From the NCBI RefSeq assembly GCF_963678975.1, contig NC_089285.1, positions 12,026,725 through 12,090,724 of the forward strand: 64,000 bases of DNA. Reading direction: 5' to 3'. The notes beneath the pieces are model-generated. The model made no database searches, had not been told where the DNA came from, and saw only the letters and a program-made list of their open reading frames with translations. Origin of the DNA: Dysidea avara. Taxonomy: Eukaryota. Of the stretch, positions 1-64,000 are shown in pieces. The number at the start of each line of letters is the position of its first letter. Position 1 is the first letter of the stretch. Made by a program: the position numbers and the translations under genes.

Positions 1-345
1 TTGACACATCATTGACTATTGTGAAATAGTTAACACACCTACATTGACTATTCTAGCTATTCAAACATCAATATGGACTGTTCTGAGAAGGATTACACAT
101 CACCATTGCCTATTAATTACATCTACTTGATATTTGACACATCATTGACTATCGTGAGATGGTTTATATACACATCACCATTGACTAGTAAAGCTTCTTG
201 ATGTTTGATACACCACCTTGGTCTGTTGTAGCTACTGATGTTTGATGGATCACCATTGACTGTTATGAGATGGTTTACATGACACTATTGACTAGTCTAG
301 CTACTTGATGTTTGATACATCATTGACTATAGTGAGATACCACTT
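1..345. repeat. Tandem satellite of ~55-60-bp units (core 'catcattgactat...gatgtttga')
   Basis: The motif 'tgacacatcattgactat' and related units recur 6+ times in tandem from the window start. Confidence 0.7.
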
Positions 346-439
346 CAAGTGATTGAATCACCAACACTGAATACTGTATGTATTGTACATGCAGAATATA
401 CAGTAATCATTCAGACATCAAGTCAGTAGTCCAATGATT

Positions 440-1800
440 GTGTTCTGCTGCAAATTTTGAATGTACCATGGTTGAGAAGTGAGGAAATTAAGAGGTTAAT
501 GCAGTGGAAACTATAGTCCGTTCTTTGGTGCCAACATATGTATGTTTTCTGCAATGATGTTTTGTCCTACATGGTACTTCTGCATTGGATTCCTCATGCA
601 GGTTTTTTTTGTAAGAATAGTTAAAAATCTAAGTTTAAATTTTACCTATATGAAAGAAATAAAGTAACTGAGCAATTATTGGTAGTTTCAGTTTTACTGG
701 TGGTGCACACTGTGATGAGCTGCATACTATGTGTTTACTTTCTACTCTTGCTTCTCCAGACCAAGTACAAGTTTGTATACTGGAGTATTAACTAGGTCCC
801 TGAATCACCCTGTACATGTGTTAAAATAGTATGATGTGACTTTGTATTTTTTTTGCAATTTTGGTCACTGTAGCTTGCATGGAGCCTGTCAACAAGATCA
901 GTTACTCACCCATGCTTGTGTAGTTTGATTTTACCTGCCTTGTTGCTGTAATGTACATCTATATCTGCATCCAGGCCCGATAGTGTCTTGTGCTTCAGGT
1001 AAGTCAGCAGCAGCAGTTAAGATGGAGTGGTATGTCATAAAGATGTGTTTGGTGAGTAGAGGTATGTGTCAGTGTAATAGGGTGTGTAGTAAATATAGTA
1101 ACTGTTCTATCAGGTTTATTTTACTTTATTAAATGAATTATGTAAGGGAAGAGTTTGTGTGTTGAAACTCTAGTCCATTCTTTGGTATGGTATCAATTAT
1201 TTGAATGTTTTATCCTCAATATGATTTCTTGCATTGGGTCCCTCGTACAGGTATATAATTATTTTTGGTTGGGAAGTGTTAACAAGATTAATTTAAGTTA
1301 AATTGAGCAGTATGAAAATATAACTGACATATTGTGGGTAGTATTAGTTCCAAGGTTAAACCACTGGTGGTGTACACAGACCACATGCTTTAATAATTAT
1401 AATATTATGTGCTTACTTGGTAATTTCTTTTATTTGTTTATTTTATCCTCTTGCTTCTCTAGTACAAGTTTGTACACTGGGGTTATCAACAATGCCAGTG
1501 AATGACCTTATGTTACAGCTTGTTTTTATGACCCTAACAAGATAACTGCTTCACCCATTCTAGTGTAATATTTTTTTAATTTAATACATTGTCTTGTTGT
1601 AGTAGCATACATTTAGATCGGCATCCAAGGTGGTTAGTGCTTTTACTTGAAATAAGCCAAGGAAAAGGGCCATGATGGAGTGGTGTGTCATAACAAAGTA
1701 GTTGGTGTGTAGTGGCATGTGTCAGTGTGACAGGAAATGTAGTGAACATGTCAATCTAATGTTGACTGTTCTATTAGGTATATTTGACTTTTGTTGCTCT
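440..1800. repeat. Two tandem, diverged (~75% identical) copies of a ~690-bp unit
   Basis: 470-1140 aligns to 1150-1800. Shared blocks include 'aaactatagtccgttctttggt', 'ctcttgcttctccagaccaagtacaagtttgta' and 'gatggagtggtatgtcataa...gtgtcagtgta'. Confidence 0.6.
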
Positions 1801-3174
1801 GGTAGGCAGTTGAATTGCTAGGTATAAAAAATGTCTACTTTCAGTTCACAGGACTTCACAGTGTGGACTTCACAGGTGCACACAACTACTCAATCAAACC
1901 AGAGTAGAATACTGCTGCCATCCATACTAGATTTTAAATAAGGGAAGAGTGGCTTGATTTTGAAAATATGGACAGGGTGTATTTATGATACATAATGTCC
2001 TGTAATCATATTTTACGCAAAATAAGAATCCTCAATCACTTTCCATACTGATGCCTATAAAATTTATAAGCATCACTGGGTCATATTCCCTCAACTGCAC
2101 AACATATATATCTATCTACATCAGTGAATAAATTTAGAAATACAAATTATGTTTGTATGCAGTGAGATACAGTGTACATGGTAATCTTACCATAATATTA
2201 TAACACATCTAGTAAACTCTACCAAGCGGATGCCACCTTGACATTAAAGTGACCGGTGCATGAACTTTACCCTGGTGCACCCTACCACTTTAAGTGGTGA
2301 TTCTAGACCTGGGGGAGATGTGACCGGATTTGCGAAAAGGGGTCTTTCACACACATCTAATTTACCAACTTTGACGATCCATAAAATTGAAATACAACAA
2401 GTTATTGACCTGAAATTTGGTCAGCCAACATTGCGTAATGGCTAGGAAAATTTCAGATTTGTGCGTCTCTTAAACACAAAGTTATGGCCTTCCAAGTTCA
2501 TGGAATTGGATGTGTGTGGAAGACCTTTTTTTGTAAATCCGGTCACAATACTGTTGCATATAGATTTAGTATAAATTGGAATTTTGAGGGAGTGGGGGAA
2601 TGTAAATTAACACTTAGGTTGTTTGACTTTTGCAATTTAAAGGCTTAAAATGGTTTAATTGATAATTGTTAAGAATACTAAGAACAATGCCTATCTATAG
2701 CTAGCTGTACTATAACTTACCCCAATAGTTTAAGTAATTCATTGTTCAGCAAGGGAAGGAGGCACATGTCTCTCCAGGCCCACTTCCTTAGAATAGCCTA
2801 TGCTACCAACTCTCAGATTAAGGATAAGATCCCAGGGCTAGCTCACCCCCTTCCCTCTACCTAGTGCATACACTTATTCTACTCGTGCATACACTTATTC
2901 TACTGAGTCTGTCAGTGAAGCATATAGCTATAAGGGAAGCCTCAGCCTAGACGGAAGGAAGGGGAGATGCATTCAATGTGCTTCTTTTAAAGGAGGATAA
3001 GCTAATATCGCGATAGTGTGTAGAAACCTTATTGTAACTGAGAGCAGTGTAATAACGTGCATGCATAATGGCTTCAATTAATTGGCCAATTAACGCTGGG
3101 TGGCCACAAAGCCAAGCCAACCAGATATGGTAAAGCTCAACAGTTTCAACTTTGGAAATTGGATTTGGTGAAAT

Positions 3175-3250
3175 CGAATTTCCAAAACTACAAAGCAAAA
3201 AACTTTAGCGCTTGGCGCGCGCAGCACGCCAAGCGCTAAAGTTTTTTGCT
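3175..3250. repeat. Perfect inverted repeat (hairpin); 30-bp arms 'ctacaaagcaaaaaactttagcgcttggcg' around a GC-rich loop
   Basis: The right arm is the exact reverse complement of the left arm. The centre is 'cgcgcgcagcacg'. Confidence 0.85.
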
Positions 3251-3599
3251 TTGTAGGTATAATAATAGGATGATGGAAAGATACCTCTATCCAGAAGTGG
3301 CGAGAAAACTGTTTACAATAATTGTGACAAATATATTTGTTCAGAATTTACACCTTTTTATTTCTATAACCAGCCTTATAGTCCATTCGCAATAAGCAAC
3401 CAAGGTATGCAGTTAAGTTTATGATTTCTGTGGGGTGCCTGCTTTTAACTGCAAACCCATGTTTTCCAATGCAAACCCATGTTTTCCATTTTGTCCGGGT
3501 CTGACCCACTTTGCAAATTATCTGGGTTAGATCTCATGTGTGAAGAAAATTAATTAGTTGGGATGATACGGAAGTGTATAAATGCGTCATAGTCAAGCC

Positions 3600-3910
3600 C
3601 AGCTTCTTTCGTGAGCCACACCCACTTATTGGATGACTGCAGCCATACGTTAAGCCACGCCTATTTATCGGTGGTATTGATTCTAGGTATGCACAAATCT
3701 GCATGCTGAGCCACGCCGACTAATCGTCATACGAGACATGGTCTAGCCTTGCAACAGGCCAGCTTTCATGACACTTTCACATTGGGAATGCGTTGTAGTT
3801 ACGGTCTGTTAGGTATGGTGAAGTCACACCCACTTGCAGGAAATGTGTCTTGAAGAGACAGGTGTGGCTTACTTTCTGCAAACTTACGTGGAACCACGCT
3901 GAATAATACC
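3600..3910. repeat. Degenerate tandem repeat (~50-60 bp) with recurring 'gccacgcc/gccacaccc...atcg' cores
   Basis: Five or more related cores: 'gagccacacccacttattgg', 'taagccacgcctatttatcgg', 'tgagccacgccgactaatcg', 'gaagtcacacccacttgcagg', 'gaaccacgctgaataatacc'. Confidence 0.4.
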
Positions 3911-4479
3911 TGCTTAGTTTTATAATTATAGCTACTTTCGTACATATATAACGGACTAGTCGAGTACTCAAAGTGTAGCCCTCAATCCAGCTCTGCGGGT
4001 CAGCAGTAGTAACCCGGTTTCAACGCTGGTACATATAGAAGATTTAATTGTTCATCAGTTAAACTGTTGTTCAGTCTTAAATTAGCTATTGCTGAAAACG
4101 TGCAGTTTGTGCTAGCTATGAACATGAAAAGTGATGTTGCCGCAGGCCTGTTTATGCATTGTAGACTGGCATGATCAGCTTTGCCAAAAGGTATCCGTAC
4201 ATATAACGGATTGTTATACATTAATTAGCTATAATTTGTATAGAAGCCTTATTCGAGTAGTATGTGGTCATAGCAGACAATTTATGGGTAAGAGTGGATA
4301 GCCTCGTAGGGTTTCACTGCTCTAGATGCTTCAGTCTTCAGTGAATATAATGCGCTTACAAGGATTGTCACTTAATACGTGATCGTCTCGAGCAATTATC
4401 TCGTCTAGCTTGTCTTCTAGTCGTCTATAGCCATTAGAGATGCGCCTCGTCTATTTAGTCTCAAGGCACCTAAAATGCT

Positions 4480-5290
4480 GTGGTAGTGACATTTATTTAC
4501 ATTTGCCAAATAAACATAGAGTTTTGTAAATGCCAGCTAGATGCACATCGGATAATTGAATTGGGCTACTGGCCAGCTATGATCCTTCATCCAATTGGAA
4601 CCAGTTTCACTGTACCAGGTAGGTTATCCCACATACCAAATTTGAAGAAAATCGCCTTAGCCATTTATACCAGTGGCCAAAATTTAGCTTTATTTCTTCA
4701 TTTTTTTCTTCTTATTCTTCGTCTTTTTGCACACTTTGAAAAATTACTATGAAACACACACATGTAATCAGATTACCTTGAAATTTGGCACACATAGAGG
4801 CAGTCCAAAGGCAAATCCTAGTATCAAATTTGGCACAAAAGTGATGAATGGTTCAGGAGTTATGACCGATTATTCACGTAAAACAAGATCGATTTGTTGT
4901 CATGCCTAGAGGGAAAACTGTTTCATGAAATGAGTTTAAAATTGGTTTGTTGATAAATCAACCATTGTAAGAGTGCCTTTTGGTGGTTTGAAAACAGTTG
5001 AAATTAAGATCTTGGAGATATGACATGAAACCTAAGGTGAGTAACAATTGCGCAATCGAGTTTTGTGAATAAAATTACCAATACTTTTCATGCCTACCAG
5101 GCAAACCTCTTAGAGTAATAAGCTGAAAATTGGTGTGTGGCTGGAATAATAATCGTAGAAAGTCCTTGCAGTAGTACAGAAGAATCAGATTACAAACCAT
5201 TCAGTTATGATTCGAAAGCCAACCATGTGTAGCAAATGCGAGATTAAATACTTTAATAGAGCACTCAGTTACATTTATGGCTTGCTCCAT
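4480..5290 (-). repeat. Element X copy 1, reverse orientation; same family as 38575-39140, 50283-51990 and 63625-63803
   Basis: The reverse complement of 4730-5290 aligns to 38585-39140 (e.g. 'gtagaaagtccttgcagtagtacagaagaatcagattacaaacc' against 'ggtttgtaatccaattcttctgtactactgcaagga'). 4480-4730 aligns to the longer extension of copy 3 (51780-51990). Confidence 0.65.
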
Positions 5291-5480
5291 TATAGAATTT
5301 TCTGTTACATTGCAAGTTATCCTGTAGGGAGTTCAGCTGCAAACAGTTAATTTTATAGACTATTCAGCTACAAGCCAAGTCACCCTGCAGAGAGTTCAGC
5401 TACAAATGTATCACTGTAGAGATTCAGAACTTTACTAGCCACACTGAAGTGAGTTCAGTTATAAACAAGTCATGCATACG
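5290..5480 (-). repeat. Degenerate copy of the 30-bp satellite ('ctgaactctctacagggtgatttgtttgtag'), reverse orientation, next to X copy 1
   Basis: Units 'cctgtagggagttcagctgcaaacag' and 'ccctgcagagagttcagctacaaatg' are the reverse complement of the satellite monomer. Confidence 0.6.
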
Positions 5481-5519
5481 GTGGCCCTATAGGTCGCGCC
5501 ATGTGCCAATATCTAAGCG

Positions 5520-5700
5520 ACAATAACCATGCGACGATAGACGTATTCTATGTGACGATAAATAATAACGATGTGACGATAGATAATAACGATGTGACGA
5601 TAGAAGATAAACAAACAACGTTACCTATGCGACAATTGATGATAACTAAGTGACAATACAGATGCAGCGATAGTTCATAACCAAGCAGCGACATACCAGG
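5520..5700. repeat. Minisatellite, ~20-21-bp unit 'gatgtgacgatagataataac'
   Basis: Nine or more tandem units ('gcgacgatagacg', 'tgtgacgataaataataacgatgtgacgatagataataacgatgtgacgatagaagataa...'). Confidence 0.75.
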
Positions 5701-7640
5701 CATAAAACATGTGCAAATTATGCGGCGTGCATTAATTAGTGGTAGCTGTTGTGTTGGAAGCATTAAGATGTTAAAGGAGGCTTTAATTTCATCGCTGGTG
5801 GTGCTTATTCTTTGTAATCCTTGTCATTCTCTATCAAAAACGGATCCTAAAGTTGATGGTAATATATGTCATTAAATAATTTTCTCTATATTCCTTTTAA
5901 TGCTCAACCGTGTTTACAGTTGTACATGGATTTTTTGATAATGAGTAATGTTTACTTTGTCAGGGCTAATTCGGAAATACTGGTTTCAGTATAAGAAGAT
6001 CACAGTAATACTTGCTTACCTGCAGGTTGTACATCGTGTTTCAGTCGGGTAGAGTCACTGTTGTATGATATTTCATGAGATACACACAACACTTCCATTG
6101 CAGTCTGACATGGCTGAAGAAGAGACTTCACAGCCTGGGATTGCACCGGCAGGGACCATTAGTTCGTTATTCAGCATTGTCGCTTGTGCAGACAGCAATT
6201 GAAGTAAGACTTAGGGAAGCTATATGTACTGATATAATGTACTACTAATACTCTTTGTTCTGTAGGTTTCTGTTTTATAGTTCTGAAGGTTTAGGTCATA
6301 GGCAAAACCTATTTTTATAGAACATCTTAGCATAGAGTTACAGTGCGGTGGATGGGCGTGCCATTAAAGCCGGTTCTTCTAGTCTATAAAAATGTGCTAC
6401 TAATATTATGTACTATTTTTATGTTTGCGTTGCACTATTATTGCAGAGAGAGTTAGAAGGCTGTAGAAATAACGTGGGATACAGGCAAATGTGGATGATC
6501 CTGAAACAAAAACATCACTTAGTAGTCAAAAGGTACTCGCTGCTAGTTACTTTGCTACTAATTTTTGCTATCTGCCTTTTTCATCACACAGGAGTACTGT
6601 TCAAATGACGATGGCTGTACTTGATTCACAAGGTGCTAAAAGACGAAGAAGGCGGCAACTCAAACGACGGCTATATCAGAACAAAGTAAGATCAACTTTG
6701 TAGTTTTGAATTTGTTTCATTAAACTACAAACAGGGCCCAGACTTTGTGTGACACTTGGATGGCTATGATAAATTGAAGCCATAAATAATTCATGGTTGT
6801 ATTGATGGGTAAGTTTTTAGTGGATGGGGCATCTGTGTTTATCCATCTTGCTGTCAGAAATATTCCACATGAACCCAATGGTTAAGTTCATATTTATTTC
6901 TGAGGTAATATAAGAAAACTGTGTCATCAATCAAAACAATAATGATGATGGTTACAGACTTCCCATAATCACTCAGTACCGGAGAACTGTCCTTGCCACC
7001 ACTATCAGTACAAAGATAGAAAACTTCTAGTCCCTTTACCCAATAATGCAGCCTACTTTACCTGAGGCAGGTCGTGGACCTAGCTAATACCCGTATGCTC
7101 ACTGCCATAGATCTTCATAATGAAAACTGCAGTGTGTATCAAATCCAAGCCAAATGCAGTGTTGCCATGGTGAGACAAGATTGGCAAAATGTCAGTAGAA
7201 CACCTCTCAGCCACTTGTACACATAATCCACCTCCCAGGGTTGTTATTACTTGTGTATTGTGTGCCATATTCCAAAGGTTTTCACGCAAAGTGATATGGC
7301 TGAAAGTGATGACAACTAACAATGATCCTAGTGTCATCTTACTTCCGTACCTGTTGTCTGTGCTACAAAATAATGGTGTGGCAGGTTATAGCTGAACAAA
7401 TCTATTACCTTTATTTCTTGAACAGGTTGTCCTAGTATTGTACGATCTGATCATGGCACTGAGAACACTACCTTGGCTGCATGTCATATGGCTTTGCGTC
7501 ATAGTCATGATGATGAGTACAGTGGAGACAAAAGCTTTCGTTTTGGACCTTCAACAACAAACACAGTTGAGTCAATAGACGATATGCGTACCGTAAGCTT
7601 CCTAATTCTCGCGTGACTTCTATGACGCAATAATAATGCC

Positions 7641-9233
7641 ATGGCAATGGTGGAAGGTGTTGAACTGTATCGTTCATGGACTGTAGACCAACTTGAGGCT
7701 TTTCTACGAGAGAGACGTGTTCCTCTGTCTGGAAACAAAGAGCAGTTAGTTAAGAAAGTCACTGATATTGTTGCAACGGATGATTTAGAAGGGCAAATCC
7801 AGGCTGTACCATTTCAACGTATTGATTATCCTTCCCCTCCTGAGTTCTCTGAGCTTTCAAATGACGTTAACTGGACAGGAGATGACTTTCCACTGGTTGC
7901 AGAAAGTAGTGTTACTACTTATCTCAAAGATAGAGATGGATATACCAAGAATTTTCGAACAGGTGTTCGTCTGTGCCAATGTGGACATTTGTTTAGCTTA
8001 GAAAAGGCCATATGCAATGATTTTACATATGTTAAGGCAAAATGTAGGCCCACAATGCGACAGGTTCCTTCTTCCTACTGCTTGTTTGTTAAGTTAAATA
8101 TGTTAAATGCCACTGGAACACCTGTTGCTGGTAACTGTAAATGTCCTGCTGGCAGCACACAAAGCTGTGTGCACATTGCTGCATTGCTTATAATGCTATC
8201 CGAGATCACTCCACAAGCTTGCACAAGTGTGAGATGTGCATGGTCCAGACCTTCTCAAGGTGGAAAGCCATCTTTTTCTGTAGATCTAGATTTTGGCAAG
8301 TCATCATCAACTGGATATTTTCCATACACTGGGACCTTGGTATCATTGGATGAACTTATTCAAGGACTGGAAGATGCTGGCTGTGATGCTGGCTGTGATG
8401 CTGGGATTTGCCATTATTTTAACCAGGAATCAGAGAAAAATCAACAAGCGTTTCCATCACCAAGCTCTAATCCAGTGTTAATAGATCCTCTTGACAAATT
8501 ATGTGAAATATGTGCAAATCGTGATGTCAATAAAAGTGATTTAGTTGAAGCTTTAAGGCCTACAGCAGAAGATGTGCAACTTATACAGAACATGAGTGTT
8601 GGTCAGAGAAACAATCCTCTATGGTTAGATGCAAGGCAATGGCGAGTCACATCAAGTAATTTTGGTAGGGTGTGCAACAGACAGTTTCGACACTCCTATC
8701 CTTTATCTTTACTTAAAACTGTTTTAGATGATTATGGAACTCCTCATTCAGCAGCATTGCAATGGGGATGTGATCACGAAAGCAGTGCTGTTCAGCAATA
8801 CATGGTTGCAACCAGTGTGCAGGTTGATGAATGTGGAGTGTTTTTAAGTGTAGACTATCCTTTTCTGGCCACATCTCCTGATGGTTTCATTTGGCTTGAG
8901 AATGAAGAATTTGGTATTGTAGAAGTAAAATGTCCATATAAGCACCGTGACAGCTCCATTGAAATGGCATGTCAGGATTCTGCATTTTGCTTAAGTGTTG
9001 ATGGTAGTCAAGCAAGATTAAAACGAACACATGATTACTACTATCAAGTTATAGGCCAGCTTGCACTATCTGGTGCTAAATTTTGTGACTTTATCGTATG
9101 GACCAAGGTAGACTTTCACAGAGAAAGGATTTTACCAGATGATGAACTGTGGAGTGAAATGAGTAGAAAACTTTCTCACTTTTATATGACTACGTTGGGT
9201 GTTGAGATTTTAGCTAAATTATATAGTATGTAG
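7641..9233 (+). CDS. SAP-like / SWIM zinc finger / YqaJ (lambda-exonuclease-like PD-(D/E)XK) nuclease-domain protein, 530 aa
   Basis: Intact 530-aa ORF. An SAP-like helix motif lies at the N-terminus ('TVDQLEAFLRERRVPLSGNKEQLVKKV'). A SWIM-type CxC...CxH motif follows ('CQCGHLF...CKCPAGSTQSCVHIAALL'). The YqaJ catalytic motifs are present ('LATSPDGF...GIVEVKCPYK'). Confidence 0.65.
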   Translation: MAMVEGVELYRSWTVDQLEAFLRERRVPLSGNKEQLVKKVTDIVATDDLEGQIQAVPFQRIDYPSPPEFSELSNDVNWTGDDFPLVAESSVTTYLKDRDGYTKNFRTGVRLCQCGHLFSLEKAICNDFTYVKAKCRPTMRQVPSSYCLFVKLNMLNATGTPVAGNCKCPAGSTQSCVHIAALLIMLSEITPQACTSVRCAWSRPSQGGKPSFSVDLDFGKSSSTGYFPYTGTLVSLDELIQGLEDAGCDAGCDAGICHYFNQESEKNQQAFPSPSSNPVLIDPLDKLCEICANRDVNKSDLVEALRPTAEDVQLIQNMSVGQRNNPLWLDARQWRVTSSNFGRVCNRQFRHSYPLSLLKTVLDDYGTPHSAALQWGCDHESSAVQQYMVATSVQVDECGVFLSVDYPFLATSPDGFIWLENEEFGIVEVKCPYKHRDSSIEMACQDSAFCLSVDGSQARLKRTHDYYYQVIGQLALSGAKFCDFIVWTKVDFHRERILPDDELWSEMSRKLSHFYMTTLGVEILAKLYSM

Positions 9234-9302
9234 TTAATTTGTGTATAATTATAACGTGATATTTCAATTTGAAATATAACCATACAAATGAATTACATGT
9301 AA

Positions 9303-10736
9303 CTACTTAATAAGTTTTTCTTTTAAATTACACAATGCACATACTACAACTATCATGTCATCAACTATTCTTTTGCTGGTACGGTTACACAATGTCTCTG
9401 TAAAAATTTTGTATTCCTTAATCCTCCTTATTGCATTTTCAACTCGTATTCGCACACTGGCAATACTCCGAGATTGTCTAGCCTCTTGAGCTGCAAGTGT
9501 GCCCCCATTCAAAAAACTGGGTATAGTCAAAAAGCATCTTTTCTGGGCAAACAAGCCTCGTGCATTATATCCTTTATCAGCCAAAATTCTTTGTCCTGGT
9601 TTTAGTTCTTCTAATAATCCACTGTGCTCACTAGTGAACCTGTCACTACTGTTTCCTGAAAATCCAGCAGAAACAAAAACAAATACACCTGTAAAGGTAT
9701 CAATAGCAACCAAGTACTTCACAGTTGTATGGCTTTTATAATCACTATAAGAAGATTTCTGTGTTGCCAGGTTGCTTGGTCGCTGAATAAAAATTTCAGT
9801 ACCATCAATTATAGCTACAGAATTTGGCAATAAATCATAAGGTGCTACAGATGGACCAACACATGTCTGTGGCCATCGTATAAGCCTTTTAAATTGAGCA
9901 TTCAGAAGAGGTATCCAATGGTTCAGAATACGTGAAATAGAACTTTGCTCAACATTGAAGCGGCATGCCAAGTCACTTTGAGTATGATTGTGCCGGAGTC
10001 GCATCAACACAAGTAAAAGCTTTTGAGTTGGTGAAAGTGTTTCACTGGCTCTTTGCTTACTTGCTACTGGCTGTAACCAACAATCAATGCAATCAAATAC
10101 CTTGCGTGATATTTCAGTGTACATATTTACTTGAGAGTCATTAAGCAAAGTCACGTTAAGTCTTTGTAAATGGGTATTAAGAAATAGAATATGTTCCTTA
10201 AGCTTTACATTCTCTAAATGTAACTCTCGATTTTCCTGGAGTAAGCGCTCCACATTGCAGTCAGCTCTCAGTGGATCTGGTATTCCTTCTTCAGAAAATT
10301 CACATGGCTGCATGTAATTTGGTGTCTGAAGGTCATTGTCAGTTTCCAGTGTGTTCTGGTGTGTGTGTTGGTCACTATCAGTCATCTCCGTGTTCTGGTG
10401 TGTGTGTTGGTCACTATCAGTAATCTCCGTGTTCTGGTGTGTGTGCTGGTCACTATCGGTCATCTCCATGTTCTGGTGTGTGTGCTGGTCACTATCAGTA
10501 ATCTCCGTGTTCTGGTGTGTGTGCTGGTCACTATCGGTCATCTCCATGTTCTGGTGTGTGTGCTGGTCACTATCAGTAATCTCCGTGTTCTGGTGTGTGT
10601 GCTGGTCACTATCAGTCATCTCTGTGTTCTGGTGTGTGTGCTGGTCACTATCAGTAATCTCTGTGTTCTGGTGTGTGTGCTGGTCACTATCGGTCATCTC
10701 CATGTTCTGGTGTGTGTGTGTGTGTGTGCTGGTCAC
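9303..10736 (-). CDS. DDE_Tnp_4 (PIF/Harbinger/ISL2EU-type) transposase catalytic region, preceded by an H/T/Q-rich 13-aa tandem repeat
   Basis: An HTH is present ('LSPTQKLLLVLMRLRHNHTQSDLACRFNVEQSSISRIL'). The DDE core blocks are present ('VAIIDGTEIFIQRP', 'YLVAIDTFTGVFVFVSAGFSGNSSD', 'ILADKGYN', 'RIRVENAIRRIKEYKIF'). Confidence 0.65.
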   Translation of the reverse strand: MTSTHTHTHQNMEMTDSDQHTHQNTEITDSDQHTHQNTEMTDSDQHTHQNTEITDSDQHTHQNMEMTDSDQHTHQNTEITDSDQHTHQNMEMTDSDQHTHQNTEITDSDQHTHQNTEMTDSDQHTHQNTLETDNDLQTPNYMQPCEFSEEGIPDPLRADCNVERLLQENRELHLENVKLKEHILFLNTHLQRLNVTLLNDSQVNMYTEISRKVFDCIDCWLQPVASKQRASETLSPTQKLLLVLMRLRHNHTQSDLACRFNVEQSSISRILNHWIPLLNAQFKRLIRWPQTCVGPSVAPYDLLPNSVAIIDGTEIFIQRPSNLATQKSSYSDYKSHTTVKYLVAIDTFTGVFVFVSAGFSGNSSDRFTSEHSGLLEELKPGQRILADKGYNARGLFAQKRCFLTIPSFLNGGTLAAQEARQSRSIASVRIRVENAIRRIKEYKIFTETLCNRTSKRIVDDMIVVVCALCNLKEKLIK

Positions 10737-10815
10737 TATCAGTCATCTCCGTGTTCTGGTGTGTGTGCAGGTCACTATCAGTCATCTCCATGTTCTGGTG
10801 TGTGTGCTGGTCACT
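10340..10815. repeat. 39-bp coding minisatellite (~12 units 'ttctggtgtgtgtgctggtcactatcagtaatctccgtg') carrying an expanded (TG)9 microsatellite at 10709-10732
   Basis: Periodic 39-bp units. One unit has (tg)9 instead of (tg)4, a +10 nt change that shifts the frame by one. Confidence 0.85.
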
Positions 10816-11427
10816 GTACGTCTCCTCACTGGGCTGTTGGCTGTGCTGACAAGGTTGCAAACTGTGCAATTCTTCATAGTGCTGCTCAGCATTAGAATGA
10901 TCAAGAACTTTACTTCTAATAGGTTTCTTTGGTAGTGGCCTTCTCTCTAACAGTCTTCTCTTCTTTGGTGCAGAAGTAGTTGCAGAATAGCTAGTTGGCT
11001 TTTTAAAATAAATTGGTAGGACATCTTGGTTAACTCTACTAGGCCCTTTAAAATCAGCATAATGCACGTTGCATATTGCAACTTCCTCTGAAGGTTGCCA
11101 CTTAGTTCTTTGCAAGCCTTGCCGGGTATGGTTGATCTTTTCAATTACAGCTCGTTTGACAAGCTCGGGCATACTGTGAATGTTGTGCAAAGTTAAATAC
11201 TCACGCCTCTGGCAGCCTTCAATTCGTGGCAGTGGGCAATCACACAGCCGATTTCCAGCAACATCTTCCGGGCACTTTCCTTTACTATTGTTGCAACCCC
11301 AAACACAACACTGGCGTTTCGACATATTCATTAAATCGCGCACTAGGAGGTTAACAAGAAATGATCTTTCAGCATGTGTTACCATTGAGATTTCATGAAA
11401 TATGCGAATTACGAATTCTCGTAACAA
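10687..11427 (-). CDS. THAP zinc-finger DNA-binding domain. This is the N-terminal part of the same transposase gene, separated from 9303-10736 by a +1 frameshift
   Basis: 'MSKRQCCVWGCNN...' is the C2 half and '...AICNVHYADF' the CH half of a THAP C2CH module. The ORF ends in the same 13-aa repeats ('QHTHQNMEMTDSD'). Its frame differs from 9303-10736 by one. Confidence 0.55.
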   Translation of the reverse strand: MLREFVIRIFHEISMVTHAERSFLVNLLVRDLMNMSKRQCCVWGCNNSKGKCPEDVAGNRLCDCPLPRIEGCQRREYLTLHNIHSMPELVKRAVIEKINHTRQGLQRTKWQPSEEVAICNVHYADFKGPSRVNQDVLPIYFKKPTSYSATTSAPKKRRLLERRPLPKKPIRSKVLDHSNAEQHYEELHSLQPCQHSQQPSEETYSDQHTHQNMEMTDSDLHTHQNTEMTDSDQHTHTHTPEHGDDR

Positions 11428-11819
11428 TTTCCTACGACTATTAGACCACGCATATCGTCTATTAATAATTGTGGCAAATTATAAATATCTGACTGTCTAT
11501 AGAATCGAAAGCTGGTGGGCTCAGTTGCGGAATTGTGTCACCGATTGGTGGATTAACATGTTTAAGGTAATTTTAATGTATATGTAACTTGTATTGAGTA
11601 ATGTTTCTCTTCTTTTGCTTGTTTCAAATAAGCATCTTCATCTTTCAAATCTTTGCTCCATTCCTTCAGTCTTTGTCTATAACCTGTTTATATACCGATT
11701 GTATAGTCACAATTCCTCCATCATTGTTGTTGGGTCTTGGTTTTTAGTCAATGTAGTAGAGAGTTTAGAATTGTGAGTTCTCTTTTTTACCAGAGCATTT
11801 CCGTAAAGCTTTCAGTTCT

Positions 11820-12185
11820 TCAACGAAATTTTGAATTCTCTTGATGACCAGGGGGAAATTCAAAAGGTGCCAGTGACGTTGGATTATGATTAGGGTCATT
11901 CAAAAACCTTCTATTAATGAAACTTTCAACTTTGGCTATTCCATTGTCAGGATGATCACTAACATCCAAGGTACAAATAACACTCATCTCATCATGCCCA
12001 GAAGATAAAAGGCAGTTGACAATATACTCCGGCAACATTTTCTTCATTAGGTCTACTGTAATATTAGAAGCAGGATTTGGCTCACATTCATCAACATTGC
12101 TATGAAATGGAAATGGCACAATTAAAATGTGTTGGTTTGATCTAGGTTGAAATACAGTTACCCTTATACACAATTCATGTCCCAT
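11820..12185 (-). CDS. Unassigned 121-aa ORF downstream of the THAP start of the transposase gene; function unknown
   Basis: ORF only. I recognise no motifs. Confidence 0.15.
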   Translation of the reverse strand: MGHELCIRVTVFQPRSNQHILIVPFPFHSNVDECEPNPASNITVDLMKKMLPEYIVNCLLSSGHDEMSVICTLDVSDHPDNGIAKVESFINRRFLNDPNHNPTSLAPFEFPPGHQENSKFR

Positions 12186-12234
12186 GCATTAAGTTTTAAA
12201 TTTGATCTCATTATGAGTTCACACATTAGCCCTC

Positions 12235-12960
12235 ACACCATTGGATTTTTGCAGCATAACTTGGGGTAGTGCTAAAAGCTGGAACGGAATAGAACCAATT
12301 GGGGCACGTGCCAAGTAGAAAAATCGTTTGAGACGGACTTTGCATCGTTTCCAACTGCCACACAGTGACTAGAATTGTGCTAGAGTTCATTTCCTTCTAC
12401 TTATATGCATGCTAGAATTAAATCCCGCTCTCGGAGTTTCTATTTAATGCCTGCCACATGGCATGTTGTGTTCTTACCAATCCATCAAATTCTGTTTAAT
12501 CCTGATGTAGAATTGCTTCCTTATCATTCTAAAAGGTAAGCTACTGTAGTATTTTCATGTTATAGTCGTATCCAAGTCTTTAGTGACAGCGAGGATGGTT
12601 TTCTGAAGTCTGCCAGCATGGGCAATAATTTACGAAAGTTAACCACAGTGTATGTTAGTGGCTGTGAATCATATGCTTATAGTGCTTACAAAATAATAGT
12701 TTAGCAGGTTAAATTATAGTTTTTTCAGCGTAGGTGATTGCAAAACGCATTCGTGCAGTGGGAATTAAATAGAAACTTTAAGCGAGCGATTTCTACCATG
12801 CCTACAAGTAGAAGAAAACTAACTTCAGCACAATTCTAGTCATCATGTAATGGTAAGAAATGGTGTACAATCTGCAAAAACAATTTATTAACTTGGCGCG
12901 CCTCCGTTCCGTTCCATTCCGGCTTTTAGCACTACCCCATAACTTGGACTACGATGGAGG
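12235..12960. mobile_element. Foldback/MITE-like element with long inverted arms
   Basis: The left end 'cataacttggggtagtgctaaaagctggaacggaa' is the reverse complement of the right end 'ttccgttccattccggcttttagcactaccccataacttgg'. Inner inverted matches: 'tgactagaattgtgctag' pairs with 'cagcacaattctagtca', and 'attaaatagaaact' occurs on both arms. Confidence 0.65.
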
Positions 12961-13696
12961 CTGCATTAACCCATACAGGTGTAACCATATTACACTGCTC
13001 CCTATGGACAAAAGAACTTGATCAAGGTATCATTGCTGAAAAGATTTTTATTGAAATTAATGAGCCTTATCCGCAAGTACGTCACAACTTAAAATGGCGA
13101 CAAGACTGGGGTTGTTTGTACACTGTGCCATTGGAAGGTGTAACGTTTCGAGATGTTCCCAGTGAAGAACAAAGGAGAAAAGTGTGGTAAGGCATCAATA
13201 ACTAACTTCCGATGTTGGGGGATGCATTTTCGCGCTTTGAAAAACATCCTAGGTCTGGTTTTGCTAAATTTAACATTTTGTCGGTTCGGCAAGCATAGTA
13301 CAAACTAGGTATTTTCCTTTCCACTCTATTCTACGACTGTTTACTAGTGCGAAAATGCGGAGTAATGTGTGGGGTGTCAAGACCATGTTTTCTGACAAGC
13401 CGCCATGATGTCATGTCGGAGCCGAGTCAGGCCACCTATCCACCTTGGTTATGCTGAACGGAGTGCCACCATTGACTGTTCAACGTAGGCCTGGCTCAGT
13501 GGTTTCAATCAAGGAAGCTTCTTTATACTTAACTGTTTTATAAAGCAATGTATTTCTTAGATGGTGAAGTCAGTGTCTTGACTGCAGTGTGTTGTGGTGA
13601 CCATATGTCAACGAAGAGTAGTGAAACTCCAGACAGTTGCAGCTCTAGGAACGACAACCTTGGTAACACTACTGAACATGTATAAGGCAGATTTTA

Positions 13697-14500
13697 ATGA
13701 CCGTTTTGCTAGATTGTGAAGGTAATGCTTCAAATGCAGTTTGTGGTACTTCAAGGGAGATACCTGGTGAGATTTGTGGTCCACATTGTTTGTCATTTTA
13801 TACATGTCATGTAGATGATGAGCACAATCCAGTGTGTAATGATAGCCATGTTTCAGTGAAAAGCAATGTGATTCCTGGTAAGAGAACATTGCGTTCCCTA
13901 CTTTACGTATTTAAACACGAGTTTATTTAGATTATTGTCCAGACAACAGTAACGAGTTGGGGGATGGTGGTGGTGACTATGGAATCCAAGCTAATGAAGA
14001 AATTGACCTTGGTAGGTTCATATAATGGCTAGTTTAAATTATTCTGTATTAAAATTGTGTAGGTAATGTCTCTGATCCATGCTACAATGTATCAATGTAG
14101 AGTATTGACATGTTTGGTAAGAAGTATTTGCATATAACAGATTTTCCTATAAATTTTATTCTAGATTGTGAAGGAAATGACTGTAATTCAGCTTATGAAG
14201 ATGAAAGTGGTGGTGATGAAAATTTAATAGGGACGATATTGTTTTATTGAATGAGAGTGACATTCCTGGTGCATCCCTTGGTGGCAAAGATCCATCTGAG
14301 CTAAATATTGTCCAATTGAAGTGATGGCTAGTTTGCCGTGGGGCACCAGTGACTGGGAAAAAACCAGAATTGATTCAAAGGTATGCGCACTCATTGACAG
14401 TAACAGGTTATGATAAGACTTCCAGGGTTTGTGACTACATCAAGTATGGCTGGGATGTGCTTTTGATTGATCCTGATGATGGTGAAAATGTCTAACGTAA
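13697..14500 (+). pseudogene. Candidate 5' exons of nuclease gene 2: Cys-rich segments and an SAP-like exon interrupted by an in-frame TGA
   Basis: Cys-rich frames ('CEGNASNAVCGTSREIPGEICGPHCLSFYTCHVDDEHNPVCN', 'DCEGNDCNSAYEDESGGDE'). An SAP-like frame reads 'SELNIVQLK*WLVCRGAPVTGKKPELIQRY', then a GT donor ('caaag|gtatgc'). The '*' is a TGA. Confidence 0.3.
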
Positions 14501-14936
14501 ATTACGAGCAACAGCTTTAGTGCACAATAGTTGTGATAGTGATTCTCTGCTTCAATCTGTACCAACTACCAAAGATAAGTGTAGGACGAAGGAATTGTAC
14601 AAAGCTCCTGAAATTACGTTTGGGACTATTTTCAATTTTCTAGTTGACCATAAGGTGTTGCTTAAAAAAGCCGTTCATGTGGAGAGCATAACGGAGAAAA
14701 GAGAGAACTGTACATCTGAGAATGTTGGTGAACAGACTGGTAGCTCATCTGGAACTTCAGAACCTGTAACATATACTTGTAGTCTAGACAAAGCATATCG
14801 TTTCTTCCAGGATGGCCATGTCCAAAATGTAAGATTTCATCCAATGACAAGTCCTGTATTGGGGCAGATGTGCTTCCTTCCATGAAAAAAGGCAAAATGT
14901 ATTGTGTATGGATAGTATTATCACAGCATACTGCAC

Positions 14937-16667
14937 GTGTCAAAAAGGCATTCTGCATCTGTCCAGCTGGTCTGTCTGGTTGCTGTAACCATGTTACAGC
15001 ATGTTACAGCAACCTTGTACTGCATGGAGGAGTACTTTCGCTTGGGCCTTAATGAAGATGACGCAAAAGGTTGCACAGAAAAACGGCAAACTTGGAACAT
15101 ACCGAAAGCTTCAAAGGTGGATGCATGTCCCACTAATTTAGTTTCATTGACTAAAAAGGTTTATGGTGTCGAGAAGAGGCCTGCAGTTTACACTGTAAAT
15201 AAATGGGATTGCCGGGCAACATCAAAAAGACAGGTTGAGTCTGCTGATAGAAGATCTAAATTGAGAAAGAGACTGCTTAACATTGACCAAGCCAGAAAAG
15301 ACACTGTAACTCTTTCTGTTGCCTCAGCCACCTATAACATGCAAAGAAAGAAAGCTATTGAAGCCCAAACGATGGTTATGAGCTATGGGACTTCATGTTT
15401 TTTGCAATTATTAGACGATGATCCAGCTCCATCATCAGTGACAGACAACAGAATGCTGCTGACAAGAGACGAGCGTCTTGCAAGAGTTGAAGCACAGAAA
15501 TTAAAATTCCAGAAAGATATGTCCACATTACTTAAGCAGGCTAACTGTGACCACAGTTACAGTGCCAGTTCTATTTCACCAGAACACCACAAAGTTGAGA
15601 ATAAACCCCCGCCACTACATGTTGTTAGGAACTTCTATGAAGAACATGTTTGCATTAGCCCAACTGAAGCCATTGAGATTGAAGCTATGACACGTAAACA
15701 ATCGTTCTCAGATCTCTGGCATCAAGAGCGTACATTTAGGATCTCTGCTTCGATAATGAAGACTGTTTGTCACAGAAAGCGTGATACTGATATAAAGTTT
15801 TTTCTCACTGGTAAGTTGTGTCCAAAGGCTATCAACAGTGCAGCTATCAACTATGGAAATATCAACGAAGATACTGCTATTAGAAGCTATATTGATTATC
15901 AAGAGAAGAGGGGTCTACAATTAACTGTTCACAAATGTGGCTTGCACATCAATCCTTCAGTACCCTGGCTAGCTGCCACCCCAGATTCCATAGTTGAAAT
16001 TGGACAGGACATGGGATACTTGGAAGTCAAATGCCCTTACGTATGTAAAACAAAACCAATAGCTGAGGCTGCATTGCAGCAATTTTCATTTTGCCTACAA
16101 AGCAACAATGGGATGTTACAGCTGAAGAAAAAACATCAGTACTTCTTTCAAGTGCAGACACAACTTTTTGTCACTCAGCTTCCATGGTGCAATTTTGTTT
16201 TATGGGCCCCAAATGATGCTGTTTATGTAGAAAGAATTTTTTGCGATGATTCTTTTATCGAAGATGCAGTTTCTAAGGCTAGAGCTTTTTATTTTGACAA
16301 ATTTTTGCCTTCACTTTTGCCATATGTAATAATTTCTGACAGCTGTGAAGACCGATTTGCAGTTATCACAACAGAGGTTGTCCAGATTTGTGACAGTGCT
16401 GAGGTTTCTGACGATGTTAAGATAGTTAACAATTCCGAGGCTTGTGATGATGTTGAAGTTAAGATTGTTGAGGCTAGTGATGATGTTGAAATTTTAAGCG
16501 TTTCTATTGTACCCAGCCTAACTCACATACGAATGTATTGCAGCAGCAACATTGCAGAAAGCATGAAGTTAGTGGTGATGGCAATTGCTTATATTATGCC
16601 GTTGCTCATCAGGCTGGATATATTGGACATTCTTCTCGTGGGGACATCTTTATTGGAAAGCAACTGA
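14937..16667 (+). CDS. SWIM zinc finger + YqaJ (lambda-exonuclease-like) nuclease, paralog of 7641-9233. The main exon probably ends at 16499 and splices to the OTU exon
   Basis: The SWIM motif ('CICPAGLSGCCNHVTACY') starts ~17 nt upstream of this M-initiated ORF (14920-14973), within the overlapping 14870-15052 ORF in the same frame. The YqaJ motifs are present ('LAATPDSIVEIGQDMGYLEVKCPYVCK'). Paralogous blocks to gene 1 are present ('LWHQERTFRISASI' against 'LWLDARQWRVTSSN'). Confidence 0.6.
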   Translation: MSKRHSASVQLVCLVAVTMLQHVTATLYCMEEYFRLGLNEDDAKGCTEKRQTWNIPKASKVDACPTNLVSLTKKVYGVEKRPAVYTVNKWDCRATSKRQVESADRRSKLRKRLLNIDQARKDTVTLSVASATYNMQRKKAIEAQTMVMSYGTSCFLQLLDDDPAPSSVTDNRMLLTRDERLARVEAQKLKFQKDMSTLLKQANCDHSYSASSISPEHHKVENKPPPLHVVRNFYEEHVCISPTEAIEIEAMTRKQSFSDLWHQERTFRISASIMKTVCHRKRDTDIKFFLTGKLCPKAINSAAINYGNINEDTAIRSYIDYQEKRGLQLTVHKCGLHINPSVPWLAATPDSIVEIGQDMGYLEVKCPYVCKTKPIAEAALQQFSFCLQSNNGMLQLKKKHQYFFQVQTQLFVTQLPWCNFVLWAPNDAVYVERIFCDDSFIEDAVSKARAFYFDKFLPSLLPYVIISDSCEDRFAVITTEVVQICDSAEVSDDVKIVNNSEACDDVEVKIVEASDDVEILSVSIVPSLTHIRMYCSSNIAESMKLVVMAIAYIMPLLIRLDILDILLVGTSLLESN

Positions 16668-16909
16668 GAATGTTGGCATTGACGACTATGCAGAAGTATC
16701 CTGGTGTACGCATAGAACATGGACTATCACAGCATCAGTGGGAACAAAAGAAATCCTGCATCTTACAGCCTAGTGATTGGGGTGGTGATTTAAAAGTACA
16801 CCTACTTGCCATTGCAATTGGTAGAGAGACAGTTGGATCACTGGAAATGGGAACGAGTTTACATGTGCACGAAGATTTTTATGCCACTCTCCGCCAGTTC
16901 CAAAGATGA
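16544..16909 (+). CDS. OTU-family cysteine-protease domain exon, probably the 3' exon of the SWIM-YqaJ gene via a 44-nt GT..AG intron (16500-16543)
   Basis: Cys motif 'SGDGNCLYYAVAHQ', 'SDWGGDLKVHLLAIAIGRETVGSL' and C-terminal 'LHVHEDFY' are OTU-like. The intron 'gtttctattgt...gtattgcag' has GT/AG ends, and its length (44 ≡ 2 mod 3) restores the reading frame from the upstream ORF. Confidence 0.5.
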   Translation, partial: QQHCRKHEVSGDGNCLYYAVAHQAGYIGHSSRGDIFIGKQLRMLALTTMQKYPGVRIEHGLSQHQWEQKKSCILQPSDWGGDLKVHLLAIAIGRETVGSLEMGTSLHVHEDFYATLRQFQR

Positions 16910-17074
16910 GAGGTGGAATTTTTATTCCTGTTAACATTACAGAATTAATCAGCCAGTAGAAACAATACGAACCATCACCACTACTCATAATATATAATGG
17001 TGTGAATCATTATGATTCTACAACTTTTTGTAAATAGTTTTTTTCAGTTTAATCAATACAAGTATTATACATAT

Positions 17075-18640
17075 TTAGCATACCAAAGGGGGTTCAAAGT
17101 TACTAAGCATGCAGCAAACATATATAATATTACTTATGGAGTCCCACATGGATCCTGGAAGTGTACCCTGTAAAAGCTTGTACTCTTTGACACGGCCAAT
17201 CGCTCGTTCGACATGAACTCTTAAACGAGCAATTTTCTTTGTTATAAAAACATCAGTAGCATCCATCTGTCTACTCTTGAAGAAATGGTGGAATGTTTAG
17301 GCATACACCATGAGGAATCAATAAATCTTGAATCGTGAAGCCTTTGTCGGCCATGATTTCATCCCCAGGTTCCAATTTGTTTAACAACCCACTGACTTGC
17401 ACCAACTTTTGATCCAAAATAGACCCTTCATATGCCTCGGACACAAATGAAATGGCTCTACTTGGGGTTATTCCAATTAATACTTTACGGTATTTTTATT
17501 CTTGTATGCTGAGAAGGTACAGGATTGGGCTAATAGAGACGAAGGTCTCTCAACTGAAAATTCTGTAGCATCAATGATGATCCGAGTGTTGGGATACTCT
17601 TTCTTAAATGGCTCTGGCATATACTTTTTCACAATGTGCCATGGTGGAAACCTTTCCACTGATTTAAAATTGTGATACATTAAATATACCCAGGTGTTAT
17701 ACCAAATCTACTACTCGTGAAACAATTTATCCAGGTGTTATACCAAATCTACTACTTCGAACGCTACTTGTGAAACAGTAGATTGTGATATACCAAATCT
17801 ATTGGCAATGTCAAGCTCCGGAAACCCCGTTCGAAGCCTAACAAAGGTCAAAAACAATTGCTCCTTCAGTGGAAGCTTGCATGGTGGTCCAGCCTTTACA
17901 TCACTATAATCACACTCGCTTCGTTTTCCACTCCACTGCCACATAAGTAAGGCATCTTCCTCTAACATTTCTTCATAGAATGCTATTAGTGTTTCATAAC
18001 TTGAAAATCCTGTGTAAAACTTCAATAAGTGTTTATCATGTCTAACATTTTCCAATCTAAATAAACTTCTGTTAAGTTTACTTTCTGCTTCTGCCAGCTG
18101 GATTTTCAATTGATCGACCTCGTTTTGTAGGCTTTGAACAGATTTTTTTTCATACTGTTGTTCAGCAATCAGTCCATCTTCTAACTCTGGAACATCTACA
18201 TTTTCTGTTATGCCAGGGGTGTTAGGAAAGGGCATCGTTTCAGTTACTGGGTTTCTGCATGGACAAGTACTTGGCTTTGAAGGGTCATCTGATAGAGTCT
18301 GCAAAGCATTTTGGGATGTCAATGACATTCAATTTTTGGTTTTTGTCCATGGAAAATGGGAAGGGGCTGCTGTTGGTTTAAGGAGCCAGCTTTTACCTCC
18401 TAAAAGCAAGTAATAATCACTTGAAGCAAAATGTTCAGAACAAATTTTGGTGTTTTTGTTTACTGTGAAATCATCACCAATATCACGACGAATTAATTTA
18501 ATCCATTTCTTCCCCTTTGCTGACTTTATATCAGGAAAGCCATGGAAGGAAACCTTTGGCAAATTCAATTCATGCCATGCCACATTTCTGCCAGAAGAGT
18601 TATGACAATCTGGAACACAGCAGTCTATTCAGTTGTAACT
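17075..18640 (-). pseudogene. THAP + DDE_Tnp_4 transposase, second and decayed copy (multiple frameshifts, no ATG at the THAP start)
   Basis: THAP: 'CCVPDCHNSSGRNVAWHELNLPKVSFHGFP...TKICSEHF'. HTH: 'LKEQLFLTFVRLRTGFPELDIANRFGISQSTVSQ'. DDE blocks 'RIIIDATEFSVERP', 'GDEIMADKGF' and 'RVHVERAIGRVKEYKLLQ' lie in different frames. Confidence 0.6.
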
Positions 18641-19959
18641 GTTTATCAGTGTTAATTGCTAGGCTAAGACTAAAGAGAAAGAAAAGTAAGTGCTGTTATA
18701 AAAGTATATAAAGCCTGTAGTACGTGTTATCACGCTGATAACTGTCTTACCTGTAGATTCAATGAGCTTTATCTTTCCTTTAGCTCATAAAGTTTCTTTT
18801 CATTGGTAGCTAACCCTAGCTACACTGTTTTCCAGAGTTCGCTGAAGCACAATTTTATCCAGTCATGTGTTGGCTTGGGCCCATGCGTTAACAGCATCAG
18901 CTCGCTTTAGTCCACCATTTATAATTGGACAGAGAATAAGTAGCAGTCGAGGTTTACTACTAGAGCCTTATCACTACATTCGGATTTCTTGCCAACTGAA
19001 GTGATCGACATTTTAAAAAACGTACATGCGATTCTACCCCCTCCCCCTAGCGTACCATTTATACGCTCGCGAAAAAGCAGAAAATTGTTGACCACCCCTT
19101 ACATGGTTTGATATTGGGTTTCCCAGAAATGGGTACTTCTGCTCTATTTCTCGTGTTACCCTATCAAAATCAGTTTTTTATGGGTAGTGTTTGTATAATG
19201 CCATGACACTGGCTATTCTGGTGTGGAACTTGGTGGTTGACAGACCATCCATTATGCCTTTTATATGCACAAGTGACTTGTATCTAATCAGTTTTTACCG
19301 TGTTTTGATGGTTACATCAATGTTCATCACATACATAATTGGAAAGGAGAATGGTGTTGGAATGTCTTTATCTTCAGCTGAAAATAGCACAATTGTAGGC
19401 TTCTCATCTGATGCTTTTTCAGTGTGGGAGACTACTGGTACCTCCTGAATGTGTTTCACATTACAAACTTATTGGTATAATAAATGTCAAGACCACTCCA
19501 TGAATCATTATTTACATCCTACAAGAGTTGAAAATGGTGGGCTTTTATGTGCAATATCCCATTTTGAGTTCACTGTCATTCTGCTCAGTTGCGTTTGTTG
19601 GTGGTGGTGGTTTGCACTATCACTGGTTACTGACTGCACGGTACTAGTTCTATTAAGCTGCGTACAAAAAGATAGAATATATAACATGCATAAAAATAGT
19701 TTTAAAATTTTGCACTTCATTAATTAATTGCCTGAGGCATTTCTTGTCCCCAAGTGCAACTAAACCGAGCTGCTCCAAATCTTCATAATTCAGAAGTAGA
19801 AGTACTCTTTGCCTTCATCAGAAGGTCTCAATAGCCTGCACGTATGGGTAGCTAAACATTAGGTATACAGCCACACCTCTTCATCAAAGCCATTCTCTTC
19901 CAAGAGCACACATTGGTCATTAATTTTGTCCACTTCTTTGCAGTGTATGTATAAATTGC

Positions 19960-20140
19960 ATCAATACACATTGAACAGAAAGCCTGATCAGTTTTAATCT
20001 GCTAAGTTTTTGACAGACAGGCATCATTGGAGAGGTCACATAGGTTGCTCTAGTGGTTACAGTATCAAGAAGTATTCAAGGTTTGATATGACTGCAATAA
20101 ATTCACAAGTAAATGTGCGAGCAAGCTGAAAACAAAGTAT
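19960..20140 (+). pseudogene. Fragment homologous to the C-terminus of the 44619-46922 transposase
   Basis: DNA and protein similarity: 'RHHWRGHIGCSSGYSIKKYSRFDMTAINSQVN' against 'DRFHWKGHVGCSSGYNLKNYSTFDMTAINSQVN'. Confidence 0.6.
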
Positions 20141-20689
20141 ATTGGCCCTTCACTTTCAGTGATTGACAGTTGGGTACATCTTGAGATAAAAGCCATTCTT
20201 TCTTTTGATGCACGAACAAGTCCTGTCTAAATGAGGTGGATAGTGTCATGGGTTCTCACTGACACAACAAATCGATTTCAACAATCTCCGGACATCATAA
20301 TCATATAGCTATGCAATCTACATTATTTTCAAAGCAATCATTGTATCATACAGTACTATGGAAGTTTGGGTTTTTCTGGACAAAAGTATCACTCAAAAAC
20401 CATCTCACAATACCACCCTAGCACCTTGGCAACATTGTTTAGGTATAACCAAGCCCAAAAGCTTTGTTAATGCAGAAATACTTTGTGAATAAGCATAAAT
20501 GCAGAAAACATGCTTGGTGAATAAGTTCTAGCACTAGTTCTCACCTTAAGGCTTAAACCATTGTTTTTCAACTTGTAGGGTAGTGAGGTTAACAAAATGC
20601 TTTCTGTGTGCTTGGTTCCATGCGGTTTGCAACTACACACGTGCAGTGCTCTTAAGATGGTTGCAAAACAATAGCACAACTTTGCATAT

Positions 20690-20960
20690 TCTCTGCATGC
20701 ATACAGTTCAGTAGCAATAACCTAGTGAGTTCTTTTGCTATCATATTGCACATATGCAATTTGCTTTCTTACAATAGCATTATTCATGCTATCCTTTTAC
20801 TTGTATATTGCACGTGTGCATTTTGTTCTTATACAATAGCAATGCATTGTGCTCTTTTTGCTTGCATACTGCATGCTTGCAGTTTGCTTTCATAAGTTTA
20901 GCTGTAATAGGGGGTTAGTTTGCTCACAAATTACACACATGCAGTCTGTTCTCTTTCTGC
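20690..20960. repeat. Minisatellite, ~55-65-bp units rich in 'tgca[ct]atgcaatttgctttc'
   Basis: Five tandem degenerate units. Confidence 0.55.
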
Positions 20961-21579
20961 TTACATGCAGTATACAGTACGAAATAACCAATCAGATGAG
21001 AACAAACAAATGTTTAAAATTTGCGCCCAAACTGTTTGCTACTATTGAAAACCTGTACAAAGAAAACAAGTAGTCTTTGTTAGTGGGATGTGATGTTCTA
21101 CAAGAAAACTTGTTGTAGCAGTACATGACATTACAAGTACAGCTGAGGTTGGCTCCTTGAGTTGCTGAGGTTGGCGTCTTGAGCCTCCTTGAAAGTTGTG
21201 CGTCACAGGTGGAGAAACATTTCTAAACATGAATAAAATACTACCGCTACTGTTCATTATGGCTTCTTTGCTTTCTGTAACAAAATGAGGGAGTGTAACT
21301 TTTAACCTTTGATTTAAAGACTACAGAAATGTACAATTGAAAGCAGACAAGAAGTGGGATCGAGAGTATTTGAAACTGTATCAATTTCTACATTGCTTTT
21401 GAACAAAGCTCAACTAAAGATCATCTTTGTGAAACAATTGTATGCAGTGAGGTCAAACAGACAGTTTGTGGCTTGTAACTGACCTGTAGTTTTGTATTGT
21501 ATTGCATGCATTTCTTGTAGATGTGAATTACAAATTTAAAAGAAATACAAATATGAAATAAATAGCCAATGTTTGCAAG

Positions 21580-21780
21580 CTGCATGCATGCAGTCGCTCA
21601 ACTGCTAAACTGCTCACAAGTTGCACGCATGCAATAGCACACATGCAAGCATTTACATGCAACAGCTTTGGAAATGCATGTGTGTAATCGGGCCAAATAC
21701 TAACATGCACACACATGCATTTGATTATATGCATTTGCATGCAAATAAACGTGTGTGTTTGCGTGTGCATGTGTGCAAAT
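21580..21780. repeat. Low-complexity TGCATG/ACATGCA-rich tract
   Basis: Dense 'gcatgcatgcag...tgcacgcatgcaa...acatgcacacacatgcat...gcatgcaaataaacgtgtgtgtttgcgtgtgcatgtgtgc'. Confidence 0.6.
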
Positions 21781-22082
21781 TTTCATAAGGGTGGCCAAAT
21801 CCAATTCGTGCATACCAATCACATCAGTATCAATCCATCCCCATAATCGATTTTGGCCTTAACATCTATACCCAGATGTAGCTGGTCTACATTTTGTATG
21901 TAGCCTGGCTAGCTAAAAATGTAGCCTGGGCAACTTCTTTGATCTGAGGTGTAAAAGTGATATATATATATCATGCTCATGTGAATCTTCAAAGGAGCGG
22001 CAGGTTGTAAATTGAATATACAGACCTCAAACCATAGGTAAGTGTATATACTCATTTGTGGTCAGGTAAGTATATTATGCAG

Positions 22083-22190
22083 TAGTTGTAACATGGGCAC
22101 GAGTTATTTGCCTGAAATATATCCACAAGGGCAAGCCCAAGTGTGAGTGCGTATATTTCAGGCAAATCACAAGTTCCCATGTTACAACTA
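22083..22190. repeat. Hairpin, ~38-bp arms ('agttgtaacatgggcacgagttatttgcctgaaatata')
   Basis: The right arm 'tatatttcaggcaaatcacaagttcccatgttacaact' is the near-exact reverse complement of the left arm. Confidence 0.75.
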
Positions 22191-22589
22191 ATATATTCCA
22201 CTTGGGTGATTCACCTGCAAGTGTGGGGAAACTGCAGGAATGCTTTGCGAGTGTATTTATATAGGACCATGTGAATTTTGTTTGTGGATAACGTCATAAG
22301 AACAACAAGAAGGTGCTACTGAGAGGCCCAACATAAGTGTATCAACATGAGCATGCAGATTGCTTCGATTGTGGGTATGCAATTAAACACAGGAAACCCA
22401 AATGCGAGCTGAACAGCTAATAATGAAGCTTAAGTGACACTATAAAGTACTTACTATAGCCATGAATAAACTAAAGTAGTGAGTAATATTGTTAACACTA
22501 ATGGCCAAATCAGTTTAGCGTTACGCCTAGTGTCTGGACATTGCCACGTGACTATACAATCAAAACAGCAATATAAACTAACCTGTGAA

Positions 22590-22870
22590 ATTCTTCATTC
22601 AGTAAAACAATGAACTATCTTCTTTCCCAAGTCCATGATCTATGCTTCGGCTCACTTTAGAAAATTAAAACCCACTATCGATCCTGTGAAGTGTCACTAT
22701 ATTAAAGCAGAGGAGATTATACAGTTTCATCAAAGAAATCAGATGATTTATGAGAATGCTTGGAATACATTAATGAGAATAGGAGGTAGTATATACAAGT
22801 TAGGAGAGATATAACTTGTATATACTACAGGAGGGATATAACTTGTATATACTACCTCCATTTCTCGTTA
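22590..22870. repeat. Dispersed repeat copy A (~270 bp, contains an internal hairpin); partner at 26886-27140
   Basis: Aligns to 26886-27140 ('ggctcactttagaaaa[tc]taaaacccacta..gatcctgt.aagtgtc.ctatattaaag.agaggagat...ctcctaggagggatataacttgtatatactacctccatttctcg.taatgca...cctgagcactgatagcagtgctattatacca'). Confidence 0.7.
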
Positions 22871-23116
22871 ATGCATTCCTGAGCACTGATAGCAGTGCTA
22901 TTATACCATAGATTTATAAACCCCGGCACAGGATGGCACGCAGACTAATTAGCACGAGTGTGCACATTATATCCATGTCTTGTCATTTATATAGCACACA
23001 CTTGGGATCTGAAGCTTTTGAATGGCAACATCATCAACGACGCCTGCCACTGGTAAGTGCTTGCAATGTGTATTTTTAGTGTTATTTCACTCTTCCTGTA
23101 TATATAAGGGTTTTTC

Positions 23117-23833
23117 ATGAGTGCAGTGGAATCCGTTTTGACTAAGCCACATTTCAAGTTTGAAACTCCTGCTGCCAAAACTACCTACCATGCTGAGAGT
23201 AAGGATAACCACCAGGAGCGTATCATGCATTTTTCCAGTGTATTGGAAGAAAAGCTGAAGACTTGTTTCATCACCGCACTCAAATCCTATAAATTGAAGT
23301 AAGTAAAAATGTGGGCGCAATATCATAACTTAAGAACTTCAAAAAAGTTCCTTTTGGAATGGAAAAAGTTTTTGAGTGAAATGACAGAGATAGTGCCATG
23401 CTCTGCTTTCATTCAACATGTGACTCATCAGGTATTTAAGCACATGATCAAGGTGCAATTCCAACCAACAATAGCACCGAGTGAAGCTGCTCCATTACTC
23501 ACTGACGTTGAAGTAAATGCCTTACATTAAGTAGCTGGTTATGTGTGTCACACCCTCCATGTTCGTTTGAAGGCATCAAGTGCGGAAAGAAAAGACACGT
23601 TGGTTTTGTATCTAAGTGACTTGAATGGGAGTGATAAGAGTAGAGATGGAGAGGATTGGATTAATGCAATAAACCATGGTGGATTGTGGCAAGTAAATGA
23701 TAAAGTCTTTCAAACATTTCTTGCAATGGAAGAGCTAGTCCGGGATGAGCTGTACCTTGAGAAATGTACATTTGATACAAAGAAAGAAATAATCATAGAT
23801 AAAGTGATGACCAATGATGATGTCTTACATTAA
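23117..23833 (+). pseudogene. ~720-nt reading frame of unknown function broken by two in-frame stops (or two very short introns; 'gtaagt' at 23299)
   Basis: Three ORFs (23117-23302, 23309-23530, 23543-23833) share one frame and are separated by single stop codons. I recognise no domain. Confidence 0.3.
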
Positions 23834-24299
23834 TGGTCATTCTGTGTGCCAGATGCAGAGCAGAATGTCTCTAACACCCTCCTCAAGAAAATAGTCGAGA
23901 TTCCATGATGGACTTTCCATCCTTGCAACCTCTACAGTGTAGAACATGTTGAGTTAATCACACGCAATGCTTGTACATTCTTAAGACGTTGACTGATATT
24001 AGGGTTTCATGGGTCCCTCCCCACTACCTCCGCTGTCCAAAAAAATTCTCTAGGCAGTCCTGGCACAGCTTGCTACTGTACATGATAGTTACACCAGGAA
24101 TACTAAAGCAAATTTCACAAGCTCAATGAACGATTTCACTGTAAATACTATATAATAATTTAAGACACTTAGTCATCACAACACCTGTGATCAAGATACC
24201 CTGGCGTGTTTCCAAAGGTAATAGCATCATCTGAGCACCCTTGTCATCTTCATACCTAGGCCGATTCCTTACACTACTCTCCCATTCCTCCAAAATTGG

Positions 24300-26121
24300 C
24301 AAGAACTGCTGCTCTAGCCCCTGTAAGACACATCTGACCCAACCAATGATCTCTACATGTTGGTTATCTCTAATCTGAAATCATCAGCTTTCCGATAGGG
24401 GTTTTTGAAGGTCACCTTTGAATGCTTGCAACATATGAATTGGACACATTCAGACAATCAAAAAATTTATTGAACATGCCAGCAAACTGAGCAGTTTCTG
24501 CAACTTCTTCACCTTGAAAAGTTAGCAGTGCTTTGTGCATGCTATTACTGAGTACCTAGGTAAAAAGAAACAAATATAACTGGATCACCTATCTAAATTA
24601 ACCGGCCTCTACAAAATCCTGTAATTTGTGACCAAGCTTAATGTTGCCATTTCCTGGAAATTTTGGCACAACATTGAACACAACAGACAGATTTTAGTGT
24701 ACCTAAATTTATAAATAATTACACTTTATATACCTGAGCAGCCAAATCAACTCTCATCTTACTATAACTAGTCAAGAAAATGTGCTCATATTTCAGCTGA
24801 GTTAGTATTGTTATTCCAAGTGCTTGTTTAGAACGATTATTGTAGTATAGCTTGACAAGGTGGCTCCAGCGTATCTCCTTTCTTTTGCACTGCAATAAAA
24901 AGTTAATTTACACTTGATAAGGCGTGGAGGATCATAAATAAAATAAAGGTCCCATCCATCATCAGCATATGGGTTTTTAACTTTGTAAATGATTTCAGTT
25001 GGTGTTGTCACAGGTTTGTGCAATCGAAAAACTTTGCGATTGGCTGCAAGCCCATCACACACCAGAGCCATCACTTAGAACCCATAAAGCTCAAGTTTAG
25101 CTACAGCCTCCCACATAAGATCATACATTTGTGGACCAACAAGATCAGTGCAAGGAAATTGAGCATATGCAAATTCCAGCAAACTGAATAGCCCCTTCAC
25201 AAACAGCACCAGCATGGAGGTTGCTACAGTAGGCATGTCAGATTTTCCTGCTTTCTTTTCTTCTCCAGGGCAGCCAAATGCATACTGACCTCTCCTAAAT
25301 TGGCAAAGCCAATGATTAACCCTATAAAAGATACGAAATATATTATAAACCTTTAGGTTTTTTAAAATGTCAAGATATTACTTACACGTGTGCTTATCAT
25401 ACACAATATCCTCTTTGATATACATCTCATCCATTACAAGAATGATATACTTCTCCCTCTCAGGACACGTATGAATATGTGCTGCTTCTATGAGCTGCCG
25501 GTCAACATCATCACCAAATCATGATAATTTGATTGCACCACTTTCATGTAACATCTCATATGCACCGGATCCTACCAGGTGACGAAGGTAAAGACACCAG
25601 GGAATTATCGCTGGATCCCACTACATTGCTGATAGCTTCTCGACTGGCAAAGCTCTTTTCTGGGCATCTCAAAACACCCTCCCGAGTATTCCATCCTCAT
25701 ACATGCTTTCCATATCTGTAGACTTTGCTGTCATTATTTCAGTCAAATGGTCATCCAAATCATCTTCCACAGTTGTACCGTGCTCTTCAATTAGTTTCTC
25801 AACACACTCCTTTAATTTCTCCACCTCCCTCCTAGAACATACAATCTGTTGGTGCATCCACTTCATTTGTTCACATATTTCATTAGGTGTTAAACAATGA
25901 TAATTTGTCTGGCTATCAATTGCAGTTCTGTCCTGGTCCTGTCCTTGCTCGTTTAAGACACAATAAAGCATCCTGTTTAGTGTTTGGCAGTGTTTCTCAC
26001 ATGGGTCACATCTATGGGCATCACCACTGCCTTTATCAACCACCACAGAACAGTTCTCCGATTGTATGGTCTTCCTTCTCTCATCATAGAAAGCAATCCA
26101 GTTCTTTCCTACAAGGCACAA
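24300..26121 (-). pseudogene. P-element / THAP9-like transposase, degraded
   Basis: 'ALVCDGLAANRKVF...YFIYDPPRLIK' matches the P-transposase block 'VVCDGASTNRSMF...FDAPHLLK'. An upstream coiled-coil/Cys-rich ORF lies at 25669-26121 ('CDPCEKHC'). The pieces are in different frames. Confidence 0.5.
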
Positions 26122-26885
26122 TATACGTTAATACTATCATCACACAATTATGCACATGCATGCATACCAGATTGATCCATAAATACCCCTTTTCTCTTCT
26201 CAACCAGTATGTCATATTTGGCATCATTGTTGCCACGAAAAAAATACATATCATTAAGAGAAGTCAATGTAGCTTTAAATCTCTCAGTGTAGCCACAACT
26301 TTGGGGAAAGTTGAAAGAGTGTTAGGTTTTAAAGTCAGATTAGTGACTGCAACCCTCCATGTTCTGTCATGGTTAACTCGAAGGGAAAGCGGCAAACAAA
26401 AATCCCCAGCATCATTCAATTCTAGCTGTAAGAAGCTGATAGATTTTCCAGGACATGTAACATCAACCCATCCTAAAATGATATGGTACATACCAATACT
26501 CACTGTAACAAACCGGTACACTTACCCTTTGGCATTATCTGAAGCATTTTTACACTGGCCTGAATCTCATCAAAATTGAGCTCTGCTTGTTCAATAGGTT
26601 GAATAAAACAAAGATTAGTACATCATTTTCGGACACCTAGTGGAAACTGACTTGACTTATAACATACTTGAAGGGTGAGGTCGTGACACACACCCCTGGA
26701 GGTGTGGTTGATTAAACATCAAATATACGTTTTGAGAATTTTCTGCACTACCATTTATCTCAAGGTGTTATCCTTTCTTGCACAGATTCTCCTTATGTTT
26801 ACAGCGCTATAATGGCCTAGCTAATTAACCACCATGCCCAGTCACTACATATGTGTGACATCGTGCCAGGTGTCAAAACAGCAAG

Positions 26886-27140
26886 TCCATTCCATGATCC
26901 ATGCTTTGGCTCACTTTGGCTCACTTTAGAAAACTAAAACCCACTACTGATCCTGTAAAGTGTCGCTATATTAAAGAAGAGGAGATCACACAGTTTCATC
27001 AAAGAAATCGAATGATTTCTGAGAAGGCTTGGAATGCAATAATGAGAATAGGAGGTAGAATAGTTATATCACTCCTAGGAGGGATATAACTTGTATATAT
27101 ACTACCTCCATTTCTCGGTAATGCAGGCATTCCTGAGCAC
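26886..27140. repeat. Dispersed repeat copy B (partner of 22590-22870)
   Basis: See copy A. Confidence 0.7.
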
Positions 27141-27189
27141 TGATAGCAGTGCTATTATACCACTTATACACCTTCTCTTCCCTTTTGAA

Positions 27190-27370
27190 GCAAGGTGTGA
27201 AAGTGGTATACAAATCACATATTGCACTGACTTAAAATGTTAACGAGATATATGCACTGGTAGCAGTGCGTATATCTCATTAAGGCAGTGCATATATCTC
27301 GTTATACACTGCCTTAACGAGATTTACGCACTGCCATCAGTATGTATATCTCGTTAACTAGAGACATTGC
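27190..27370. repeat. Cluster of nested inverted repeats ('aacgagatatatgcactg' / 'cagtgcatatatctcgtta')
   Basis: Multiple reverse-complement pairs within 180 bp. Confidence 0.6.
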
Positions 27371-28424
27371 ACAGTAGTGCACACTATATCCAGAAATAGT
27401 CAGATTTCTCTAATGTTATACTGTTGGCAGTGTGTCAATACATCAAACAGTTGTTGGTTGCATACTCTTATATAGGGAATCAAGCTAGCTGTGATTGTAA
27501 GGTTGAATTTTGCCTTAAAAAAACCTGTAATTGTGGGATTCAATTTTAACAGTAGTTTTTTTTTTGCTTTTGTAAATGTAATAATTAAAGAAACATAATA
27601 AACACTAGTCTCTTAAATAATATTTTAGCAAAAGTAAAATCAAACTACTGTCTTCTTAATTAATTAATTAATTATGTGTAATGTACAGAACTCAACAAGC
27701 TAGTGTAAACGATCTATCTTTGACGGGTACCAGCTTAAAGTATTGAAGGATTGACTTCTTGTCAAGTTCAATCTCAACTCAACGTTAACTCAACCTGGTC
27801 ACTCAATGCTCATGTGATCATCTAAAATAATTGGTGGAAGAAACAACTAAATGTTTTTACTATACGGTATATGTAAGAGTTAAAGAAAAGGTGCTATTGA
27901 CCTTGAGACCACACTTTGAGTGCTATATAGCACATTTAACTGGTATAGTGAACTGTCAACTTGAGTTACACACAAGACATACTAGAAACACATGGAGTAG
28001 TCTTATCATCGGTAGAATAGGCATTGCACCTGTGTTGCACCTGTAGGATGAGCGAGGCGATGAGTCAGATCCATCTTCTCAATGAGTAAAGATTTTCAAT
28101 TGTAGTACTTAATAAACATATTTCTGTGCTATTCCTAGGACTCATCTGTTTATGTGAACAAACCATAGTAAGAATGTTCACTGTTGGTGACCACAAGCAA
28201 CCACCATTGAAATCTTCAAGGATGTCTATAAATTAAATCCACACTAGTGGTAAAAAAAAAAACAAGATTTACACATTGTCCAACAACGTAATCATGTGCA
28301 ATCATGTCACATGATAAGGTGGTAGTTCCACAAATGACTTAAGGCTGTGGACATAAAGTAATAATTATACCATAATTTGCTTTTTTTTTCATTGTAAAAT
28401 AACAAGTATACAAAAAAAAATTGG

Positions 28425-28650
28425 AATTTTCAACTAGAGTAGGGACCATAACACATCGATAAAAAGTACTGAAACAAGCTGGAGTAGTGCACGATATTAA
28501 ATCACAGTAATACAATAAGAAGTGTTATATCCCTACTGTGCGTTTCCATTATTATTGTATTACTGTGATTTAATATAGTGCACTACTCCAGCTTGTTTCA
28601 GTACTTGTTTTTCAATGTGCTATAGTCCCTACTCTAGTTGAAAATTTGTA
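28425..28650. repeat. Long palindrome (~90-bp arms, centre ~28520)
   Basis: 'caactagagtagggaccataacacatcg..agtactgaaacaagctggagtagtgcacgatattaaatcacagtaatacaata' is mirrored by 'tattgtattactgtgatttaatatagtgcactactccagcttgtttcagtact...ctatagtccctactctagttg'. Confidence 0.75.
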
Positions 28651-29840
28651 GTGTACTTGTTTGTTAACTTTTATTTGTAAATAATTATTACGACTGGTGA
28701 ACCCATGCATACCGCATCTGAAATAGAACCGCGTACCCCAGCTATATCAATTATTGTCCGAAAAGTGAAATATCCATCATGCTTCGTTGTCAGCTATGTT
28801 CAACCCGGACACAGCAGAATCAAGAACTGTTCGAAAAGCACCTCTTCAATCCACGCATACTGAAAGAAATGGTGCCATGTACCCCAGTTATAACAATTAT
28901 TGTCAGACACCTCAACTCTCGCATTACACATGAGACATGCATCGGATTGTTGTCTCACGCATTGCAATTCATAGAAAATTAAGCTCTCACATAATTAATT
29001 TCACTTCACCCCTCTTGGAAAGTACTGAACAGTGTGCTACTGGCTAAAAATGGATAGGTATAACTGAAAATAACTCTGAATATAGCCTAAGAAAGTGGCA
29101 TAATTTTGCAATTTTTACAGGAATATTTCTACTAAGAGGATACCTCACATATGAGTAAGCAAACCTCACTCATTTTAACCTCAGGTTTCAGTCCAAATGC
29201 ACTTTACAGGTTGAGGTCTCTGTAACATCTGAGAAGTGAATTATCTATTACACTTCGTTGCCAGCTATGTTCAACCTGTTACACAGCAATGCAAATCAAG
29301 AACTGTTCGAAAAGCACCTCTGCAATCAGAATAGCCACTATGAAAAATATGGACAATTTTCATTACGAAGAGAAGCCATCACATGCTACTGCCAAATCAA
29401 CACTTCGCTGTCAGCAAAAATGAATGGGACACAAAGTAAGACACTGGTAAGTTCATGAATAATACATTGTACATACTGTGGTATGCCAAGGACTAAAGCG
29501 ATGTCGAACAGTGAAAAAATCAAGCCCGTACTCTTAGCCATTATCAAGTTACACTTGTCTGAAGGTATCAGTCAGTAAAAAGTTCCATTAAATAATTTTT
29601 ATTCATATTCTTTAGCAACTTGTTGAAAGCGTTTCGGGTCGATCTGAAAGCTTGTTTGGGCTTAGTTTTATCTATCCAATACTGCCTCATCGTCGTCAGG
29701 GAAAATTGAGGTTGCTTTGTTGGTGAAGTTATTTTGTGGGCCAGATCTACTCCTTTGTGGTCCCTACTATACAGTACTATTGTACTGTATGATTTTTGTA
29801 TGCAAAACTTGTTCAAAAATTTCTTACACGAAAAATTTTA

Positions 29841-29866
29841 CATAAGATCGAGCTACTCTAATAGAG
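29841..29866 (-). repeat. Inverted copy of the X-family 5'-terminal motif ('ctgctctattagagta[tg]ctcgatct')
   Basis: 'agatcgagctactctaatagagcag' is the reverse complement of the motif seen at 31600, 38630, 42318, 50340 and 63680. Confidence 0.5.
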
Positions 29867-31586
29867 CAGTTGTCACGTAAGGGTCATACGAAAATACTTT
29901 TACATGAAAATTTTTATCAAGAAATTTTTTTGCGTGAAAATAAAGCAATTTACAATAGTTACTTTATTTATAGGTAATATGTTTCTGTAACTAAATGGTT
30001 TTAGTTGCAAGTAAAAGTCATATGTAATAAGTTACTTTTAAAAAGTAATTGTCCCAACACTGTATACTTAAATTACATACTGTTAGGTGGGATTTTAGCA
30101 TATAGTTGTAATGGTTTGAAGAAAATGAAATAGCACACAACTATGGTCAAGGAAGACCAGGTGGAAGTGATATCAGAATGTGTTTGATGTAAAGCTTGAG
30201 GACAATGTTGATATTCAAGAAATATTTTACCAACAATGCCTGGCTACTTGTTAAGAATGGTCTTAAGAAATCAAATACCATATAAACACATGTGCTATTA
30301 CCATGACTTTTATTCATCATGTTGACCTCAGATGTCACTTAACAGGTTTAGGTCTCCTTATGGTATGCACCTACAGCTACTTTATCTATAGCTAATTTAA
30401 TTTTTAGGACACTAACTAAAATAATAATACCTTACTTTTACCTTAATGGCTTTACTTTACTTACTTACTTATCTACTCCTGTCTTCAGACAAGTGTACTA
30501 AATAATGTTTTCCCTGACAGGTGCCTTTTGGCATACTGTACAATGCATGTACACATCATGGCTTACTCTTTTGTGTTCTTTTTGAACAATTTTGCTAGGC
30601 TATAGTGTTTAATTATACAACATTACAGTGGATTGTGTCTAATACATCTGAGCATTTTGTCAACCTACAATCACAATTTAGACAAATATTGTATGATGAA
30701 TATCACATTTAAAAGCTTAAGTATGGGTGAGAAACCCAGCATGAGGAAAATTGCAGTGCACGATATGGTAACCATGCAAAAGATAACTACCAACTCTTGC
30801 ACATAGTTCATGAGAGCTGTAGGATTTGTACTTTCAAGGATTGGTATTATGTTAGATATTTATGTAGCACAAGGATCTAGGTGGATTTTGAAGGCATGTA
30901 GAGTTAGAACAATTTTTCCAGGCTATAGTGTTCAGTGGCGTAGCCAGCAAAACATTTTTACCGAGGCAAAGTTTATACATTGACCAAATTGAGAGGGTCT
31001 CCTTCTGGCTCAACTGATTCACAAATACTTTCAAGTATGAGTGGTACAGCATTTGCAGGTTGACTATCTGGTTGGAAGGAGGAAACTGTTTCAGAAGACT
31101 CTGAGCGTTTTTCTACATGTCATAAGTAATGCTCCAGCATAGTTAATGCTACAGTATACCATGCTTCAATTATTAGACTAGTTTAATTGCATGCAAGTAC
31201 AACACAACTTACTCCGAAGATATTTTGAGTGGTCAGGCCATCCATGGACTGCAATGGAGGTCATAGTCATGCACACTACTGTTTATTGATCTGATGTGAT
31301 GTTTAAGTCAGAGATAATAATCTTTTTCACGTGATGCTCAATTGCATGTGCTAAGTATGTCAAGCTAGGGGGAATGCTCCCTCCTTGGAAATTTTGAAAA
31401 TATATGCTTTGAAATAGCATGTGGAGCAGGCTATTTTTTTATTGTAACTGCTAATGTATGATATTCATGATCAATTAGCTCAATGTAATGCCATGCAGTT
31501 GACTTATTGAACTAATGTAAAGACAATTAACATTGATCGAGCAGTGTAATGAGAACAGTGGCTATAATCTGTATTGAATGCTCTAT

Positions 31587-31625
31587 TAGAGTATAATACA
31601 ATGACTGCTCTATTAGAGTATCTCG
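31587..31625 (+). repeat. X-family 5'-terminal motif copy ('gactgctctattagagtatctcgatct'), with a duplicated 'tgctctattagagta' just upstream
   Basis: Same motif as at the start of every X copy, and at 42318 ('ctgactgctctattagagtatctcgatcttgctgccgatttcacac'). Confidence 0.5.
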
Positions 31626-33479
31626 ATCTTTCACAAATTCAAGCCACACAAAATAGAATCTATGGCTGTGGTACTAATCAGGGCTGGAGCCTGCGGTGAC
31701 ATGGTGCCTTGCATGGTGATGGACCACTTTACAGCTACTGGGGTACAGTAATGCTGTCTAGTAACGTTTGAGTAGAAAATTTGGGGTGCCAAAACTCAGG
31801 CCTGCTCAGCCTGTTGTTGAGCATTTTTACCGAGGCAGCTGCCTCAGTTGCCTCAATGGTAGCTACGTCACTGGTGTTCAATTCTTTTGGAATATACAGT
31901 ATTACAGTGGAATGCAAATAACCCAAAATAACCATCTACAAAGAAGCTTACCCATCTAGGTATTTTGTAAAGTCCATCTACAGTTTAATTGAAGATGAAA
32001 CATGCTTAAGAACTCCAGAAAACAAATGGATGCTAAAATAGAATTTTCTGTGATACTACTGGACTTCTCCATTCGTCCTGACAAACGTAACTACAACATT
32101 AAATAGTACCTCCCTTGCATTAGGCATGTTTATAAAAGGAATGGAGTGGTCAAACTTGTGTTGGCTTGGGTGACTTTGCCACTGCAGGCTATTAATCTGT
32201 AAAATGCTTGGTAGAGCATAGCAAATCAATGATCGAAAGTGAGATTTGCAGTTCTTGATACCTTTTCTGCTACCAGGTTTTTAACCTATTTAAGAAGCTG
32301 GTACTGTACACATAGAAAATTTTGTGCTGTATAAATTTTTGTGGTAAAAGCTGGTCCCCATGAAAATTAATCCACACACAGCACCTTGAGCAAACCTGAG
32401 AGTAATAGCCATCAATGCACTTTCCTCATAAAGTATGGCACAGTAACATACAATGTGATGACAGCATGCAGACCGGGTTCTACCACTTTATCCAAGCAGG
32501 AAAGACTCCTCAAAAATTATCAACTGTATAACAACTCTAGGAGCTTGCAACAATCAGCATTGTTGATAAAACAAGTATAACTTCTCAAGTTGATGACAAG
32601 TTTCTCAGTGACATCATCTTCACTGAAGCCATTCAAGTGTTTCAGAACATTTTGTTTTAAGTCTTACTCAACAAAGATCACTTCACTGTCAATTGTTGAA
32701 AGATCCTGAGCTCTAAGAGGGTAAGACCATATCATTCAAGACCAGATTTCCAAGGGCATTATTAAAAGAATCACACCAATATGATGACAACATTGCTTCA
32801 CTATGCAATTGTCCTTCAGGAGCAATCAACCACTAAGCTACAAATTGTATACAATGGATTAGTCAAATTAAATGAATGAGAGATTTTTTTAAATGATTGT
32901 CTTCAAACTGTGCCAAATTTTATACATAAGTTACTCAATGTATTATCAGATTTCGATATACTGGTATTCCTTTGCTCTCACGGTAGATAGCAAGAAAGTG
33001 TTTCCATCAACAACTTAAATTGTGAAATTGTCTGACTCTTGTGGCTCAAAGATCCCTGTAGACTAGATAGCAAAGTCCTCCGTCTGTGTTTTACCTTTGG
33101 ATTATGTCCTTCTCTGACAATTTTGGGGACTGCCACCCAAGTCAACATCAAGTCAACATCCCTAGCTAGTTGAATAACTTGAGAGGTGCTTATATTATGT
33201 GTATGACCTTATTACTGAAACAAATGACATTGAACAAGCATTTGAAAATGTATCAAAACTCGAAACATATATAACGAAGCAGGTAGGTCTTGTAACTCAA
33301 ACTGTGAAACTCTTCTTGAGATTATACTAGAAGGTGAGTCAGTAATGTGCAGTGATGTTGAATCTGTGATGAATTCCATAACTGAGGAAGAGGAGTTCTT
33401 TGCAAAATCAATTTCAGGGTTGTTGAGTTTTGCTAGCAGCACAAAATGCTCTAAATTACTGGATATCACCTGGGATAGT

Positions 33480-34145
33480 CACTCTGATGAGTTTATGTCT
33501 TAGTTGATAAGAATATAGTAGAAATCTGCCTGTTAGTAAGAGGTCAGTACTCAAGGTTGCAGCCAAAATATTTCACCCACTAGGGTTTGTTAGTGGTAAG
33601 ATTGAATATCCTATTTCAAGATCTCTGCACTGATAAAATTGATTGGGATGAATTTCTTCAGGGTGGGGTGGATTAAAGAAATAGTAGCATCATGGAACCT
33701 TAGTGAACTGAACTCCGCTGATATGGAGTTCCATTTGTTGAGAACCACACTCAAATTCTAATTACATGGCTTCAGTGATGCTTCATGTCTAGCATAAGGG
33801 GCGGTATTGTACCTGAAAAATATTTATGCTGATGAAGTCTTACCGTAAGAATTGTTGCTGCAAAGACATGTGTGTCTCCAGCCAAGAGTCAAACTATCCC
33901 AATTTAAAATTGGTTGCAGCTGTAGTATTGAATCAACTTGTTGTGATGGTGCATAATTCTCCGGAGATCATAGGCAGTTTTTAGAAACCCTTCTTTGGAC
34001 TGACTCAACCGTTGTAAATCATAAACCTTAGAAGTAGTATGTCAGCTCTCAAGTTATTTCAGGAGATAAGTGGTGTCACCATCCTGGTCACTTGAATCCA
34101 GCCAACATGCCTTCATGTAGTCTATCAGGAAAAGAACTCTACAAC
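33480..34145 (+). pseudogene. BEL/Pao-type LTR-retrotransposon pol fragment (upstream half), with stops
   Basis: 'KIFHPLGFVSGK' and the BEL/Pao signature 'WCHHPGHLNPANMPS' (W.H.PG..NPAD..SRG) are present. Multiple in-frame stops. Confidence 0.5.
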
Positions 34146-34149
34146 AGTG

Positions 34150-34860
34150 AATAATGTAGTGTTATTTTAGTAAGGACTTTTAGTTTATACTCATAGTCAG
34201 TTTCGTCAATAATAATAGTTTTAGCTTTCCTAATTCCTTTTAGTTATTGATTTAGTTATGGTTATTTTCTCTGCGTTATTTTAGTTTTAGTTAAAAATAT
34301 GAAAATCTTTTAGTTATAGTTATAGTTTTAGTAAAATTCATAAAATTGTTTTAGTTATAGTTTTAGTTGTACATAAAAAACGTTTAGTTTTAGTTATAGT
34401 TTTAGTGATCTTTTCTAATTCTTTTAGCTTTAGACTTAGTTTTGGTAAATTATTCTGTTGTACCGTATTGCCTCGAATTATTGCCGGTCCCGTATAAATG
34501 CCTGGTCTCGTTTAGTCGCTGGGGTTGATAACAATGTGATCACCATGAATGCCAGTGTGTAGTATTCATAGCTTTAATAGACATCATTTAATATAAACTG
34601 AAACCTTTGTAGTGTCAACAGAAACCTTTTATAGCTATTAACCTCAGATTTAGTGCTACTTTTGGACAAGCGATTGGTGCTTTAAAAAAATAAACGTCCG
34701 GGCCATAATTCGAGGCAAAACAATTTAGTTTCAGTTATAACACGGATTTGCTTTTAGTTATAATTTTAGTTTTAGTTAACTAATACACATTTGTCTTACT
34801 AAAAGTACTTTAGTTTTAGTTATAGTTAACTAAACCACCATCAAGTCACAAACTATAGCA
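34150..34860. repeat. LTR-like direct repeat, copy A, rich in 'tttagttatagttttag' units; hosts MITE 34465-34730
   Basis: Aligns (~85%) with 52064-53040 once the two different nested MITEs are removed. Both begin 'tgtt[ag]ttttagtaa[ga]g' and end '...gttaactaaa[cg]ca...ca'. Confidence 0.6.
34465..34730. mobile_element. MITE-like insertion with imperfect terminal inverted repeats ('tattgcctcgaattat...' / '...ataattcgaggcaa')
   Basis: Present in copy A of the LTR-like repeat and absent at the homologous site in copy B. Confidence 0.45.
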
Positions 34861-34934
34861 GATATTGATGTTTGAATGTTACATATAGCAATACAGTTTC
34901 ATTCGGTGCTTCGTTCCACCTGTAGAACGTATCT

Positions 34935-35340
34935 AATCAAAAACAGCCAAGCTGTAAAAAAAGGAGTGCGGCCCTTGAAAAGGCTATGGTGAAAAAAGAT
35001 GTGAAATCCAAGGTGGCGGCCAAGAAATGGCTGTGATGGTAGGTTAATGGTAAAAATTTTAATAACGACAATTCAGGTGAATTTGGTGCCGCTTGGTAAA
35101 TTGGCACAAAATTCACCTGAATTGTCGTTATTAAAATTTTTACCATTAACCTACCATCACAGCCATTTCTGGCCGCCATCTTGGATTTCACATCTTTTTT
35201 CACCATAGCCTTTTCAAGGGCCGCACTCCTTTTTTTACAGCTTGGCTGTTTTTGATTAAATTTCACTTCTTTTTGTATTTGTATACTCCAAAGCCGGCCT
35301 ATGGCCAGCTTTGGGGCTTTTAAACCTATGTATTTTTCTT
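34935..35340. mobile_element. FB-1 foldback core copy (palindrome centred ~35100)
   Basis: Arms 'cagccaagctgtaaaaaaaggagtgcggccc...ggtgaatttggtgccgcttgg' and its mirror. Same as 59765-60090 and 60360-60840. Confidence 0.8.
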
Positions 35341-35454
35341 TACCACAGGAAACAAAAAAAGATGAAGCAGATTTTATAAATACTTTAACTCATTCTGATT
35401 TTATCAGTAAATGTACAAATTATATATATAATGCATATATCAAGAGTTCATAAT

Positions 35455-35775
35455 AATTATAAAAAGAGAGGAGAGTGTCCTACTGCAGTATAGCCTGTAC
35501 AAACGCGAATCTCAAAGTTATGATGTAATACCTATAGTCACTTTCAATGTGCTAGTTGGTCAGGCATGTACTCAGCATTAAGTTTCGATGACTGTTGTAG
35601 TTATAGCTTCAATAAGCAGCCTACTGATGACAGTGTCAGCACTCCTTAACACTTTATGTGTTGACATGATATCCTAAAGTAATCAAAGTTTTACTGTATT
35701 ACTTTGAGATACGCATTTATACAGGCTATACTGAAGTAGGACACTCTCCTCTTTTTTATATTATGAACTCTTGCA
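35455..35775. mobile_element. MITE, family 'CAAGAGTT(A/C)ATAAT...', flanked by a 7-bp 'catatat' duplication, inserted in the FB-1 AT-rich arm
   Basis: Terminal inverted repeats: 'caagagttcataataattataaaaagagaggagagtgtcctac' and the reverse complement of 'gtaggacactctcctcttttttatattatgaactcttg'. Flanks read 'gcatatat|' and '|catatattt'. Confidence 0.7.
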
Positions 35776-35809
35776 TATATTTATTACATGTCAATTAATC
35801 CCCACAGGA

Positions 35810-38575
35810 TAATTTGCAGCTGATCCCTCTACTGGGTGACTTGAAATGTAGCTGAACTCTCTACAGGGTGATCTGCTTGTACGTAGATGAACTCTTTACA
35901 AGATTCTCTCTACAGGGTGACTTGACTCTAGCTGAACTCTCTGCATGGTTATCTGTTTGTAGTTGAATTCTCTACAGGGTGATTTGTTTGCAGCTGAATT
36001 CTCTACATGGTGGTTGCTTTGTAGCTGAACTCTCTAAAAGGTGACTTCTTCTAGCTGAACTCTCTACAGGGTGATTTTTTCATAGCTGAACTCTCTACAG
36101 GGTGATTTTTTTGTAGCTGAAATCCCTACAAGGTAACTTCTTCTAGCTGATCTTTCTACAGGGAGATTTGTTTGTAGCTGAGTTCTCTACAGGGTGTTTG
36201 TTTGCAGCTGAACTCTCTACATGGGAGTTTCATTGTAGCTAAATTCTCTACAATGTGACTTCTTCTAGCTGAATTCTCTACAGGGTGACTTGTTTGTAGC
36301 TGAAATCCCTACAAGGTAACTTCTTCTAGCTGATCTTTCTACAGGGAGATTTGTTTGTAGCTGAGTTCTCTACAGGGTGTTTGTTTGCAGCTGAACTCTC
36401 TACATGGTAGTTTCTTTGTAGCTGAACTCTCTACAATGTGACTTCTTCTAGCTGAACTCTCTACAGGGTGACTTGTTTCTAGCTGATCTCTCTACAGGGT
36501 GACTTGTTTCTAGCTGAACTCTCTACAGGATGATTTGTTTGCAGCTGAACTCTCTACATGATGATTTCTTTGTAGCTGAACTCTCTACAGGGTGATTTGT
36601 TTGTAGCTGAAATCCCTACAAGGTAACTTCTTCTAGCAGATCTTTCTACAGGGAGATTTGTTTGTAGCTGAGTTCTCTACAGGCTGATTTGTTTGCAGCT
36701 GAACTCTCTACATGGTAGTTTCTTTGTAGCTGAACTCTCTACAATGTGACTTCTTCTAGCTGAACTTTCTACAGGGTGACTTGTTTCTAGCTGATCTCTC
36801 TACAAGGTGACTTGTTTCTAGCTGAACTCTCTACAGGGGATTTGTTTGCAGCTGAACTCTCTACATGGAGGTTTCTTTATAGCTGAACTCTCTACAAGGT
36901 GACTTCTTCTAGCTGATCTCTCTACAGGGTGATTTGTTTGTAGCTGAACTCTCTACAGGTGATTTGTTTGTAGCTGAACTCTCTACAAGGTGATACTTCT
37001 AGCTGATCTCTCTACAGGATGACTTGTTTCTAACTGAACTCTCAACAGGGTGATCTGTTCATAGCTGAACTTTCTACTGGGTGATTTGTTTGCAGCTGAA
37101 CTCTCTACATGGTGGTTTCTTTGTAGCTGAACTCTCTACAAGGTAACTTCTTCTAGCTGATCTTTTTACAGGACATATCTGTTTGTAGCTGAGTTCTCTA
37201 CAGGGTGATTTGTTTGCAGCTGAACTGTCTACATGGGAGTTTCATTGTAGCTAAACTCTCTACAATGTGACTTCTTCTAGCTGAATTCTCTACAGGGTGA
37301 CTTGTTTCTAGCTGATCTCTCTACAGGGTGACTTGTTTCTAGCTGAACTCTATACAGGCGATTTGTTTGCAGCTGAACTCTCTACAGGGTGATTTATTTG
37401 CAGCTGAACTCTCTACAAGGTGACTTCTTCTAGCTGAACTCTCTACAGAGTGATTGATTTTTTTGCAGCTGAACTCTCTACATGGTGGTTGCTTTGTAGC
37501 TGAACTCTCTAAAAGGTGACTTCTTCTAGCTGAACTCTCTACAGGATGATTTGTTTGCAGCTGAACTCTCTACATGGTGCTTTCTTTGTAGCTGAACTCT
37601 CTACAGGGTGATTTGTTTGTAGCTGAAATCCCTACAAGGTAACTTCTTCTAGCTGATCTTTCTACAGGGCGATTTGTTTGTAGCTGAGTTCTCTACAGGG
37701 TGTTTGTTTGCAGCTGAACTCTCTACATGGTAGTTTCTTTGTAGTTGAACTCTCTACAATGTGACTTCTTCTAGCTGAACTCTCTACAGGGTGACTTGTT
37801 TCTAGCTAATCTCTCTACAGGGTGACTTGTTTCTAGCTGAACTCTCTACAGGTGATTTGTTTGCAACTGAACTCTCTACATGTTGGTTTCTTTGTAGTTG
37901 AACTCTCTACAAGGCAACTTCTTCTAGCTGATCTTTCTACAGGGTGATTTGTTTGTAGCTGAATTCTCTACAGGGTCAGCTAAACTCTCTACAAGATGAC
38001 TTCTTCTAGCTGAACTGTCTACAGGGTGATTTGTTTGTAGCTGAACTCTCTACAGGGTGATCTGTTCGTAGCTGAACTCCCTACAAGGTAACTTCTTCTA
38101 GCTAATCTTTTTACAGGGCGATTTGTTTGTAGCTGAGTTCTCTACAGGGTGATTTGTTTGCAGCTGAACTCTCTACATGGTAGTTTCTTTGTAGCTGAAC
38201 TCTCAACAATGTGACTTCTTCTAGCTGAACTCTCTACAGGGTGACTTGTTTCTAGCTGATCTCTCTACAGGGTGACTTGTTTCTAGCTGAACTCTCTACA
38301 GGGGATTTGTTTGCAGCTGAATTCTCTACATGGTTGTTTCTTTATAGCTGAACTGTCTACAAGGTGACTTCTTCTAGCTGATCTCTCTACAGGGTGATTT
38401 GTTTGTAGCTGAACTCTCTACATGATGGTTTCTTTGTAGCTGAACTCTCTACAAGGTGACTTCTTCTAGCTGATACAGGGTGACTTGTTTCTAGATGAAC
38501 TCTCTACAGGGTAACTTGCATGTAGCTGAATTGTCTATCAGAGTAACTGTTTGTAGCTGAATTCCGTACAGAATA
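35810..38575 (+). repeat. Satellite array; 30/31-bp monomers forming a ~61-bp higher-order unit ('ctgaactctctacagggtgatttgtttgtag' + 'ctgaactctctacaaggtgacttcttctag'), ~45 dimers
   Basis: Direct reading. Uninterrupted for 2.7 kb. Confidence 0.95.
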
Positions 38576-39140
38576 TCTTACAATTCTATAATGGAATAAG
38601 TTATAAACATAGCTGAATGCTCTATTAGGGTGACTGTTCTATTAGAGTATCTCGTTTTAGCATTTGCTACACGTAGTTGCCTTTCGAATCATAACTCAGT
38701 GGTTTGTAATCCAATTCTTCTGTACTACTGCAAGGATTTCTATGATGATTATTCCAGCTACATACTGATTTTCAGCTCATTGCTCGCCTGGTAGATGTGA
38801 AAACTAATTGTTTTTTATTCATAAAAATCGATCGCGTAATTTTGACACAGGTTGCGTTTTGTGTCATATCTCCATGGTCTTTATCTCAATTCCTTTCAAA
38901 CCACAAAAAGGCACTCCTACAATGGTTACTCCATCTACATATCAAGTTTCAACTCATTCCTCCAAGGGGTTTACCCTGTAGGCATGACAGACCTTCGACC
39001 TTATTTTACGCACATAATTGGTCATAACTCCGTGTATGATCATCGGATTCCTACCAAACTTGGTACTGAAATCCGCCTTAATGAGCCCTTCAAGTGTGCC
39101 AAATTTCAGCCCTATCCGAGTACGCATTTGTGTTTTATGT
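38575..39140 (+). repeat. Element X copy 2 (starts 'gaatgctctattagggtgactgttctattagagtatctcg'), truncated at 39140 by FB-1 sequence
   Basis: Aligns with 50283-50383 + 51283-51770 and with the reverse complement of 4730-5290. Confidence 0.7.
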
Positions 39141-39141
39141 A

Positions 39142-39620
39142 AATATTTTAATAACGACAATTCAGGTGAATTTGGTGATGCTTGGTCTTGGCACAAAATT
39201 CACCTGAATTGTCATTATTAAAATTTTTACCTTTAACCTACCATCACAGCCATTTCTTGGCCACCACCTTGGATTTCACATCTTTTTTCACCATAGCCTT
39301 TCTGAGGGCCGCACTCTTTTTTTACAGCTTGGCTGTTTTGAATTAGATTTCACTTCTTTTTGTTTTTGTATACCACTATACCCCAAAGCCGAACCATACC
39401 TCCCTTGTAGAGAGGTCAGCTACAAAGAAATCACCCTGCTTCATCTTTTCTTCTTCCTGTGGTAAAGAAAAAATGATAGGTTAAAAAAAGCCCTAAAGGC
39501 GGCTATAGGCCGGCTTTGGGGTATACAAAAACAAAAAGAAGTGAAATCTAATTCAAAACAGCCAAGCTGTAAAAAAAGAGTGCGGCCCTCAGAAAGGCTA
39601 TGGTGAAAAAAGACCTCAAG
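39142..39620. mobile_element. Rearranged FB-1 fragment (right arm, one satellite monomer, then left arm)
   Basis: 'taaatattttaataacgacaattcaggtgaatttgg...' followed by '...tcccttgtagagaggtcagctacaaagaaatcaccctg' and then '...aaagccctaaaggcggctataggccggctttgggg...cagccaagctgtaaaaaaagagtgcggccc'. Confidence 0.6.
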
Positions 39621-39699
39621 GTATGGTTCGTTTCCATTTTTGGATGTTTATTGACCTCACATTTTCATCCACAATTGGATGATTATTGCAAAGGAACAA

Positions 39700-40440
39700 A
39701 ATCATCCAAAAGTGGATGATTATTGCTCATATCTCTATATAGTGAGAGATTTATGCAACAATCATCCAAATTTGGATGTTTCTTGCCATCCAATATTGGA
39801 ATACATTTGTCGCTATCCAAATTTGGATGTTTCTTGCCATCCAATAATGGAATACATTTGTCGCCATCCAAATTTGGATGTTTCTAGCCATCCAATATTG
39901 GAATACATTTCTGGTCATCCAAATTTGGATGTTTCTTGCCATCCAATATTGGAATACATTTCTGGTCATCCGAATTTGGATGTTTCTTGCCATCCAATAT
40001 TGGAATACATTTGTTGCCATCCAAATTTGGATGTTTCTTGCCATCCAATATTGGAATACATTCCTTGCCATCCAAATTTGGATGTTTCTTGCCATCCAAT
40101 AATGGAATACATTCCTTGCCATCCAAATTTGGATGTTTCTTGCCATCCAATATTGGAATACATTTGTTGCCATCCAAATTTGGATGTTTCTTGCCATCCA
40201 ATATTGGAATACATTCCTTGCCATCCAAATTTGGATGTTTCTTGCCATCCAATAATGGAATACATTCCTTGCCATCCAAATTTGGATGTTTCTTGCCATC
40301 CAATATTGGAATACATTTGTTGCCATCCAAATTTGGATGTTTCTTGCCATCAAATATTGGAATACATTTCTTGCCATCCATTTTCGGATGTTTCTTGCCA
40401 TCCAATATTGGAATACATTTGTTGCCATTCACATTAAAAG
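39700..40440 (+). repeat. Left TIR array: ~60-bp tandem units 'catccaaatttggatgtttcttgccatccaatattggaatacatt..'
   Basis: ~12 units. The ORFs in all six frames here are repeat artefacts. Confidence 0.9.
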
Positions 40441-41984
40441 TTTCTTTGATTTTAAATTGTGTATCGTAAAACATTAAAATTACTTGATGCAATTTTAAGA
40501 AGTTATGAATGATTTCGTATGAGAACAGATGGCGAAAATAAAAGGCGACAAAGTATACAAGAGGTCAACTGTCAAACAGTCAGGTATAGTGCGATTTAGT
40601 GGGATTCCACCGAACTGACACATGCCCACAAGAATACTGCTGTCAAAGGCAACTACACTGGAGAAAAATCACTTTTACGGAATAGCCGCAATGCAATCAA
40701 TTGTTAAGCACAAAAATCCTTATACGAGGCCAAATATTGAATTTAAAACCTTTGCCAAAACTCAAATTTTTAGTCTGCCTGCATTCTTGCCTGCCTCCTG
40801 GCCACAGCTGCAAGGCAAGCAGGCAGCAACAACAGCTTGGCAGCATTGGGTAGACACACCCAAGCTCAAAAATATTTTCAGACCCATTCTCTAAACCCTT
40901 CCAATAAGTTTCTATGATTTATTACTGTATAAGAAGTTGTGTTTAACAGAATTTCCGCTAACTGACTGACTGCTTTCAGCCTAGCATACAGTACAGGGTG
41001 TAGCTCAACTACAGGTTTGATTTCTTCACTATTCAATGTTGCTTCTTCCAGAGATGCATCATGCAATGAGTGCATCATGGACTCACTTTGTCCTTCTTTA
41101 TGTACCTTTTTGCTGACGGTTTTGCCTATTAAACCAACAGGTGCAATGGAATTTCAAGTTCAGTTAGGGATTGTAGAATTTAAAAGTAAGGAAACAAGGG
41201 AGGTTTCCTATAGCTGCAGGTGAATTAGGGATTATCTGCAGGTATAATAGGAAACCTCCCTTGTTCCTTCTTTTAACTTCTATGATCCATATTTTATTGC
41301 ACTTTATTATAACATAATTACGATTGGTGCACCTGTGTATTAAAAGAATGAATGGTGCCTGACGTATAATATATAGACGCACACCCAATCTATCACACTA
41401 TCAATTATCACAAAGTAAAACAGCAGTTACTGCTTGTTTCAAGCTATGCATGCATTTCAATGAACGACAGTATAACAATTGCTAAAAGCTGGCAAATTAA
41501 CACCACAGGCTTTTACCCACCACTGCAGAGCTGTACTACTTACAGCCATCTCCTGATTGGCCAGGGCTCCATGAAAACCCCAGATCGTATGTGTGTGTTC
41601 ACCATTGAACTTGATAAATGCAGCCAGAAAAAACATATTTGTTGTTTCTTACATTAAAATCTGATAGTGAATTGATGTGCATTTGAAACAAAAAAATCAA
41701 ACTTGCTGTCATGGGCTATATCCAGGTTTTGTCAGACTAAGTCATAAATTTGCTCTGCCTTTATAACCTAACTATGATAAATTGCAAAGTTAGAGACCAA
41801 ATGAAGCAGTGTATGGCCACCATGCACTTCATGTCAGAATAATAAATTCCCTGGTTGCATGTGCCTTTTGAATATCCATCCATCTTCTGTACTGTGCCTT
41901 TCCTTTTTATCATTTAGGAGGAAACCATTTTGACTTCAATAAGGTGTTGATCCTCCATGTTAACACCTTCTTTAGAAGAACTAG

Positions 41985-42275
41985 TGATTAAAAAATTATT
42001 AATTCTAAAAATGGAAGTAGGTTCCAGCGATAAAAAAACTATGGAAACAAGTGATATGCATGGTGCCAGGTATTACAACATATAGCTATGTGAGAAAATC
42101 CGTACTTTGACATCTTACCACCATCTGGTCAATTAATGTCAAAGTAGGGATTTTCTCACATAGCTATATGTTGTAATACCTGGCACCATGCATATCACTT
42201 GTTTCCATAGTTTTTTTTATCGCTGGAACCTACTTCCATTTTTAGAATTAATAATTTTTTAATCACTAGTTTCTT
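41985..42275. mobile_element. Palindromic MITE-like element (~135-bp arms)
   Basis: 'gtgattaaaaaattattaattctaaaaatggaagtaggttccagcgataaaaaaactatggaaacaagtgatatgcatggtgccaggtattacaacatatagctatgtgagaaaatcc' mirrors the sequence ending 'aattttttaatcactag'. Confidence 0.75.
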
Positions 42276-42824
42276 AACTTTTTTTGATATAGCATATAGA
42301 TGATGGTATTTTAGTACCTTTGGCTCTGACTGCTCTATTAGAGTATCTCGATCTTGCTGCCGATTTCACACGAGTATCTCAATCTCTCAATTGGAGGCAT
42401 GTACGCTTGTTTTCTGTAGTCGAATACAGCTAGACAATTGGTAATGGGCGTAGTCAGTATACCCGATCGTTGGAAACGAGCGCGTGCATTAGCTAATTGA
42501 TATGGGCGTGGCAGCGTGTTATTATTTCACTTGCTCGTTTAGCTAATTCTAAGCATCTATTCTTCTTAGTAAGCTGTTAAAATGTATTCTGGTGTCCAAT
42601 ACGGCTGCTCTATATGGAAAGTGTCGATTTGAAGTAATTAACACATTCGCATGGTTTCCTTGACTGAAGAAGAAAGACGATCCGTAATTGAAGATAAAAG
42701 GAAAGGCAAAGCGCAGATGGCATACACTCGTCGGAACCCGAAAAGGCACATGCCACCAGTGAGTTTAATATTGTGGCAAAAGATAGTGGTGGTGCGCTGC
42801 TTCGTTTGGCCTCTAGCCTTGCGA

Positions 42825-42880
42825 ATGTGGTCAGGCTGGCAGGCTGGCAGGCAGGCAGGCAGGCTGGCAGGCAGACGAAA
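42825..42880. repeat. (CAGG/CTGG)n microsatellite
   Basis: 'caggctggcaggctggcaggcaggcaggcaggctggcaggcag'. Confidence 0.85.
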
Positions 42881-43381
42881 AATCCGGATTTTGGCGATTT
42901 TTAAAATTCGATATTTGGCTTACTGTAAACGTTTTCTTTTTTTAAACGGTTTGATCATTGTTAGATGGACTATAACTATTCCGTAAAGGTGATTTTGGCT
43001 GCGTGCAATATTTCTGGGTTGCTTTTTAGAGGCAACAATTTGGCGGGCGCCGTCGATTTCATATGGAAACCTACTTAAACAGTACTATCGTACTGTTTGA
43101 TGTATTTAGACAACACAAAATTATTTTAAGGATTTGACTGCCATCAAGTTACAATTTCTATATTACTGTGCATGCGCTCCTTTGTCTGATGTATAGTCTG
43201 GTCACATAGTTAGCTTACGTATTTTGCATAACTACCAACCATCACTCAAACAATCAGTCAATTTAATACTAAGACTACATGCTACTAAGAGAACAACAGT
43301 TTTAAGAGTACACTATACAATTGTCAAAGAAAAGATTACTTTTAAAAATGAGTTGTTAATAACACCTATCAGTGTATATAG

Positions 43382-44138
43382 CTAATGATTCCTGCGTCCT
43401 TTCCTAAGTGCAATGGGAGTGCTTTCTTCACCATCAAGCGGGTCGTATCCCTTCCTTTTTTTTCTAATGGGTGCTTTAGTGCTAGCATCCTCCACTTGTG
43501 TTGTGGGTGCCCGGTCAATATCAACAGGAGGAATATTTCTATCTTTAGGATCTTCTGGCTCCTGTTGAATATATGTTTCGACATCCAAGCCATAATGTGC
43601 ATAACACTTTGTGATAATGATTTTCAGAGCAGTGCTCCAATTCCCTAAAATGAGTCGATTAGTTAAGGCTTTTATAACATACATAGAGCTTACCTTCATA
43701 ATCTGGAGGTGGATTAGTAACACTTTGAAATGGAATGTCATCAGGCCACCATGTAGGCTTAGGAGAACTCCAAGTTATGCCAGTATCCTTCAATATTCCT
43801 CTAATAATTGATTTCATTGTCAACCCGTTGAGGTAACATAGTTTATCTGGCAAAGGTGCAAGAAGTATGGAGGGATTGGTGATTTCTATTTCTTCTTCCA
43901 TCCAATCACTGCTTAATAAGATCTCTTCTTTGTGAGCTTCAATTACCCTGGTAATCCTTTTGTCTCCAAAGACATTGAGGCTGTTAGTTTTCATTGAAGA
44001 GTAGGCAAATCCAATTGCAACTCCAAGCTGGCCAAGCTCTTGACACTTCTTTGATATCACATCAAGCTTTCTCTTCACATCCCTTGCATCATTGTTTATC
44101 TTCCTATTTGCTGCCATCACTTCACTCACTAACTCCAA
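43382..44138 (-). CDS. Second ORF inside the large TIR element; unknown function. Two overlapping frames (43659-44138 and 43382-43741) suggest one intron or one frameshift
   Basis: 159-aa and 119-aa ORFs. A K/R-rich tail ('KAPIRKKRKGYD'). No recognisable domain. Confidence 0.35.
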
Positions 44139-44618
44139 CTGCTAGCCTAGAATCTGACTTCATGGTTAAATACTAAACAGCATAGGTCTACTTCAAACAC
44201 ATCAACACTATTGACACCTCTAAGACATTACTCACCTGCTAAGTATCACAGTGTAAATAATTACAACCATAAGTCTGCTACATCAGCACAGACTTTTCCT
44301 TTATGCCTAAAGGTCATAGAATAAAATTTCACTCTTCACTTTTGGGTGAAATTTTAATATCATGGCAGCTAGGAAAGGAGTACAGCCAAAGCAGTATGCA
44401 GCAAAGAAGAATTTGGTCTGCAAGAAGGTATATACTACAAATAATGGTTTTATGTGTAGTTACTGCATGTTTTACACAGAAAGGAATTCAGCAAAAAGCA
44501 ACTCTAGAGCAAGAAGTCTATCATCACAAGCAGGTAATTTGAAGTGAAATAGTCACAATACTGCCATGCAAATCCACAGTTAGGTGATTTCCCAAAGAAG
44601 ACAGCTTACATTAGAAAT

Positions 44619-46922
44619 TTGAAACTCTCAGGGCGATATTTTTCTCTCAAATGCAATGATGGATTTGTGATAGCCGATTGTGATGATAAAGGGATTCTAA
44701 AAGAGGGTTATTGCTTGGTTCAAAGAAAGGTAGTAAGGAGGACCGATTCTACAGCTGCATTTGCAGTATTACTGTGTTCATGTCCAGCTTCCAAACAACA
44801 GAACTTTAGGATTTGTTCCTTGCCTACAATATTAAAGGAAGAAGAATTTGAAATGATCATTAAAATGGAAGCATCTGAATACTGTATTCACAGCCAGTCT
44901 ATTGAAAATCTCTTTGATGTTTTAGATCATTCTTCGGACAGTGATGATACTGATAATGATGAACCTGTGGTAGACATAATTAGTTTTACTCCTCTCCTAA
45001 TATCAGTATTTGACGGCAATGCTTATGGGCTAGTAGGCCACAAAAGAAGTAAGAAATTGTACTGCTTAACTTGTGAATATGATTGCCACCATGTTACCCA
45101 AACTCAAGAATGGTGCAGTAGTAATAATGTTCACCTAGACTTGATAGAGAATTTCTCTGAAGAATCTAGCTACACCTCAATTTCATACAAGCCAATTCCC
45201 TATCCATTACCTAGACACCTTAGGCGCCTGCATGACAAACATGAAATGGGTAAATGTGAATTTCCACTACAATTAATTCCTTCAGAAAGTGATTCCTCAA
45301 CATGTGCTCATGGAAATTCTTTCAACATGGATGATCCTGTTTCACGTAACTGGATTTCCAGAAAAGGTGTTACAATATACAAGGAAGCTGTGACAATAGA
45401 TGATTTAGAAAGGACAGCCTACTATCGGCCAACAACAGGAAAATGTAAATGCAGACTTGAGTATGATGGACAAGGAGACCTGATCTTTAACCTGGATGGA
45501 AAGCATATGTTTTATTATGGATTTTTGCTACTATATCTCCATTTAATGCTGGAAGGAAGAAATCCCTTAATAGCATTCTATCGCTCAAGCTGTAAGTCAT
45601 TTTACATTCAAAGTGAATCCAAACCAGTTCATGTTAATCTCTTGAGGCAAGCCTGGAATGCATTTGCAAGGTTATTGGACATTAACTGGAATGAATCATT
45701 CAATTGTCACCTATGCGGATTAGCACCACAAACCATTATATGTGATGGCACTCTGATTGGATTCCGAAAAGATTTAGCAAGTGCTGCCTTTTCTGAAACA
45801 GTTCCAGAAGAAGGAGCCATTATCAAAGGAAGCGAACATACTGATCGTGTACTACTCAAGTCTTTAAAATCTAGGGAACTGCTCCTAAAATATTCAGGTT
45901 ACTCCAAACAAAGACGATGCTTGAGCAGTAATTCTGGATTGAACCTGGCTGAGTTTTCCCAGTTTAAAAAGTTATGTAAAAAGGAACAATGTAACGAGCT
46001 TGCAGAATTGTTAGATTATTTATCTGCCGACAAAAATCCCAAGATATCCCCTTCTGAATACATGGAGTTTTTCAACGAGCTGTCTCGCTGCTCTCCAGTC
46101 TGCGGAACTTTTCAAGTAGCAGGGAATTCTCAAGCATTAGAAGCCATTAAAAAAGTGTGTGCTGGTCTGAATCTTAGGCACCCTTCTCAGATGTCAGATT
46201 TAAAAGCTATTCAAGAACATGCTCCAGTTTTAGCAAATGTTTTGCTTAACTGCTCTTACCCTCTACCAAAACAATTTCTTGATTTTATGCAGCTTCTAAT
46301 TTCATATATTTCTGCCCCATTTGGCAAAAGGGATGCACACTTTTCTGAGCCTGACATTGGAAGTCGGCTTTCATTTTTTCCTAACCATCCTCTAGTTCGT
46401 GGAGTAGGAAAATACGCATCAGATCTTAAACTGTTGAGTCAAGAAAAAGACTCATGCCGAAAATATGCTACTCACCACCCTACTTTGACGCCAGGTATAT
46501 TCACGCTATACTGTCCTCATGGAATCTGTTATGGATTTGAAGTGATGAGAAACCATGAGAGCCCAAGAACTCCATTTCAAATTTTTTTTACAAGATTCTT
46601 GCAACCTCCAAAGGTGATAATTTATGACAATGCATGTAAGTTGCATCAATACATCTTGAACAGAGAGCCAGATCATTTTAAATCCACTAAGTTTTTGATA
46701 GACAGGTTTCACTGGAAAGGCCATGTAGGTTGCTCTAGTGGATACAATCTTAAGAATTATTCAACCTTTGATATGACTGCAATAAATTCTCAAGTAAATG
46801 AACAAGCAAATGCTGGACTCCAACGAATAAAATCACACGTTTCCTACATGAAAGAAGACAACTTCGTGTTTCATATCAAGCTGTTTCTTGCATTAACAAA
46901 TAATAGAAAACAGCAAATATAG
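44619..46922 (+). CDS. 767-aa transposase-like protein, possibly Kyakuja/Dileera/Zisupton (KDZ)-type, internal to the long-TIR element
   Basis: Long intact ORF with Cys/His clusters ('CHLCGLAPQTIICDGTLIGFRKD', 'YDNACKLHQY', 'DRFHWKGHVGCSSGYNLKNY'). A second degraded copy of its C-terminus is at 19960-20140. The family assignment is from memory of KDZ motifs, not from a search. Confidence 0.4.
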   Translation: MKLSGRYFSLKCNDGFVIADCDDKGILKEGYCLVQRKVVRRTDSTAAFAVLLCSCPASKQQNFRICSLPTILKEEEFEMIIKMEASEYCIHSQSIENLFDVLDHSSDSDDTDNDEPVVDIISFTPLLISVFDGNAYGLVGHKRSKKLYCLTCEYDCHHVTQTQEWCSSNNVHLDLIENFSEESSYTSISYKPIPYPLPRHLRRLHDKHEMGKCEFPLQLIPSESDSSTCAHGNSFNMDDPVSRNWISRKGVTIYKEAVTIDDLERTAYYRPTTGKCKCRLEYDGQGDLIFNLDGKHMFYYGFLLLYLHLMLEGRNPLIAFYRSSCKSFYIQSESKPVHVNLLRQAWNAFARLLDINWNESFNCHLCGLAPQTIICDGTLIGFRKDLASAAFSETVPEEGAIIKGSEHTDRVLLKSLKSRELLLKYSGYSKQRRCLSSNSGLNLAEFSQFKKLCKKEQCNELAELLDYLSADKNPKISPSEYMEFFNELSRCSPVCGTFQVAGNSQALEAIKKVCAGLNLRHPSQMSDLKAIQEHAPVLANVLLNCSYPLPKQFLDFMQLLISYISAPFGKRDAHFSEPDIGSRLSFFPNHPLVRGVGKYASDLKLLSQEKDSCRKYATHHPTLTPGIFTLYCPHGICYGFEVMRNHESPRTPFQIFFTRFLQPPKVIIYDNACKLHQYILNREPDHFKSTKFLIDRFHWKGHVGCSSGYNLKNYSTFDMTAINSQVNEQANAGLQRIKSHVSYMKEDNFVFHIKLFLALTNNRKQQI

Positions 46923-48664
46923 ACAGGAAAGTCATGTGTACATATACGTAGGTCAGAAATTATGGTCTGAAAAATCGCACAGTATGATCATTTACATGCA
47001 TTGTATAACATGTATTGTATGTTGTGATTGAAAAAGAATGGACTTTTTCACTAGGTTTGTGGTAGTACTGTTTAAGTAATTTTTACCCCTATAATAGCTA
47101 AAAAAAGTCATCGCCATCAAAAATCACCTAGAAATATTATGCACAGCAAAAATTAGCATTAAACGCAAGACAACAATTGTATTCGGTGGAATATTTAAAT
47201 TTAAGAAGTTGCTAATTCTTAAATTTGGTCTGCCTCACCAGTCGCAAGGCTAGAGACCAAAACAAAGCAGCTTATGGTCACCATTTTATTTCACAACAGT
47301 TAGCTCACCGGTGGCATGTGCCTTTTCTGGTTACAAAGAATATCCACCTTCTGCACTTTGCTTCTCTTCTCCTCTTCAATCACATGGTTGTCTTCTTCAA
47401 GCAAGGAAACCATATTCATGCACTAATTTTCTGTATCGACACCTTCCTTAGAGGAGCGTTTTAGTTTTTGTCACCACAAAACCATTTCTCAAGTGTTTAT
47501 ATTCTACTAGTAGAATAAGAAGCAATATCATTAAGTGTGGTAGGGTCATGGATAGTAATTTTGCTGTTTTCGTTGCTTTCTATTGTTTGTTAATGCAAGA
47601 AACAGCTTGATATGAAACACAAAATTGTCTTTTTTCATGTAGGTTTATTAAGTGCGGTAGGTTCATGGCAGTGATTGTCAAGGTTCATGATTCTTGCCAA
47701 AAATACGCATCAAAAACAGACTTGCAAACTCATTGCGTCATTCCATTATGTAGTTCTAAAAGATAGTAAGTCACTCTTCTGAATGTAAATACATGAAATT
47801 AGCAGGGAGAAAGACATCTTGATTGCCTGTCTAGGCCTAATCATGGACTTTTTCACCTTTCTGTACTTTTTCAAAACATCTTTAACCAGGCTGTGGAGCC
47901 AGGTGTCTTACAGACCTTCAGCACTTGTTAAGTGCTGTAAAGCATTAAAATAAATAGATTCAGCAGCATTGTATGACTAAAGTTAAGCACGATTCCGCCC
48001 ATATTTTGTGTACATGTGTGTGTGGCTATAATGGGAACTAAAATGTATGCACTCAGTGGCATTGTGCTACTACCAGTATCTTCTTGTTTCATTATTGTGA
48101 TCCCTACTCATGGTGAAAAATTTCTAATCCAAAAAGTTGGAGAAACTCATAGGATGCTTTTTGGGCCATTTTGAAGTAGAATGCACTCAGTGGCACTGTG
48201 TTGCTATCTTCTTGTTTCAGTGCTTTTATTATTGTGATCCCTACACATACTAAAAATTCCACAGAAACTGATCATCTGCAGCTGTATGCTACCAATCTCA
48301 CTTAAAATAATTGAGGTTTCAATAACCTCTATTTGGGGGACTCCAATGTTTTTGAGTACTGTTTCTATGGGCCGTAAATGGAGGTCGACTTGTTAGTGTA
48401 CTACAGGAAGAAGATATCGAGCTAAAACTAACAGGTACAGCTATAAGGCAATAACACAATTTTTTTTACTCGGGTTTAAATTTTTCGCCTGTTTTTCCGA
48501 GTAGAGGTAAATTAGCATTTCTTTAACAATACCTGGTGATTTCATTTCGAAATTATCTCTAGAAGTCGCATGATAGGTCCTTAGAAGTATTCTTCGTGGG
48601 AAGCTGTACTCGAAAACGTAAGAGTCCCCTAAATAGAGTTTGCAAGACGTCATTTCGGAAATAG

Positions 48665-49260
48665 TCTATATTGGATGGCAAGAACCATCTAATTTTGGAA
48701 AGCAAAACTTACATTCCAATAATGGATAGTAAGAAACATCCATTTTTGGAAAGCAAAACTTATATTTCAATATTGGATGGCAAAAACCATGCGATTTTGG
48801 AAGGCGGAAGTTACATTCCAATATTGGATTGCAAGAAACATCCAATTTTGGACGACAGAAATTACATTCCAATATTGGATGGCAAGAAACATCCAATTTT
48901 GGAAGGCAGAAATTACATTCCAATATAGGATGGCAAGAAACATCCAATTTTGGACGACAGAAATTACATTCCAATATAGGATGGCAAGAAACATCCGATT
49001 TTGGACGACAGAAATTGCATTCCAATATTGGATGGCAAGAAACATCCAATTTTGGAAGGCAGAAGTTACATTCCAATATTGGATGGCAAGAAACATCCAA
49101 TTTTGGACGACAGAAATTACATTCCAATATTGGATGGCAAGAAACATCCGATTTTGGAAGGCAAAGTTTACATTCCAATATTGGATGGTTAGAAACATCC
49201 GATTTTGGAAGGCTAAGTTTACATTCCAATATTGGATGGTTAGAAACATCCGATTTTGGA
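48665..49260 (-). repeat. Right TIR array: the same ~60-bp unit in inverse orientation ('ggatggcaagaaacatccaattttgga...attccaatatt')
   Basis: Reverse complement of the 39700-40440 units. Confidence 0.9.
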
Positions 49261-49524
49261 TGCTTCTTGCATACATCTCTCACTATATAGTGAATCAAGC
49301 AAATATCATCCACTTTTGGATGATATTTGCTTACATAAGCACTCACTATATAGAGAATCAAGCAATAATCATCCACTTTTGGATGATGTTTGCTTATGTA
49401 ACTATAAGAGAGATGAGTAATAATCATCCAAAATGGATGATTTAGTGAAGCATCATCCATATTTGGATGAAAATGTGAGGTCAAAAAGCATCCGATTTTG
49501 GAATTTGACTATACCTGGAGGTCT

Positions 49525-50283
49525 ACAAGGTTATCCTTCTAGCTGATCTCTCTACCGGATGACTTGTTTGTAGCTGAACTCTCTACAGAGTGGTTTGTTT
49601 GTAGCTGAATTTTCTACAGGGCAATTTGTTTGCAGCTGAACTCTCTACATGGTAGTTTCTTTGTAGCTGAACTATCTACAATGTAACTTCTTCTAACTGA
49701 ATTCTCTACAGGGTGACTTGTTTCTAGCTGATCTCTCTACAGGGTGACTTGTTTCTAGCTGAACTCTCTACAGGGTGATTTGTTTGTAGCTGAACTCTCT
49801 ACAAGGTAACTTCTTCTAGCTGATCTTTCTACAGGGTGATTTGTTTGTAGCTGAATTCTCTACAGGGTGACTTGTTTGTAGCTGATCTCTGTACAGGGTG
49901 ACTTGTTCCTAGCTGAACTCTCTACAGGTGATTTGTTTGCAGCTGAACTCTCTTACATGGTGGTTTCTTTGTAGCTGAACTCTCTACAAGGTGACTTCTT
50001 CTAGCTGATCTCTCTACAAGATGACTTGTTTCTAACTGAACTCTCTACAGTGTGATCTGTTCATAGCGGAACTTTCTACTGGGTGATTTGTTTGCAGCTG
50101 AACTCTTTGCATGACTGTTTCTTTGTAACTGAACTCTCTACAAGGTAACTTCTTCTAGCTGATCTCTCTACAGGGCAATTTGTTTGAGCTTAACTCTCTA
50201 CATGATGGTTTCTTTGTAGCTGAACTCTCTATTAGGTACTTTCTTCTGGCTGATCTGACTACAGGGTGACTTGTTTATAGCTG
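49525..50283 (+). repeat. 30/61-bp satellite array (same family as 35810-38575)
   Basis: Direct reading. Confidence 0.95.
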
Positions 50284-51990
50284 AATTCCCTACAGAATAA
50301 CTTGCATAAATACAGCTAAATGCTTTATTAGGGTGACTGTTCTATTAGAGTATCTCGATCTCGCATTTGTTACATGTAGTTGTCTTGTAATTGTAATTGT
50401 AATTTTTAAGCAGGGAGTCCACTCAGTAAAACTGATTTTCAGTGGAGCCCTGAACAAACATACAATAGACACATACAATAACTAATAATATACAAAAAAA
50501 CAAACATACATACACAACTAAGGATACATAGACAAAATTACACAGGAATTAAGAATTAAGATAATAATTACGAAATGACGACAAAGTGGCAGCCCCAGTA
50601 ACAGTGGACTAAGGTTGTTCCATAAAACAGTTCCTCGGTAGAAAAAAGTTTGCTTGCCATAGTTGATAAACACTCTAGGAACAAATAAACGATTAACATT
50701 ACGACTAAGATGACCAGTAACATCCTTCGAAAACTGAAATATATCATGTAAATAAGGAGGAGAAATTCGATGTAAAGATTTAAAAATCTGAATAGCTGTA
50801 TGAAAACGGCGATGTTCAGTCAATGTAAATTGAAACTTGGAACTGAAAGATGACGGCAGCTCATGCATAAATTTGGGATGAATCCTTTCAATCATACAAG
50901 TCTGTTTCACTGTAGATGGAGTCCAGATAACATCACAGTAATCAAAAAGTGGCATCACAAATGCTGAATATAATACACACAACACTGCAGGTGGCAGAGA
51001 CCCAAACCGAATAATTGAAGCAAGCCTTGATCTAACTTTAGACAACATATTACAAATATGCAAGTTCCAAGACAACGCAGAGTCAATTAATACTCCAAGA
51101 TACCGAACAGAATGCACCCGAGACAACACACTACCACCAATTGAGACAGAAAGGGTCTGACCTGCCACCCTCTGACGGCTACCAATGAGCATACAACTAG
51201 ACTTATCAACATTTAAACACAAACGTGAGCTCCCTAACCATGTAGCCACAGAATTCAGATCTGATTGTAAACCAGATCTTTTGAATTGTAACTCAGTGGT
51301 TTGTAATCTGATTCTTCTGTACTACTGCAAGTACTTTCTATGATGATTATTCCAGCTACACACTGATTTTCAGCTCGTTGCTCTGAACGATTTGCCTGGT
51401 AGACACGAAAACTAATAGTTTTGTTATTTATAAAAATCTATTGCGTAATTTTGACACAGGTCGGGTTTTGTGTCATATCTCCATGGTCTTTATCCCGATT
51501 CCTTTCAAACCACAAAAAGGTACTCCTACGATGGTTACTCCATCTACATATCAAGTTTCAACTCATTCCTCCAAGGGGTTTACCCTGTAGGCATGACAGG
51601 CCTTCGACCTTATTTTACGCAAATAATCGGTCATAACTCCGTGAATGTTCATCGGATTCCTACCAAAGTTGGTACAGAGATCCGCCTTAATGAGCCCTTT
51701 AAATGTGCCATATTTCAGCCCGGTCCGAGTACGCATTCGTGTTTTATGGCGGATTTTGCGAAGTGTGCAAAATGAAGAAAAAAGCGAAAAAATTAAAACG
51801 AAATTTTGTTCACTCGTATCTCGGAAATGGCTGGAGCGATTTTCTTTAAAAGTGGTGTGTAGACTCCCTTAGCTGGCCAGCACCTCTCTAGCAAATTTGG
51901 TTCCAATCGGATAAGGGATCACAGAGCTACATAGGTGTGAAAATTTCATTTTATTTCTTCCTGTTAATATACTCACGGGTGGCACGCCGG
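50283..51990 (+). repeat. Element X copy 3 (50283-50383 and 51283-51990), interrupted by a LINE fragment
   Basis: The two parts align to the two sides of copy 2 around 'gtagttgcctttcgaatcataactcagtggtttgtaatcc'. Confidence 0.7.
50383..51282 (-). mobile_element. 5'-truncated CR1/L2/RTE-like non-LTR retrotransposon 3' end (RT C-terminus + 3' tail), flanked by a ~15-bp imperfect target-site duplication
   Basis: ORF 50518-51249(-): '...VRYLGVLIDSALSWNLHI...LCVLYSAFVMPLFDYCDVIW...LERIH..F...RR...FK..H...P.YL..IF'. The tail is (ttacaa)n. Flanks: 'tcttgtaattgtaa' against 'tcttttgaattgtaa'. Confidence 0.65.
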
Positions 51991-52063
51991 CTTCTTGGGT
52001 CGCACGACACACTACCGTGTGTCTTGATGTGAGCTTATACATGCAGTGGTCTGAGCAACATGG

Positions 52064-53040
52064 TGTTGTTTTAGTAAAGAGTTTTAGTTATAGTTTTAGT
52101 AATCGTTCTTAATTCAATTTGTTATAGATTTAATTATGGTTATATTGTCTTTGTTGTTTTAGTTTTAGTTTTAGTTATAGTTTATTAGTTAAAACATGAA
52201 AATCTTTTAGTTATAGTTTTAGTTGTGCATAAGAAAACCTTTTGGTTTTAGTTATAGCAAGAGTTAATAATAAGAGAGGAGAGTATCTAACGCCGTATAG
52301 TCCTGTAACAGATGATTGCACAGAAGTTAAACGGCTTCTTTTCCACGTAACATACAGACTGGCTAGTATATTTTCGCATTTAACCACAAAGGCTATCCCA
52401 GACACAAGGGCGTGCGTTCAACTCGATGTTCAAGTTCACCACGAAAAGCATCGCTCTGTTGCGTAAAGAAGTGTGGCTGTTAACCTCGAAGATAACTCTG
52501 GGGGAGAGTATCTGAGAAACCAATAAACACTGAACCAAAGGCAGAGTATCGCTTCGAATTTTCACTGCATCGCCATGTTACCCTACCTTTGAGCATTCTT
52601 CAATTGAAGGAGCACTGTTCCCTGTACATACAGCTCAGTCTTTAGTTCAGTCTTCGAATATTTTCGAGGATTCATCACGGTGCGGCTAAATTAATTGCGG
52701 TAAGGAAATGAACAAATACTAGAAGCCTATACGTTACACGGAAAAGGAAGCCGTTTAACTTCTGCGCAATCATCTATTACAGGTCTATACAGCATTAGAC
52801 ACTCTCCTCTCTTATTATTAACTCTTGGTTATAGTTTTAGTTATCTTTCTTAGTTCTTTTTAGTTTTAGATTAGTTTTAGTAAATTATTCTGTTGTGTTT
52901 TAGATTTAGTTTTAGTTATAATATGGATTTGCTTTTAGTTATAGTTTTAGATTTAGTTAACTAATACATATTTGCCTTACTAAAAGTACTTTTAGATTTA
53001 GTTATGGTTAACTAAAGCAACACTAGAATAATGGACCACA
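52064..53040. repeat. LTR-like direct repeat, copy B (partner of 34150-34860); hosts MITE 52260-52830
   Basis: See copy A. Confidence 0.6.
52260..52830. mobile_element. MITE of the 'CAAGAGTTAATAAT' family (570 bp, ~50-bp terminal inverted repeats)
   Basis: 'caagagttaataataagagaggagagtatctaacgccgtatagtcctgtaa' matches the reverse complement of 'ttacaggtctatacagcattagacactctcctctcttattattaactcttgg'. It is absent from the homologous site in copy A. Confidence 0.75.
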
Positions 53041-53420
53041 GTTTTTACCACTGACAGAAGACAACTGGCCTAATATGATGTTGTTTGTCACTAACAACAG
53101 ATTACAGATTCTAATTCATGCTGTACTGATCATTTATCTTCATTTGTACCGAGTGCAGAAGAAATGGATGAAGTTAATTGATGAATACAATGTTTTAAGA
53201 TGCAAGGGGAGAATTAACAACTCTTCACTAGCCCAAGCAACCTGTTTTGTTACCACGTGATCACCCTTACATTAAGCTACTAATAACTGATGTCTACCAA
53301 AGAGTTAAACATAGTGGAACAAATGACATGTTGACTGCATTGAGAGAGATTTGGATTCTCAAGCGAAAGCAAGCTGTGGGGAAGGTTGTAAGGTGGTGTA
53401 CATTGTGTCAAAGGATGGAT
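53040..53420 (+). pseudogene. BEL/Pao-type pol fragment (downstream half: region preceding the integrase, HHCC-type zinc finger)
   Basis: 'EDNWPNMM...' then 'LPRDHPYIKLLITDVYQRVKHSGTNDMLTALREIWILKRKQAVGKVVRWCTLCQR' (LP.DH..T.LLI...H....H.G...TL..LR..YWI..GR..V..V...C..C). Confidence 0.5.
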
Positions 53421-53745
53421 TGATCTGCTTACCCACCACTTAGTCTCCTGATTTCAGTGAGGACATCACTAACAAATGCCTGGCATTAATCACCAAGAAG
53501 TGGTTATCAATTTTGCAGCTAACATGCTAGAAATGTACAAGCTATCTTCCAAGAAAGGAACTCACAAATCTAAACCATTGCACAGTAAACTGTTCACAGA
53601 AGACATGTAATTGTAAATATACCTTTATGTGTACAATGTTGTAAATATTATTTCAAGCAGTAAATCAAAATACTATTACATGCTACAGAGCAATAAAATA
53701 GCAATAACACAGTAACAAAGAAAAGCAGCGAACAGCTGAATTGTG

Positions 53746-55700
53746 TCAAGATGAGAAGTGTGGTCTTCTCTTCTTCAGTGGTTTCTCTAGATCAACCGAC
53801 TCCAAATCATACGACTTTCTTTTTGTCCCGCGGCAGTTACCTGTGATGTCTTTGACATGTATCAAATCTATAATCCGAAGAGCTTGAGTGTTCTTCAAAA
53901 ATTCATACACAGTAGGGTTGTCGTTGGTCTTCCCTTCTGCTGTTGACATCCAAAAAACTTCTCGAGAGTGTCTTGGCTCAATTTCTCACAAAGAAAGCAA
54001 GTGACCCCCTCTATTTGGAATAGATATGGAATGAGCTCCGTAAATGATTTGGCTGCAATGATATGGCTCACAACAAAAGCCAATAGGTGTGACATACCTG
54101 TCATCCTTATTCCATTTAACGTAATGTCACTCAAGATCATTTGCTTCCTCTCCACTGCACTGAATGGGCCTTTTCTCTGGCTGATGGATTGCTCCCAAGA
54201 GTCAAGGTAGGTGAGCAGTTCACCAAGAAACTGTAAAGACACATTAGTATATAAAGTTGCACATGTATACTCACAAATACCGTCAATCTAAAATTGTTTG
54301 CACTTCGATATGGCTGTTGGAACACCTTTCTTTTAAACTTTCCTTTAGTAAATGACGAAACATTAAATGTGTCAAAAAATTTATCCACTTTTTTCAACAA
54401 AATAAGCTGTTTCAAAGGCATCTACATTTCCAGAGAAATACAATGCCTTTGACACACTGCTACTCAGTACCTAAAGGAAAGAAATCAATTGTGGTATCTA
54501 TTATAATACACACAGACACACAGACACACACCTGAGCAGCCAGGTCCACCCTCATCTTTGAAAAGTTTGTAAGGTTGACATGTTCATGTTTTATCTTGTG
54601 AACAAGGCATAATCCAGGTGTTGAAGTGATGGCACCAGCATTCCTCCGATAGAGATCCACGATTAAATTCCAGTCTATCTTCTGCCCAAAACACCAGTAC
54701 AAGAAAACATGTACCATAAACAGCAAAAGTTGAGTTTGGCAATGAATTTACCATATAGCTAGCAATATAAATTTGAAATAAAAGGCATTTCCTTTGTTCG
54801 CCAACCTTTGTCGTTTACGTTATGTACTGTATTGTGTATGACAATGTACACACTTAACATTGGTGACTGAAACATGTACATACCCATAACTTCCCACGAG
54901 CAAAGCAATTTCTGATGGTCTTTATCAAATGAGGTGGATCGGATACGAAAAACATCTGCTGCATGTCATCTCTGTAAACATTTGTGGTCTTGTAGCATAG
55001 TGAACTAGATGGATCATGCATGGCAAACATCTTGCGGTTGTCAGATGCACCATCACAAGTTATAGACACAACACAAAGACCTAACCGAGTCAGATGTTTT
55101 ATAGCTTGACAAACCAGAGGGAAAATATCAGCACCTTTAGTACTAGATACTGGACGTATGGAAATTTCAAGCTAGTGAATAATCCTCTAATCATAAACAC
55201 TAGTATACACTTCACCAGTGGCCTAGGTGTTCTTCCAGAATTCTCAAGATGCTGTTCATAGTCGAGCAGAATGTTATTTGTCTCACCAAGGTCAGCATAA
55301 CTAACAAGGAATTGATATGGAAACTGATATGGATTTGTTGGAAGCGGTATCTAGTCAACAGCCCAAATACCTTGCAAATTAGGTCTCGATAGTTCTTGAT
55401 AAAATGCATGTGAAGGAAGGTTTGTTTTTTGACAAGCACACCCCTGACTAGATTCTGCTTCCAACAAATCCATATCAGTTTCTTTTGAGAAGCCTGACGT
55501 ATATGGAGACCTATGTCTATAATCCCTGAGTGTCCTATCTGATGGCAAATGTATAACACCGGAGTTTCGTAATGTAGAGTAGCAACCACTAGACTTGTGA
55601 TGAAGATACAGGCACCATCGAATTATTGCTGGGTGCCACCTTATTCCACAGCCTTTAGCTGCTGCTTCCAAAATATTGACGAAAAGGTTTCTTCTGAGCC
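53746..55700 (-). pseudogene. P-element / THAP9-like transposase, frameshifted into 6 or more ORF pieces
   Basis: 'AIIRWCLYLHHKSSGCYSTLRNSGVIHLPSDRTLRDY', 'ITCDGASDNRKMF...FFVSDPPHLIKTIRN' and 'LSQDTLEKFFGCQQQ' lie in the order expected for a P/THAP9 transposase. Confidence 0.55.
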
Positions 55701-57216
55701 ACCTTCAGAACATTGCATTATATTGACTAGATCCTTGCTCATTGCATCGTCAACTCTTACCCCATCCGTCTGAATAATCTTCTCTAATCATGATTGCAAC
55801 TGGTTTATCTTCTTTCTGTCTTTTACTACCTGTGTATGCAAGTTCCGAATTCTTTCATCCTTTTCTGCTGGGTTTAAATAGTGTAGATTGACATGACTAT
55901 CAATCGCACATCATTTGGCAGAGTCACCTTCAGCCAGCTGTTTTAGCAATCTGCTCAGGCCACTATGTAACACATTGTCACGGTATTTTCTGTAGAATGA
56001 ACATCTATTGGTGGAACCAGATATCGGAATTCTTTGTATACACTGTACATGATGGATTGTGCGGTGTGAGGTGTCATAATAAGCAACTACTCTTGACCCT
56101 ACATAAATGAACAGCATGCAGTAATGTTGCCTATTGATTACATACCTGTTGAATCTTTGAAAATTCCATTATGCTTCACAATCAATGGATAAAATTTCTC
56201 ATCATTGTTCCCCTCACACAAAATAATATTGATTTTCCTTATCACTGGCTGAATCATTTGATATTAGAGAGTTCTGAACTTCTGATGGGGTGGCTGAATC
56301 ATTTGTTACCAGTAATGTGTGAACTTCTGAATCAGAAGGGGTGTCAATCTGCACACCAGTTTCCGTCATTGAAGGCTGCAATAAATCAGACTGTGTACCA
56401 GCATCTGCTGACTTTACATTCTCATCAGTTTCTGTTTGTTGCCAACATCAACCATCTCAACAGCTTCTTGGTTGCTTGCAGTTGCCTGTCCATCAGTTTT
56501 CTTCATGCTGTAGCGTTTCCGGACAACCCTTGTGAACTTTCGAGGCATGGTAAGCAGAAACTCTGACAAAAATAATATAGTAACAAAAGTACTTATAACA
56601 TACCATAAGCCACATTTTAAAGCAAGTACAGATCCTATCAGACATTTTGTTTTGGCATAACAGGTACCAAAACAGAGGCAAATAAAACACGGTTTTATGA
56701 GATGAACAGTTGACTGGAGTGGTGCAGAGTTTTTTCCAGCCGAAGTACGCATAGCCCACCAGCATGCACCTTATGTTACAATATCTTACCAATAAAACAC
56801 AACGATGGTGAGTTACAAGTACTAGTTTGGCCTTAAAAGCACTGATAAAAAGCAAGAAGTTAGGAAAACACGTTTTACACACAAACAATGCAATAGAAGT
56901 CTTTTATACATAACCTGGGAACTTACTACGATCAAATTCGAGATGACAATCTTTCCAGCACCTGCTTAATCGTGTCAAAGAAACACCATGCCTTTCTGAA
57001 CCAAAAAGGCATGCTTGCACACTTTCGTAAAATTTCCACATACCAGTTGTTGACACTATGAGGTGTTAAACAAAACCGGGGTGCGGACTGATCTACAGCC
57101 AGTATTGAGAGTTTCCAATCCCGGGTGTTTTCTCTATAATCTATGTTATTATTGAAAGCATTTCATCATGTACATACATGACGGAGGTAAATAGTTATCT
57201 GAATCTATACCATAGT

Positions 57217-59730
57217 TCAGATTATTGATGGTACTCTGTCAAGAATCTTCGAGTAGTATAGCAGAACACTCTTCTGTAACTTTGGTATTAGTCCTTTGTA
57301 ATGAATGTTCAAGGTTTTCAAATGTTTCTCCAGGCAAAAAGGGACTGATCCGAGAGCACCCAGGACAAGTGGGAGAATGACAACTCGCATGTTCCACATT
57401 TTCTGGAGTTTAATCTTCAAATCTATGTACCGTTGGTGTTTCTCTACAACTTTCTCTGTAACTCTAGCCACATGAATTAAATAAATTATCTTGGTTAGGT
57501 AATCTACACATACAAAATCTGGACAATTGTGTGGTATATGTCTATCACATTGGATTGTGAAATCCCATAGTAGTTTCATGAAGGTATTCTCCATCACAGG
57601 AAGTGGTTGGAAATTATTATTATTATTAATTTAAAGTCACAGTACAATAATTGGTTAAAGAAATCCATTCCCTAGCCTAGGGAATTGGAGTATAATTAGT
57701 TAAAAGAAAAAAAATTTAATGTCTAAATAGCGATTGAAGAGCAATGCCATGCTATACAAAACTGTTCTCTGAAGTAAAGATGTTGTATATTCAGGAATAT
57801 TCAATTTCTTTAGATTGGCCACCAGGAAATTGGGAATTGAACCAAGGGCTCCAATAATAATAGGTGCAACAGTCACTTGCATATTCCACAATCTACAGAT
57901 CTCAATTTTCAAGTCAACATATACTTTGAAACTTTTTTCTCCACAGACTTTTGAGAAATTCTGGAATCTCCGGGAACAGATACTTCAATAAAGTAAACAT
58001 GTTCTTGCTGTTTGTCAACAAGAGTAATAATGTCTGGTCTATTGTGTGGTAAACTTTTATCAGTAAATATAGTAAAATCCCACAACAGTTTGAAATTAAT
58101 GTTTTCAACAATTTTCTCAGAGTTGTGTAACCACCACTGCTCAGGCACCATAAAACCAGTGTTTGTAGAAAGTTTCCAGTGAATAAAGCTAGCAATTTTG
58201 TCTTGCCTCTTTTTGTACTGATGTTGAGCAAGAAATGAACATCCACTGAATACTTAATCAAAAGAACAGCAAAGGTATTGATAGCGCATATCAAATTCTT
58301 ACTATTCAGCTTTGATGTTAACAACTTTCAAACACGTCATTTGTATTCCTTAATGAGTGCCTCTTTCATCTCATTTTTGATGTAATCAGCTTCTAAAATC
58401 CCTAGGTATTTGGTGTCAGATAACTATTGGATCGCTTCCCCAAATGACAATACAATCGGATGGCTGCAGGTTCAAGGCTGCCCAGGTCCAGTCATGGATT
58501 TTTTCTTCTTTCTCCTACTTTTCAAACATACTTAGTGAGGTCAATATAAACATCTTTAGTGGGACCATGTGTCCCACAGGCTTTTATAGGGCCTTCTGGT
58601 ATACAGGCTCTGCCTTTACCAAGTGCCTTAATCATAATAAAACAATGTCCATTTGGTTCCACTTGGGGTACGTAGAGATAATAAGTCACTCTCTAGGGTT
58701 CCTATGGATACAAATACATGAAAATAGCAAGAAGAAAATAATTATCTTGACCGCCTGGCAGACTCCTGTAAGCTTTCGAGCATTAATCGGATGGCTGCAG
58801 GTTCGAGGCTGCCCAGATCCAGTCATGGATTTTTTCTTCTACTTTTTAAATAAACTTAGTAAAGTCAACATAAACATCTTTAGTGGGACCATGTGTCCCA
58901 CAGGCCTTAGTAAGGCCTTCTGGAATACAGGCTCTGTCTTTACCAAGTACCTTAATCATAATGTCCCCACAATCTGCAATCTTTCCTCTTCAAAGAGCAA
59001 GGGTGTTACATTTGGATAATCCAAAGGACATACCAATGTCATTGGAATAAATATGAAGAGTGTGAACCAGTGACTCTAATTCACTTCGAGTGCGCCCATA
59101 TAACTTGATATCATCTAGGTAGAGAAGGTGGTTGATTTTCCTTCCTCCACTTGTTACTCTATATTATTATTAAATGAAATCACAGAAACATGTAACAACA
59201 TGAACTGGTACAAAAAAGCTCTGCTCCAGCTCGAGGTGTTACCCACACTCTGAGAGCTGAAGAATATTGCGTAAAGTGGTTACTGTTTCTAGTAAAGCAG
59301 TCTTTTGTAAAAGGTAGACATTGAGTGTTTTAATATCCAGAATTTCCAAAAAGTTCTTAAGTTTTTTAGTAACAGAGCCAAGTGCTCCAATTACTACTGG
59401 AACCATCACTGTCTTCTTTCTCCACAGTTTTTCTAACTCGATCTTTAAATCTTGATACTTGGAAAGCTTTTCCTCCTCCTTAGCTGATATGTGCTTGTCA
59501 GCAGGGACAGATATATCAATCAGAGTGATGAGTGAAGCACATTTGTCTCAATGACAACAATATCTGGTTGCCTTGCTGATATGATATGATCCACAAATAT
59601 GTTAACGTCCCACAGGATCTTAACAGAGTCATTCTCCACGATACTAACAGGATTGTGCTTCCACCAATTGGGCTCCCTCTGGATGCTGTACTTACCACAC
59701 AACAGCCAATGAATGTACTTTGCAACATTT
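57217..59730 (-). pseudogene. Cluster of four or more fragmentary copies of a retroelement ORF C-terminal region (LWDF...IVIGALG block)
   Basis: 'KLLWDFTIQCDRHIPHNCPDFVCVDYLTKIIYLIHVA...KMWNMRVVILPLVLGALGSVP', 'LWNMQVTVAPIIIGALGSIPNFL', 'KLLWDFTIFTDKSLPHNRPDIITLVDKQQEHVYFIEVSVPGD' and 'ILWDVNIFVDHIISARQPDIVVIE'. Duplicated segments also occur at 58444-58560 and 58790-58900. The family assignment is from memory and is uncertain. Confidence 0.4.
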
Positions 59731-59764
59731 TATCATGTCGTAACTTATACTGTGTATATTATTA

Positions 59765-60090
59765 ATCTAATCCAAAACAGCTAAGCTGTAAAAATAGTGT
59801 GCAGCCCTCAAAAAGTCTATGGTGAAAAAAGATGTAAAATCCAAGGTGGCAGCCAAGAATTGGCTGTGATGGTAGGTTAATGATAAAATTTTAATAACGA
59901 CAATTCAGATGAATTTTGGTGCCGCTTGGTCTTGGCACAAAATTCACCTGAATTGTCGTTATTAAAATTTTTACCATTAACCTACCATCACAGCCATTTC
60001 TTGGCCGCCACCTTGGATTTCGTATCTTTTTTCACCATAGCCTTTTTAAGGGCCGCACACTTTTTTTACAGCTTGGCTGTTTTGGATTAG
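59765..60090. mobile_element. FB-1 foldback core copy
   Basis: Palindrome 'ccaaaacagctaagctgtaaaaatagtgtgcagccctc...gaattttggtgccgcttggtcttggcacaaaattc...' with its mirror. Confidence 0.8.
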
Positions 60091-60094
60091 ACTT

Positions 60095-61249
60095 CACTAT
60101 ACAGAATTCAGCTACGAACAAATCACCCTGTAGAGAGATCAGCTAGAAGAAGTTACCTTGTAGATCGTTCAGCTACAAACAATTCACCCTGTAGAGAGAG
60201 CAGCTAGAAGAAGTCACCTTGTAGAGTGTTCAGTTACAAAGAAACCACCATGTAGAGTTCTGTAATAAATATATGTATTATATATATAATTTGTACATTT
60301 ATTGATAAAATCAGAAATTTTTAAAGTATTAATCTGCTTCATCTTTTCTTCTTCCTGTAGAAAAAAAAGGTTTAAAAAGCTCCAAAGCTGGCCATAGGCC
60401 GGCTTTTGGGGTATACAAATACAAAAAGAAGTGAAATCTAATCCAAAACAGCCAAGCTGTAAAAAAAGTGTGCAGCCCTCAAAAAGGCTATGGTGAAAAA
60501 GATGTGAAATCCAAGGTAGCGGCAAAGAAATGGCTGTGATGGTAGGTTAATGGTAAAAATTTTAATAACGACAATTCAGGTGAATTTTGTGCCAAGACCA
60601 AGCGGCACCAAAATTCATCTGAATTGTCGTTATTAATATTTTTATTATTAACCTATCATCACAGCCATTTCTTGGCCACCACCTTGGATTTCACATCTTT
60701 TTTCACCATAGCCTTTTTGAGGGCCGCACACTTTTTTTACAGCTTGGCTGTTTTGGATTAGATTTCACTTTTTTTTGTATTTGTATACCCCAAAGCCAGC
60801 CAATAGCCGGCTTTGGAGCTTTTTTAACCTATCTTTTTTACTTTACCACAGGAAGAAGAAAAGATGAAGCAGGTGTTAAATACTTTAAATATTTCTGAAT
60901 TTATCAGTAAATGTACAAATTATATATAATACATATATTTATTACAGAATTCTCTGCATGGTGGTTTCTTTGTAACTGAACACTCTACAAGGTGAATTCT
61001 TCTAGCTGACCTCCCTACAGAGTGAATTGTTTGTAGCTGAATTCTGTACAGGTGATTTGTTTGTAGCTGAACTCTTTACAGAATGATTTCTTTGTAGCTG
61101 AACTCTCTACAAGGTAACTTCTTCTAGCTGATCTTTCTACAGGGTGATTTGTTTGTAGCTGAATTTTCTACAGGGTGACTTGTTTGCAGCTGAACTCTCT
61201 ACATGGTGGTTTCTTTGGAGCTGAAATCTCTACAACGTAAATTCTTCTG
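60095..61249. mobile_element. Complete foldback (FB-like) element. Inverted satellite termini (60095-60262 reverse; 60960-61249 forward) flank AT-rich segments and the long palindromic FB-1 core (60360-60840)
   Basis: Mirror symmetry about ~60600. 'tatatataatttgtacatttattgataaa...cttcatcttttcttcttcctgtag...ccataggccggctttgggg...cagccaagctgtaaaaaaag' and its reverse complement lie on the other side. The satellite monomers at the two ends are in opposite orientation. Confidence 0.75.
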
Positions 61250-62315
61250 GGACATTGGAAACAGTGGAAATTGAAAACTGAAACTGAAGCCGAAAACTAA
61301 AATTGGTCAAAACTTTATATTAATGGGTACCTCTTAACAAAGACCACCTCTGTAATAAGACCACCCGTATAATAAGACCGCCTCTAATAAGACCACCTCA
61401 TTATAGTAGTTTTGTCAAGTAGGTCCAACAAAAGGGCTATAAGGTGTACTCATAATGTAATAAAGTATCAATCAATCTGACAGTACTTAAAAGTTAAAAT
61501 GACAGCTGCAGGGTTGTACATAAGGATACACTATCTTACCATGCCAAGACCTATAGTCCATGGTCATGTCACAATGAAAATGGAGCAATTGCATGCATAA
61601 TTTACTCTACTGATACTGGATTTGATAATGGATTTCTCATGAAATGTGCATGATTTAAGAGTTGCATAGTTAAATTAATGATCTTGGATTTTGTGTCTTG
61701 GTAATAGTTAGACACTCGTGATAGATGTCTTCAAGGATTTAAAAACCTGAGGTGATGTCAATAATTACCTACGCCTCAGTAATTACTGATGTCACCTCAG
61801 GTTTTTAAATTTTCGAAGATGCTTATTACGAGTACCTAACAATTATCAAGACACAAAGTCCAAGATCATTAATGTTGATTTTGTAACTACGCAACTCCTA
61901 AATCCTGCACAATTCATGAGAAATCCTTTATCAAATCCAGCATCAACGGAGTAAATTATGCATGCAATTGCTCCATTTTCATTTGGGACATGACCATGGA
62001 CTTTATGGCTTGGCATGGTAAGATAGTATATCTTTGGCATGGTAAGATAGTATATCTTTTTGTACAACCCTGCAGCTGTCATTTTAACTTTTAAGTCCTG
62101 TCTGATTGATTGATACTTTATTACATTATGAGTACACCTTAGCCACTTGACATAACTACTATATAATAAGGTGGTCTTATTTTAGAGGTGGTATTATCAT
62201 ACAGGTGGTCTTATTATACAGGTAGTCTTTGTTAAGAGGTACCTGTTAATATGAAGTTTTGAACAATTTTAGTTTTTCAGTTTCAGTTTTCAATTTCCAC
62301 TGTTTCCAATGTCTC
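61249..62315. mobile_element. 1.07-kb near-perfect hairpin element (arms ~520 bp, centre ~61772) inserted in the satellite with a 9-bp target-site duplication 'aattcttct'
   Basis: Termini 'gggacattggaaacagtgg' and the reverse complement of 'ccactgtttccaatgtctc'. Flanking 'aattcttct' at 61240-61248 and 62316-62324. The interior is mirrored throughout (e.g. 'accacctctgtaataagaccacccgtataataagaccgcctctaataag'). Confidence 0.8.
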
Positions 62316-63625
62316 AATTCTTCTAGCTGATCTTTCTACAGGGTGATTTGTTTGTAGCTGAATTTTCTACAGGGTGACTTGTTTGCAGCTGAACTCTCTA
62401 CATGGTGGTTTCTTTGTAGCTGAAATCTCTACAAAGTGAATTCTTCTGGCTGATCTTTCTACAGGGTGATTTGTTTGTAGCTGAACTTTATACAAGGAAA
62501 CTTCTTCTAACTGATGTCTGTACAGGGTGAATTGTTTGTAGCTGAACTGTCTACAAGGTAACTTCTTCTAGCTGATCTCTCTACAGGGTAATTTGTTTGT
62601 AGCTGAATTCTGTACAGGTGATTTGTTTGCAGCTGAACTCTTTACAAAATGGTTTCTTTGTAGCTGAACTCTCTATAAGGTAACTTCTTCTAGCTGATCT
62701 TTCTACGGGGCGATTTGTTTGTAACTGAATTTTCTACAGGGTGATTTGTTTGCAGCTGAATTCTCTACATGGTGGTTTCTTTGTTGCTGAACTCTCTACA
62801 AGGTGAATTCTTCTAGCTGATCTCTCTACAGGGTGATTTGTTTGTAGCTGATCTCTCTACAAGGTGATTAGTTTGTAGCTGATCTCTCTGCAGGTTGATT
62901 TGTTTGTAGGTGAACTCTCTACAGGGTGATTTGTTTCTAGCTGATCTCTCTACAGGGTGATTTGTTTCTAGCTGAACTCTCTATAAGGTGATTTGTTTGT
63001 AGCTGATCTCTCTGCAGGTTGATTTGTTTGTAGCTGAACTCTCTACAAGGTGATTTACTTGTAGCTGAACTCCTTACATTGTGTCTAGTTTCTAGCTGAT
63101 GTCTCTACAGGGTGATTTATTTTGTAGTTGAACTCTCTACAGGGTGATTTGTTTCTAGTTTATCTCTCTACAGGTTGATTTGTGCGTAACTGATCTCTCT
63201 ACAAGCTGATTTGTTTGTAGCTGATCTCTCTGCAGGTTGATTTGTTTGTAGCTGATCTCTCTACAAGTTGATTGGTTTGTTGCTAATCGCTCTAAAGGTT
63301 GATTTGTTTGTAGCTGAACTCTCTGCAAAGTGTTTTGTTTGTAGCTGATCTCTCTACAGGGTAATTTGTTTGTAGCTGAACTCTCTCCACAGTGACTTGT
63401 GTATAGCTGAATTCTCTAGAGAGTGACTTAATTGTAGCTGAACTCTCTACAGGGTGCATGACTTGTTTATAGCTGAACTCTCTTCAGTGTGACTTGTAAT
63501 GTTCTGAATCTCTACAGTGATATATTTGTAGCTTAACTCTCCACAGGGTGACTTGCTTCTTGCTGAACTGTCTATAAGATTAACTGTTTGCAGCTGAACT
63601 CCCTACAGAATAACTTGTAATGTAA
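62316..63625 (+). repeat. 30/61-bp satellite array continuing the right terminus of the FB element
   Basis: Direct reading. Confidence 0.95.
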
Positions 63626-63803
63626 TAGAATTCTATAATGGAGTAAATAAATTAGCTGAATGCTCTATTAGGGTGACTGTTCTATTAGAGTATCTCGATC
63701 TCGCATTTGCTACACGGAGTTGACTTTCGAATAATAATTCAGTGGTTTGTAATCCGATTCTTCTATACTACTGCAAGGACTTTCTATGAAGATTATTCCA
63801 GCT
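63625..63803 (+). repeat. Element X copy 4 (5' part), followed by an unrelated inverted-repeat segment (63833-64000, 'caattccggacac' / 'gtgtccggaattg') cut by the window end
   Basis: 'gctgaatgctctattagggtgactgttctattagagtatctcgatctcgcatttgctacacggagttgactttcgaataataattcagtggtttgtaatcc'. Confidence 0.6.
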
Positions 63804-64000
63804 AAGGTAAATGCGGGTATTTCCGGACAGCGTACAATTCCGGACACTTTGGTACCTTTATCAAGCTAGCCGAGGAACGAAACAACGGATTGCCTTGAAA
63901 TTTCTGCTGTGAATAGCTATTCTTATAGGGATTATAAAAATCGAAAAGTGTGTTCTAGTTGATTCATTCTTGGGTGCTATACACGAAGTGTCCGGAATTG

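Follow-up and report, generated by a model that had tools for sequence, protein, structure and literature searches.

Evidence for two ISL2EU-type transposons from distantly related families, each pairing a DDE transposase with a YqaJ nuclease, in the sponge Dysidea avara

Results

Two convergent nuclease-transposase pairs

We conclude, with a probability of roughly 0.92, that DNA transposons of the ISL2EU type, which move by cut-and-paste and are PIF/Harbinger-like ('PHIS' superfamily), have inserted twice independently in a region of the Dysidea avara genome, and that the two insertions come from distantly related families. The features behind this reading were observed directly: the domains of both genes, inverted ends flanked by AT, recurrence of these ends at other insertion sites, and intact DDE and PD-ExK catalytic motifs. 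Autonomous ISL2EU elements here consist of two convergent genes, both within terminal inverted repeats (TIRs). The original prediction for this 64-kb stretch of DNA ("the window") was that a two-gene module occurs twice, with a nuclease on the forward strand facing a transposase on the reverse strand. Pfam domains and strands agree with it; in each of the two pairs, found where predicted, a SAP/YqaJ nuclease gene (+) converges on an HTH_Tnp_4/DDE_Tnp_4 transposase gene (-), and the DDE triad and the PD...ExK motif could be located in both copies. The protein identity between copies, put earlier at ~30%, was 29% for the nucleases and 27% for the transposases by tblastn, and a tblastn search within the 64-kb window revealed no copies beyond these two. 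The coordinates first proposed are correct for the genes but not for the elements, which extend further:

7577-11460, copy 1 element, complete, both ends present
~13062 to ~18640, copy 2 element, decayed, right end gone

Of the domains that had been named, Pfam recovered SAP, YqaJ, HTH_Tnp_4, DDE_Tnp_4 and the THAP domain of copy 2, but not zf-SWIM in either copy or THAP in copy 1, and OTU scored below threshold.

Copy 1 is delimited by inverted ends shared with other insertions

The ends of copy 1 and its insertion site are as follows:

7575..7576, AT flank left of copy 1, preceded by A; putative target-site duplication
7577..7589 (+), left 13-bp TIR, AGACGATATGCGT; 100% complementary, and homology to L001 and L002 ends here
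11448..11460 (-), right 13-bp TIR
11461..11462, AT flank right of copy 1, followed by T

Both genes of copy 1 are bracketed by a perfect 16-nt inverted repeat, and the insertion site reads A-AT-T. Copy 1 is alignable with two further family-1 insertions, L001 (98% nucleotide identity) and L002 (85%), exactly over 7574-11463, and these terminate at bases identical to those of copy 1. Alignment of copies had been proposed as a check for TIRs and target-site duplications, and it shows that all three share the 13-bp ends and the AT flanks (aAT-AGACGAT(A/G)TGCGT...ACGCATATCGTCT-ATt), while their flanks are otherwise unrelated. The two flanks of copy 1 have AT in common (AAT/ATT) and contain no 3-bp direct repeat. 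Published copies of ISL2EU-2_Pxyl have the form AAT-TIR...TIR-ATT, and there an empty site proves that AT is duplicated; by analogy with this case, we regard AT at copy 1 as a probable target-site duplication, not part of the ends. Copy 1 sits inside another decayed integrase-like sequence, whose rva_4 match comes from a hand-joined translation only.

The nuclease gene of copy 1 is intact

7641..9233 (+), copy 1 ORF2, intact, 530 aa: SAP, SWIM-like CKCPAGSTQSCVH (8136-8174), and YqaJ/lambda-exonuclease with PD...ExK (8874-8936)

Pfam scored the SAP and YqaJ domains of this protein at 3e-7 and 4e-18, respectively, and P0001 is 97% identical to it. It is alignable to the lambda-type exonucleases 3SYY and 1AVQ with D...ExK kept, and the catalytic PD...ExK residues are retained by most homologues. 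Pfam gave no Myb/SANT match, the second ORF being SAP plus YqaJ. Pfam zf-SWIM found no match in the window proteins of copy 1 or copy 2, even at E 10, and its best score in one relative (E 0.0024) falls under the Pfam cut-off; the SWIM-like CxC(P/A)AG...CxH motif is kept in 86 of 98 long homologues.

The transposase of copy 1 carries a single frameshift

9303..11325 (-), copy 1 transposase: THAP-like C2CH N-terminus, coding minisatellite, HTH_Tnp_4, DDE_Tnp_4; one frameshift
9815-9795, 9587-9567 and 9452-9429 (-), the DDE residues D, D and E
10351..10815 (-), 39-bp coding minisatellite (QHTHQNTEMTDSD)n

In 9303-10736 (-), Pfam scored HTH_Tnp_4 at 2e-18 and DDE_Tnp_4 at 7e-37. One unit of the minisatellite is longer by 8 bases of (CA)n at ~10712-10727, and this expansion causes the frameshift. 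Copy 1 had been described as near-intact with one microsatellite frameshift, and the 8-bp (CA)n expansion is indeed its sole lesion; copy 1 is one slippage event short of autonomy.

The THAP domain assigned to this transposase holds up only in part. A C2CH/AVPTIF-like signature is visible at its N-terminus, but a Pfam THAP match is absent even at E 10, and PF05485 was found in none of ~10 full-length family-1 transposase relatives. Comparison of the N-terminus with the copy 2 THAP profile using hhalign placed C2CH and P..F in register, a weak match (probability 4%, E 0.01), and for an AlphaFold model of the N-terminus (pLDDT 80) the top PDB match in Foldseek was THAP 2JM3, also weak (E 2.9, TM 0.37-0.44). 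The family-1 zinc finger contains a four-cysteine insert.

Copy 2, a dead relic truncated on the right

13062..13393 (+), decayed left long TIR, starting AT-GAGCCTTATCCGCAAGTACGTCAC; matches the ~680-bp inverted ends of L003 at 64-69% identity (E 2e-27)
14274..14381 (+), SAP exon with in-frame TGA
14520..16667 (+), nuclease body: SWIM-like CICPAGLSGCCNH (14954-14992), YqaJ with PD...ExK (15978-16037)
16538..17037 (+), OTU cysteine-protease domain at the C-terminal end of the nuclease gene
17075..18622 (-), transposase pseudogene: THAP (18622-18329), HTH_Tnp_4 and DDE_Tnp_4 fragments; right inverted repeat absent beyond

The left end of copy 2 was recognized from L003, a relative of the copy-2 lineage whose inverted end matches the window at 13068-13393. 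No right inverted repeat was found when 12300-14300 was compared with 18500-20500 by exact-seed and blastn-short searches, nor did sensitive blastn, with the L003 inverted end or the copy 2 left end as query against the whole window, reveal one; we conclude that the right end is lost.

The decay reported for copy 2 was real but understated, as further stops and frameshifts lie in the transposase, the SWIM-like region and the OTU domain. The predicted in-frame TGA in the SAP exon was located at 14322-14324, and with W in place of the stop the exon matches Pfam SAP at 3e-7. Frameshifts near 14880 and 15010 lie around the SWIM-like motif; Pfam YqaJ scores 1e-10 in 14937-16667 (+). The predicted OTU exon retains both catalytic motifs, Cys DGNCLY at 16577-16600 and His NHYDS at 17005. 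These are in different frames, so the domain is frameshifted, and its Pfam score (8e-4) is under the cut-off. P0075, annotated by NCBI as a Dysidea avara protein, is 100% identical to the copy 2 ORF. In the transposase, whose Pfam domains fall within 17075-18583 (-), Pfam scored THAP at 4.7e-15, HTH_Tnp_4 at 4e-15 and two DDE_Tnp_4 fragments at 3e-13 and 1e-5. As had been proposed, this gene is frameshifted and lacks an ATG: none lies upstream of THAP, and TGA and TAG stand directly 5' of CCVPDC. Altogether it contains at least two in-frame stops and at least two frameshifts.

The gene pair recurs within inverted ends at other loci

The same convergent nuclease-transposase pair was present at 9/9 related loci that extend far enough downstream to be informative, and inverted ends surround both genes in copy 1, L001, L002, L003 and L006. 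Two members of the copy-2 lineage, L003 and L006, have inverted ends of ~680 bp and 156 bp, respectively. In both, these ends surround a YqaJ(-OTU) gene that converges on a THAP-HTH-DDE gene, and AT is present at either end of each element; the context in L003 is T-AT-A. L004, which shares 75% DNA identity with copy 2, has intact ORFs of 871 aa (YqaJ plus OTU) and 545 aa (THAP-HTH-DDE). Among 56 relatives, 32 keep the catalytic Cys and His motifs of OTU, including some with only ~40% identity.

Discussion

Host duplication, domestication or passenger gene

Because inverted ends enclose nuclease and transposase together and the pair is found at all nine informative loci, our data agree with the original view of a conserved transposon architecture and not a local duplication. 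The conditions named beforehand as refuting a module, chance-level co-location of the two genes or transposase ends that leave out the nuclease, were not borne out at these loci. A local segmental duplication, in which two clustered host genes were copied and then diverged, could account for the common orientation and layout of the two pairs and for the mere 1.6 kb between them, but it is refuted by closer relatives at other loci (98% nucleotide identity for copy 1, 75% for copy 2) with ends at identical bases. Moreover, the proteins of the two pairs are only 27-29% identical and their DNA is not similar, the ends of the pairs differ (13 bp versus several hundred bp), and copy 1 is delimited by inverted ends and AT flanks of its own; we consider such a duplication to have practically no chance of being correct. 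Nearly as improbable is domestication, in which the pairs would be host genes for a YqaJ repair protein and a HARBI1-like nuclease partner instead of parts of mobile elements. The intact nuclease ORF of copy 1 and the NCBI annotation of the copy 2 ORF would fit domestication, yet it is contradicted by inverted ends with AT flanks, by many paralogues (clusters of up to 96 member sequences across several contigs), by frameshifts in both transposases, with stops also present, and by insertion within another decayed integrase-like sequence.

Within the transposon reading, the nuclease might be a passenger, dispensable for transposition, captured from a virus or host and serving another selfish purpose (anti-host or repair-modulating). 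We think this unlikely, though far less so than the two host-gene explanations. The ISL2EU literature gives the function of ORF2 as unknown (PMC4482050), Spy relatives move with a single ORF (PMC4122938), and the OTU fusion suggests host interaction over DNA chemistry. Against a passenger, lineages that are <30% identical have the pairing, the orientation and the SAP/SWIM-like/YqaJ order in common, and most homologues retain the PD...ExK residues. This argues for selection within the element, whichever step the protein may serve.

Comparison with known elements

The ISL2EU group of Repbase, part of the PHIS superfamily, is defined by a THAP/HTH/DDE transposase, a second ORF with YqaJ and an AT duplication (PMC4482050, PMC4122938, PMC9179366). 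The HTH_Tnp_4, DDE_Tnp_4 and YqaJ domains of both copies, the THAP of copy 2 and the AT flanks fit this published definition, as had been guessed from the THAP plus DDE_Tnp_4 combination, and the idea of a transposon carrying its own nuclease, though sound, was already in print in the same three papers. A DDE_Tnp_4 transposon with a lambda-exonuclease-type nuclease is the standard ISL2EU architecture and adds nothing conceptually; as the published definition consists of the pairing together with the AT duplication, the core finding was already known. The elements resemble ISL2EU in several respects: the transposase combines an N-terminal zinc finger with HTH_Tnp_4 and DDE_Tnp_4, the convergent second ORF encodes a YqaJ exonuclease domain, AT flanks lie in A-AT-T, TIRs surround both ORFs, the host is an animal, and the size is similar (3.9-6.9 kb here, with a mean of 4.8 kb in the literature). 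They differ in their sponge host, as the 2015 survey by Han et al. reported ISL2EU from no sponges (PMC4482050). Published TIRs are 6-259 bp and usually start with GG, whereas copy 1 ends start with AG and those of L003, a copy 2 relative, reach ~680 bp. Also distinct are the C-terminal OTU domain of ORF2 in the copy-2 lineage and the family-1 zinc finger, which with its insert is missed by Pfam THAP.

Canonical PIF/Harbinger elements are likewise cut-and-paste, with a DDE_Tnp_4 transposase containing HTH, two ORFs and short duplications; their partner protein is Myb/SANT and the duplication 3 bp, in contrast to the SAP/SWIM-like/YqaJ nuclease and AT seen here. Spy elements (PMC4122938) have a related DDE domain and insert into A/T-rich palindromic sites, but they have a single ORF, lack THAP and make no duplication, compared with two ORFs and, in copy 2, THAP. 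ORF2 aligns to the lambda exonuclease/YqaJ/viral alkaline exonuclease (PD-(D/E)XK) family through 3SYY and 1AVQ; unlike in these recombination nucleases, its nuclease domain is joined to SAP, to a SWIM-like finger and in some cases to OTU, and the element has no RecT/Redbeta-type annealing partner. Other eukaryotic mobile elements, such as Helentrons, carry an OTU cysteine protease fused to an element protein. Here, in contrast, the carrier is a DDE transposon and the fusion partner a YqaJ nuclease.

Proposed mechanism

We propose that the N-terminal zinc finger of the transposase (THAP or THAP-like), together with its HTH, would bind the element ends, and that the DDE domain would cut the element out and insert it at A-AT-T with a 2-bp stagger, which would yield the AT duplication. 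The roles of the nuclease and the OTU domain in transposition are purely what we infer. Tethered to DNA via its SAP and SWIM-like modules, the nuclease might act as a 5'-3' lambda-exonuclease-type activity on excision double-strand breaks or on element ends, and thereby steer repair toward more transposition or donor survival. The OTU domain of the copy-2 lineage could strip ubiquitin, or a modifier resembling it, from a protein of the host or of the element; conservation of its motifs among relatives implies that a deubiquitinase-like activity may be selected within the accessory protein.

Implications

Three details may be undescribed, a claim that we make tentatively and at slightly less than even odds: that a sponge harbours diverse ISL2EU elements with recent activity (copy 1 and L001 being 98% identical), that a SAP-SWIM-like-YqaJ-OTU lineage exists, and that a THAP-like finger with a four-cysteine insert replaces canonical THAP in family 1. 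We found no mention of a YqaJ-OTU fusion in ISL2EU in the literature searched. These results identify NCBI models named 'uncharacterized protein [Dysidea avara]' as transposon ORFs and widen the host range of ISL2EU to Porifera. The near-intact copy 1, with its one 8-bp slippage, and the OTU-bearing lineage provide starting material for experiments on nuclease function.

Two convergent nuclease and transposase gene pairs

The original prediction was that a two-gene module occurs twice in the window, a nuclease gene facing a transposase gene, and both convergent pairs were seen in the ORF map and by Pfam search. The features are as follows (window positions).

7574-7589 / 11448-11463: copy 1, perfect 16-nt inverted repeat bracketing both genes
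7641-9233, +: copy 1 nuclease, intact, 530 aa (ORF map; Pfam SAP 3e-7, YqaJ 4e-18)
9303-10736, -: copy 1 transposase, main ORF (Pfam HTH_Tnp_4 2e-18, DDE_Tnp_4 7e-37)
10687-11427, -: copy 1 transposase N-terminus, upstream ORF (ORF map)
14274-14381: copy 2 SAP exon with in-frame TGA
14937-16667, +: copy 2 YqaJ ORF (Pfam 1e-10)
16538-16909, +: copy 2 OTU, weak match (Pfam 8e-4)
17075-18622, -: copy 2 transposase (Pfam THAP 4.7e-15, read from CCVPDC; HTH_Tnp_4; three DDE_Tnp_4 fragments)

By tblastn within the window, the nucleases of the two copies are 29% identical and the transposases 27%, in agreement with the predicted ~30%, and no further copies of either gene were found in the 64 kb. A protein search with the copy 1 nuclease returned 73 relatives. 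The two nearest of these are encoded on contigs L001 and L002, and both contigs show this convergent arrangement too. In all related loci whose sequence extends far enough downstream (9/9, L001-L009), the nuclease gene is convergent with a DDE_Tnp_4 gene or pseudogene. Since all nine informative loci carry the pair, neither of the observations said to count against a module, lack of co-location or element ends that exclude the nuclease, was what we found.

Copy 1 is a complete element

The alignment of L001 and L002 DNA to the window (98% and 85% identity, respectively) spans exactly 7574-11463. All three insertions read aAT|AGACGAT(A/G)TGCGT ... ACGCATATCGTCT|ATt in flanks that are otherwise unrelated. 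Because they share the same ends in unrelated flanks, copy 1 is a complete element of 3,884 bp (7577-11460) with 13-bp ends, AT on either side and both genes within. Its transposase is broken by a microsatellite frameshift exactly as described: eight extra bases of (CA)n within one 39-bp coding minisatellite unit. This minisatellite, (QHTHQNTEMTDSD)n, lies in the family-1 transposase at 10351-10815 in the window, ~8670-9070 in L001 and ~8650-9440 in L002; its copy number varies among insertions, and it is a hypervariable, slippage-prone linker from zinc finger to HTH. The insertion site is a decayed integrase-core-like sequence (5600-7576 and 11463-11590), and the flanks, hand-joined in frame, match Pfam PF24764 (rva_4) across the junction with an E value of 1e-8; the sequence is probably an older mobile element.

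Copy 2 is decayed and truncated

The SAP-exon TGA and the frameshifted transposase reported for copy 2 are present, but the extent of the decay had been understated: the transposase carries a minimum of two in-frame stops and two frameshifts; in the nuclease gene, frameshifts surround the SWIM-like motif, with another within the OTU domain. Both in-frame stops that we checked (18329-18331 and 14322-14324) are TGA. The one compared with a relative, 18329-18331, corresponds to R in L004, which is intact; this would fit CpG decay from CGA to TGA.

A hand-joined copy 2 nuclease query found 56 relatives, and one protein, P0075, recorded as 'uncharacterized protein [Dysidea avara]', is 100% identical to the query, so the window is assigned to this demosponge. 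L004 DNA is 75% identical to copy 2 over 14139-17029 and 17075-18624, and its ORFs are intact (871 aa, YqaJ and OTU; 545 aa, THAP-HTH-DDE). Two related loci have inverted ends with both genes inside and AT outside (L003, ~680 bp; L006, 156 bp). The L003 end matches 13068-13393 (E 2e-27), which sets the left boundary of copy 2 near 13062, reading AT|GAGCCTTATCCGCAAGTACGTCAC. A right end was not found in the window, and copy 2 ceases to resemble L004 and L003 where the THAP begins, so it is right-truncated. TAGATTGTGAAGG motifs are repeated in the long inverted ends of this lineage (L003 5586-6254 / 11779-12464) and recur at 13697-14180, upstream of the SAP exon. They may be subterminal transposase-binding repeats or short repeated ORF2 exons.

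Domain assignments

A SWIM domain had been claimed for ORF2, the nuclease. Pfam made no such call, but the motif CxC(P/A)AG...CxH is kept in 38/42 long relatives of nuclease 1 and 48/56 of nuclease 2, and one related protein, P0074, falls just under the Pfam cut-off (0.0024); 'SWIM-like' is a fair label for this region. For the OTU domain of copy 2, the window match is weak and split between frames, with the Cys motif DGNCLY at 16577 and the His motif NHYDS at 17005, but relatives exceed the Pfam cut-off (4e-6 to 6e-9), and most of the 32/56 that extend that far keep both motifs.

THAP was predicted correctly in the copy 2 transposase. Pfam found no THAP match in the copy 1 window protein and no PF05485 in full-length family-1 relatives; more distant relatives do have PF05485. 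Seventeen family-1 N-termini share invariant C6, C11, W76, P78, C85, H88 and P104, together with a four-cysteine insert (C18, C28, C30, C38). We read this pattern as a possible THAP C2CH/AVPTIF signature with a longer spacer, with weak profile and fold matches: hhalign places it in register at a probability of 4%, and the top Foldseek PDB match of an AlphaFold model (pLDDT 80) is a THAP domain at E 2.9.

Other repeats and ORFs in the window

A MITE-like unit of 678 bp (12262-12939) lies between the two copies, with inverted arms of ~190 bp (72-88% complementarity) and ends unlike either ISL2EU end. Short-period satellite arrays with strong AT skew occur at ~35900-38500, 49550-50300, 61000-63800 and 5288-5476. 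A repeat of ~600-850 bp (4631-5476) recurs in reverse orientation at 38488-39142, 51278-51860 and 63455-63802. A 767-aa ORF (44619-46922, +) had no Pfam match. Within it, 46637-46809 is 84% identical to the 173 bp at 19952-20124, just right of copy 2, which suggests another repeated element. ORFs at 39679-40437 and 43659-44138 gave weak Pfam matches to KASH (1e-6, no single stretch passing alone) and Nrf1_DNA-bind (2e-4, under cut-off), probably spurious or from decayed sequence.

Relation to ISL2EU and proposed mechanism

Autonomous ISL2EU elements mostly carry two ORFs; AT is duplicated within an A|AT|T target, and the ends measure 6-259 bp (Han et al. 2015, PMC4482050); the Spy paper (PMC4122938) and a teleost survey (PMC9179366) give the same architecture. 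Because these three papers describe exactly this arrangement as ISL2EU, the two-gene module was already known, and the ISL2EU identity suggested in the original prediction was right. The AAT|TIR...TIR|ATT context of the copy 1 insertions also appears, with an empty site, in Figure S1 of PMC4482050. In contrast to the published elements, the copy 1 ends begin AG, the L003 ends (~680 bp) exceed the published range, OTU is fused in the copy 2 lineage, and the host is a sponge, a group in which Han et al. (PMC4482050) found no PHIS elements. OTU was not found mentioned together with ISL2EU in the literature searched.

Both transposases show the DDE triad motifs (DGT or DAT, DKG, VE..I). Gene structure and element boundaries are observed, and the mechanism is an inference from them: the zinc finger and HTH would recognize the element ends, and the DDE domain would cut and paste with a 2-bp stagger. 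The role of ORF2 is given as unknown in the literature (PMC4482050). The PD...ExK nuclease motif is seen in both copies, and 3SYY and 1AVQ, two exonucleases of the lambda type, can be aligned with the copy 1 nuclease. A passenger role for ORF2 seems to us rather unlikely. As a working part of the element, ORF2 could be tethered to DNA and serve as a 5'-3' nuclease, with the breaks left by excision or the ends of the element as its substrate and OTU as a deubiquitinase-type modulator.

The feature is real and was rightly read, and it belongs to a transposon group already described, of which it is an unremarkable representative. What it may add, as small novelties, is host range and an OTU-bearing lineage.

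Follow-up and report, generated by a model that had tools for sequence, protein, structure and literature searches.

ISL2EU transposons, eukaryotic DNA elements of the PIF/Harbinger-ISL2EU-Spy (PHIS) superfamily, carry two ORFs, one encoding a transposase with THAP, HTH and DDE domains and the other a YqaJ protein, and their insertion duplicates the dinucleotide AT within the target A|AT|T (PMC4482050, PMC4122938, PMC9179366). Their terminal inverted repeats (TIRs) extend over 6-259 bp and usually start with GG (PMC4482050, PMC4122938, PMC9179366). PMC4482050, which reports no PHIS elements in sponges, describes the second ORF as being of unknown role. In the 64,000-nucleotide stretch of DNA analysed here (the window, whose positions are used throughout) we find two YqaJ genes, gene 1 and gene 2, and both are the second ORF, or accessory gene, of ISL2EU-group cut-and-paste DNA transposons. 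A convergent transposase lies opposite each of them, with nuclease gene and transposase in the same order in both copies, and the association with transposons proposed in an earlier note on this DNA is borne out in that both genes are transposon genes. The 576-aa ORF of gene 2 is 100% identical to the Dysidea avara RefSeq protein XP_065892315.1. We consider it very probable that the window holds two ISL2EU-group (PHIS) transposons, that the second of these is dead, that the YqaJ and OTU frames of its accessory gene were separated by the loss of a base, and that the GT...AG segment found there is a coincidence.

Copy 1 (7577-11460) is a complete ISL2EU element of ~3.9 kb, delimited by its TIRs, by its target-site duplication (TSD) and by its borders against two other loci. 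The TIRs are perfect over 13 bp (AGACGATATGCGT, at 7577-7589 and 11448-11460) and have AG as their first bases, the TSD is AT (7575-7576 and 11461-11462) flanked by A and T, corresponding to an A|AT|T target, and homology to the two other loci (98% and 85%) ends at 7574/11463. The element is young, and a copy that is 98% identical to it is present elsewhere. Gene 1 (7641-9233, + strand) is intact and, as judged by Pfam and a structure model, encodes a 530-aa SAP/SWIM-like/YqaJ protein without an OTU domain. The possibility of an OTU remnant 3' of gene 1 was rejected because only 69 bp separate the stop of the gene (9233) from the end of the transposase ORF (9303); in addition the OTU exon that the earlier note proposed to seek in relatives of gene 1 was present in 0/73 of them. 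The transposase of copy 1 (9303-11427, - strand) is split into two ORFs, one with HTH_Tnp_4 and DDE_Tnp_4 domains (9303-10736) and one, N-terminal and rich in Cys, at 10687-11427; the frame changes between them over a 39-nt tandem repeat, through which the transposase of a related locus, L007, is open in one frame. Pfam returned no THAP match in the N-terminal ORF of copy 1, and the THAP-like character of this transposase N-terminus is unconfirmed.

Copy 2 spans about 14139-18624 and possibly extends to 18882 on the right. Its accessory gene begins upstream of 14937, where the 576-aa ORF (14937-16667, + strand) starts, with the remnant of a SAP-domain exon (14259-14380, + strand; its conceptual translation matches Pfam SAP with E=1.6e-7) that contains an in-frame TGA at 14322-14324. 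The 45 nt that follow (14381-14425, + strand; GTATGC...TTCCAG) are likely to be a genuine short intron that separates the SAP exon from the main exon; at the homologous place the RefSeq model of P0004, an intact paralog from the same species, splices 'PELIQR|VCDYIKYGW', and a 51-nt GT-AG intron is found on L006. Alignment to the related locus L001 defines the remnant of the main exon (14426-17037, + strand), with a SWIM-like CxCx7CxH signature, the YqaJ nuclease, an acidic linker and the OTU domain. Over 14139-17029 gene 2 and the intact L001 ORF share 75% nucleotide identity, and the tblastn pieces of gene 2 are split over three frames. Deletions have removed 13 nt at ~14854 and single bases at ~16522 and ~16836, ten bp are duplicated in tandem (14990-15009), and besides the TGA in the SAP exon there is a TAG stop at 16957-16959. 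With at least six disabling lesions, gene 2 of the window is a pseudogene and cannot make the fusion protein. XP_065892315.1 (558 aa), which starts at an ATG inside the duplicated 10-mer and shares its stop with the 576-aa ORF, is an ORF left over from a dead transposon.

The convergent transposase remnant of copy 2 (17075-18622, - strand) has a THAP-HTH-DDE_Tnp_4 organization, recognized through its homology to the L001 transposase (62% amino acid identity) and through Pfam (THAP E=4.7e-15, with a match to HTH_Tnp_4). About ten in-frame stops and several garbled stretches interrupt it and, on top of the lesions in gene 2, these show that copy 2 is dead. A candidate right terminus (18862-18884, - strand), consisting of AT and GGGCCCAAGCCAACACATGAC, resembles the terminus of L005. 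Inverted-repeat scans, local alignment to the termini of L003, L005 and copy 1, and a pattern search allowing three mismatches found no left terminus or TSD, and the status of copy 2 as a complete insertion rests on its relatives. L001 also displays no TIR, and that locus probably stops short of the ends of its element. Pfam gave zero matches for two further ORFs of the window, of 767 aa at 44619 and of 243 aa at 50518.

Compared with the described ISL2EU elements, both window copies and the related loci L001, L003, L005 and L006 display the same pair of convergent ORFs, the THAP domain being confirmed for copy 2 and the relatives. Element size is 3.9 to about 5.5 kb and the TIR lengths fall inside the published range of 6-259 bp; at high identity the TIR of L003 extends over ~170 bp and starts with AAG, and that of L005 over ~145 bp and starts with GGG. 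An AT TSD within A|AT|T is found at copy 1, L007 and L008, whose insertion sites all read A-AT[TE]AT-T. At L003 and L005 AT is present on both sides of the TIRs, and the outer flanks are not A...T (C...T for L003 and T...A for L005). Three features set the present elements apart: the TIR of copy 1 starts with AG and not with the usual GG, the accessory protein of the gene 2 family has an additional C-terminal OTU domain, and the elements are those of a sponge, an animal group for which we found no ISL2EU element in the searchable literature. The transposases were assigned to the class from their Pfam domains (DDE_Tnp_4 and HTH_Tnp_4) and from gene order only.

Lambda exonuclease, LHK-Exo and YqaJ belong to the PD-(D/E)XK alkaline exonucleases, which act 5'-3' in phage recombination systems. 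The Pfam YqaJ family (PF09588) is matched significantly by both gene 1 (E=4e-18) and gene 2 (E=1e-10), and the PD-(D/E)XK signature that the earlier note had recognized in the two ORFs was located at SPDG (8874-8885) and EVKCP (8922-8936) in gene 1 and at TPDS (15978-15989) and EVKCP (16023-16037) in gene 2 (active-site motif 15978-16037, + strand), the D and E-x-K of both genes aligning to the nuclease motif of LHK-Exo (3syy). These catalytic residues do not vary among 30 relatives of gene 1 or among 26 relatives of gene 2, and a downstream Q-x-x-x-Q/Y is likewise conserved. The structure prediction that the note had recommended recovered the expected fold: the model of gene 1 (pLDDT 81) has LHK-Exo as its best match (TMt 0.75) and matches lambda exonuclease too, with Foldseek E-values of 2e-9 (3syy) and 1e-7 (lambda exonuclease), and results for P0001, an intact member of the gene 2 family, are similar (TMt 0.68-0.75 to 3syy and 0.57-0.69 to lambda exonuclease for the predicted folds). 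Both genes are thus predicted to encode lambda-exonuclease-like nucleases in which the catalytic D, E and K are present. Unlike the phage exonucleases, the ISL2EU nuclease is embedded in a eukaryotic multidomain protein of 530-1000 aa, alongside SAP, a zinc finger and, in one of the families, OTU, and unlike the phage recombination systems the element encodes no Red-beta/RecT-type annealing partner. The SWIM-like CxCxnCxH signature is invariant or nearly so (C166, C168, C176 and H178 in gene 1); Pfam SWIM scores 17.8 bits on P0001 against a threshold of 19.6 and gives no match to the window sequences.

The nuclease domains of genes 1 and 2 are about 33% identical, and the two genes are members of two different ISL2EU families; to call them paralogs, as had been done, is loose. 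The dN/dS value for the YqaJ part (0.14, window copy versus L001) and the invariant columns show purifying selection on the nuclease at the level of the family, and to that extent the functional constraint previously proposed is upheld. It does not apply to this locus, as gene 2 of the window is a dead copy, a pseudogene whose retained motif therefore reflects recent decay and not constraint on the locus.

The fusion of YqaJ to OTU is real in the transposon family to which gene 2 belongs. Five proteins (P0001, P0004, P0015, P0016 and P0212) contain the SAP, SWIM-like, YqaJ and OTU regions in one ORF, with a disordered linker of roughly 70 residues between YqaJ and OTU, and in five loci from sponge or sponge-metagenome assemblies (L001, L002, L003, L005 and L006, with P0212, a cluster mate of P0004, used at locus level in its place) the SAP..YqaJ..OTU ORF of 838-982 aa is followed by a convergent THAP-HTH-DDE_Tnp_4 ORF of 502-545 aa, which in L002 ends at 114 aa with the contig. 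The SWIM-YqaJ-OTU architecture suggested by the earlier note is accordingly correct for the family, and incorrect for the pseudogene of the window. The similarity to OTU proteases that it reported is also genuine. The catalytic-Cys motif GDGNC (16574-16588, + strand) is invariant in the family and the NHYD of the catalytic-His motif, NHYDS at 17005-17019 (+ strand), nearly so; NHYDS, however, lies in a frame different from that of GDGNC and 3' of the TAG, the domain being broken between the two motifs by the 1-nt deletion near 16836 and the stop at 16957-16959. The stitched window sequence reaches 22.8 bits with Pfam OTU (PF02338), below the cut-off of 23.3, compared with 27.9 for intact P0001. 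The end of the coding region at 16909 assumed in the note is an artefact, since homology to OTU continues in another frame to about 17037.

In its GDGNC and NHYD motifs, its fold and the Pfam score of P0001 above threshold, the domain resembles OTU deubiquitinases such as nairovirus vOTU, OTUD3, OTUD5/DUBA and yeast Otu1; the P0001 model folds like lambda exonuclease/LHK-Exo in one part and like nairovirus vOTU/OTUD3 in another (TMt 0.63-0.78 for the latter). The OTU domain of the gene 2 family differs from known OTU carriers in being fused to a nuclease and not to a polymerase/helicase polyprotein. Other transposons, such as Helentrons, also carry OTU domains. Conservation of the OTU frame in related copies, the absence of which would have spoken against the earlier note, was evident in the invariant GDGNC and a dN/dS of 0.19, and the domain is under purifying selection in the family. 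To gauge how widely the fusion is spread, 1.84 billion representatives were searched with an OTU profile; this retrieved mostly short fragments, and beyond E~1e-12 generic protist OTUs were among the matches.

It was proposed in the earlier note that gene 2 is functional, its YqaJ exon being spliced to an OTU exon through a 44-nt GT-AG intron (16500-16543). The description of the segment is accurate: the codon AGC ends at 16499, a GT...AG segment of 44 nt follows, and its removal joins the 576-aa ORF in phase to 'QQHCRKHEVSGDGNCLYYAVAHQ...'. Short introns, moreover, are normal in this gene family, with four or five genuine ones of 45-53 nt in the 5' part of the gene in the same species, and the size of 44 nt is therefore no argument against an intron. 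It should be stressed, however, that 81 stop-free, in-phase GT...AG pairs of at least 30 nt, the 44-nt pair among them, could join the two frames equally well, and the occurrence of this pair is not above chance. The candidate donor (GTTTC, in GTTTCT) is unlike those of the real introns of the gene, which read GTAAT, GTAAG or GTATG, and in the RefSeq model of P0004, where introns are confined to the 5' part, residues 157-1002 from SWIM into OTU derive from a single exon. The counterparts of the segment itself are coding in the intact ORFs of L001, L003, L004, L005 and L006 ('...LSISTALNPSPHLNILQQL...'). Against L001 and L004 coding DNA 16500-16543 (+ strand) is collinear base for base save for one 1-nt gap near 16522, and the peptide obtained when the base is restored, 'LSVSIVPSLxSHTNVLQQQHCRKH', aligns without gaps to 'LGASTIYGQTSHIDVLQKLNCRRH' of P0001, a stretch in which HIDVLQ forms helix 704-709 of the model. 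Splicing would cost the protein some 15 residues, among them the conserved 'VL' of 'VLxxL' at the start of the OTU domain, and would yield a product that still stops at 16909, short of the catalytic His, and that lacks SAP and SWIM because of the upstream frameshifts. The RefSeq model ends unspliced at 16667, and the exact spliced product from the RefSeq start codon is absent from a collection of 15 billion proteins. A functional, spliced gene 2 is thus very improbable. The alignments indicate instead that the segment is decayed coding sequence of the OTU start with a one-base deletion, the loss of a base near 16522 having put the YqaJ and OTU parts of copy 2 out of frame with each other, and that it should not be annotated as an intron. 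A programmed frameshift joining YqaJ to OTU was also ruled out, because the intact relatives use a single frame.

It could be argued that the breaks in frame are errors of assembly or sequencing in an intact, active element copy, as single-base indels are common in long reads and this might in principle account for the gaps near 16522 and 16836. Errors of that type would not explain the 10-bp tandem duplication, the 13-nt deletion and the stops that arose by substitution (TGA 14322 and TAG 16957), nor the approximately ten in-frame stops and garbled stretches of the transposase, and the same truncated 576-aa ORF is present both in an ENA assembly contig and in the RefSeq chromosome, two assemblies that may not be independent; we regard this explanation as extremely improbable. 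The genes might alternatively have been domesticated by the host from a transposon, or be pieces of a virus that had integrated. A YqaJ 'viral recombinase' and a viral-type OTU are hallmarks of viruses, the best fold matches include nairovirus OTUs and, for YqaJ, herpesvirus alkaline nucleases, and several members of the family are annotated by NCBI as D. avara proteins. The genes, however, belong to units bounded by TIRs and flanked by AT, every one of which has a transposase of its own; copies with 85-98% identity are present at many unrelated loci, no other viral genes are adjacent and gene 2 of the window is disabled, which makes a host or viral origin very unlikely also. The reading that we prefer remains that of two ISL2EU-group transposons, of which copy 2 is dead.

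The ISL2EU class of element was already known and the copy containing gene 2 is non-functional. The searchable literature, including papers that mention ISL2EU, yielded no YqaJ-OTU fusion in these elements. For the second ORF the conserved pairing of nuclease and OTU supplies concrete activities to test. In a possible mechanism the transposase would excise the element and insert it at A|AT|T sites, and the SAP domain and zinc finger would bring the accessory protein to DNA. The nuclease could then resect 5' ends at the break, in the manner of lambda Exo in Red recombination, such that the donor gap would be repaired from a homologous copy. The OTU domain might act at the break on a protein of the host or of the element, stripping it of ubiquitin or a ubiquitin-like modifier; alternatively, it might cut the linker and so release the nuclease. 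We tentatively suggest, while judging it rather unlikely, that this ISL2EU lineage, to date encountered in Dysidea avara and sponge-derived assemblies only, edits ubiquitin signalling at its own break while resecting it, and may in this way steer the host towards homology-directed repair by which the donor copy is restored.

This study documents ISL2EU elements in a sponge, with one family that is young and a second whose YqaJ accessory protein has acquired an OTU domain, which purifying selection maintains. If the proposed mechanism is true, the latter family would encode a nuclease-DUB module through which a transposon hijacks repair, and this would provide the first functional clue to the second ORF of ISL2EU.

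The fusion of a YqaJ nuclease with an OTU protease, which the earlier note proposed for gene 2 by way of a 44-nt intron, is real for the family to which gene 2 belongs, but the intron is not supported. When the conceptually repaired gene 2 protein was used as query, 48 relatives were found, 26 of which combine the Pfam domains YqaJ and OTU in a single protein. Five relatives' loci (L001 and L002, encoding P0001; L003, P0015; L005, P0016; L006, P0212, a cluster mate of RefSeq XP_065901931.1), several of them from 'sponge metagenome' samples, share a common unit, in which a single ORF of 838-982 aa encodes (SAP)-YqaJ-OTU and is followed by a convergent THAP-HTH-DDE_Tnp_4 ORF of 502-545 aa (114 aa in L002, where it is cut by the contig end). 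Because these loci encode the domains as one ORF, the SAP/SWIM-like/YqaJ/OTU fusion is genuine in this family. Terminal inverted repeats of high identity, flanked by AT, bound L003 (73-5189; ~170 bp) and L005 (4386-9917; ~145 bp), and share a subterminal 'AATGACG' box. The gene 1 family, at 33% identity to that of gene 2 in the nuclease domain, has members of ~520-540 aa; OTU was looked for in 73 relatives and is carried by none, and in the window only 69 bp separate the gene 1 stop from the end of the transposase ORF.

The sequence facts behind the proposed intron are sound as far as stated: the 576-aa ORF (14937..16667, +; YqaJ by Pfam, E=1e-10) has a codon AGC ending at 16499, the 44 bases that follow (16500-16543) begin with GT and end with AG, and their removal brings the ORF in phase with the frame reading QQHCRKHEVSGDGNCLYYAVAHQ... 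The size is normal for gene 2, since real GT-AG introns of this accessory gene family are 45-53 nt long, yet nothing else supports the intron. These introns lie in the 5' part only (14381-14425; L006 5418-5963), and the 45-nt intron at 14381-14425 has a length divisible by three and no stop codon, so that translation through it gives 'YAHSLTVTGYDKTS'. In the RefSeq model of P0004, an intact D. avara paralog, on L006, the four GT-AG introns (47, 46, 53 and 51 nt) are all 5', and residues 157-1002 occupy a single exon. They start with GTAAT, GTAAG, GTAAG and GTATG, and the homologous intron in the window with GTATG, unlike the candidate, which starts with GTTTC. The segment homologous to 16500-16543 is read straight through in 5/5 intact relatives (in L004, the closest relative of gene 2 at 73% amino-acid identity, as 'VEVLSISTALNPSPHLNILQQLSYQKHDVHGDGNC'). 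Copy 2, the element containing gene 2, is 75% identical in nucleotides to L001 across 14139-17029 and 17075-18624, and the L001 coding sequence is collinear with 16500-16543 apart from a single base that the window lacks near 16522; a six-way alignment shows the same loss relative to both L004 and L001. Restoring one base yields 'LSVSIVPSLxSHTNVLQQQHCRKHEVSGDGNC', equal in length to 'LGASTIYGQTSHIDVLQKLNCRRHNIIGDGNC' of P0001, in whose AlphaFold model HIDVLQ (residues 704-709) forms the OTU-opening helix; the CAG of the candidate 'acceptor' is the codon of the conserved Gln in VLQ. There are 81 stop-free in-phase GT...AG pairs able to join the two frames, the RefSeq model at the locus ends unspliced at 16667, and the protein collection has no exact match to the spliced product as translated from the start codon of that model. 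Coding homology, the GTTTC donor, the 81 equivalent pairs and the uninterrupted P0004 exon argue strongly against the intron and for a missing base.

That base, lost near 16522, is one of several lesions in copy 2 relative to L001. The SAP exon contains a TGA (14322-14324), 13 nt have been deleted near 14854, and a tandem duplication of 10 bp (CATGTTACAG x2, 14990-15009) cuts off the SWIM-like finger from the remainder of gene 2; a further single nucleotide is missing near 16836, and TGG has become TAG at 16957-16959. As a result, the two OTU motifs, Cys (16574-16588) and His (NHYDS, 17005-17019), lie in different frames. XP_065892315.1 of Dysidea avara ('uncharacterized protein isoform X1', 558 aa) is 100% identical to the 576-aa ORF, and as annotated it is an artefact of decay, because its start ATG falls within the frameshifting duplication. 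The transposase remnant (17075..18622, -; THAP E=4.7e-15, with HTH_Tnp_4 and DDE remnants) contains ~10 in-frame stops and garbled stretches. The right terminus is a candidate only (18862-18884) and a left terminus was sought but not found. Copy 2 is dead.

The nuclease residues are kept in both YqaJ genes, as had been claimed. The motifs lie at 8874-8885 and 8922-8936 in gene 1 (7641..9233, +; 530 aa; Pfam YqaJ E=4e-18, SAP E=3e-7) and at 15978-15989 and 16023-16037 in gene 2; HMMER aligns 'AATPDSIVEIGQDMGYLEVKCPY' to 'GASPDGLV---GDTGLIEIKCPN' of LHK-Exo (3syy, a solved alkaline exonuclease), and D, E and K do not vary across 26 relatives of gene 2 or across 30 of gene 1, at identities down to 25%. 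Among gene 2 relatives GDGNC is likewise constant, and NHYD almost so. Comparison of the window copy with L001 gives dN/dS values of 0.14 (YqaJ) and 0.19 (OTU), which argue that most of the divergence arose while the elements were active and both domains were under selection. Functional constraint on the nuclease thus holds for the family, but not for the copy 2 locus. At fold level, the best matches of the gene 1 model (pLDDT 81) are LHK-Exo (E=2e-9, TMt 0.75) and lambda exonuclease. The P0001 model, whose YqaJ and OTU domains have pLDDT 70-96 for the most part and whose linker (631-703) is below 35, also matches lambda exonuclease/LHK-Exo; matches to its C-terminal domain are nairovirus OTUs, OTUD3 (TMt 0.78), OTUD5 and yeast Otu1.

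The window is sponge nuclear DNA (GC ~38%), and 3' of each + strand YqaJ gene lies a convergent gene on the - strand. ISL2EU elements (PHIS superfamily) pair a THAP/HTH/DDE transposase ORF with one for a YqaJ-exonuclease protein, duplicate AT within A|AT|T, have terminal inverted repeats of 6-259 bp and average ~4.8 kb (PMC4482050, PMC4122938, PMC9179366); the gene pairs here correspond to that definition. Copy 1, whose transposase gene (9303..11427, -) encodes HTH_Tnp_4 and DDE_Tnp_4 (E=7e-37), matches in detail. Its ends are perfect 13-bp inverted repeats, AGACGATATGCGT, at 7577-7589 and 11448-11460, unique within the window and far shorter than those of L003 and L005; AT flanks each side, with an A before the left AT and a T after the right one. 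Homology to two further insertions of its family, L007 (98% identity) and L008 (85%), both at unrelated loci, ends exactly at 7574/11463, and their sites are likewise of the form A-AT[TE]AT-T. Given these ends, flanks and matching borders, copy 1 is a young ISL2EU element of 3.9 kb. Its stitched flanks (7440-7573 and 11500-11587; 'DHGTEN...RIESWW') match rva_4 of Pfam with E=4.6e-5, short of the curated cut-off, which suggests that it sits inside integrase-core-like sequence as a nested transposon. Within its transposase, a 39-nt tandem repeat (11.7 copies, 10351-10815; 13-aa unit HTHQNTEMTDSDQ) separates a Cys-rich N-terminus from the HTH-DDE part; the ORFs on either side of this repeat fall in different frames in copy 1, whereas L007 is in one frame throughout.

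Elsewhere in the window an intact Cys/His-rich ORF of 767 aa (44619-46922, +), with no Pfam match even at E<=1, could be another transposase-like gene; an adjoining 159-aa ORF (43659-44138, -) has a weak Nrf1_DNA-bind match (E=2e-4). The 767-aa ORF is bracketed by two arrays of a 51-nt repeat (39763-40435 and 48668-49260) in opposite orientation, ~8 kb apart, which are open in several frames and so give rise to long repetitive 'ORFs'. A 31-nt satellite (consensus CTCTCTACAGGGTGATTTGTTTGTAGCTGAA) forms large arrays of ~20-85 copies each at 35906-38561, 49540-50295 and 62324-63608.

The function of the second ISL2EU ORF is stated to be unknown (PMC4482050). The transposase would cut and paste the element at A|AT|T. 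By analogy with lambda Exo, 5'-3' resection is the most likely activity of the accessory protein, which would be targeted via its SAP domain and zinc finger and would act either where excision breaks the DNA or at the ends of the element; such resection would promote refilling of the donor site by homology-directed repair. The putative role of the OTU domain would be to deubiquitinate, at the break, a protein of the host or of the element, or to cleave the disordered linker.

The ISL2EU class, including its YqaJ ORF, is already known; PHIS elements have been reported absent from sponges (PMC4482050). In the literature searched, no paper was found that links ISL2EU with OTU, and the sole one that brings together YqaJ, OTU and a transposon concerns brown-alga giant-virus insertions. 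All named members of the fusion family come from Dysidea avara, and a profile search with the OTU part returned mostly unnamed fragments. Repbase may already list the variant, but we rate the YqaJ-OTU fusion, represented here by a decayed copy, as a new domain architecture within a known transposon group.

Follow-up and report, generated by a model that had tools for sequence, protein, structure and literature searches.

The locus raises the question of what kind of element split a BEL/Pao pol pseudogene in two. Within the window (the whole 64-kb stretch of DNA that was analysed), the halves are separated by 18.9 kb of DNA bracketed by direct repeats, which the initial annotation had suggested could be a large LTR-type (LARD-like) element with nested insertions or a recombination product. 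The end repeats are LTR-like in arrangement, yet they carry the marks of cut-and-paste (hAT-like) elements, and the likeliest reading is that of a pair of small transposons which took the intervening DNA along with them.

A single insertion with an 8-bp target-site duplication

The pol pseudogene consists of fragments at 32527-34156 and 53026-53451, the latter matched from 53030 in blastn/tblastn searches against L001, a BEL/Pao relative found elsewhere in this assembly. A single insertion of 18,869 bp (34157-53025) breaks it. The translation across both halves (33.4-34.15 kb and 53.03-53.42 kb), joined by hand before the Pfam search, matched Peptidase_A17 (Pao retrotransposon peptidase, PF05380; E=2.3e-24) and, weakly, Integrase_H2C2 (E=1e-3). 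On L001, the match to the left flank stops at nt 6245 and that to the right one picks up at nt 6246/6250, so that the two halves are adjacent. Two related sponge BEL/Pao copies proved to be uninterrupted across the break site (NSESWWNGPQFL). The closest pol homologues, P0004 and P0007 (59-69% identity, from sponge-associated ENA assemblies), read ...HLNPADMPSRGLSGNELCNSESWWNGPQFLQLSEDDWPNM... where the left half in the window ends with ...HLNPANMPSCSLSGKELYNSE* and the right half begins with NGPQFLPLTEDNWPNM. The L001 coordinates and these homologues bear out the proposal that the halves were once contiguous. Compared with L001, the right fragment has suffered two internal deletions; the integrase core is missing from it. 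The pseudogene as a whole is rich in indels (130 gap columns in 1491).

The insertion is flanked on both sides by a perfect 8-bp direct duplication, GAATAATG. A match of 8/8 by chance has a probability of the order of 1e-3, even if either boundary may shift by ±3 bp. The initial annotation had only proposed a search for a duplication of 4-6 bp. In related BEL copies the site reads GAATCATGGTGGAATGGACC. Both 8-mers share a derived junction, namely the loss of 8 nt between two ATGG repeats plus a C>A change, and were thus copied from an already mutated target rather than made twice. We attribute the 8-nt deletion to slippage between ATGG repeats lying 8 nt apart in an indel-rich pseudogene. The centre of the duplication, nnnTAnnn, fits the target consensus of the Buster family (PMC3517528).

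Table 1. Coordinates of the features in and around the insertion
Feature	Position	Strand	Description	Basis
BEL/Pao pol left fragment	32527-34148	+	C-terminal RT, Peptidase_A17 region, to ...NPANMPSCSLSGKELYNS	Pfam, blastn/tblastn to L001/L002, alignment to P0001-P0009
TSD copy 1	34149-34156	.	GAATAATG; shares its 8-nt deletion junction with copy 2, relative to homologue GAATCATGGTGGAATGG	
Unit A	34157-34843	+	428 bp without nested element; 5' TAGTGTTATTTTAGT, 3' ...AACTAAACCACCATCA; T-rich, 19 forward TTTAGT	
Nested MITE in unit A	~34465-34721	.	~22-bp TIR GT(A/T)TTGCCTCGAATTAT.GCC; absent from unit B	Alignment
87 bp adjoining unit A	34844-34930	.	No PBS; no likeness to unit	
Foldback element FB1	34931-35440	.	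Palindrome 34931-35261, 95% self-complementary	
Foldback-MITE	35441-35773	.	TIR CAAGAGTT..AGAGAGGAGAGT; 7-bp TSD CATATAT; family of the element nested in unit B	
S1	35813-39139	+	31-bp satellite ~35813-38579 and X tail 38488-39139, truncated by FB2	TRF, self-blast
Foldback element FB2	39139-39613	.	Right side truncated by element L	
Element L	39614-49521	+	9.9-kb DNA transposon; no TSD at this locus	
Element L ORF	44619-46922	+	Intact, 767 aa	
S2	49522-52030	+	31-bp satellite 49522-50386 and X tail 51278-~52030	
30 bp adjoining unit B	52031-52060	.	No polypurine tract	
Unit B	52061-53025	+	388 bp without nested element; 5' TGGTGTTGTTTTAGT, 3' ...ACTAAAGCAACACTA	
Nested foldback-MITE in unit B	52258-52834	.	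Includes 7-bp TSD GTTATAG; 118-bp TIRs, 87% identical	
TSD copy 2	53026-53033	.	GAATAATG	
BEL/Pao pol right fragment	53034-53451	+	NGPQFL... to HHCC zinc finger	

The end repeats carry terminal inverted repeats

At either end of the insertion lies a ~400-bp unit, and the two copies, designated A and B, have the same orientation. With the nested elements removed, the units aligned end to end with 317 of 380 ungapped columns identical (83.4%, K2P 0.19), close to the ~85% first proposed; identity across all alignment columns was 0.73, against 0.41 (maximum 0.48) in 30 shuffles. The proposed start, tgtt.ttttagtaa, was recovered in both, and the proposed end, ...ca, holds for A but not for B, which ends ...CACTA. 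The foldback-MITE in unit B (proper extent 52258-52827) is private to that unit.

Each unit possesses its own TIR of ~18 bp, T(A/G)GTGTTnnTTTAGT, and the outermost 7 bp of the insertion form a perfect inverted repeat, TAGTGTT...AACACTA. Within the window, TRGTGTTNNTTTAGT occurs only at the 5' ends of A and B and, inverted, at the 3' end of B (3 matches against 0.49 expected). The inner ends of A and B abut unrelated flanks (AGTCACAA and GAGCAACA), and the duplication therefore belongs only to the composite. hAT elements are distinguished by an 8-bp TSD and the terminal motif YARNG (PMC3014272; PMC3942097), which TAGTG at the unit ends fits. Both direct units of the insertion are full-length and have TIRs of their own, and the insertion displays a hAT-type terminal motif and TSD length without LTR hallmarks. 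The units are putatively assigned to the hAT family from one TSD and one terminal motif.

The interior resembles ordinary local genome

The absence of gag/pol between the repeats was confirmed. Pfam RT, RNase H, integrase, protease and gag domains were found neither in interior ORFs of at least 90 aa nor in six-frame pieces of at least 30 aa covering most of the non-satellite interior (plus strand only at 34844-35900 and 38560-39760), and BEL proteins matched only the flanks. Members of the FB1 family also lie at 39139-39613, 59764-60098 and 60269-60938. The interior consists of ordinary local genome: foldback and satellite-plus-X elements of these kinds are also present beyond the block, at 4.8-5.5 kb and at 59.7-64 kb, and no A/B unit adjoins the other S copies. 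S2 is broken by a 0.9-kb insert (50387-51277) bearing a 243-aa minus-strand ORF; this putative LINE gave no Pfam match.

The ends of element L bear arrays of a 51-bp tandem repeat in inverted orientation to each other (39763-40435 and 48668-49260). Its 767-aa ORF gave no Pfam match itself, and homologues with 42-54% identity bear PF18758 and PF18717, through which we predict a KDZ (Kyakuja-Dileera-Zisupton)-type transposase. A second copy, 99.74% identical (L005, 5106-14852), is bordered on both sides by CATTATGGG. Element L is a very young arrival; taking into account that it has no TSD of its own here, the interior was later rearranged at least once. The fallback proposal of a recombination product may apply to the interior, and the proposal of one 18.9-kb insertion bounded by two direct repeats and carrying accumulated nested insertions stands.

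Two small transposons that may have moved as one

We propose, with a probability of about 0.5, that the block is a composite or macro DNA transposon, made of two hAT-like non-autonomous elements in direct orientation that moved as one. Two ~400-bp copies, probably separate elements before the move, would have flanked satellite-rich DNA in the same orientation. A transposase acting in trans would have paired the left copy's 5' end (TAGTGTT...) with the right copy's 3' end (...AACACTA), and the whole block would have been excised and inserted into a BEL/Pao pol gene that had decayed before, with the duplication of 8 bp at the target. Each unit would then have gained its private MITE, after which the young KDZ-type transposon would have entered the interior, accompanied by at least one rearrangement; this order of the nested events is the probable one.

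Several observations count against this composite transposon. It presupposes the coincidence of two apparently rare copies in the same orientation within a few kb, which an LTR-type structure does not require. No hAT transposase was found within the 64-kb window, and searches of JGI metagenomes and of ~104 kb from this assembly yielded no further copy of the unit. The 3' TIR of A is degraded (15/19 matches), and the unit is strand-asymmetric, with 17-19 forward TTTAGT motifs and only 2 in reverse. The pre-insertion target requires a deletion of 8 nt, the same number as the length of the TSD. The satellite block begins ~110 bp from A and stops 30 bp from B, a suspiciously close fit.

Among the alternatives, we consider it unlikely that a single ~400-bp MITE inserted into pol with its 8-bp TSD and that homologous recombination with a second copy later brought foreign DNA inside, leaving a chimeric MITE copy at each end. 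A DNA circle with one MITE copy might have integrated, for instance, or an ectopic locus might have taken part in a double crossover or in gene conversion. This predicts the observed order of TSD, unit, foreign DNA, unit and TSD, with inner flanks unlike the target, and it suits the rearranged interior, where element L is devoid of the duplication that borders its near-identical copy. However, a rare class of event is required, against documented macrotransposition of elements with 8-bp TSDs; the A/B alignment has no mosaic pattern, its divergence being spread along the unit, and the one locus fits the composite model equally. An old non-autonomous LTR retrotransposon of the LARD/TRIM type, with A and B as LTRs that were identical when it inserted and have since diverged by 17%, and an interior consisting almost entirely of later nested insertions, appears improbable. 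Direct terminal repeats with a flanking duplication are the classic architecture of such an element and do not require two elements to have met by chance; TG opens B and CA closes A, the interior minus recognised repeats is only ~140 bp, a TRIM-like size, and at K=0.19 an 8/8 TSD would still be intact with a probability of ~0.2. On the other hand, TSDs of LTR elements and retroviruses are 4-6 bp long, and L001, which served as positive control, has TG...CA LTRs, a 5-bp TSD (ACTCT), a PBS (TGGCGCCCAACGTGGGGC) two bases past the 5' LTR and GGGAG preceding the 3' LTR. The insertion has an 8-bp TSD and TA...TA outer ends, its units have TIRs (15/18-19 matches) with YARNG at the start, no TGG-initiated PBS was found within 87 bp 3' of 34843 and no purine tract before 52061, and remnants of RT, IN and gag were not found in the ORFs and six-frame pieces searched. 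The LTR-type interpretation of the initial annotation is not supported.

We also regard as very doubtful an undescribed cut-and-paste element whose native ends are ~400-bp terminal direct repeats finishing in short inverted repeats. Just two copies of the unit were seen, exactly at both ends, and the strand asymmetry suits a directional end structure; yet the interior has no candidate transposase of its own, the sole intact ORF belonging to element L, a recent arrival with different ends, and a 5'-type and a 3'-type TIR are found together in each unit, which is what an independent element would show. We know of no family with such termini. Finally, because alignment to the homologue leaves the overall length of the flanks unaltered (NSE*WNNGPQ with both octets kept, against NSESWWNGPQ in the homologues), an insertion without duplication was considered, between pre-adjacent pol octets, GAATCATG and GTGGAATG, made identical by substitutions. 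A perfect 8-bp tandem repeat would have to arise from four specific substitutions, of which three are adjacent (GTGG>GAAT), and the insertion to hit exactly between the octets, for which a rough estimate of the probability is <1e-4; slippage between ATGG repeats that deleted 8 nt, with a true TSD formed afterwards, is far likelier in such an indel-rich pseudogene, making this origin extremely improbable.

Comparison with known systems

LARDs and TRIMs, reportedly described by Kalendar et al. in 2004 and Witte et al. in 2001, are non-autonomous LTR retrotransposons. The block resembles them in its direct repeats of a few hundred bp around a non-coding interior, in its flanking duplication and in the nested insertions received. 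It differs in its 8-bp TSD (theirs being 4-6 bp, typically 5 bp), in having no PBS/PPT, in outer ends that are not TG...CA and in the long TIRs within each repeat. Small elements that mobilise intervening DNA as a pair are familiar from bacterial composite transposons (e.g. Tn9, with direct IS1 copies) and the FB-flanked giant TE elements of Drosophila; transposase families and hosts are different there, and the likeness is mere analogy.

Like hAT MITEs (Mar of Drosophila willistoni, Buster family; PMC3517528), the A/B unit is short, AT-rich and non-coding, starts with YARNG and has a TIR within the hAT range of 5-27 bp, and the insertion shares their 8-bp TSD with central TA. Unlike them, its internal motifs lie nearly all in one orientation instead of forming the usual mirror-image subterminal repeats, and it has neither solo copies nor an autonomous partner in the sequences searched. 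A closer counterpart of the composite transposon is found in the Ac/Ds macrotransposons of maize, which are 10-28 kb long and form 8-bp TSDs when they reinsert after excision (PMC9910405, citing Huang & Dooner 2008; Wang et al. 2022). There, as proposed here, two elements of one hAT-type family lie in direct orientation with several to tens of kb carried between them, the outer 5' and 3' ends work as one transposon, and one 8-bp TSD surrounds the whole while the inner ends have no matching TSD. In contrast, the 18.9-kb block has as its end elements ~400-bp non-coding units, 17% diverged, whose family is uncharacterised and whose host is probably a sponge; the block has no known transposase, donor site or excision footprint; and the insertion is old and fixed in the assembly, whereas Ac/Ds events were seen in pedigree. 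The 18.9-kb insertion is a curiosity, not a new kind of element.

A BEL/Pao pol pseudogene interrupted by an 18,869-bp block

The window consists of AT-rich eukaryotic DNA (GC 0.34-0.41), and its locus matches contig ctg11867l of the ENA assembly ERZ25068803 at 99.6-100% identity. Concerning the interrupted gene, the two pol halves (33.4-34.15 kb and 53.03-53.42 kb) were joined by hand, translated and searched against Pfam. The joined translation matched PF05380 (Peptidase_A17, 'Pao retrotransposon peptidase'; E=2.3e-24) and, weakly, the integrase H2C2 finger PF17921 (E=1e-3). The PF05380 region is followed by an HHCC integrase zinc finger as in known BEL/Pao pol proteins, and the window pol was collinear across the break with three homologous proteins (P0001, P0004 and P0005) and with two loci harbouring related BEL/Pao elements, L001 of the same assembly and L002. 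The nearest BEL/Pao relatives came from one sponge metagenome and from Dysidea avara. Comparison with L001 by blastn and tblastn indicated that the relic is truncated at both outer ends and rich in indels (130 gap columns in 1491). It is a 2-kb piece cut at both sides, its right end (53451) lying short of the integrase core, and the right fragment carries two internal deletions of about 185 and 110 nt (window 53078-53177 against L001 6298-6691).

The closest homologues are uninterrupted at the break and read ...CNSESWWNGPQFL..., while the left half in the window ends in ...YNSE* and the right half begins with NGPQFL.... On the DNA level, the site is AGTGAATCATGGTGGAATGGACCACA in both L001 and L002, and ...AGTGAATAATG, the insertion and GAATAATGGACCACA... 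in the window. As the homologues and both loci are unbroken at this site, the two pol halves were once contiguous, in agreement with the initial annotation, which had suggested looking elsewhere for an uninterrupted copy; L001 and L002 are such copies. Exact look-ups of the ORFs flanking the site returned only ERZ25068803 ctg11867l, and no alternative allele or haplotig without the insertion. The positions of all features are listed in the table.

Features of the interrupted locus and of related elements in the window
Feature	Position	Strand	Remarks
BEL/Pao pol relic, left	32527-34156		extent against L001
Target-site copy, left	34149-34156
Unit A	34157-34843		private nested ~257-bp MITE
Unassigned interior between A and FB1			87 bp
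FB1 foldback	34931-35440
Foldback-MITE	35441-35773		7-bp TSD CATATAT
S1	35813-39139		31-bp satellite array and ~0.65 kb 'X' tail
Conserved ORF in S1 tail	38852-39142
FB2 foldback	39139-39613
Element L	39614-49521
Antisense ORF in L	43659-44138	-	159 aa
Transposase ORF in L	44619-46922	+	767 aa
S2	49522-52030		satellite 49522-50386, 0.9-kb insert, X tail to about 52030
Insert in S2	50387-51277
ORF in insert	50518-51249	-	243 aa
Conserved ORF in S2 tail	51470-51775
Unassigned interior between S2 and B			30 bp
Unit B	52061-53025		private nested 570-bp foldback-MITE with 7-bp TSD
Foldback-MITE in B	52258-52827		7-bp duplication GTTATAG
Target-site copy, right	53026-53033
BEL/Pao pol relic, right	53030-53451		extent against L001
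Further S copy	4852-5476	-
Further S copy	62316-64000		continues in L013, a same-assembly locus, to ~18538
Further foldback	59764-60098
Further foldback	60269-60938
YqaJ-like and DDE_Tnp_4 ORF set	7641-9233	+
same set	14937-16667	+
same set	9303-10736	-
same set	17738-18328	-

The block is flanked by an 8-bp duplication

The sequence GAATAATG is present as a perfect 8-bp repeat directly left of 34157 and directly right of 53025; the duplication is thus 8 bp, and not the 4-6 bp for which a search had been suggested. Relative to the homologues, each copy holds an identical derived junction, GAAT/AATG, which corresponds to the loss of CATGGTGG or, equivalently, to slippage between ATGG repeats together with a C>A change. 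The deletion and the duplication are of the same length because the ATGG repeats are spaced 8 nt apart. As the same derived junction occurs in both copies, the target was already mutated when the 8-mer was copied; independent events would not make the identical junction twice. [quoted passage not shown] The target before insertion would have carried GAATAATGGACC, that is, the 8-nt deletion, and the empty site expected is AGTGAATAATGGACC. A reading of the flanks with neither gap nor TSD, in which NSE*WNNGPQ has the same length as NSESWWNGPQ of the homologues, is highly improbable: four specific substitutions, of which three are adjacent, must by coincidence have produced a perfect tandem 8-mer right where the insertion lies, which we rate below 1e-4, and indels are otherwise common in this pseudogene.

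Structure of the bracketing units A and B

After removal of the nested elements, A was 428 bp and B 388 bp long, and the two aligned end to end with an identity of 83.4% over 380 bp (K2P 0.19), far above shuffles, which is close to the ~85% originally noted for these direct repeats. The units are T-rich and dense in TTTAGT(TA), with 17-19 forward motifs versus only 2 reverse motifs, the latter located near the unit 3' end. Every unit possesses its own imperfect terminal inverted repeat (TIR) of ~18 bp starting with TAGTG or TGGTG (14-15 matches of 19). In the whole window, the pattern TRGTGTTNNTTTAGT was found only at the 5' ends of A and B and, inverted, at the 3' end of B (3 versus 0.49 expected); the 3' end of A matches this TIR pattern at 15/19. 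The outermost 7 bp of the block form a perfect inverted repeat, TAGTGTT...AACACTA.

Unrelated sequences flank the inner ends (AGTCACAA after A, GAGCAACA before B). The inner junctions gave no sign of a third unit or a further TSD: similarity to the unit did not exceed that of shuffles in the 87 bp that follow A or in the 120 bp that precede B. The resemblance AGCAACA/TGGTGTT at an inner junction was attributed to chance. The inner flanks are not GAATAATG, ruling out a tandem MITE dimer generated by unequal exchange at the TSD. An nhmmer profile search of the window, of about 104 kb from the same assembly (L001, L005, L006 and L011-L013) and of L007-L010 from other sponge assemblies detected no copies but A and B themselves. 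In JGI metagenome contigs, a single scan for an exact 22-mer produced two matches, which had nothing in common beyond the 22-mer and were put down to chance.

Interior of the block

Copies of the foldback and S families are also present beyond the block, at 4.8-5.5 kb and 59.7-64 kb. For this reason, and because the other S copies have no flanking A or B, the cargo looks like ordinary local genome. The lack of A and B at the ends of the other S copies also led to the rejection of the satellite with its X tail as the native interior of an A...B family. The S repeat is abundant, with four copies in the window, and is composed of a 31-bp satellite array (CTCTCTACAGGGTGATTTGTTTGTAGCTGAA) and a ~750-bp unique tail holding a conserved ORF of ~100 aa. 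The foldbacks are near-perfect palindromes of 330-670 bp with inter-copy identities of 88-95%, and frequently sit in or beside the S satellite. The two foldback-MITEs share a TIR of up to 118 bp (CAAGAGTT...AGAGAGGAGAGT). The insert within S2 had been labelled a LINE; it gave no Pfam match even at E<=5 and did not match a LINE in another sponge locus.

Element L contains an intact ORF that itself has no Pfam match. Its homologues, at 42-54% identity, carry the Pfam KDZ and CxC4 domains (PF18758, PF18717), which suggests that L is a 9.9-kb DNA transposon with a KDZ (Kyakuja-Dileera-Zisupton)-type transposase. At its ends, L carries a 51-bp tandem repeat in inverted arrays. Another contig of the same assembly has a second copy (L005, 5106-14852), which is bordered on both sides by CATTATGGG (L005 5095-5110 and 14845-14870); as this copy is 99.74% identical, L is probably still active. 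L arrived in the block recently, and the block itself measured at most about 9 kb when it moved. In the window, no TSD was found around L, the left flank being truncated FB2 and the right flank satellite (39605-39620; 49515-49535), and the 8 bases beyond AGGTAT...ATACCT are inverted as well (AGACCTCA / GGAGGTCT). These features indicate a recent rearrangement of the interior, for instance through recombination of one L copy with another, or else an assembly join. The ORF antisense to the transposase is weakly similar to PF10491, the DNA-binding domain of Nrf1/EWG (E=2e-4, which does not reach the Pfam cut-off).

Outside the block, two long ORFs encode a YqaJ-like viral recombinase/exonuclease domain, one of them together with a SAP domain. 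They adjoin ORFs for PIF/Harbinger-type DDE_Tnp_4 transposases, and the set may represent a transposon pair or a larger exonuclease-carrying mobile element.

Discussion

LTR retroelements generate 4-6-bp duplications, end in TG...CA and possess a primer-binding site (PBS) and a polypurine tract (PPT) just inside their LTRs. The BEL/Pao element of L001 (2224-8397), our reference for the split pseudogene, is nearly intact and displays LTRs of 163-175 bp (98.8% identical, TG...CA), the 5-bp TSD ACTCT, a PBS (TGGCGCCCAACGTGGGGC) two bases past the 5' LTR and GGGAG before the 3' LTR. The initial annotation had suggested that the block could be a LARD-like element or a recombination product, and A and B could be the LTRs of an old LTR-type element (LARD/TRIM) with atypical marks: they are terminal direct repeats (83% over 380 bp). 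We nevertheless regard this as unlikely. The TSD is a perfect 8 bp. The termini are mixed: TA...TA at the outer ends departs from TG...CA, TG at the 5' end of B and CA at the 3' end of A agree with it, and mutation could account for either state. The proposed search for a PBS and a PPT recovered neither: past 34843, unit A continues into AGTCACAAACTATAGCAG, where there is no TGG-initiated PBS, and GCAGTGGTCTGAGCAACA, which leads up to 52061 and unit B, contains no purine tract. The absence of gag/pol between the repeats, noted at the outset, was confirmed: the interior ORFs gave no Pfam signal for reverse transcriptase, RNase H, integrase, protease or gag, nor did stop-free six-frame pieces of at least 30 aa from most of the non-satellite DNA in the block, with the plus strand alone covered at 34844-35900 and 38560-39760, and BEL protein searches matched only the flanks and nothing inside the block.

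An 8-bp TSD together with short TIRs beginning with YARNG is the signature of the hAT superfamily (PMC3014272; PMC3942097), and the target consensus of the Buster family is nnnTAnnn (PMC3517528). TAGTG fits YARNG, the TIRs fall in the 5-27-bp range of hAT elements, and the TSD, which is 8 bp for the composite only, has TA at its centre in agreement with the Buster consensus. With these features, A and B look like two non-autonomous hAT-type copies in direct orientation, an assignment based on one TSD and one terminal motif. The internal motifs of the units run in one direction, which is atypical for hAT, and the window contains no hAT transposase, its transposase ORFs being of the KDZ and PIF/Harbinger types. 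The CACTA superfamily was rejected, as its members end in CACTA...TAGTG, the reverse of the TAGTG...CACTA seen here, and generate TSDs of 3 bp. Mobilization of A and B by L was also rejected; the ends of L (AGGTATGG...CCTGRAGG) are unrelated to the units, and L is a recent arrival. It is also unlikely that one MITE inserted here and was expanded afterwards, when it recombined homologously with another copy or with a circle; an undescribed class of cut-and-paste element with native LTR-like terminal direct repeats is quite unlikely.

We favour, with a probability of roughly 0.5, the insertion of a hAT-like composite (macro)transposon into a dead BEL/Pao pol. Two elements of the same family lie in direct orientation, with a 5' end at one outer border and a 3' end at the other. 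There is one TSD around the whole and none common to the inner ends, and the empty-site sequence is contiguous. This reading must accept the coincidence of two copies of an apparently rare element lying very close to each other. Local hopping is typical of hAT elements and would ease this coincidence. In maize Ac/Ds, one element supplies the 5' end and a neighbouring element the 3' end for the joint movement of 10-28 kb, and such macrotransposons or composite insertions reinsert with 8-bp TSDs (PMC9910405 and references therein). The pair in the window and its intervening DNA within a single 8-bp TSD resemble this arrangement. A pair of hAT-like miniature elements would have taken several kb of DNA rich in satellite and foldback sequences along into another transposon, and the chances are about even that this is a macrotransposition that occurred naturally and became fixed in an early-branching animal, probably a sponge.

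In terms of annotation, terminal direct repeats and a flanking duplication are not sufficient for an LTR call; TSD length, terminal motif, PBS and PPT distinguish an LTR derivative from a composite DNA transposon. The composite would belong to a known kind and opens no new mechanism. Should the composite reading hold, the block is a rare natural case, in an organism other than maize, in which a transposon pair has carried along kilobases of DNA, including a satellite array. Transposon pairs would then relocate satellite blocks in animal genomes, a route that would also be available to regulatory DNA.

Follow-up and report, generated by a model that had tools for sequence, protein, structure and literature searches.

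Positions 39618/9–49521 of the window (the whole 64,000-nt stretch of DNA that was analysed) are probably a 9.9-kb DNA transposon of the cut-and-paste type that is autonomous, has been active recently, and belongs to the Zisupton clade of the KDZ superfamily. Its host is a eukaryote, probably an animal. The boundary is uncertain by 1 nt. We are highly confident of the broader statement that this is a mobile element of the Zisupton type. Its only conserved coding regions are a KDZ-type gene and a gene for an NRF1-like protein. Zisupton DNA transposons, of the KDZ (Kyakuja-Dileera-Zisupton) superfamily, were reportedly described by Bohne et al. 2012 and Iyer et al. 2014, and KDZx1 of Cryptococcus deneoformans is said to be an active KDZ element. 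The features of the element and its left flank are:

39281–39617, no strand: rearranged left flank, outside the element (same structure in an independent assembly, L002)
39618–39762, plus: left terminal inverted repeat, non-tandem (identity with L001 from 39619; alignment with the right end of the window element and the ends of L003 and L005)
39763–40435, plus: left subterminal array (TRF: 13.2 copies of a 51-bp unit, 94% matches; motif scans)
40436–43384, no strand: internal spacer (no conserved coding stretch by tblastx against related elements), with a (CAGG)n microsatellite at 42832–42874 (TRF)
43385–44117, minus: NRF1-like accessory gene, 228 aa (Pfam Nrf1_DNA-bind; match to human NRF1, 8k4l_A)
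44118–44361, no strand: divergent intergenic region of both genes (position only)
44362–46922, plus: KDZ/Zisupton-type transposase gene (proposed exons and uninterrupted ORF)
47570–47644, minus: inverted 75-nt duplicate of the 3' end of the transposase gene (tblastn, aa 742–766, 88%)
48668–49260, minus: right subterminal array, inverted relative to the left (TRF: 11.6 copies of a 51-bp unit, 89% matches; inverted-repeat search)
49261–49521, minus: right terminal inverted repeat (identity with L001 stops at 49521; alignment of ends)

Boundaries and ends of the element

The window element and a second copy, L001, share 99.74% identity over 9.6 kb. The flanks of the two copies are unrelated, and the similarity breaks off sharply at 39619 and 49521. 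An earlier note on this DNA had placed an element at 39612–49524; it is very probably mobile, and the sequence common to both copies (39619–49521) is slightly shorter. The "GACCTC" that was thought to be terminal is mostly flank or junction, because the shared sequence begins at 39619. An 8-bp direct repeat (CATTATGG on both sides) encloses L001, and taking out the element and one copy of the repeat restores the unit of the host satellite. Both ORFs are intact, and two contigs from a single sample encode the protein without any difference.

Rearrangement of the left flank has left the window copy without a clean target duplication. In this flank, an arm of a foldback repeat is duplicated in inverted orientation, perfectly over 94 nt. 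The loop contains the junction (a 31-bp satellite ending in TCTACAAGG, then G, then AGGTATGGTT) in inverted form, and a 5-nt filler, CCTCA, comes next.

Each arm of the element is ~0.8 kb long, with a non-tandem terminal inverted repeat of ~150 nt and then a tandem array, and the arms are ~80% complementary over ~560 nt (inverted-repeat search). The left terminal inverted repeat begins (A/G)AGGTATGGTTCG and contains three spaced palindromic sites and a conserved box, TTGACCTCACATTTTCATCCA. At the right end, ...GACTATACCTG finishes at 49517 and is followed by four extra nucleotides (GAGG, or AAGG in L001), which travel with the element. Alignment of the ends confirmed the earlier observation that the outermost ~60 nt are inverted copies of each other, and the inverted termini of ~150 nt are kept at both ends and across families. 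The conserved terminus is (C/G)AGGTAT(G/A), and (C/G)AGGTATG termini are conserved between families. A sequence search found the terminal sequence only at the ends of elements, so the termini are element-specific rather than part of a generic satellite.

The palindrome arrays

The two arrays lie in opposite orientation, which bears out the description of a transposon with long inverted ends made of tandem subrepeats; the period is 51 bp, not the 60 bp first given. Each unit contains two palindromes (CATCCAAATTTGGATG and CATCCAATATTGGAAT), and the left unit reads CATCCAAATTTGGATG-TTTCTTGC-CATCCAATATTGGAAT-ACATTTCTTGC. The right array, with GTAATTTCTGC as the spacer and CTTCCAAAATTGGATG as the first palindrome, has been homogenised separately from the left one. 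The palindromes are 10–16 bp long with the core CCAAATTTGG or CCAATATTGG; with two per unit and 11–13 units per end, there are ~50 such sites per element. With at most one mismatch, ATCCAANNTTGGAT occurs 39 times in the 64-kb window (0.23 expected), always within 39667–40413 or 48816–49468 and nowhere else in the 64 kb. The number of units varies between copies: the left array of L001 has 3 fewer, and the right array of L002 has one more.

Because the 51-nt period (17 codons) is free of stop codons, the long ORFs in the left array are artefacts. Since the arrays give long spurious ORFs, and since a 49-nt intron splits the accessory gene, prokaryote-type gene callers mis-annotate such loci in metagenome assemblies.

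The transposase

The 767-aa ORF that had been reported is present and uninterrupted at 44619–46922. We propose a gene of ~802 aa, with exon 1 at 44362–44427 (MAARKGVQPKQYAAKKNLVCKK), an intron at 44428–44579, and exon 2 at 44580–46922. The ORF itself falls below all Pfam thresholds (no match at E ≤ 1, KDZ and CxC4 included), so its membership in KDZ rests on transitive homology. Five relatives that match the profile of the transposase family at E = 1e-161 to 1e-247 (P0026, P0027, P0029, P0030, and P0036) score 26.8–35.3 bits against KDZ (PF18758; cut-off 26.6 bits). Their KDZ matches fall on the C-terminal region, whose counterpart in the window is IIYDN...DRFHWKGH...NSQVNEQAN. KDZ is also matched by 4 of 19 first-round homologues. 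The threshold for CxC4 (PF18717) is passed by P0028 (34.4 bits), P0029 (29.0 bits), and P0075 (66.8 bits), and 7 of 19 homologues match it. Full-length relatives, including those at E ≤ 1e-200 against the family profile, pass the KDZ and CxC4 thresholds. These results support the suggestion in the earlier note that the protein is a KDZ-type transposase.

Near its N terminus, the ORF has a CxC4-type cluster and, at aa 53–88, a SWIM-like CSC..CIH. Of the 12 homologues that span the region, 9 keep the form CSC-x(n)-C(I/V/W)H; it is a signature only, as a Pfam search of the transposase gave no SWIM match. The conserved acidic residues are D376, D670, D695, and E728. The top fold matches have an RNase H-like fold; the structure model of the transposase is weak (pLDDT 67), and the enzyme is putatively of the DDE type. 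A degraded copy of the C terminus, reported at 19960–20140, was found at 19953–20126 (tblastn, 72% identity over 58 aa, E = 7e-23), and with L001 it supports the claim that the gene is multicopy. The inverted 75-nt duplicate of the 3' end of the gene lies in the non-coding 3' spacer (46923–48667) and is also seen as an inverted repeat in L001.

The accessory gene

The second ORF does lie on the opposite strand, as claimed, but it is not of unknown kind: it appears to be a spliced, two-exon gene for an NRF1-like protein. In the putative splice, exon 1 (44117–43694) and exon 2 (43644–43385) are separated by a 49-nt GT-AG intron (43693–43645), and in homologues, too, exon 1 finishes at this (Y/F)EG position. 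Against Nrf1_DNA-bind (PF10491; cut-off 23.5), the spliced product reaches 31.6 bits (E = 1.7e-7). It matches positions 72–225 of the human NRF1 chain 8k4l_A (phmmer, E = 2.3e-6), and a profile of exon 1 matches the NRF1 structure 8K4L (E = 1.4e-4). Exon 1 was also modelled, with a quality too low for use (pLDDT 53). From these matches, the protein is very likely NRF1-like, and by sequence it is a homologue of the dimerisation and DNA-binding domains of NRF1.

It shares these two regions with NRF1, Erect wing, and P3A2, including the motifs KP.WWP..IP(F/W) and W(S/T).AL..I...CY..(H/Y)G, although the similarity to NRF1 is low (~30 bits). Unlike NRF1, it is encoded in a transposon and, at 228 aa, is short; it lacks a counterpart of the C-terminal region that is responsible for activation in NRF1. 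It is predicted to target AT-rich sites (CCAAATTTGG or CCAATATTGG) instead of GCGCATGCGC. From its position alone, the intergenic region between the divergent genes is presumably a bidirectional promoter.

Related families

The same layout (inverted arrays, a divergent NRF1-like gene, and a KDZ transposase) recurs in eight or more related families, which come from seven other samples. Other copies keep the arrays as well, which answers the earlier concern that they might not flank other copies of the gene. At one locus with the gene pair (L008), we looked for arrays and none was detectable. The NRF1-like gene is just upstream of, and divergent from, the transposase gene in all related loci, down to 27% identity of the transposase, except for L004, which has only an NRF1-like fragment 9 kb upstream.

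The palindromes in the arrays are family-specific (ATCCAA..TTGGAT, TACCAATATTGGTA, or TTGCCA....TGGCAA), and a single sample houses two families with different palindromes (L006/L007 and L014). L010 is the most NRF1-like case: its accessory homologue has a precomputed match to PF10491, and the neighbouring array is built from TGCGCG.

Target duplications are AAGTAAAC for L006 and GCCAGGAT for L007, which are 99.97% identical to each other, CACCTAGG for L009, and ATTGATG (7 bp) for L013; that of L005 is imperfect (7 of 8 positions match). The 7–8-bp duplications, the relatives that match KDZ and CxC4, and the SWIM-like signature together fit the Zisupton pattern.

Comparison with known transposons

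The canonical Zisupton architecture combines KDZ, CxC4 (an N-terminal cysteine cluster), and a SWIM zinc finger (bioRxiv 10.1101/2024.08.15.608186), and the target duplication of Zisupton is 8 bp (PMC12730594). The window element probably belongs to the same transposase family: relatives pass PF18758 and PF18717, and there is a SWIM-like CxC..CxH. It also shares 7–8-bp target duplications, terminal inverted repeats, large size (6–14 kb), and extra ORFs. In contrast to Zisupton, its ends are ~0.8 kb long and made of palindrome-bearing 51-bp tandem units, and it has a conserved second gene, for an NRF1-like DNA-binding protein. We found neither feature in the searchable Zisupton/KDZ literature, a scope outside which the original 2012 paper and Repbase fall. 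Also, the transposase gene apparently has few introns (we propose two exons), whereas fish and nematode Zisuptons are multi-exonic (PMC9297572).

In En/Spm elements, the transposase TnpD works with TnpA, which binds subterminal repeats, and the motif and its binding protein diverge between families (PMC2613891). Like En/Spm, the window element encodes both a transposase and a separate DNA-binding protein and has many copies of a short motif subterminally at both ends. But TnpA is unrelated to NRF1, and its 12-bp sites are in mixed orientation rather than in regular tandem palindrome arrays; binding by TnpA has been demonstrated, while binding to the arrays in the window element is inferred. 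Membership in CACTA/En-Spm can be rejected: instead of CACTA termini and 3-bp duplications, the family has (C/G)AGGTAT termini and duplications of 7–8 bp, and neither the protein nor its relatives match Transposase_21.

Proposed mechanism and alternatives

On the model of En/Spm, with TnpA on the subterminal repeats and TnpD cutting, NRF1-like dimers would coat the palindrome arrays at both ends of the element, where they may tag the two ends, bring them together, and recruit the transposase. The transposase would then cleave at the (C/G)AGGTAT termini and insert with a staggered cut of 7–8 bp.

By analogy with En/Spm and from sequence, we lean slightly towards the NRF1-like protein, rather than the transposase, as the reader of the arrays. 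In the same transposon, the transposase might instead bind the arrays via its SWIM-like and CxC4 zinc modules, and the NRF1-like protein might, for example, control transcription of the element, repress transposition, or act at host promoters. Many DDE transposases, such as that of Ac, bind subterminal repeats directly, and the Cys/His clusters near the N terminus of this transposase are conserved. The divergence of the motif follows the divergence of the transposase as well as that of the accessory protein. The co-variation of palindrome and family is silent on which of the two reads the motif. Nevertheless, we consider binding by the transposase rather unlikely. NRF1 is a homodimer that reads a 10-bp palindrome, GCGCATGCGC (PMC10810270), and perfect palindromes of 10–16 bp suit an obligate homodimer of this type; the accessory protein may likewise bind a palindromic site as a homodimer, given the homology of its dimerisation domain and the palindromic repeats. 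Furthermore, the accessory gene is kept in every family examined (as a fragment only in L004), and the TGCGCG array of L010 contains the canonical NRF1 half-site, TGCGC.

Two other explanations would replace the Zisupton-type transposon altogether. Long inverted ends with tandem subrepeats are a hallmark of Drosophila FB elements and are also found in some Galileo copies. The window element has such ends, and if they defined the family, then the KDZ-like gene would be a passenger. We give this almost no weight. The transposase of Galileo is of the P type (THAP), and FB elements as a rule lack a transposase gene; here the only transposase is KDZ-type, the terminal sequences differ, and there is an NRF1-like gene that FB and Galileo lack. 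Also, arrays, termini, and KDZ gene are co-inherited over eight families, and the (C/G)AGGTAT termini with 7–8-bp duplications suit Zisupton (PMC12730594). With a KDZ enzyme in place of a P-type or FB-associated transposase, the resemblance is one of architecture alone, and the kinship suggested in the earlier note is reduced to an analogy; long ends are not a family marker. Alternatively, the locus might not be mobile, but a domesticated gene pair in satellite DNA that was copied by segmental duplication, with ordinary satellite as the inverted arrays. Only two intact copies are on record, both in satellite-rich DNA, and a clean target duplication is missing from the window copy. Yet this too is very unlikely: the identity between copies ends exactly at the inverted termini, the direct repeat of L001 allows the satellite unit to be rebuilt, relatives have clean 8-bp duplications at unrelated sites, the array motif is confined to the element within the 64 kb, and both nearly identical copies have intact ORFs.

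Implications

Few KDZ/Zisupton elements have been fully described so far, and this is a complete and apparently active one, with defined termini and target duplications. We know of no mechanism for the recognition of the ends of such elements. An NRF1-like dimer acting on ~50 palindromic sites per element is a candidate, and the families offer several natural pairs of protein and site.

Paired-domain, THAP, BED, and CENP-B proteins arose by domestication of transposons, and to our knowledge, the DNA-binding domain of NRF1/Erect wing has no known origin. We speculate, with considerable doubt, that an entire clade of Zisupton/KDZ transposons might be two-component elements whose ends are read by an NRF1-type homodimer encoded by the transposon. 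Should the NRF1-like proteins of transposons prove more ancient and more varied than the host factor, the animal transcription factor NRF1/Erect wing could be a domesticated transposon protein. In the searchable literature, we found nothing that had previously connected mobile DNA with the DNA-binding fold of NRF1, so this link would be the first, and it bears on the origin of a transcription-factor family. If the proposal is true, then the palindrome arrays would be a natural record of how the specificity of NRF1-type proteins can be re-tuned, among GCGCATGCGC, CCAAATTTGG, TACCAATATTGGTA, and TTGCCA....TGGCAA.

Limits and mobility of the element

Two contigs from one public sample (ERZ25068803) encode exactly the same 767-aa protein as the window. 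One of these, L002, is an independent assembly of the window locus (99.6% identical, including the flanks). The other, L001, carries a second copy of the element: it is 99.74% identical over 39619-49521 of the window, and its flanks are completely different. L001 and the window cease to match precisely at AGGTATGG (left end) and ...CTATACCTG(G/A)AGG (right end), so we place the ends of the element at 39618/39619 and 49521. (In both copies, the right end runs four nucleotides, (G/A)AGG, past the canonical ...CCTG.) The limits in the earlier note, 39612-49524, captured a real element but overshot it by a few nucleotides, and the 'GACCTC' that it described as terminal is mostly junction or flanking sequence, outside the identity shared with L001.

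L001 is inserted in another satellite, with CATTATGG on each side, and excising the element and one copy of CATTATGG regenerates the satellite unit. The element is a mobile unit with defined ends and 7-8-bp target duplications. A conserved terminal box, TTGACCTCACANTTTCATCCA, had no matches in JGI metagenome contigs and so gave no further junctions from that source.

Features of the element (window positions)
39763-40435: left array, 51-bp unit, 13.2 copies, 94% matches (Tandem Repeats Finder)
43693-43645 (-): proposed 49-nt intron of the accessory gene, read from the sequence
44362-44427 (+): proposed exon 1 of the transposase gene (MAARKGVQPKQYAAKKNLVCKK)
44428-44579 (+): proposed GT...AG intron
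44619-46922 (+): 767-aa transposase open reading frame
48668-49260: right array, 51-bp unit, 11.6 copies, 89% matches (Tandem Repeats Finder)

The ends carry inverted arrays of palindromes

The left and right arrays are in opposite orientation and are about 80% complementary across about 560 nt, according to an inverted-repeat search. Their period is 51 bp and not the 60 bp of the earlier note. Beyond each array, the terminal 150-260 nt or so are not tandemly repeated. These two stretches are inverted copies of one another, which agrees with the earlier description of the outermost ends, and they share the pattern AGGTAT(G/A)GT ... TTCCA....TGGATG ... TTGACCTCACATTTTCATCCA.

Each 51-bp unit contains two palindromes. 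In the left arm these are CATCCAAATTTGGATG and CATCCAATATTGGAAT, and the first palindrome of the right arm's unit is CTTCCAAAATTGGATG. With at most one mismatch, ATCCAANNTTGGAT occurs 39 times in the window (0.23 expected from shuffles), and all 39 matches are confined to 39667-40413 or 48816-49468. Altogether, the element has about 50 palindromic sites, at its ends only. Because every motif match falls within the ends, the arrays are specific to the element, and we rejected a generic satellite as their source. The terminal match, for which the earlier note had raised the same concern, is not generic satellite either.

The number of array units differs among near-identical copies: L001 (5250-5765) has three fewer left units and L002 has one more right unit. 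The left and right arrays also differ in the spacer variants that they carry, so homogenisation takes place separately in each arm. Long open reading frames inside the arrays are artefacts, as the 51-nt period is 17 codons that by chance lack stops.

The transposase is probably of the KDZ type

Pfam had no match to the 767-aa protein alone, so its identification came from its relatives. A profile built from 19 homologues found 5413 cluster representatives (E ≤ 1e-3). First-round homologues match both the KDZ and the CxC4 families (best E = 3.3e-6 and 2e-8, respectively), and full-length relatives exceed the thresholds for both: 26.8-35.3 bits vs 26.6 for KDZ (PF18758), and up to 66.8 bits vs 26.9 for CxC4 (PF18717). 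Furthermore, the SWIM pattern, CSC-x(n)-C(I/V)H, is conserved in the N-terminal part. The canonical Zisupton architecture is KDZ, CxC4, and SWIM, with 8-bp duplications (Huang et al., bioRxiv 10.1101/2024.08.15.608186); Zisupton, with its 8-bp duplications, is the sole well-characterised KDZ group (PMC12730594). The target duplications, the inverted ends, and the domain content of the relatives support membership in KDZ/Zisupton.

The reading frame is open upstream of 44619 but has no start codon there. A short conserved exon, followed by an intron, could be joined to it in frame, and the full transposase would then have about 802 amino acids.

Pieces of the transposase gene are also found elsewhere. 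The degraded second C-terminus that the earlier note reported is at 19953-20126 (72% identity over 58 aa). A 75-nt inverted duplicate of the C-terminus lies in the 3' spacer of the element (47570-47644; 88% over 25 aa) and is also present in L001.

The accessory gene encodes an NRF1-like protein

On the minus strand, open reading frames of 159 and 119 aa overlap in different frames, and the sequence has a canonical GT-AG intron that would join them. The spliced 228-aa product exceeds the Pfam threshold for Nrf1_DNA-bind (31.6 vs 23.5 bits, E = 1.7e-7). It also aligns with human NRF1 (8k4l_A, E = 2.3e-6), from the last part of the dimerisation domain through the linker and across the DNA-binding domain. 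The motifs KP.WWP.DIP(F/W) and W(S/T).AL..I...CY..(H/Y)G are common to both proteins. An AlphaFold model of exon 1 was too poor for a fold search (pLDDT 53). In other families, the accessory open reading frames stop at the same (Y/F)EG position and are followed by GTAAG read-through, so the position of the intron appears to be conserved.

The layout recurs in related families

We compared loci around transposase homologues, fetched from seven other samples. The layout of arrays plus a gene pair recurs across these loci, which bears out the expectation that other copies would keep the inverted arrays.

Related loci (percentages are transposase identity to the window's)
L003/L013: 70%; array period 51 bp; palindrome ATCCAAATTTGGATG; termini CAGGTATAG...CATACCTC; target duplication ATTGATG
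L005: 76%; spacing 51-61 bp; palindrome TTCCAAATTTGGATG; duplication (T/C)AATATTG, 7/8 matching
L014: 50%; period 61 bp; palindrome TCATCCAAAATTGGATGA
L006/L007: 48%; period 61 bp; palindrome TACCAATATTGGTA; termini CAGGTATG...CCTACCTC; target duplications AAGTAAAC and GCCAGGAT
L011: 46%; period 61-90 bp; palindrome CATCCA.TTTTGGATG
L009: 44%; period 91 bp; palindrome TTGCCA.TTTTGGCAA, site TTGCCATTTTTGGCAA; target duplication CACCTAGG
L004: 54%; period 61 bp, array on one side only; palindrome CATCCAATATTGGATG
L008: 43%; gene pair present; arrays not detected

L006 and L007 are two copies that are 99.97% identical across 5775 bp. They come from the same sample as L014, and the palindromes differ, so one genome contains two families with different palindromes. 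Comparing families with tblastx, only the transposase and the accessory gene are conserved, and not the remaining interior. In L001, L003, L005, L006/L007, L008, L009, L011, and L014, the transposase gene has an accessory homologue about 0.5-1.5 kb upstream, in divergent orientation. (L004 has only an accessory fragment, 9 kb upstream.) The accessory gene is likewise upstream and divergent in L010, the most distant locus (27% identity), where it has a precomputed PF10491 annotation.

All homologues of both proteins are from metagenome or read-archive assemblies (ENA, JGI, Logan), and none has a curated-source name. Their contigs bear eukaryotic genes. The related loci contain introns and BEL/Pao, piggyBac, and GIMAP genes, which point to a eukaryotic host, probably an animal; the introns and the animal-type transposons nearby suggest an invertebrate. 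Host animal DNA in these 'metagenome' assemblies was gene-called by prokaryotic rules, which is why both genes are split at introns.

The left flank contains a hairpin

Immediately to the left of the element, two perfectly matching inverted arms of 94 nt (39281-39374 and 39520-39613, within 39281-39617) enclose a 145-nt loop, and a 5-nt filler, CCTCA, lies between this hairpin and the element. Inside the loop, a fragment of a 31-bp satellite is joined to the outermost 10-12 nt of the left end of the element (cgAACCATACCT-cccttgtagagaggtcagc...), both in reverse orientation. The arrangement resembles an inverted duplicate of the left junction as it originally was. It might have arisen by aberrant transposition, by hairpin repair, or by template switching at a foldback repeat. 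We also considered an assembly artefact and rejected it: L002, which was assembled independently, has the same hairpin, and the hairpin arm is that of a multicopy foldback repeat. The junction in the loop reads ...TCTACAAGG-G-AGGTATGGTT, and TCTACAAGG is also the 9 nt that follow the element's right end. If the loop junction is original, then TCTACAAGG would be the target duplication of the window copy. This is suggestive only, as the satellite's common variants include TCTACAAGG and the register is 1 nt off relative to L001.

In L003, too, an inverted duplication adjoins an element end: a 209-nt arm beside the right array is present twice, with the two copies inverted relative to each other (16790-17210, equivalent to L012 2335-2755; 99% identity, 3-nt loop). 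L013 has this arm once only. In both L003 and L013, about 2.5 kb of foreign sequence lies between the outer terminus and the array.

Repeats and other mobile-element genes in the window
34931-35340, 39139-39613, 59764-60100, 60380-60900 (and L001 633-983): multicopy foldback MITE-like repeat, with near-perfect palindromic arms of about 200 nt centred on ...GGCAC/GTGCC...; often adjoins the 31-bp satellite
35906-38579, 49522-50295, 60103-61234, 62324-63608: arrays of the 31-bp satellite TAGCTGAACTCTCTACAGGGTGATTTGTTTG, both orientations
7641-9230, 9306-10736, 14937-16664, 17741-18328: genes of other mobile elements

These genes include a PIF/Harbinger-type transposase on the minus strand (DDE_Tnp_4 and HTH_Tnp_4), with which a 39-bp tandem array (10351-10815) overlaps; another fragment with HTH_Tnp_4; and two YqaJ-like exonuclease-domain open reading frames, one of which also has a SAP domain. 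The window consists of eukaryotic DNA rich in transposons, and Rfam and tRNA scans of it gave no matches. The sequence that follows one satellite array (38580-39139) is found again, at about 90% identity, behind the next array (50314-51748), which suggests that the transposon inserted into a larger repeated unit.

Proposed role of the accessory protein

NRF1 is an obligate homodimer on the 10-bp palindrome GCGCATGCGC, with one TGCGC half-site per monomer (PMC10810270). The cores of the element's palindromes, CCAAA|TTTGG and CCAAT|ATTGG, share the 5+5 geometry of GCGCA|TGCGC. We propose that dimers of the NRF1-like protein would occupy the palindromes in the end arrays, mark and pair the ends of the element, and recruit the transposase, which would cut at (C/G)AGGTAT and integrate with a 7-8-bp stagger.

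In the main rival explanation, it is the zinc modules of the transposase itself that read the palindromic sites. Between families, the motif, the transposase, and the accessory protein diverge together. A hint in support of the accessory protein comes from L010, which has the most NRF1-like accessory protein. This locus contains the NRF1-like gene, whose Pfam match is confident, an open reading frame weakly similar to Peptidase_C48 (ULP-type protease), and a 23-bp tandem array (7184-7601, 7893-8384, and 8869-9234). In the array, TGCGCG occurs 28 times, and this word contains TGCGC, the canonical half-site of NRF1. The array is on one side only and all copies are in direct orientation, and we found no inverted partner array within 14 kb. 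On balance, we lean slightly towards the accessory protein, rather than the transposase, as the reader of the palindromes.

Relation to known transposons

The closest functional analogue is En/Spm, in which a separate protein, TnpA, binds subterminal repeats, and both TnpA and the transposase TnpD are needed (PMC2613891). The element lacks the defining features of CACTA transposons. It also lacks those of foldback/Galileo elements, so the likeness drawn in the earlier note, whose overall reading of a real feature was largely right, is one of architecture and not of membership. The element is best filed as a new lineage or variant of the known Zisupton/KDZ group. In the searchable literature, we found no link between NRF1 and Zisupton or transposases, and no description of array-ended Zisuptons that carry an NRF1 gene; the original Zisupton paper and Repbase are outside that scope, and these elements may already be catalogued there. 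The element offers a testable two-component mechanism for recognizing transposon ends.

Follow-up and report, generated by a model that had tools for sequence, protein, structure and literature searches.

The window, that is the whole 64,000-nucleotide stretch of DNA analysed here, contains at 60100-61249 a foldback-like structure built from a palindromic core, a unique arm and a satellite. A preliminary description of this DNA saw the satellite run in opposite directions to the left and right of a palindromic core, which is confirmed within a few bases at 60100-61249, and self-BLAST finds that 60100-61109 matches its own reverse complement with 86.8% identity over 1,030 bp. The features at this locus are as follows.

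59765-60091, no strand: CORE(a), a full 327-bp palindrome with unrelated DNA on its left side
60100-60257, minus strand: left-arm satellite, 5 inverted monomers of 31 bp
60258-60435, minus strand: ARM_L, inverted copy of the ~180-bp unique segment joining core to satellite
60436-60763, no strand: CORE(b), a 328-bp palindrome, centre of the foldback-like structure
60764-60946, plus strand: ARM_R, the window copy that goes with CORE(b)
60947-61248, plus strand: satellite array, first part, ending in AATTCTTCT at 61240-61248
61249-62315, no strand: PAL-2, a 1,067-bp foldback MITE unrelated to the satellite element
62316-63625, plus strand: satellite array, second part, ~42 monomers that grow degenerate towards X
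63626-63806, plus strand: first 180 bp of the X module, which continues beyond the window

To the right of CORE(a) there are just 7 bp of ARM (cttcact, 60092-60099), followed by the inverted satellite. The loop of CORE(b) is in the opposite (flip) state to that of CORE(a). The 328-bp palindrome folds into one hairpin of -161.7 kcal/mol (z = -34.9) and none of 100 shuffled sequences folds as well; the features of the window are not attributable to chance.

Satellite arrays and other copies in the window

The satellite monomer is 31 bp long, with higher-order periods of 61, 92 and 123, and Tandem Repeats Finder calls arrays in the window at 60103-60257, 60947-61234, 62324-63608, 35906-38561 and 49522-50295. 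Further copies of the same modules are found upstream of the foldback-like structure.

4631-5476, minus strand: old truncated copy, ~5 satellite monomers (5476-5288), then X (5287-4631)
34931-35261, no strand: CORE(c), second copy, single-armed
35262-35812, plus strand: ARM_R of the CORE(c) copy, broken by a 333-bp MITE at 35441-35773
35813-38578, plus strand: satellite array of the CORE(c) copy, 2.76 kb, ~86 monomers
38579-39138, plus strand: X of the CORE(c) copy, X positions 1-569 only
39139-39613, no strand: rearranged fragments, in order CORE 118-328, ARM_R 1-~50, an inverted monomer, ARM_L 110-1 and CORE 1-68
49522-50305, plus strand: satellite array, 774 bp, of a copy without CORE and ARM
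50306-52028, plus strand: X of the preceding array copy, in two pieces (50306-50386 and 51278-52028)

Every array of the window ends in flank X, which self-BLAST identifies as common to the array ends at ~38575, ~50300 and ~63625. The preliminary description was thus right that these arrays each border an element X, and right that a second core is followed by a 2.7-kb array, since CORE 34931-35261 continues into ARM and an array at 35813-38571 (2.76 kb). The X module at 38579-39138 is truncated at the same point as one copy at another locus (L009). The 333-bp MITE at 35441-35773 is flanked by a 7-8 bp duplication, (G)CATATAT. The fragment inserted in X at 50306-52028 carries a 243-aa ORF with no Pfam match, and from reading alone we take it to be the tail of a retrotransposon. 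At 63806 X is interrupted by a ~225-bp MITE with TA on both flanks; beyond the right edge of the window X picks up again, and it finishes in ...GTGTGTCTTGAT at window-equivalent 64708.

PAL-2, which lies inside the last array, is a genuine foldback MITE that is separate from the satellite element. It has arms of ~530 bp that are 80% identical, ends of the form GRGACATTGG and subterminal 17-bp repeats, and its insertion created a perfect 9-bp target-site duplication, with AATTCTTCT at 61240-61248 as the left copy and 62316-62324 as the right one. Only one copy of PAL-2 is present in the ~290 kb sampled. The identification of element X with the palindrome 61249-62315 is rejected, because this palindrome is unique in the sample and the flank that follows the arrays is shared. 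A 132-bp, 97.7% direct repeat around PAL-2 was also considered as a giant duplication and rejected, as it consists of a 123-bp higher-order satellite unit plus the 9-bp duplication.

Copies at other loci

Beyond the window, the sample comprises ten loci on different contigs of its assembly and one locus from an unrelated JGI sample. Six contigs (L003-L008) were chosen solely through the ORF in X, three loci (L009, L011 and L012) were chosen through the CORE ORF, and L010 is the JGI contig. L007 also carries a BMPR2-like kinase exon whose close relatives all lie in metagenome contigs; among named proteins the nearest is a shark one, with 39% identity. The ORF read from X has 404 relatives and that read from CORE has 528; both ORFs are treated as accidental. 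A Pfam scan of the long ORFs of the window finds nothing in CORE, ARM or X. Elsewhere in the window the scan detects YqaJ/SAP and Harbinger-type proteins, which are unrelated to the element. Rfam and tRNA scans of the region return only sub-threshold miRNA-hairpin matches on the palindromes, and X is not recognisable by these scans as a tRNA-derived SINE or a known RNA.

The recurring unit has the order CORE (a ~330-bp near-perfect palindrome), ARM (~180 bp), satellite (0.3-3.6 kb, in one orientation) and X (~860 bp). This order, with the satellite on the plus strand, is present in all six of the loci chosen through the X ORF, and the four remaining loci contribute nine more copies. All 17 X copies with a visible upstream side have the satellite next to them. 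Copies are dense, with four in the 64-kb window and two to four per 20-kb locus. Among cores with an attached arm, 15/17 carry the satellite on one side only and 2/17 are double-armed, these being the window structure at 60100-61249, with a truncated left arm, and L009 6560-12706. In the sampled loci the array length differs more than 10-fold from copy to copy and the orientation stays constant; the array travels with the element and changes length afterwards.

All ~26 sampled arrays (~290 kb, 12 contigs) adjoin CORE/ARM, X, or both, and free-standing arrays number zero of ~26 in this sample, which is anchored on X or CORE. The proposal of the preliminary description that the satellite belongs to a mobile element rather than being a classical satellite therefore holds for the sequence sampled, but the satellite is internal and does not form the terminus. 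The satellite motif AGCTGAWCTCTCTACARGGTGA has no match when scanned against JGI metagenome contigs, probably because short-read assemblies drop such arrays; in L010 the satellite is reduced to 23 bp at the contig edge.

Ends of the element

The element begins at its 5' end with ATCTAATCC... and finishes at its 3' end with ...GACACACTACCGTGTGTCTTGAT. In aligned copies identity stops at ATCTAATCC... and at ...GTGTGTCTTGAT, the flanks are unrelated, and single-armed units end at the same base across copies with unrelated flanking DNA. Both ends, read inward, have TC, a small hairpin and then the 9-mer GTGCGGCCC. This inverted 9-mer (GTGCGGCCC/GGGCCGCAC), the sole inverted match between the ends, is set in by 35-43 nt at the 5' end and by 24-32 nt at the 3' end. 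The 3' hairpin, GACACAC-TACC-GTGTGTC, stops 5 nt short of the terminus and is kept in all X ends.

A search for target-site duplications (k = 2-10, boundary offsets 0-3) finds a perfect one in none of nine single-armed copies, and over the same range real flank pairs score no higher than mismatched ones. Duplications are detectable in the same region, as those of 9 bp and 7-8 bp around other insertions illustrate. An A precedes TC and a T follows GA in 32/32 ends, where the assignment of A and T to host or element is a matter of interpretation, and one position further out T/A is seen in just 23/32 (Fisher p = 0.002). This difference speaks against a TA target-site duplication of the Tc1/mariner type, which is disfavoured, and fits a strict A^T-type site. 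A T is found before ATCTAA in 11 of the 15 free ends, and a nested case (L005 17649) fits insertion after T; the free ends examined have no T-runs at the element boundaries.

Together the copies show a unit that has spread intact, its ends precise to the base, to many unrelated sites, where no copy-specific target-site duplication accompanies it; we infer the exact termini and the missing duplication from aligned sequence. The satellite is a part of variable length inside a dispersed non-autonomous element and is not its terminus. The suggestion that the arrays are terminal repeats of the FB type is thus not supported, given that X is the outer end, the array is internal and most cores are one-sided.

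Origin of the double-armed copies

The second double-armed copy, L009 6560-12706, has the layout X(-), 2.1 kb of satellite(-), ARM, CORE, ARM, 1.6 kb of satellite(+) and X(+). Its two X modules are only 72.8% identical and its ARMs 84.9%, whereas copies of the left-arm X subfamily on three contigs share 92.9-93.6% identity. The left X of L009 is thus closer to copies on other contigs (~93%) than to the right X, and the two arms belong to different subfamilies, which points to two elements on one core. The two arms of the window structure, ARM_L and ARM_R, share 91.3% identity, and with the L004 copy they share 94.4% and 95.9%. These values do not fit one foldback element with matched inverted repeats, in the window as in L009.

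On this sequence comparison the foldback appearance most likely reflects two head-to-head elements that have one 330-bp hairpin in common. The structure at 60100-61249 would then consist of two copies in opposite orientation on a single CORE, and not of the inverted terminal repeats of one element. The fusion most likely came about through recombination or deletion that joined the palindromic cores of adjacent head-to-head insertions, and a later truncation of the left arm may have left the five monomers next to CORE(a). Such recombination is plausible because the palindrome can pair with another copy in either orientation and the elements are strongly clustered. The core is recombinogenic, as both loop orientations are found among single-armed copies, in two subfamilies.

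The likeness to foldback elements, which the first reading of the window pointed out, is real. A true foldback family like FB, Tetris and Galileo would have X-satellite-ARM-CORE-ARM-satellite-X as its functional form, with the X ends as substrate of a mobilising DDE transposase and the single-armed copies as derivatives. The double-armed layout does reproduce the flanking, tandem-repeat, inner and middle domains of such elements, with the same order of outer unique sequence, tandem repeats, inner unique sequence and middle, with tandem repeats inside long inverted arms and with strongly variable arm length (PMC4079207). It occurs twice, in the window and in L009, which are unrelated loci, and foldback families, Tetris included, are mostly represented by partial copies; Tetris has also seeded kilobase satellite-like arrays (PMC4079207). 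Since TC, a hairpin and GTGCGGCCC are present at both ends of the single-armed unit, recognition of the two by one protein is conceivable. Against this family, 15/17 cores are single-armed and end at one base just outside a complete core, neither at variable breakpoints nor at the symmetry axis. FB, Tetris and Galileo further differ in that the units described here are mostly single-armed with precise ends and without a 7-10 bp duplication, the nine single-armed copies having none of 2-10 bp, while the two arms within a double-armed copy do not derive from one another and the middle domain is a perfect hairpin. In L009 the arms come from different subfamilies, and among the sampled loci no double-armed copy with both outer ends intact is seen. 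Chimeric arms are reportedly known in Galileo. On balance membership in a foldback family is unlikely.

An inverted duplication formed in place, by a template switch at the CORE hairpin that copied ARM and satellite back in inverted orientation, is somewhat less probable still. Hairpins with long stems are a classic trigger of template-switch events, and the stem of CORE measures 159 bp. The order CORE(a), 7 bp, inverted segment, CORE(b) and ARM resembles the product of a duplication with inverted triplication, and a similar order with other breakpoints is found at 39139-39613 and at L005 13285-13773. Arms formed in this way should begin identical and stay closest relatives, yet the window ARMs are each nearer to L004 than to one another and those of L009 belong to different subfamilies.

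A more speculative possibility, to which we give little weight, is that CORE acts as a hairpin origin. The element would then replicate or transpose as single-stranded DNA, with nicking and copying of the hairpin at its end in a rolling-hairpin mode of the parvovirus type. This mode would jointly explain the flip and flop loops of cores that are otherwise nearly identical, the head-to-head dimers with exactly one core and the lack of target-site duplications, and it would, if true, be a way of transposing that is new for eukaryotic chromosomal elements.

That a classical satellite was hit repeatedly by CORE-type and X-type transposons, with a secondary association, is very improbable: PAL-2 (61249-62315) did insert in an array with a 9-bp duplication, but as far as the aligned copies tell this account is contradicted by conserved junctions, since the ARM-satellite and satellite-X junctions are the same in every copy, with the same first monomers after ARM and the same degenerate monomers grading into X, the orientation is constant in every copy, and the DNA beyond CORE and X is unrelated and non-satellite.

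Resemblance to Helentrons, Helitrons and bivalve elements

The favoured reading of the single unit is a Helitron/Helentron-like non-autonomous element, and its movement may follow a Helitron-superfamily mechanism (Helentron/HINE-like, rolling-circle) rather than cut-and-paste. HINE or DINE-1-like elements, such as Cg_HINE of the Pacific oyster, have two conserved non-coding modules that flank a central array of variable number and fixed orientation (PMC4067079, PMC7492417), and here CORE plus ARM and X flank the satellite in every copy. They also share a short inverted motif near both ends with a small palindrome after the 3' one, which corresponds to GACACAC-TACC-GTGTGTC, and hundreds of dispersed copies that spread satellite-like repeats (PMC4067079, PMC7492417). 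HINEs insert without target-site duplication at TT or T-rich sites and have T-runs at their boundaries; the copies here lack a duplication and appear to sit at A/T-rich sites. The subterminal inverted repeats of HINEs are 12-15 bp long and placed 2-4 nt (5') and 38-60 nt (3') from the termini (PMC4067079), whereas the motif here has 9 bp at 35-43 nt (5') and 24-32 nt (3'). Further differences are that the 5' module opens with a 330-bp palindrome instead of a 7-12 bp inverted repeat, that boundary T-runs and a microsatellite in the left module are missing, and that the arrays reach 3.6 kb, with more than 100 monomers of 31 bp.

Canonical Helitrons share the TC start, a hairpin near the 3' end (18 nt here), asymmetric ends and the lack of a duplication. 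They insert between a host A and T, to which the invariant A before TC and the invariant T after the 3' end may correspond. They also share head-to-tail abutment, seen here where the 5' end of a CORE directly follows the 3' end of an X-like sequence (L012 18697/18698); the 5.8 kb upstream of this X-like end were searched for an autonomous relative and have no ORF of at least 110 aa. They differ in that the 3' end here is CTTGA and not CTRR, that the hairpin is closer to the end than the ~11 bp of canonical Helitrons, and that a large palindrome occupies the 5' end.

The bivalve MITE-like elements pearl and DTC84 reportedly spread as one unit in which tandem repeats sit between a left and a right module. 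Their arrays are said to be short, with few monomers of ~150-170 bp. The context of bivalve MITE-like elements is given in PMC5139131.

The whole explanation, a satellite inside an abundant non-autonomous element, movement by a Helitron-superfamily mechanism and head-to-head dimers, is in our judgement probable, though well short of certain. The element family is probably undescribed, because the host appears to be a poorly sampled invertebrate, at a guess a sponge or some other marine animal of this kind.

Implications for satellite evolution

The principle of a transposon-borne satellite is already established in Drosophila and oysters, and the element described here adds a sequence-resolved case of a satellite that lives within a mobile element. 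Its palindromic module can make ordinary elements mimic foldback transposons through head-to-head fusion. A foldback family should not be inferred from a single locus. Kilobase arrays of the 31-bp monomer are seeded by transposition and grow or shrink locally afterwards, which is one proposed route to new satellites.

Organization of the satellite unit

The satellite in the window has a monomer of 31 bp (consensus TAGCTGAACTCTCTACAGGGTGATTTGTTTG) with higher-order periods of 61, 92 and 123 bp, as resolved by Tandem Repeats Finder, and is very probably carried by a mobile element as an internal module. The unit reads CORE (a palindrome of ~330 bp), ARM (a unique segment of ~180 bp), SAT (the array) and X (a module of ~860 bp). 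Tandem Repeats Finder and self-BLAST recover all features named in the preliminary description, namely the satellite, the inverted structure with a palindromic core and the recurrence of that core, and every (+) array runs into the same X flank, as it had claimed. In reverse-complement self-comparison, 60100-61109 pairs with itself at 86.8% identity over 1,030 bp. At the center of this structure, the CORE at 60436-60763 is a near-perfect palindrome, predicted to fold into a single hairpin with a 159-bp stem (-161.7 kcal/mol, z = -34.9).

Features of the satellite unit in the window (TRF, array limits by Tandem Repeats Finder)
5476-4631, (-), inverted copy of X
34931-35261, CORE
35441-35773, small MITE in ARM, 7-8 bp duplication
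35906-38561, satellite array (TRF)
38579-39138, X after (+) array
39139-39613, CORE fragments
49522-50295, satellite array (TRF)
50306-50386 and 51278-52028, X after (+) array
59765-60091, CORE(a)
between CORE(a) and the inverted satellite, seven bases of ARM
60100-60257, (-), five inverted satellite monomers (TRF 60103-60257)
60258-60435, ARM_L
60436-60763, CORE(b)
60764-60946, ARM_R
60947-63625, (+), satellite (TRF 60947-61234 and 62324-63608), broken by PAL-2 at 61249-62315
63626-63806, going on beyond the window to 64708, X after (+) array
63806, small MITE in X, TA-flanked

A GTTTTAGTTATA-rich repeat lies just upstream of CORE 34931 (34215-34840) and just downstream of the X end at 52028 (52068-53022), and may be a common neighbor or a preferred target of the unit.

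Distribution of the satellite

The window is eukaryotic DNA. The ORF at 7641-9233 has a residue-for-residue match on ctg11867l, a contig of 5.77 Mb in the ENA metagenome assembly ERZ25068803, in which locus L002 corresponds to window 48444-69019 and adds 5 kb past the right edge. The window and this contig differ solely by ~50 bp (about one monomer) in a 51-bp repeat array (window ~48883-48904 versus L002 390-461), so either the window is a slightly different sequence version or the array length is uncertain. Further copies were reached through short ORFs that the gene caller placed within the repeat modules, by protein search and retrieval of the 20-kb contexts of the matches, and the census covers ~290 kb anchored on X or CORE. 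A 101-aa ORF in X, treated as accidental, has 404 relatives, every one of them from ENA, and a 109-aa ORF in CORE has 528, including a few in JGI metagenomes.

The six X-anchored loci (L003-L008), on six other contigs, all read CORE-ARM-SAT(+)-X, and three CORE-anchored loci (L009, L011, L012) and a JGI contig (L010) supply more copies. The satellite adjoins all 17 X copies with a visible upstream side. CORE/ARM, X or both adjoin every one of the ~26 arrays (0.3-3.6 kb long) in this module-anchored sample of ~290 kb, which supports the proposal that the satellite belongs to mobile elements and is not free-standing; bystander copies, present by chance in the fetched flanks, obey the same rule. 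Units are strongly clustered: the window has four of them, and a 20-kb locus two to four. The arrays had also been proposed to be terminal repeats of the Drosophila FB type: at 60100-61249 satellite in opposite orientations does surround CORE, but the arrays lie between ARM and X and are not a terminus.

The first monomers after ARM are the same in all copies and the last ones, gradually degenerating, pass into X over its first 110 bp, so the array edges are inherited and the interior is variable. The array at 49522-50295 shares 86% identity with a stretch of another one (36277-37048), more than the 83% between halves of the larger array, so array structure is copied with the element, at least in part.

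A ~20-bp motif similar to the satellite monomer, GACTGCTCTATTAGAGTATC, makes up the last degenerate monomers where the satellite meets X. It also occurs isolated or paired at window 29852, 31580, 31607 and 42332, at X positions 32-76 and in L002, L005, L009, L011 and L012, and its 16-bp core has 10 matches in the window versus 0.5 expected. The motif may be bound by a protein, or may be the terminus of a different element family that gave rise to the satellite.

Ends of the unit

Similarity stops at the same base in the aligned 5' ends (n = 10) and 3' ends (n = 9), beside unrelated DNA. The termini are (t)ATCTAATCCAAAACAGCCAAGCTG... and ...GGGCCGCACGACACACTACCGTGTGTCTTGAT(a), and both present, reading inward, TC, a short hairpin (ACAGC-CAA-GCTGT or GACACAC-TACC-GTGTGTC) and then GTGCGGCCC. 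No target-site duplication is found for lengths of 2-10 bp and offsets of 0-3, true flank pairs matching no better than mismatched pairs. A precedes TC and T follows GA in 32 of 32 ends, while the next outward bases are T and A in just 23 of 32 (Fisher p = 0.002); this is not the pattern left by TA duplication and is consistent with a strict A/T junction and a preference for AT-rich sites. In L012, a head-to-tail junction at 18697/18698 (CTTGAT|ATCTAA) joins a diverged X-like 3' end to the 5' end of a CORE, with nothing in between. This X-like end (18600-18698, ...tttcttggccgcgcgactctctaccgtgagtcttgat) has a different upstream body, which hints at a related family with a common 3' terminus, and the 5.8 kb upstream of it contain no ORF of at least 110 aa.

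Double-armed copies

Arms are present on both sides in 2 of 17 cores. The complete double-armed copy, L009 6560-12706, reads X(-), SAT(-) of 2.1 kb, ARM_L, CORE, ARM_R, SAT(+) of 1.6 kb and X(+). If the arms had been generated in place, or maintained as matching inverted repeats by a single transposon, each should have its closest relative in the other. In L009 the two X modules are 72.8% and the ARMs 84.9% identical, and the left X is a member of a subfamily 92.9-93.6% identical over three contigs; in the window, identity between ARM_L and ARM_R is 91.3% and each is nearer the L004 copy (94.4% and 95.9%). In neither copy are the arms most closely related to each other, which argues for two independent insertions, and the simplest reading of the sequences is that the foldback-like copies probably arose as dimers, two opposite-orientation insertions sharing one core.

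Any two copies of a palindrome can pair as direct or as inverted repeats, so a deletion that joins the cores of neighboring head-to-head units would give exactly the double-armed product, and the clustering makes suitable neighbors common. L006 contains a tail-to-tail pair of units 800 bp apart. CORE is evidently recombinogenic. Its ~12-nt asymmetric loop faces either way relative to ARM in two subfamilies (window 60590-60620 versus 59915-59945; L005 ~6530 versus L006 ~6110), with both states seen in single-armed copies, and in one pair arm-specific differences swap together with the loop. Such flip/flop patterns are typical of recombination within a palindrome or of processing of its hairpin. 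Three places show a rearranged order of the type CORE-short ARM-SAT(-)-ARM-CORE, with different breakpoints (59765-60763, 39139-39613 and L005 ~13285-13773). The odd junction X 569/CORE 118 is common to the window (39138/39139) and L009 (12706/12707), so some composites have themselves been copied.

Other elements in the window

PAL-2 (61249-62315) is a 1,067-bp palindrome whose ends read GRGACATTGG and whose arms share 80% identity. It has subterminal repeats of 17 bp (61329-61399 and 62169-62229) and is flanked on both sides by the 9 bp AATTCTTCT, a perfect duplication. These 9 bp are found once per monomer in the satellite consensus (...GTGAATTCTTCTAGCTG...) and are thus a true target-site duplication. 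PAL-2 is a genuine foldback MITE, unrelated to the satellite unit, and its termini are not satellite. No second copy is present in the ~290 kb sampled, and its ORF relatives are few (~5 related clusters in a library of 1.8 billion proteins). The striking 97.7% direct repeat of 132 bp around it is fully accounted for by one 123-bp higher-order unit plus these 9 bp.

The segment 39612-49524 resembles a large DNA transposon, in this case with a satellite truly inside the terminal inverted repeats. Two inverted ~0.8-kb modules, 75% identical (39612-40446, + and 48713-49524, -), each consist of a 150-bp unique end (AGACCTC...) and 12-13 copies of a 51-bp tandem repeat. They enclose 8.2 kb (40447-48712) with two ORFs: one of 767 aa (44619-46922) lacks a Pfam match, and the other, of 159 aa, has a weak DNA-binding match of the Nrf1 type. 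On the outside the segment is bordered by a CORE fragment at one end and by the 31-bp satellite at the other, with no duplication seen there. Two ORF pairs, at 7641-11427 and 14937-18328, are probably other transposon families: one member has a YqaJ-type exonuclease domain (with a SAP domain in the first pair) and the other is Harbinger-type (DDE_Tnp_4/HTH_Tnp_4). The first DDE ORF contains an in-frame 39-bp tandem repeat (10351-10815) encoding TDSDQHTHQNTEM units.

Mobilization and comparison with known elements

A non-coding composite unit is dispersed with precise asymmetric ends, a hairpin at each end, no duplication and AT-rich sites. Helentron-associated elements have a left module, fixed-orientation central tandem repeats and a right module closed by an inverted motif plus a palindrome, and make no duplication (PMC4067079, PMC7492417). 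The unit resembles them in overall architecture and differs in subterminal repeat position and length and in boundary T-runs, and, unlike a canonical Helitron, its 3' end is not CTRR; the unit is therefore only a candidate member. The unit would be mobilized in trans by a Helitron-superfamily enzyme, and a rolling-circle mechanism as such has a slightly less than even chance.

Transposon-borne satellites are well documented, as in the DINE-1 derivatives of Drosophila and Cg_HINE of oysters. The 220-bp repeats of the foldback element Tetris also build kilobase arrays (PMC4079207). What is unusual here is the 330-bp perfect hairpin as one end, with its flip/flop states and the head-to-head fusions it produces, and the size of the arrays, up to ~115 monomers.
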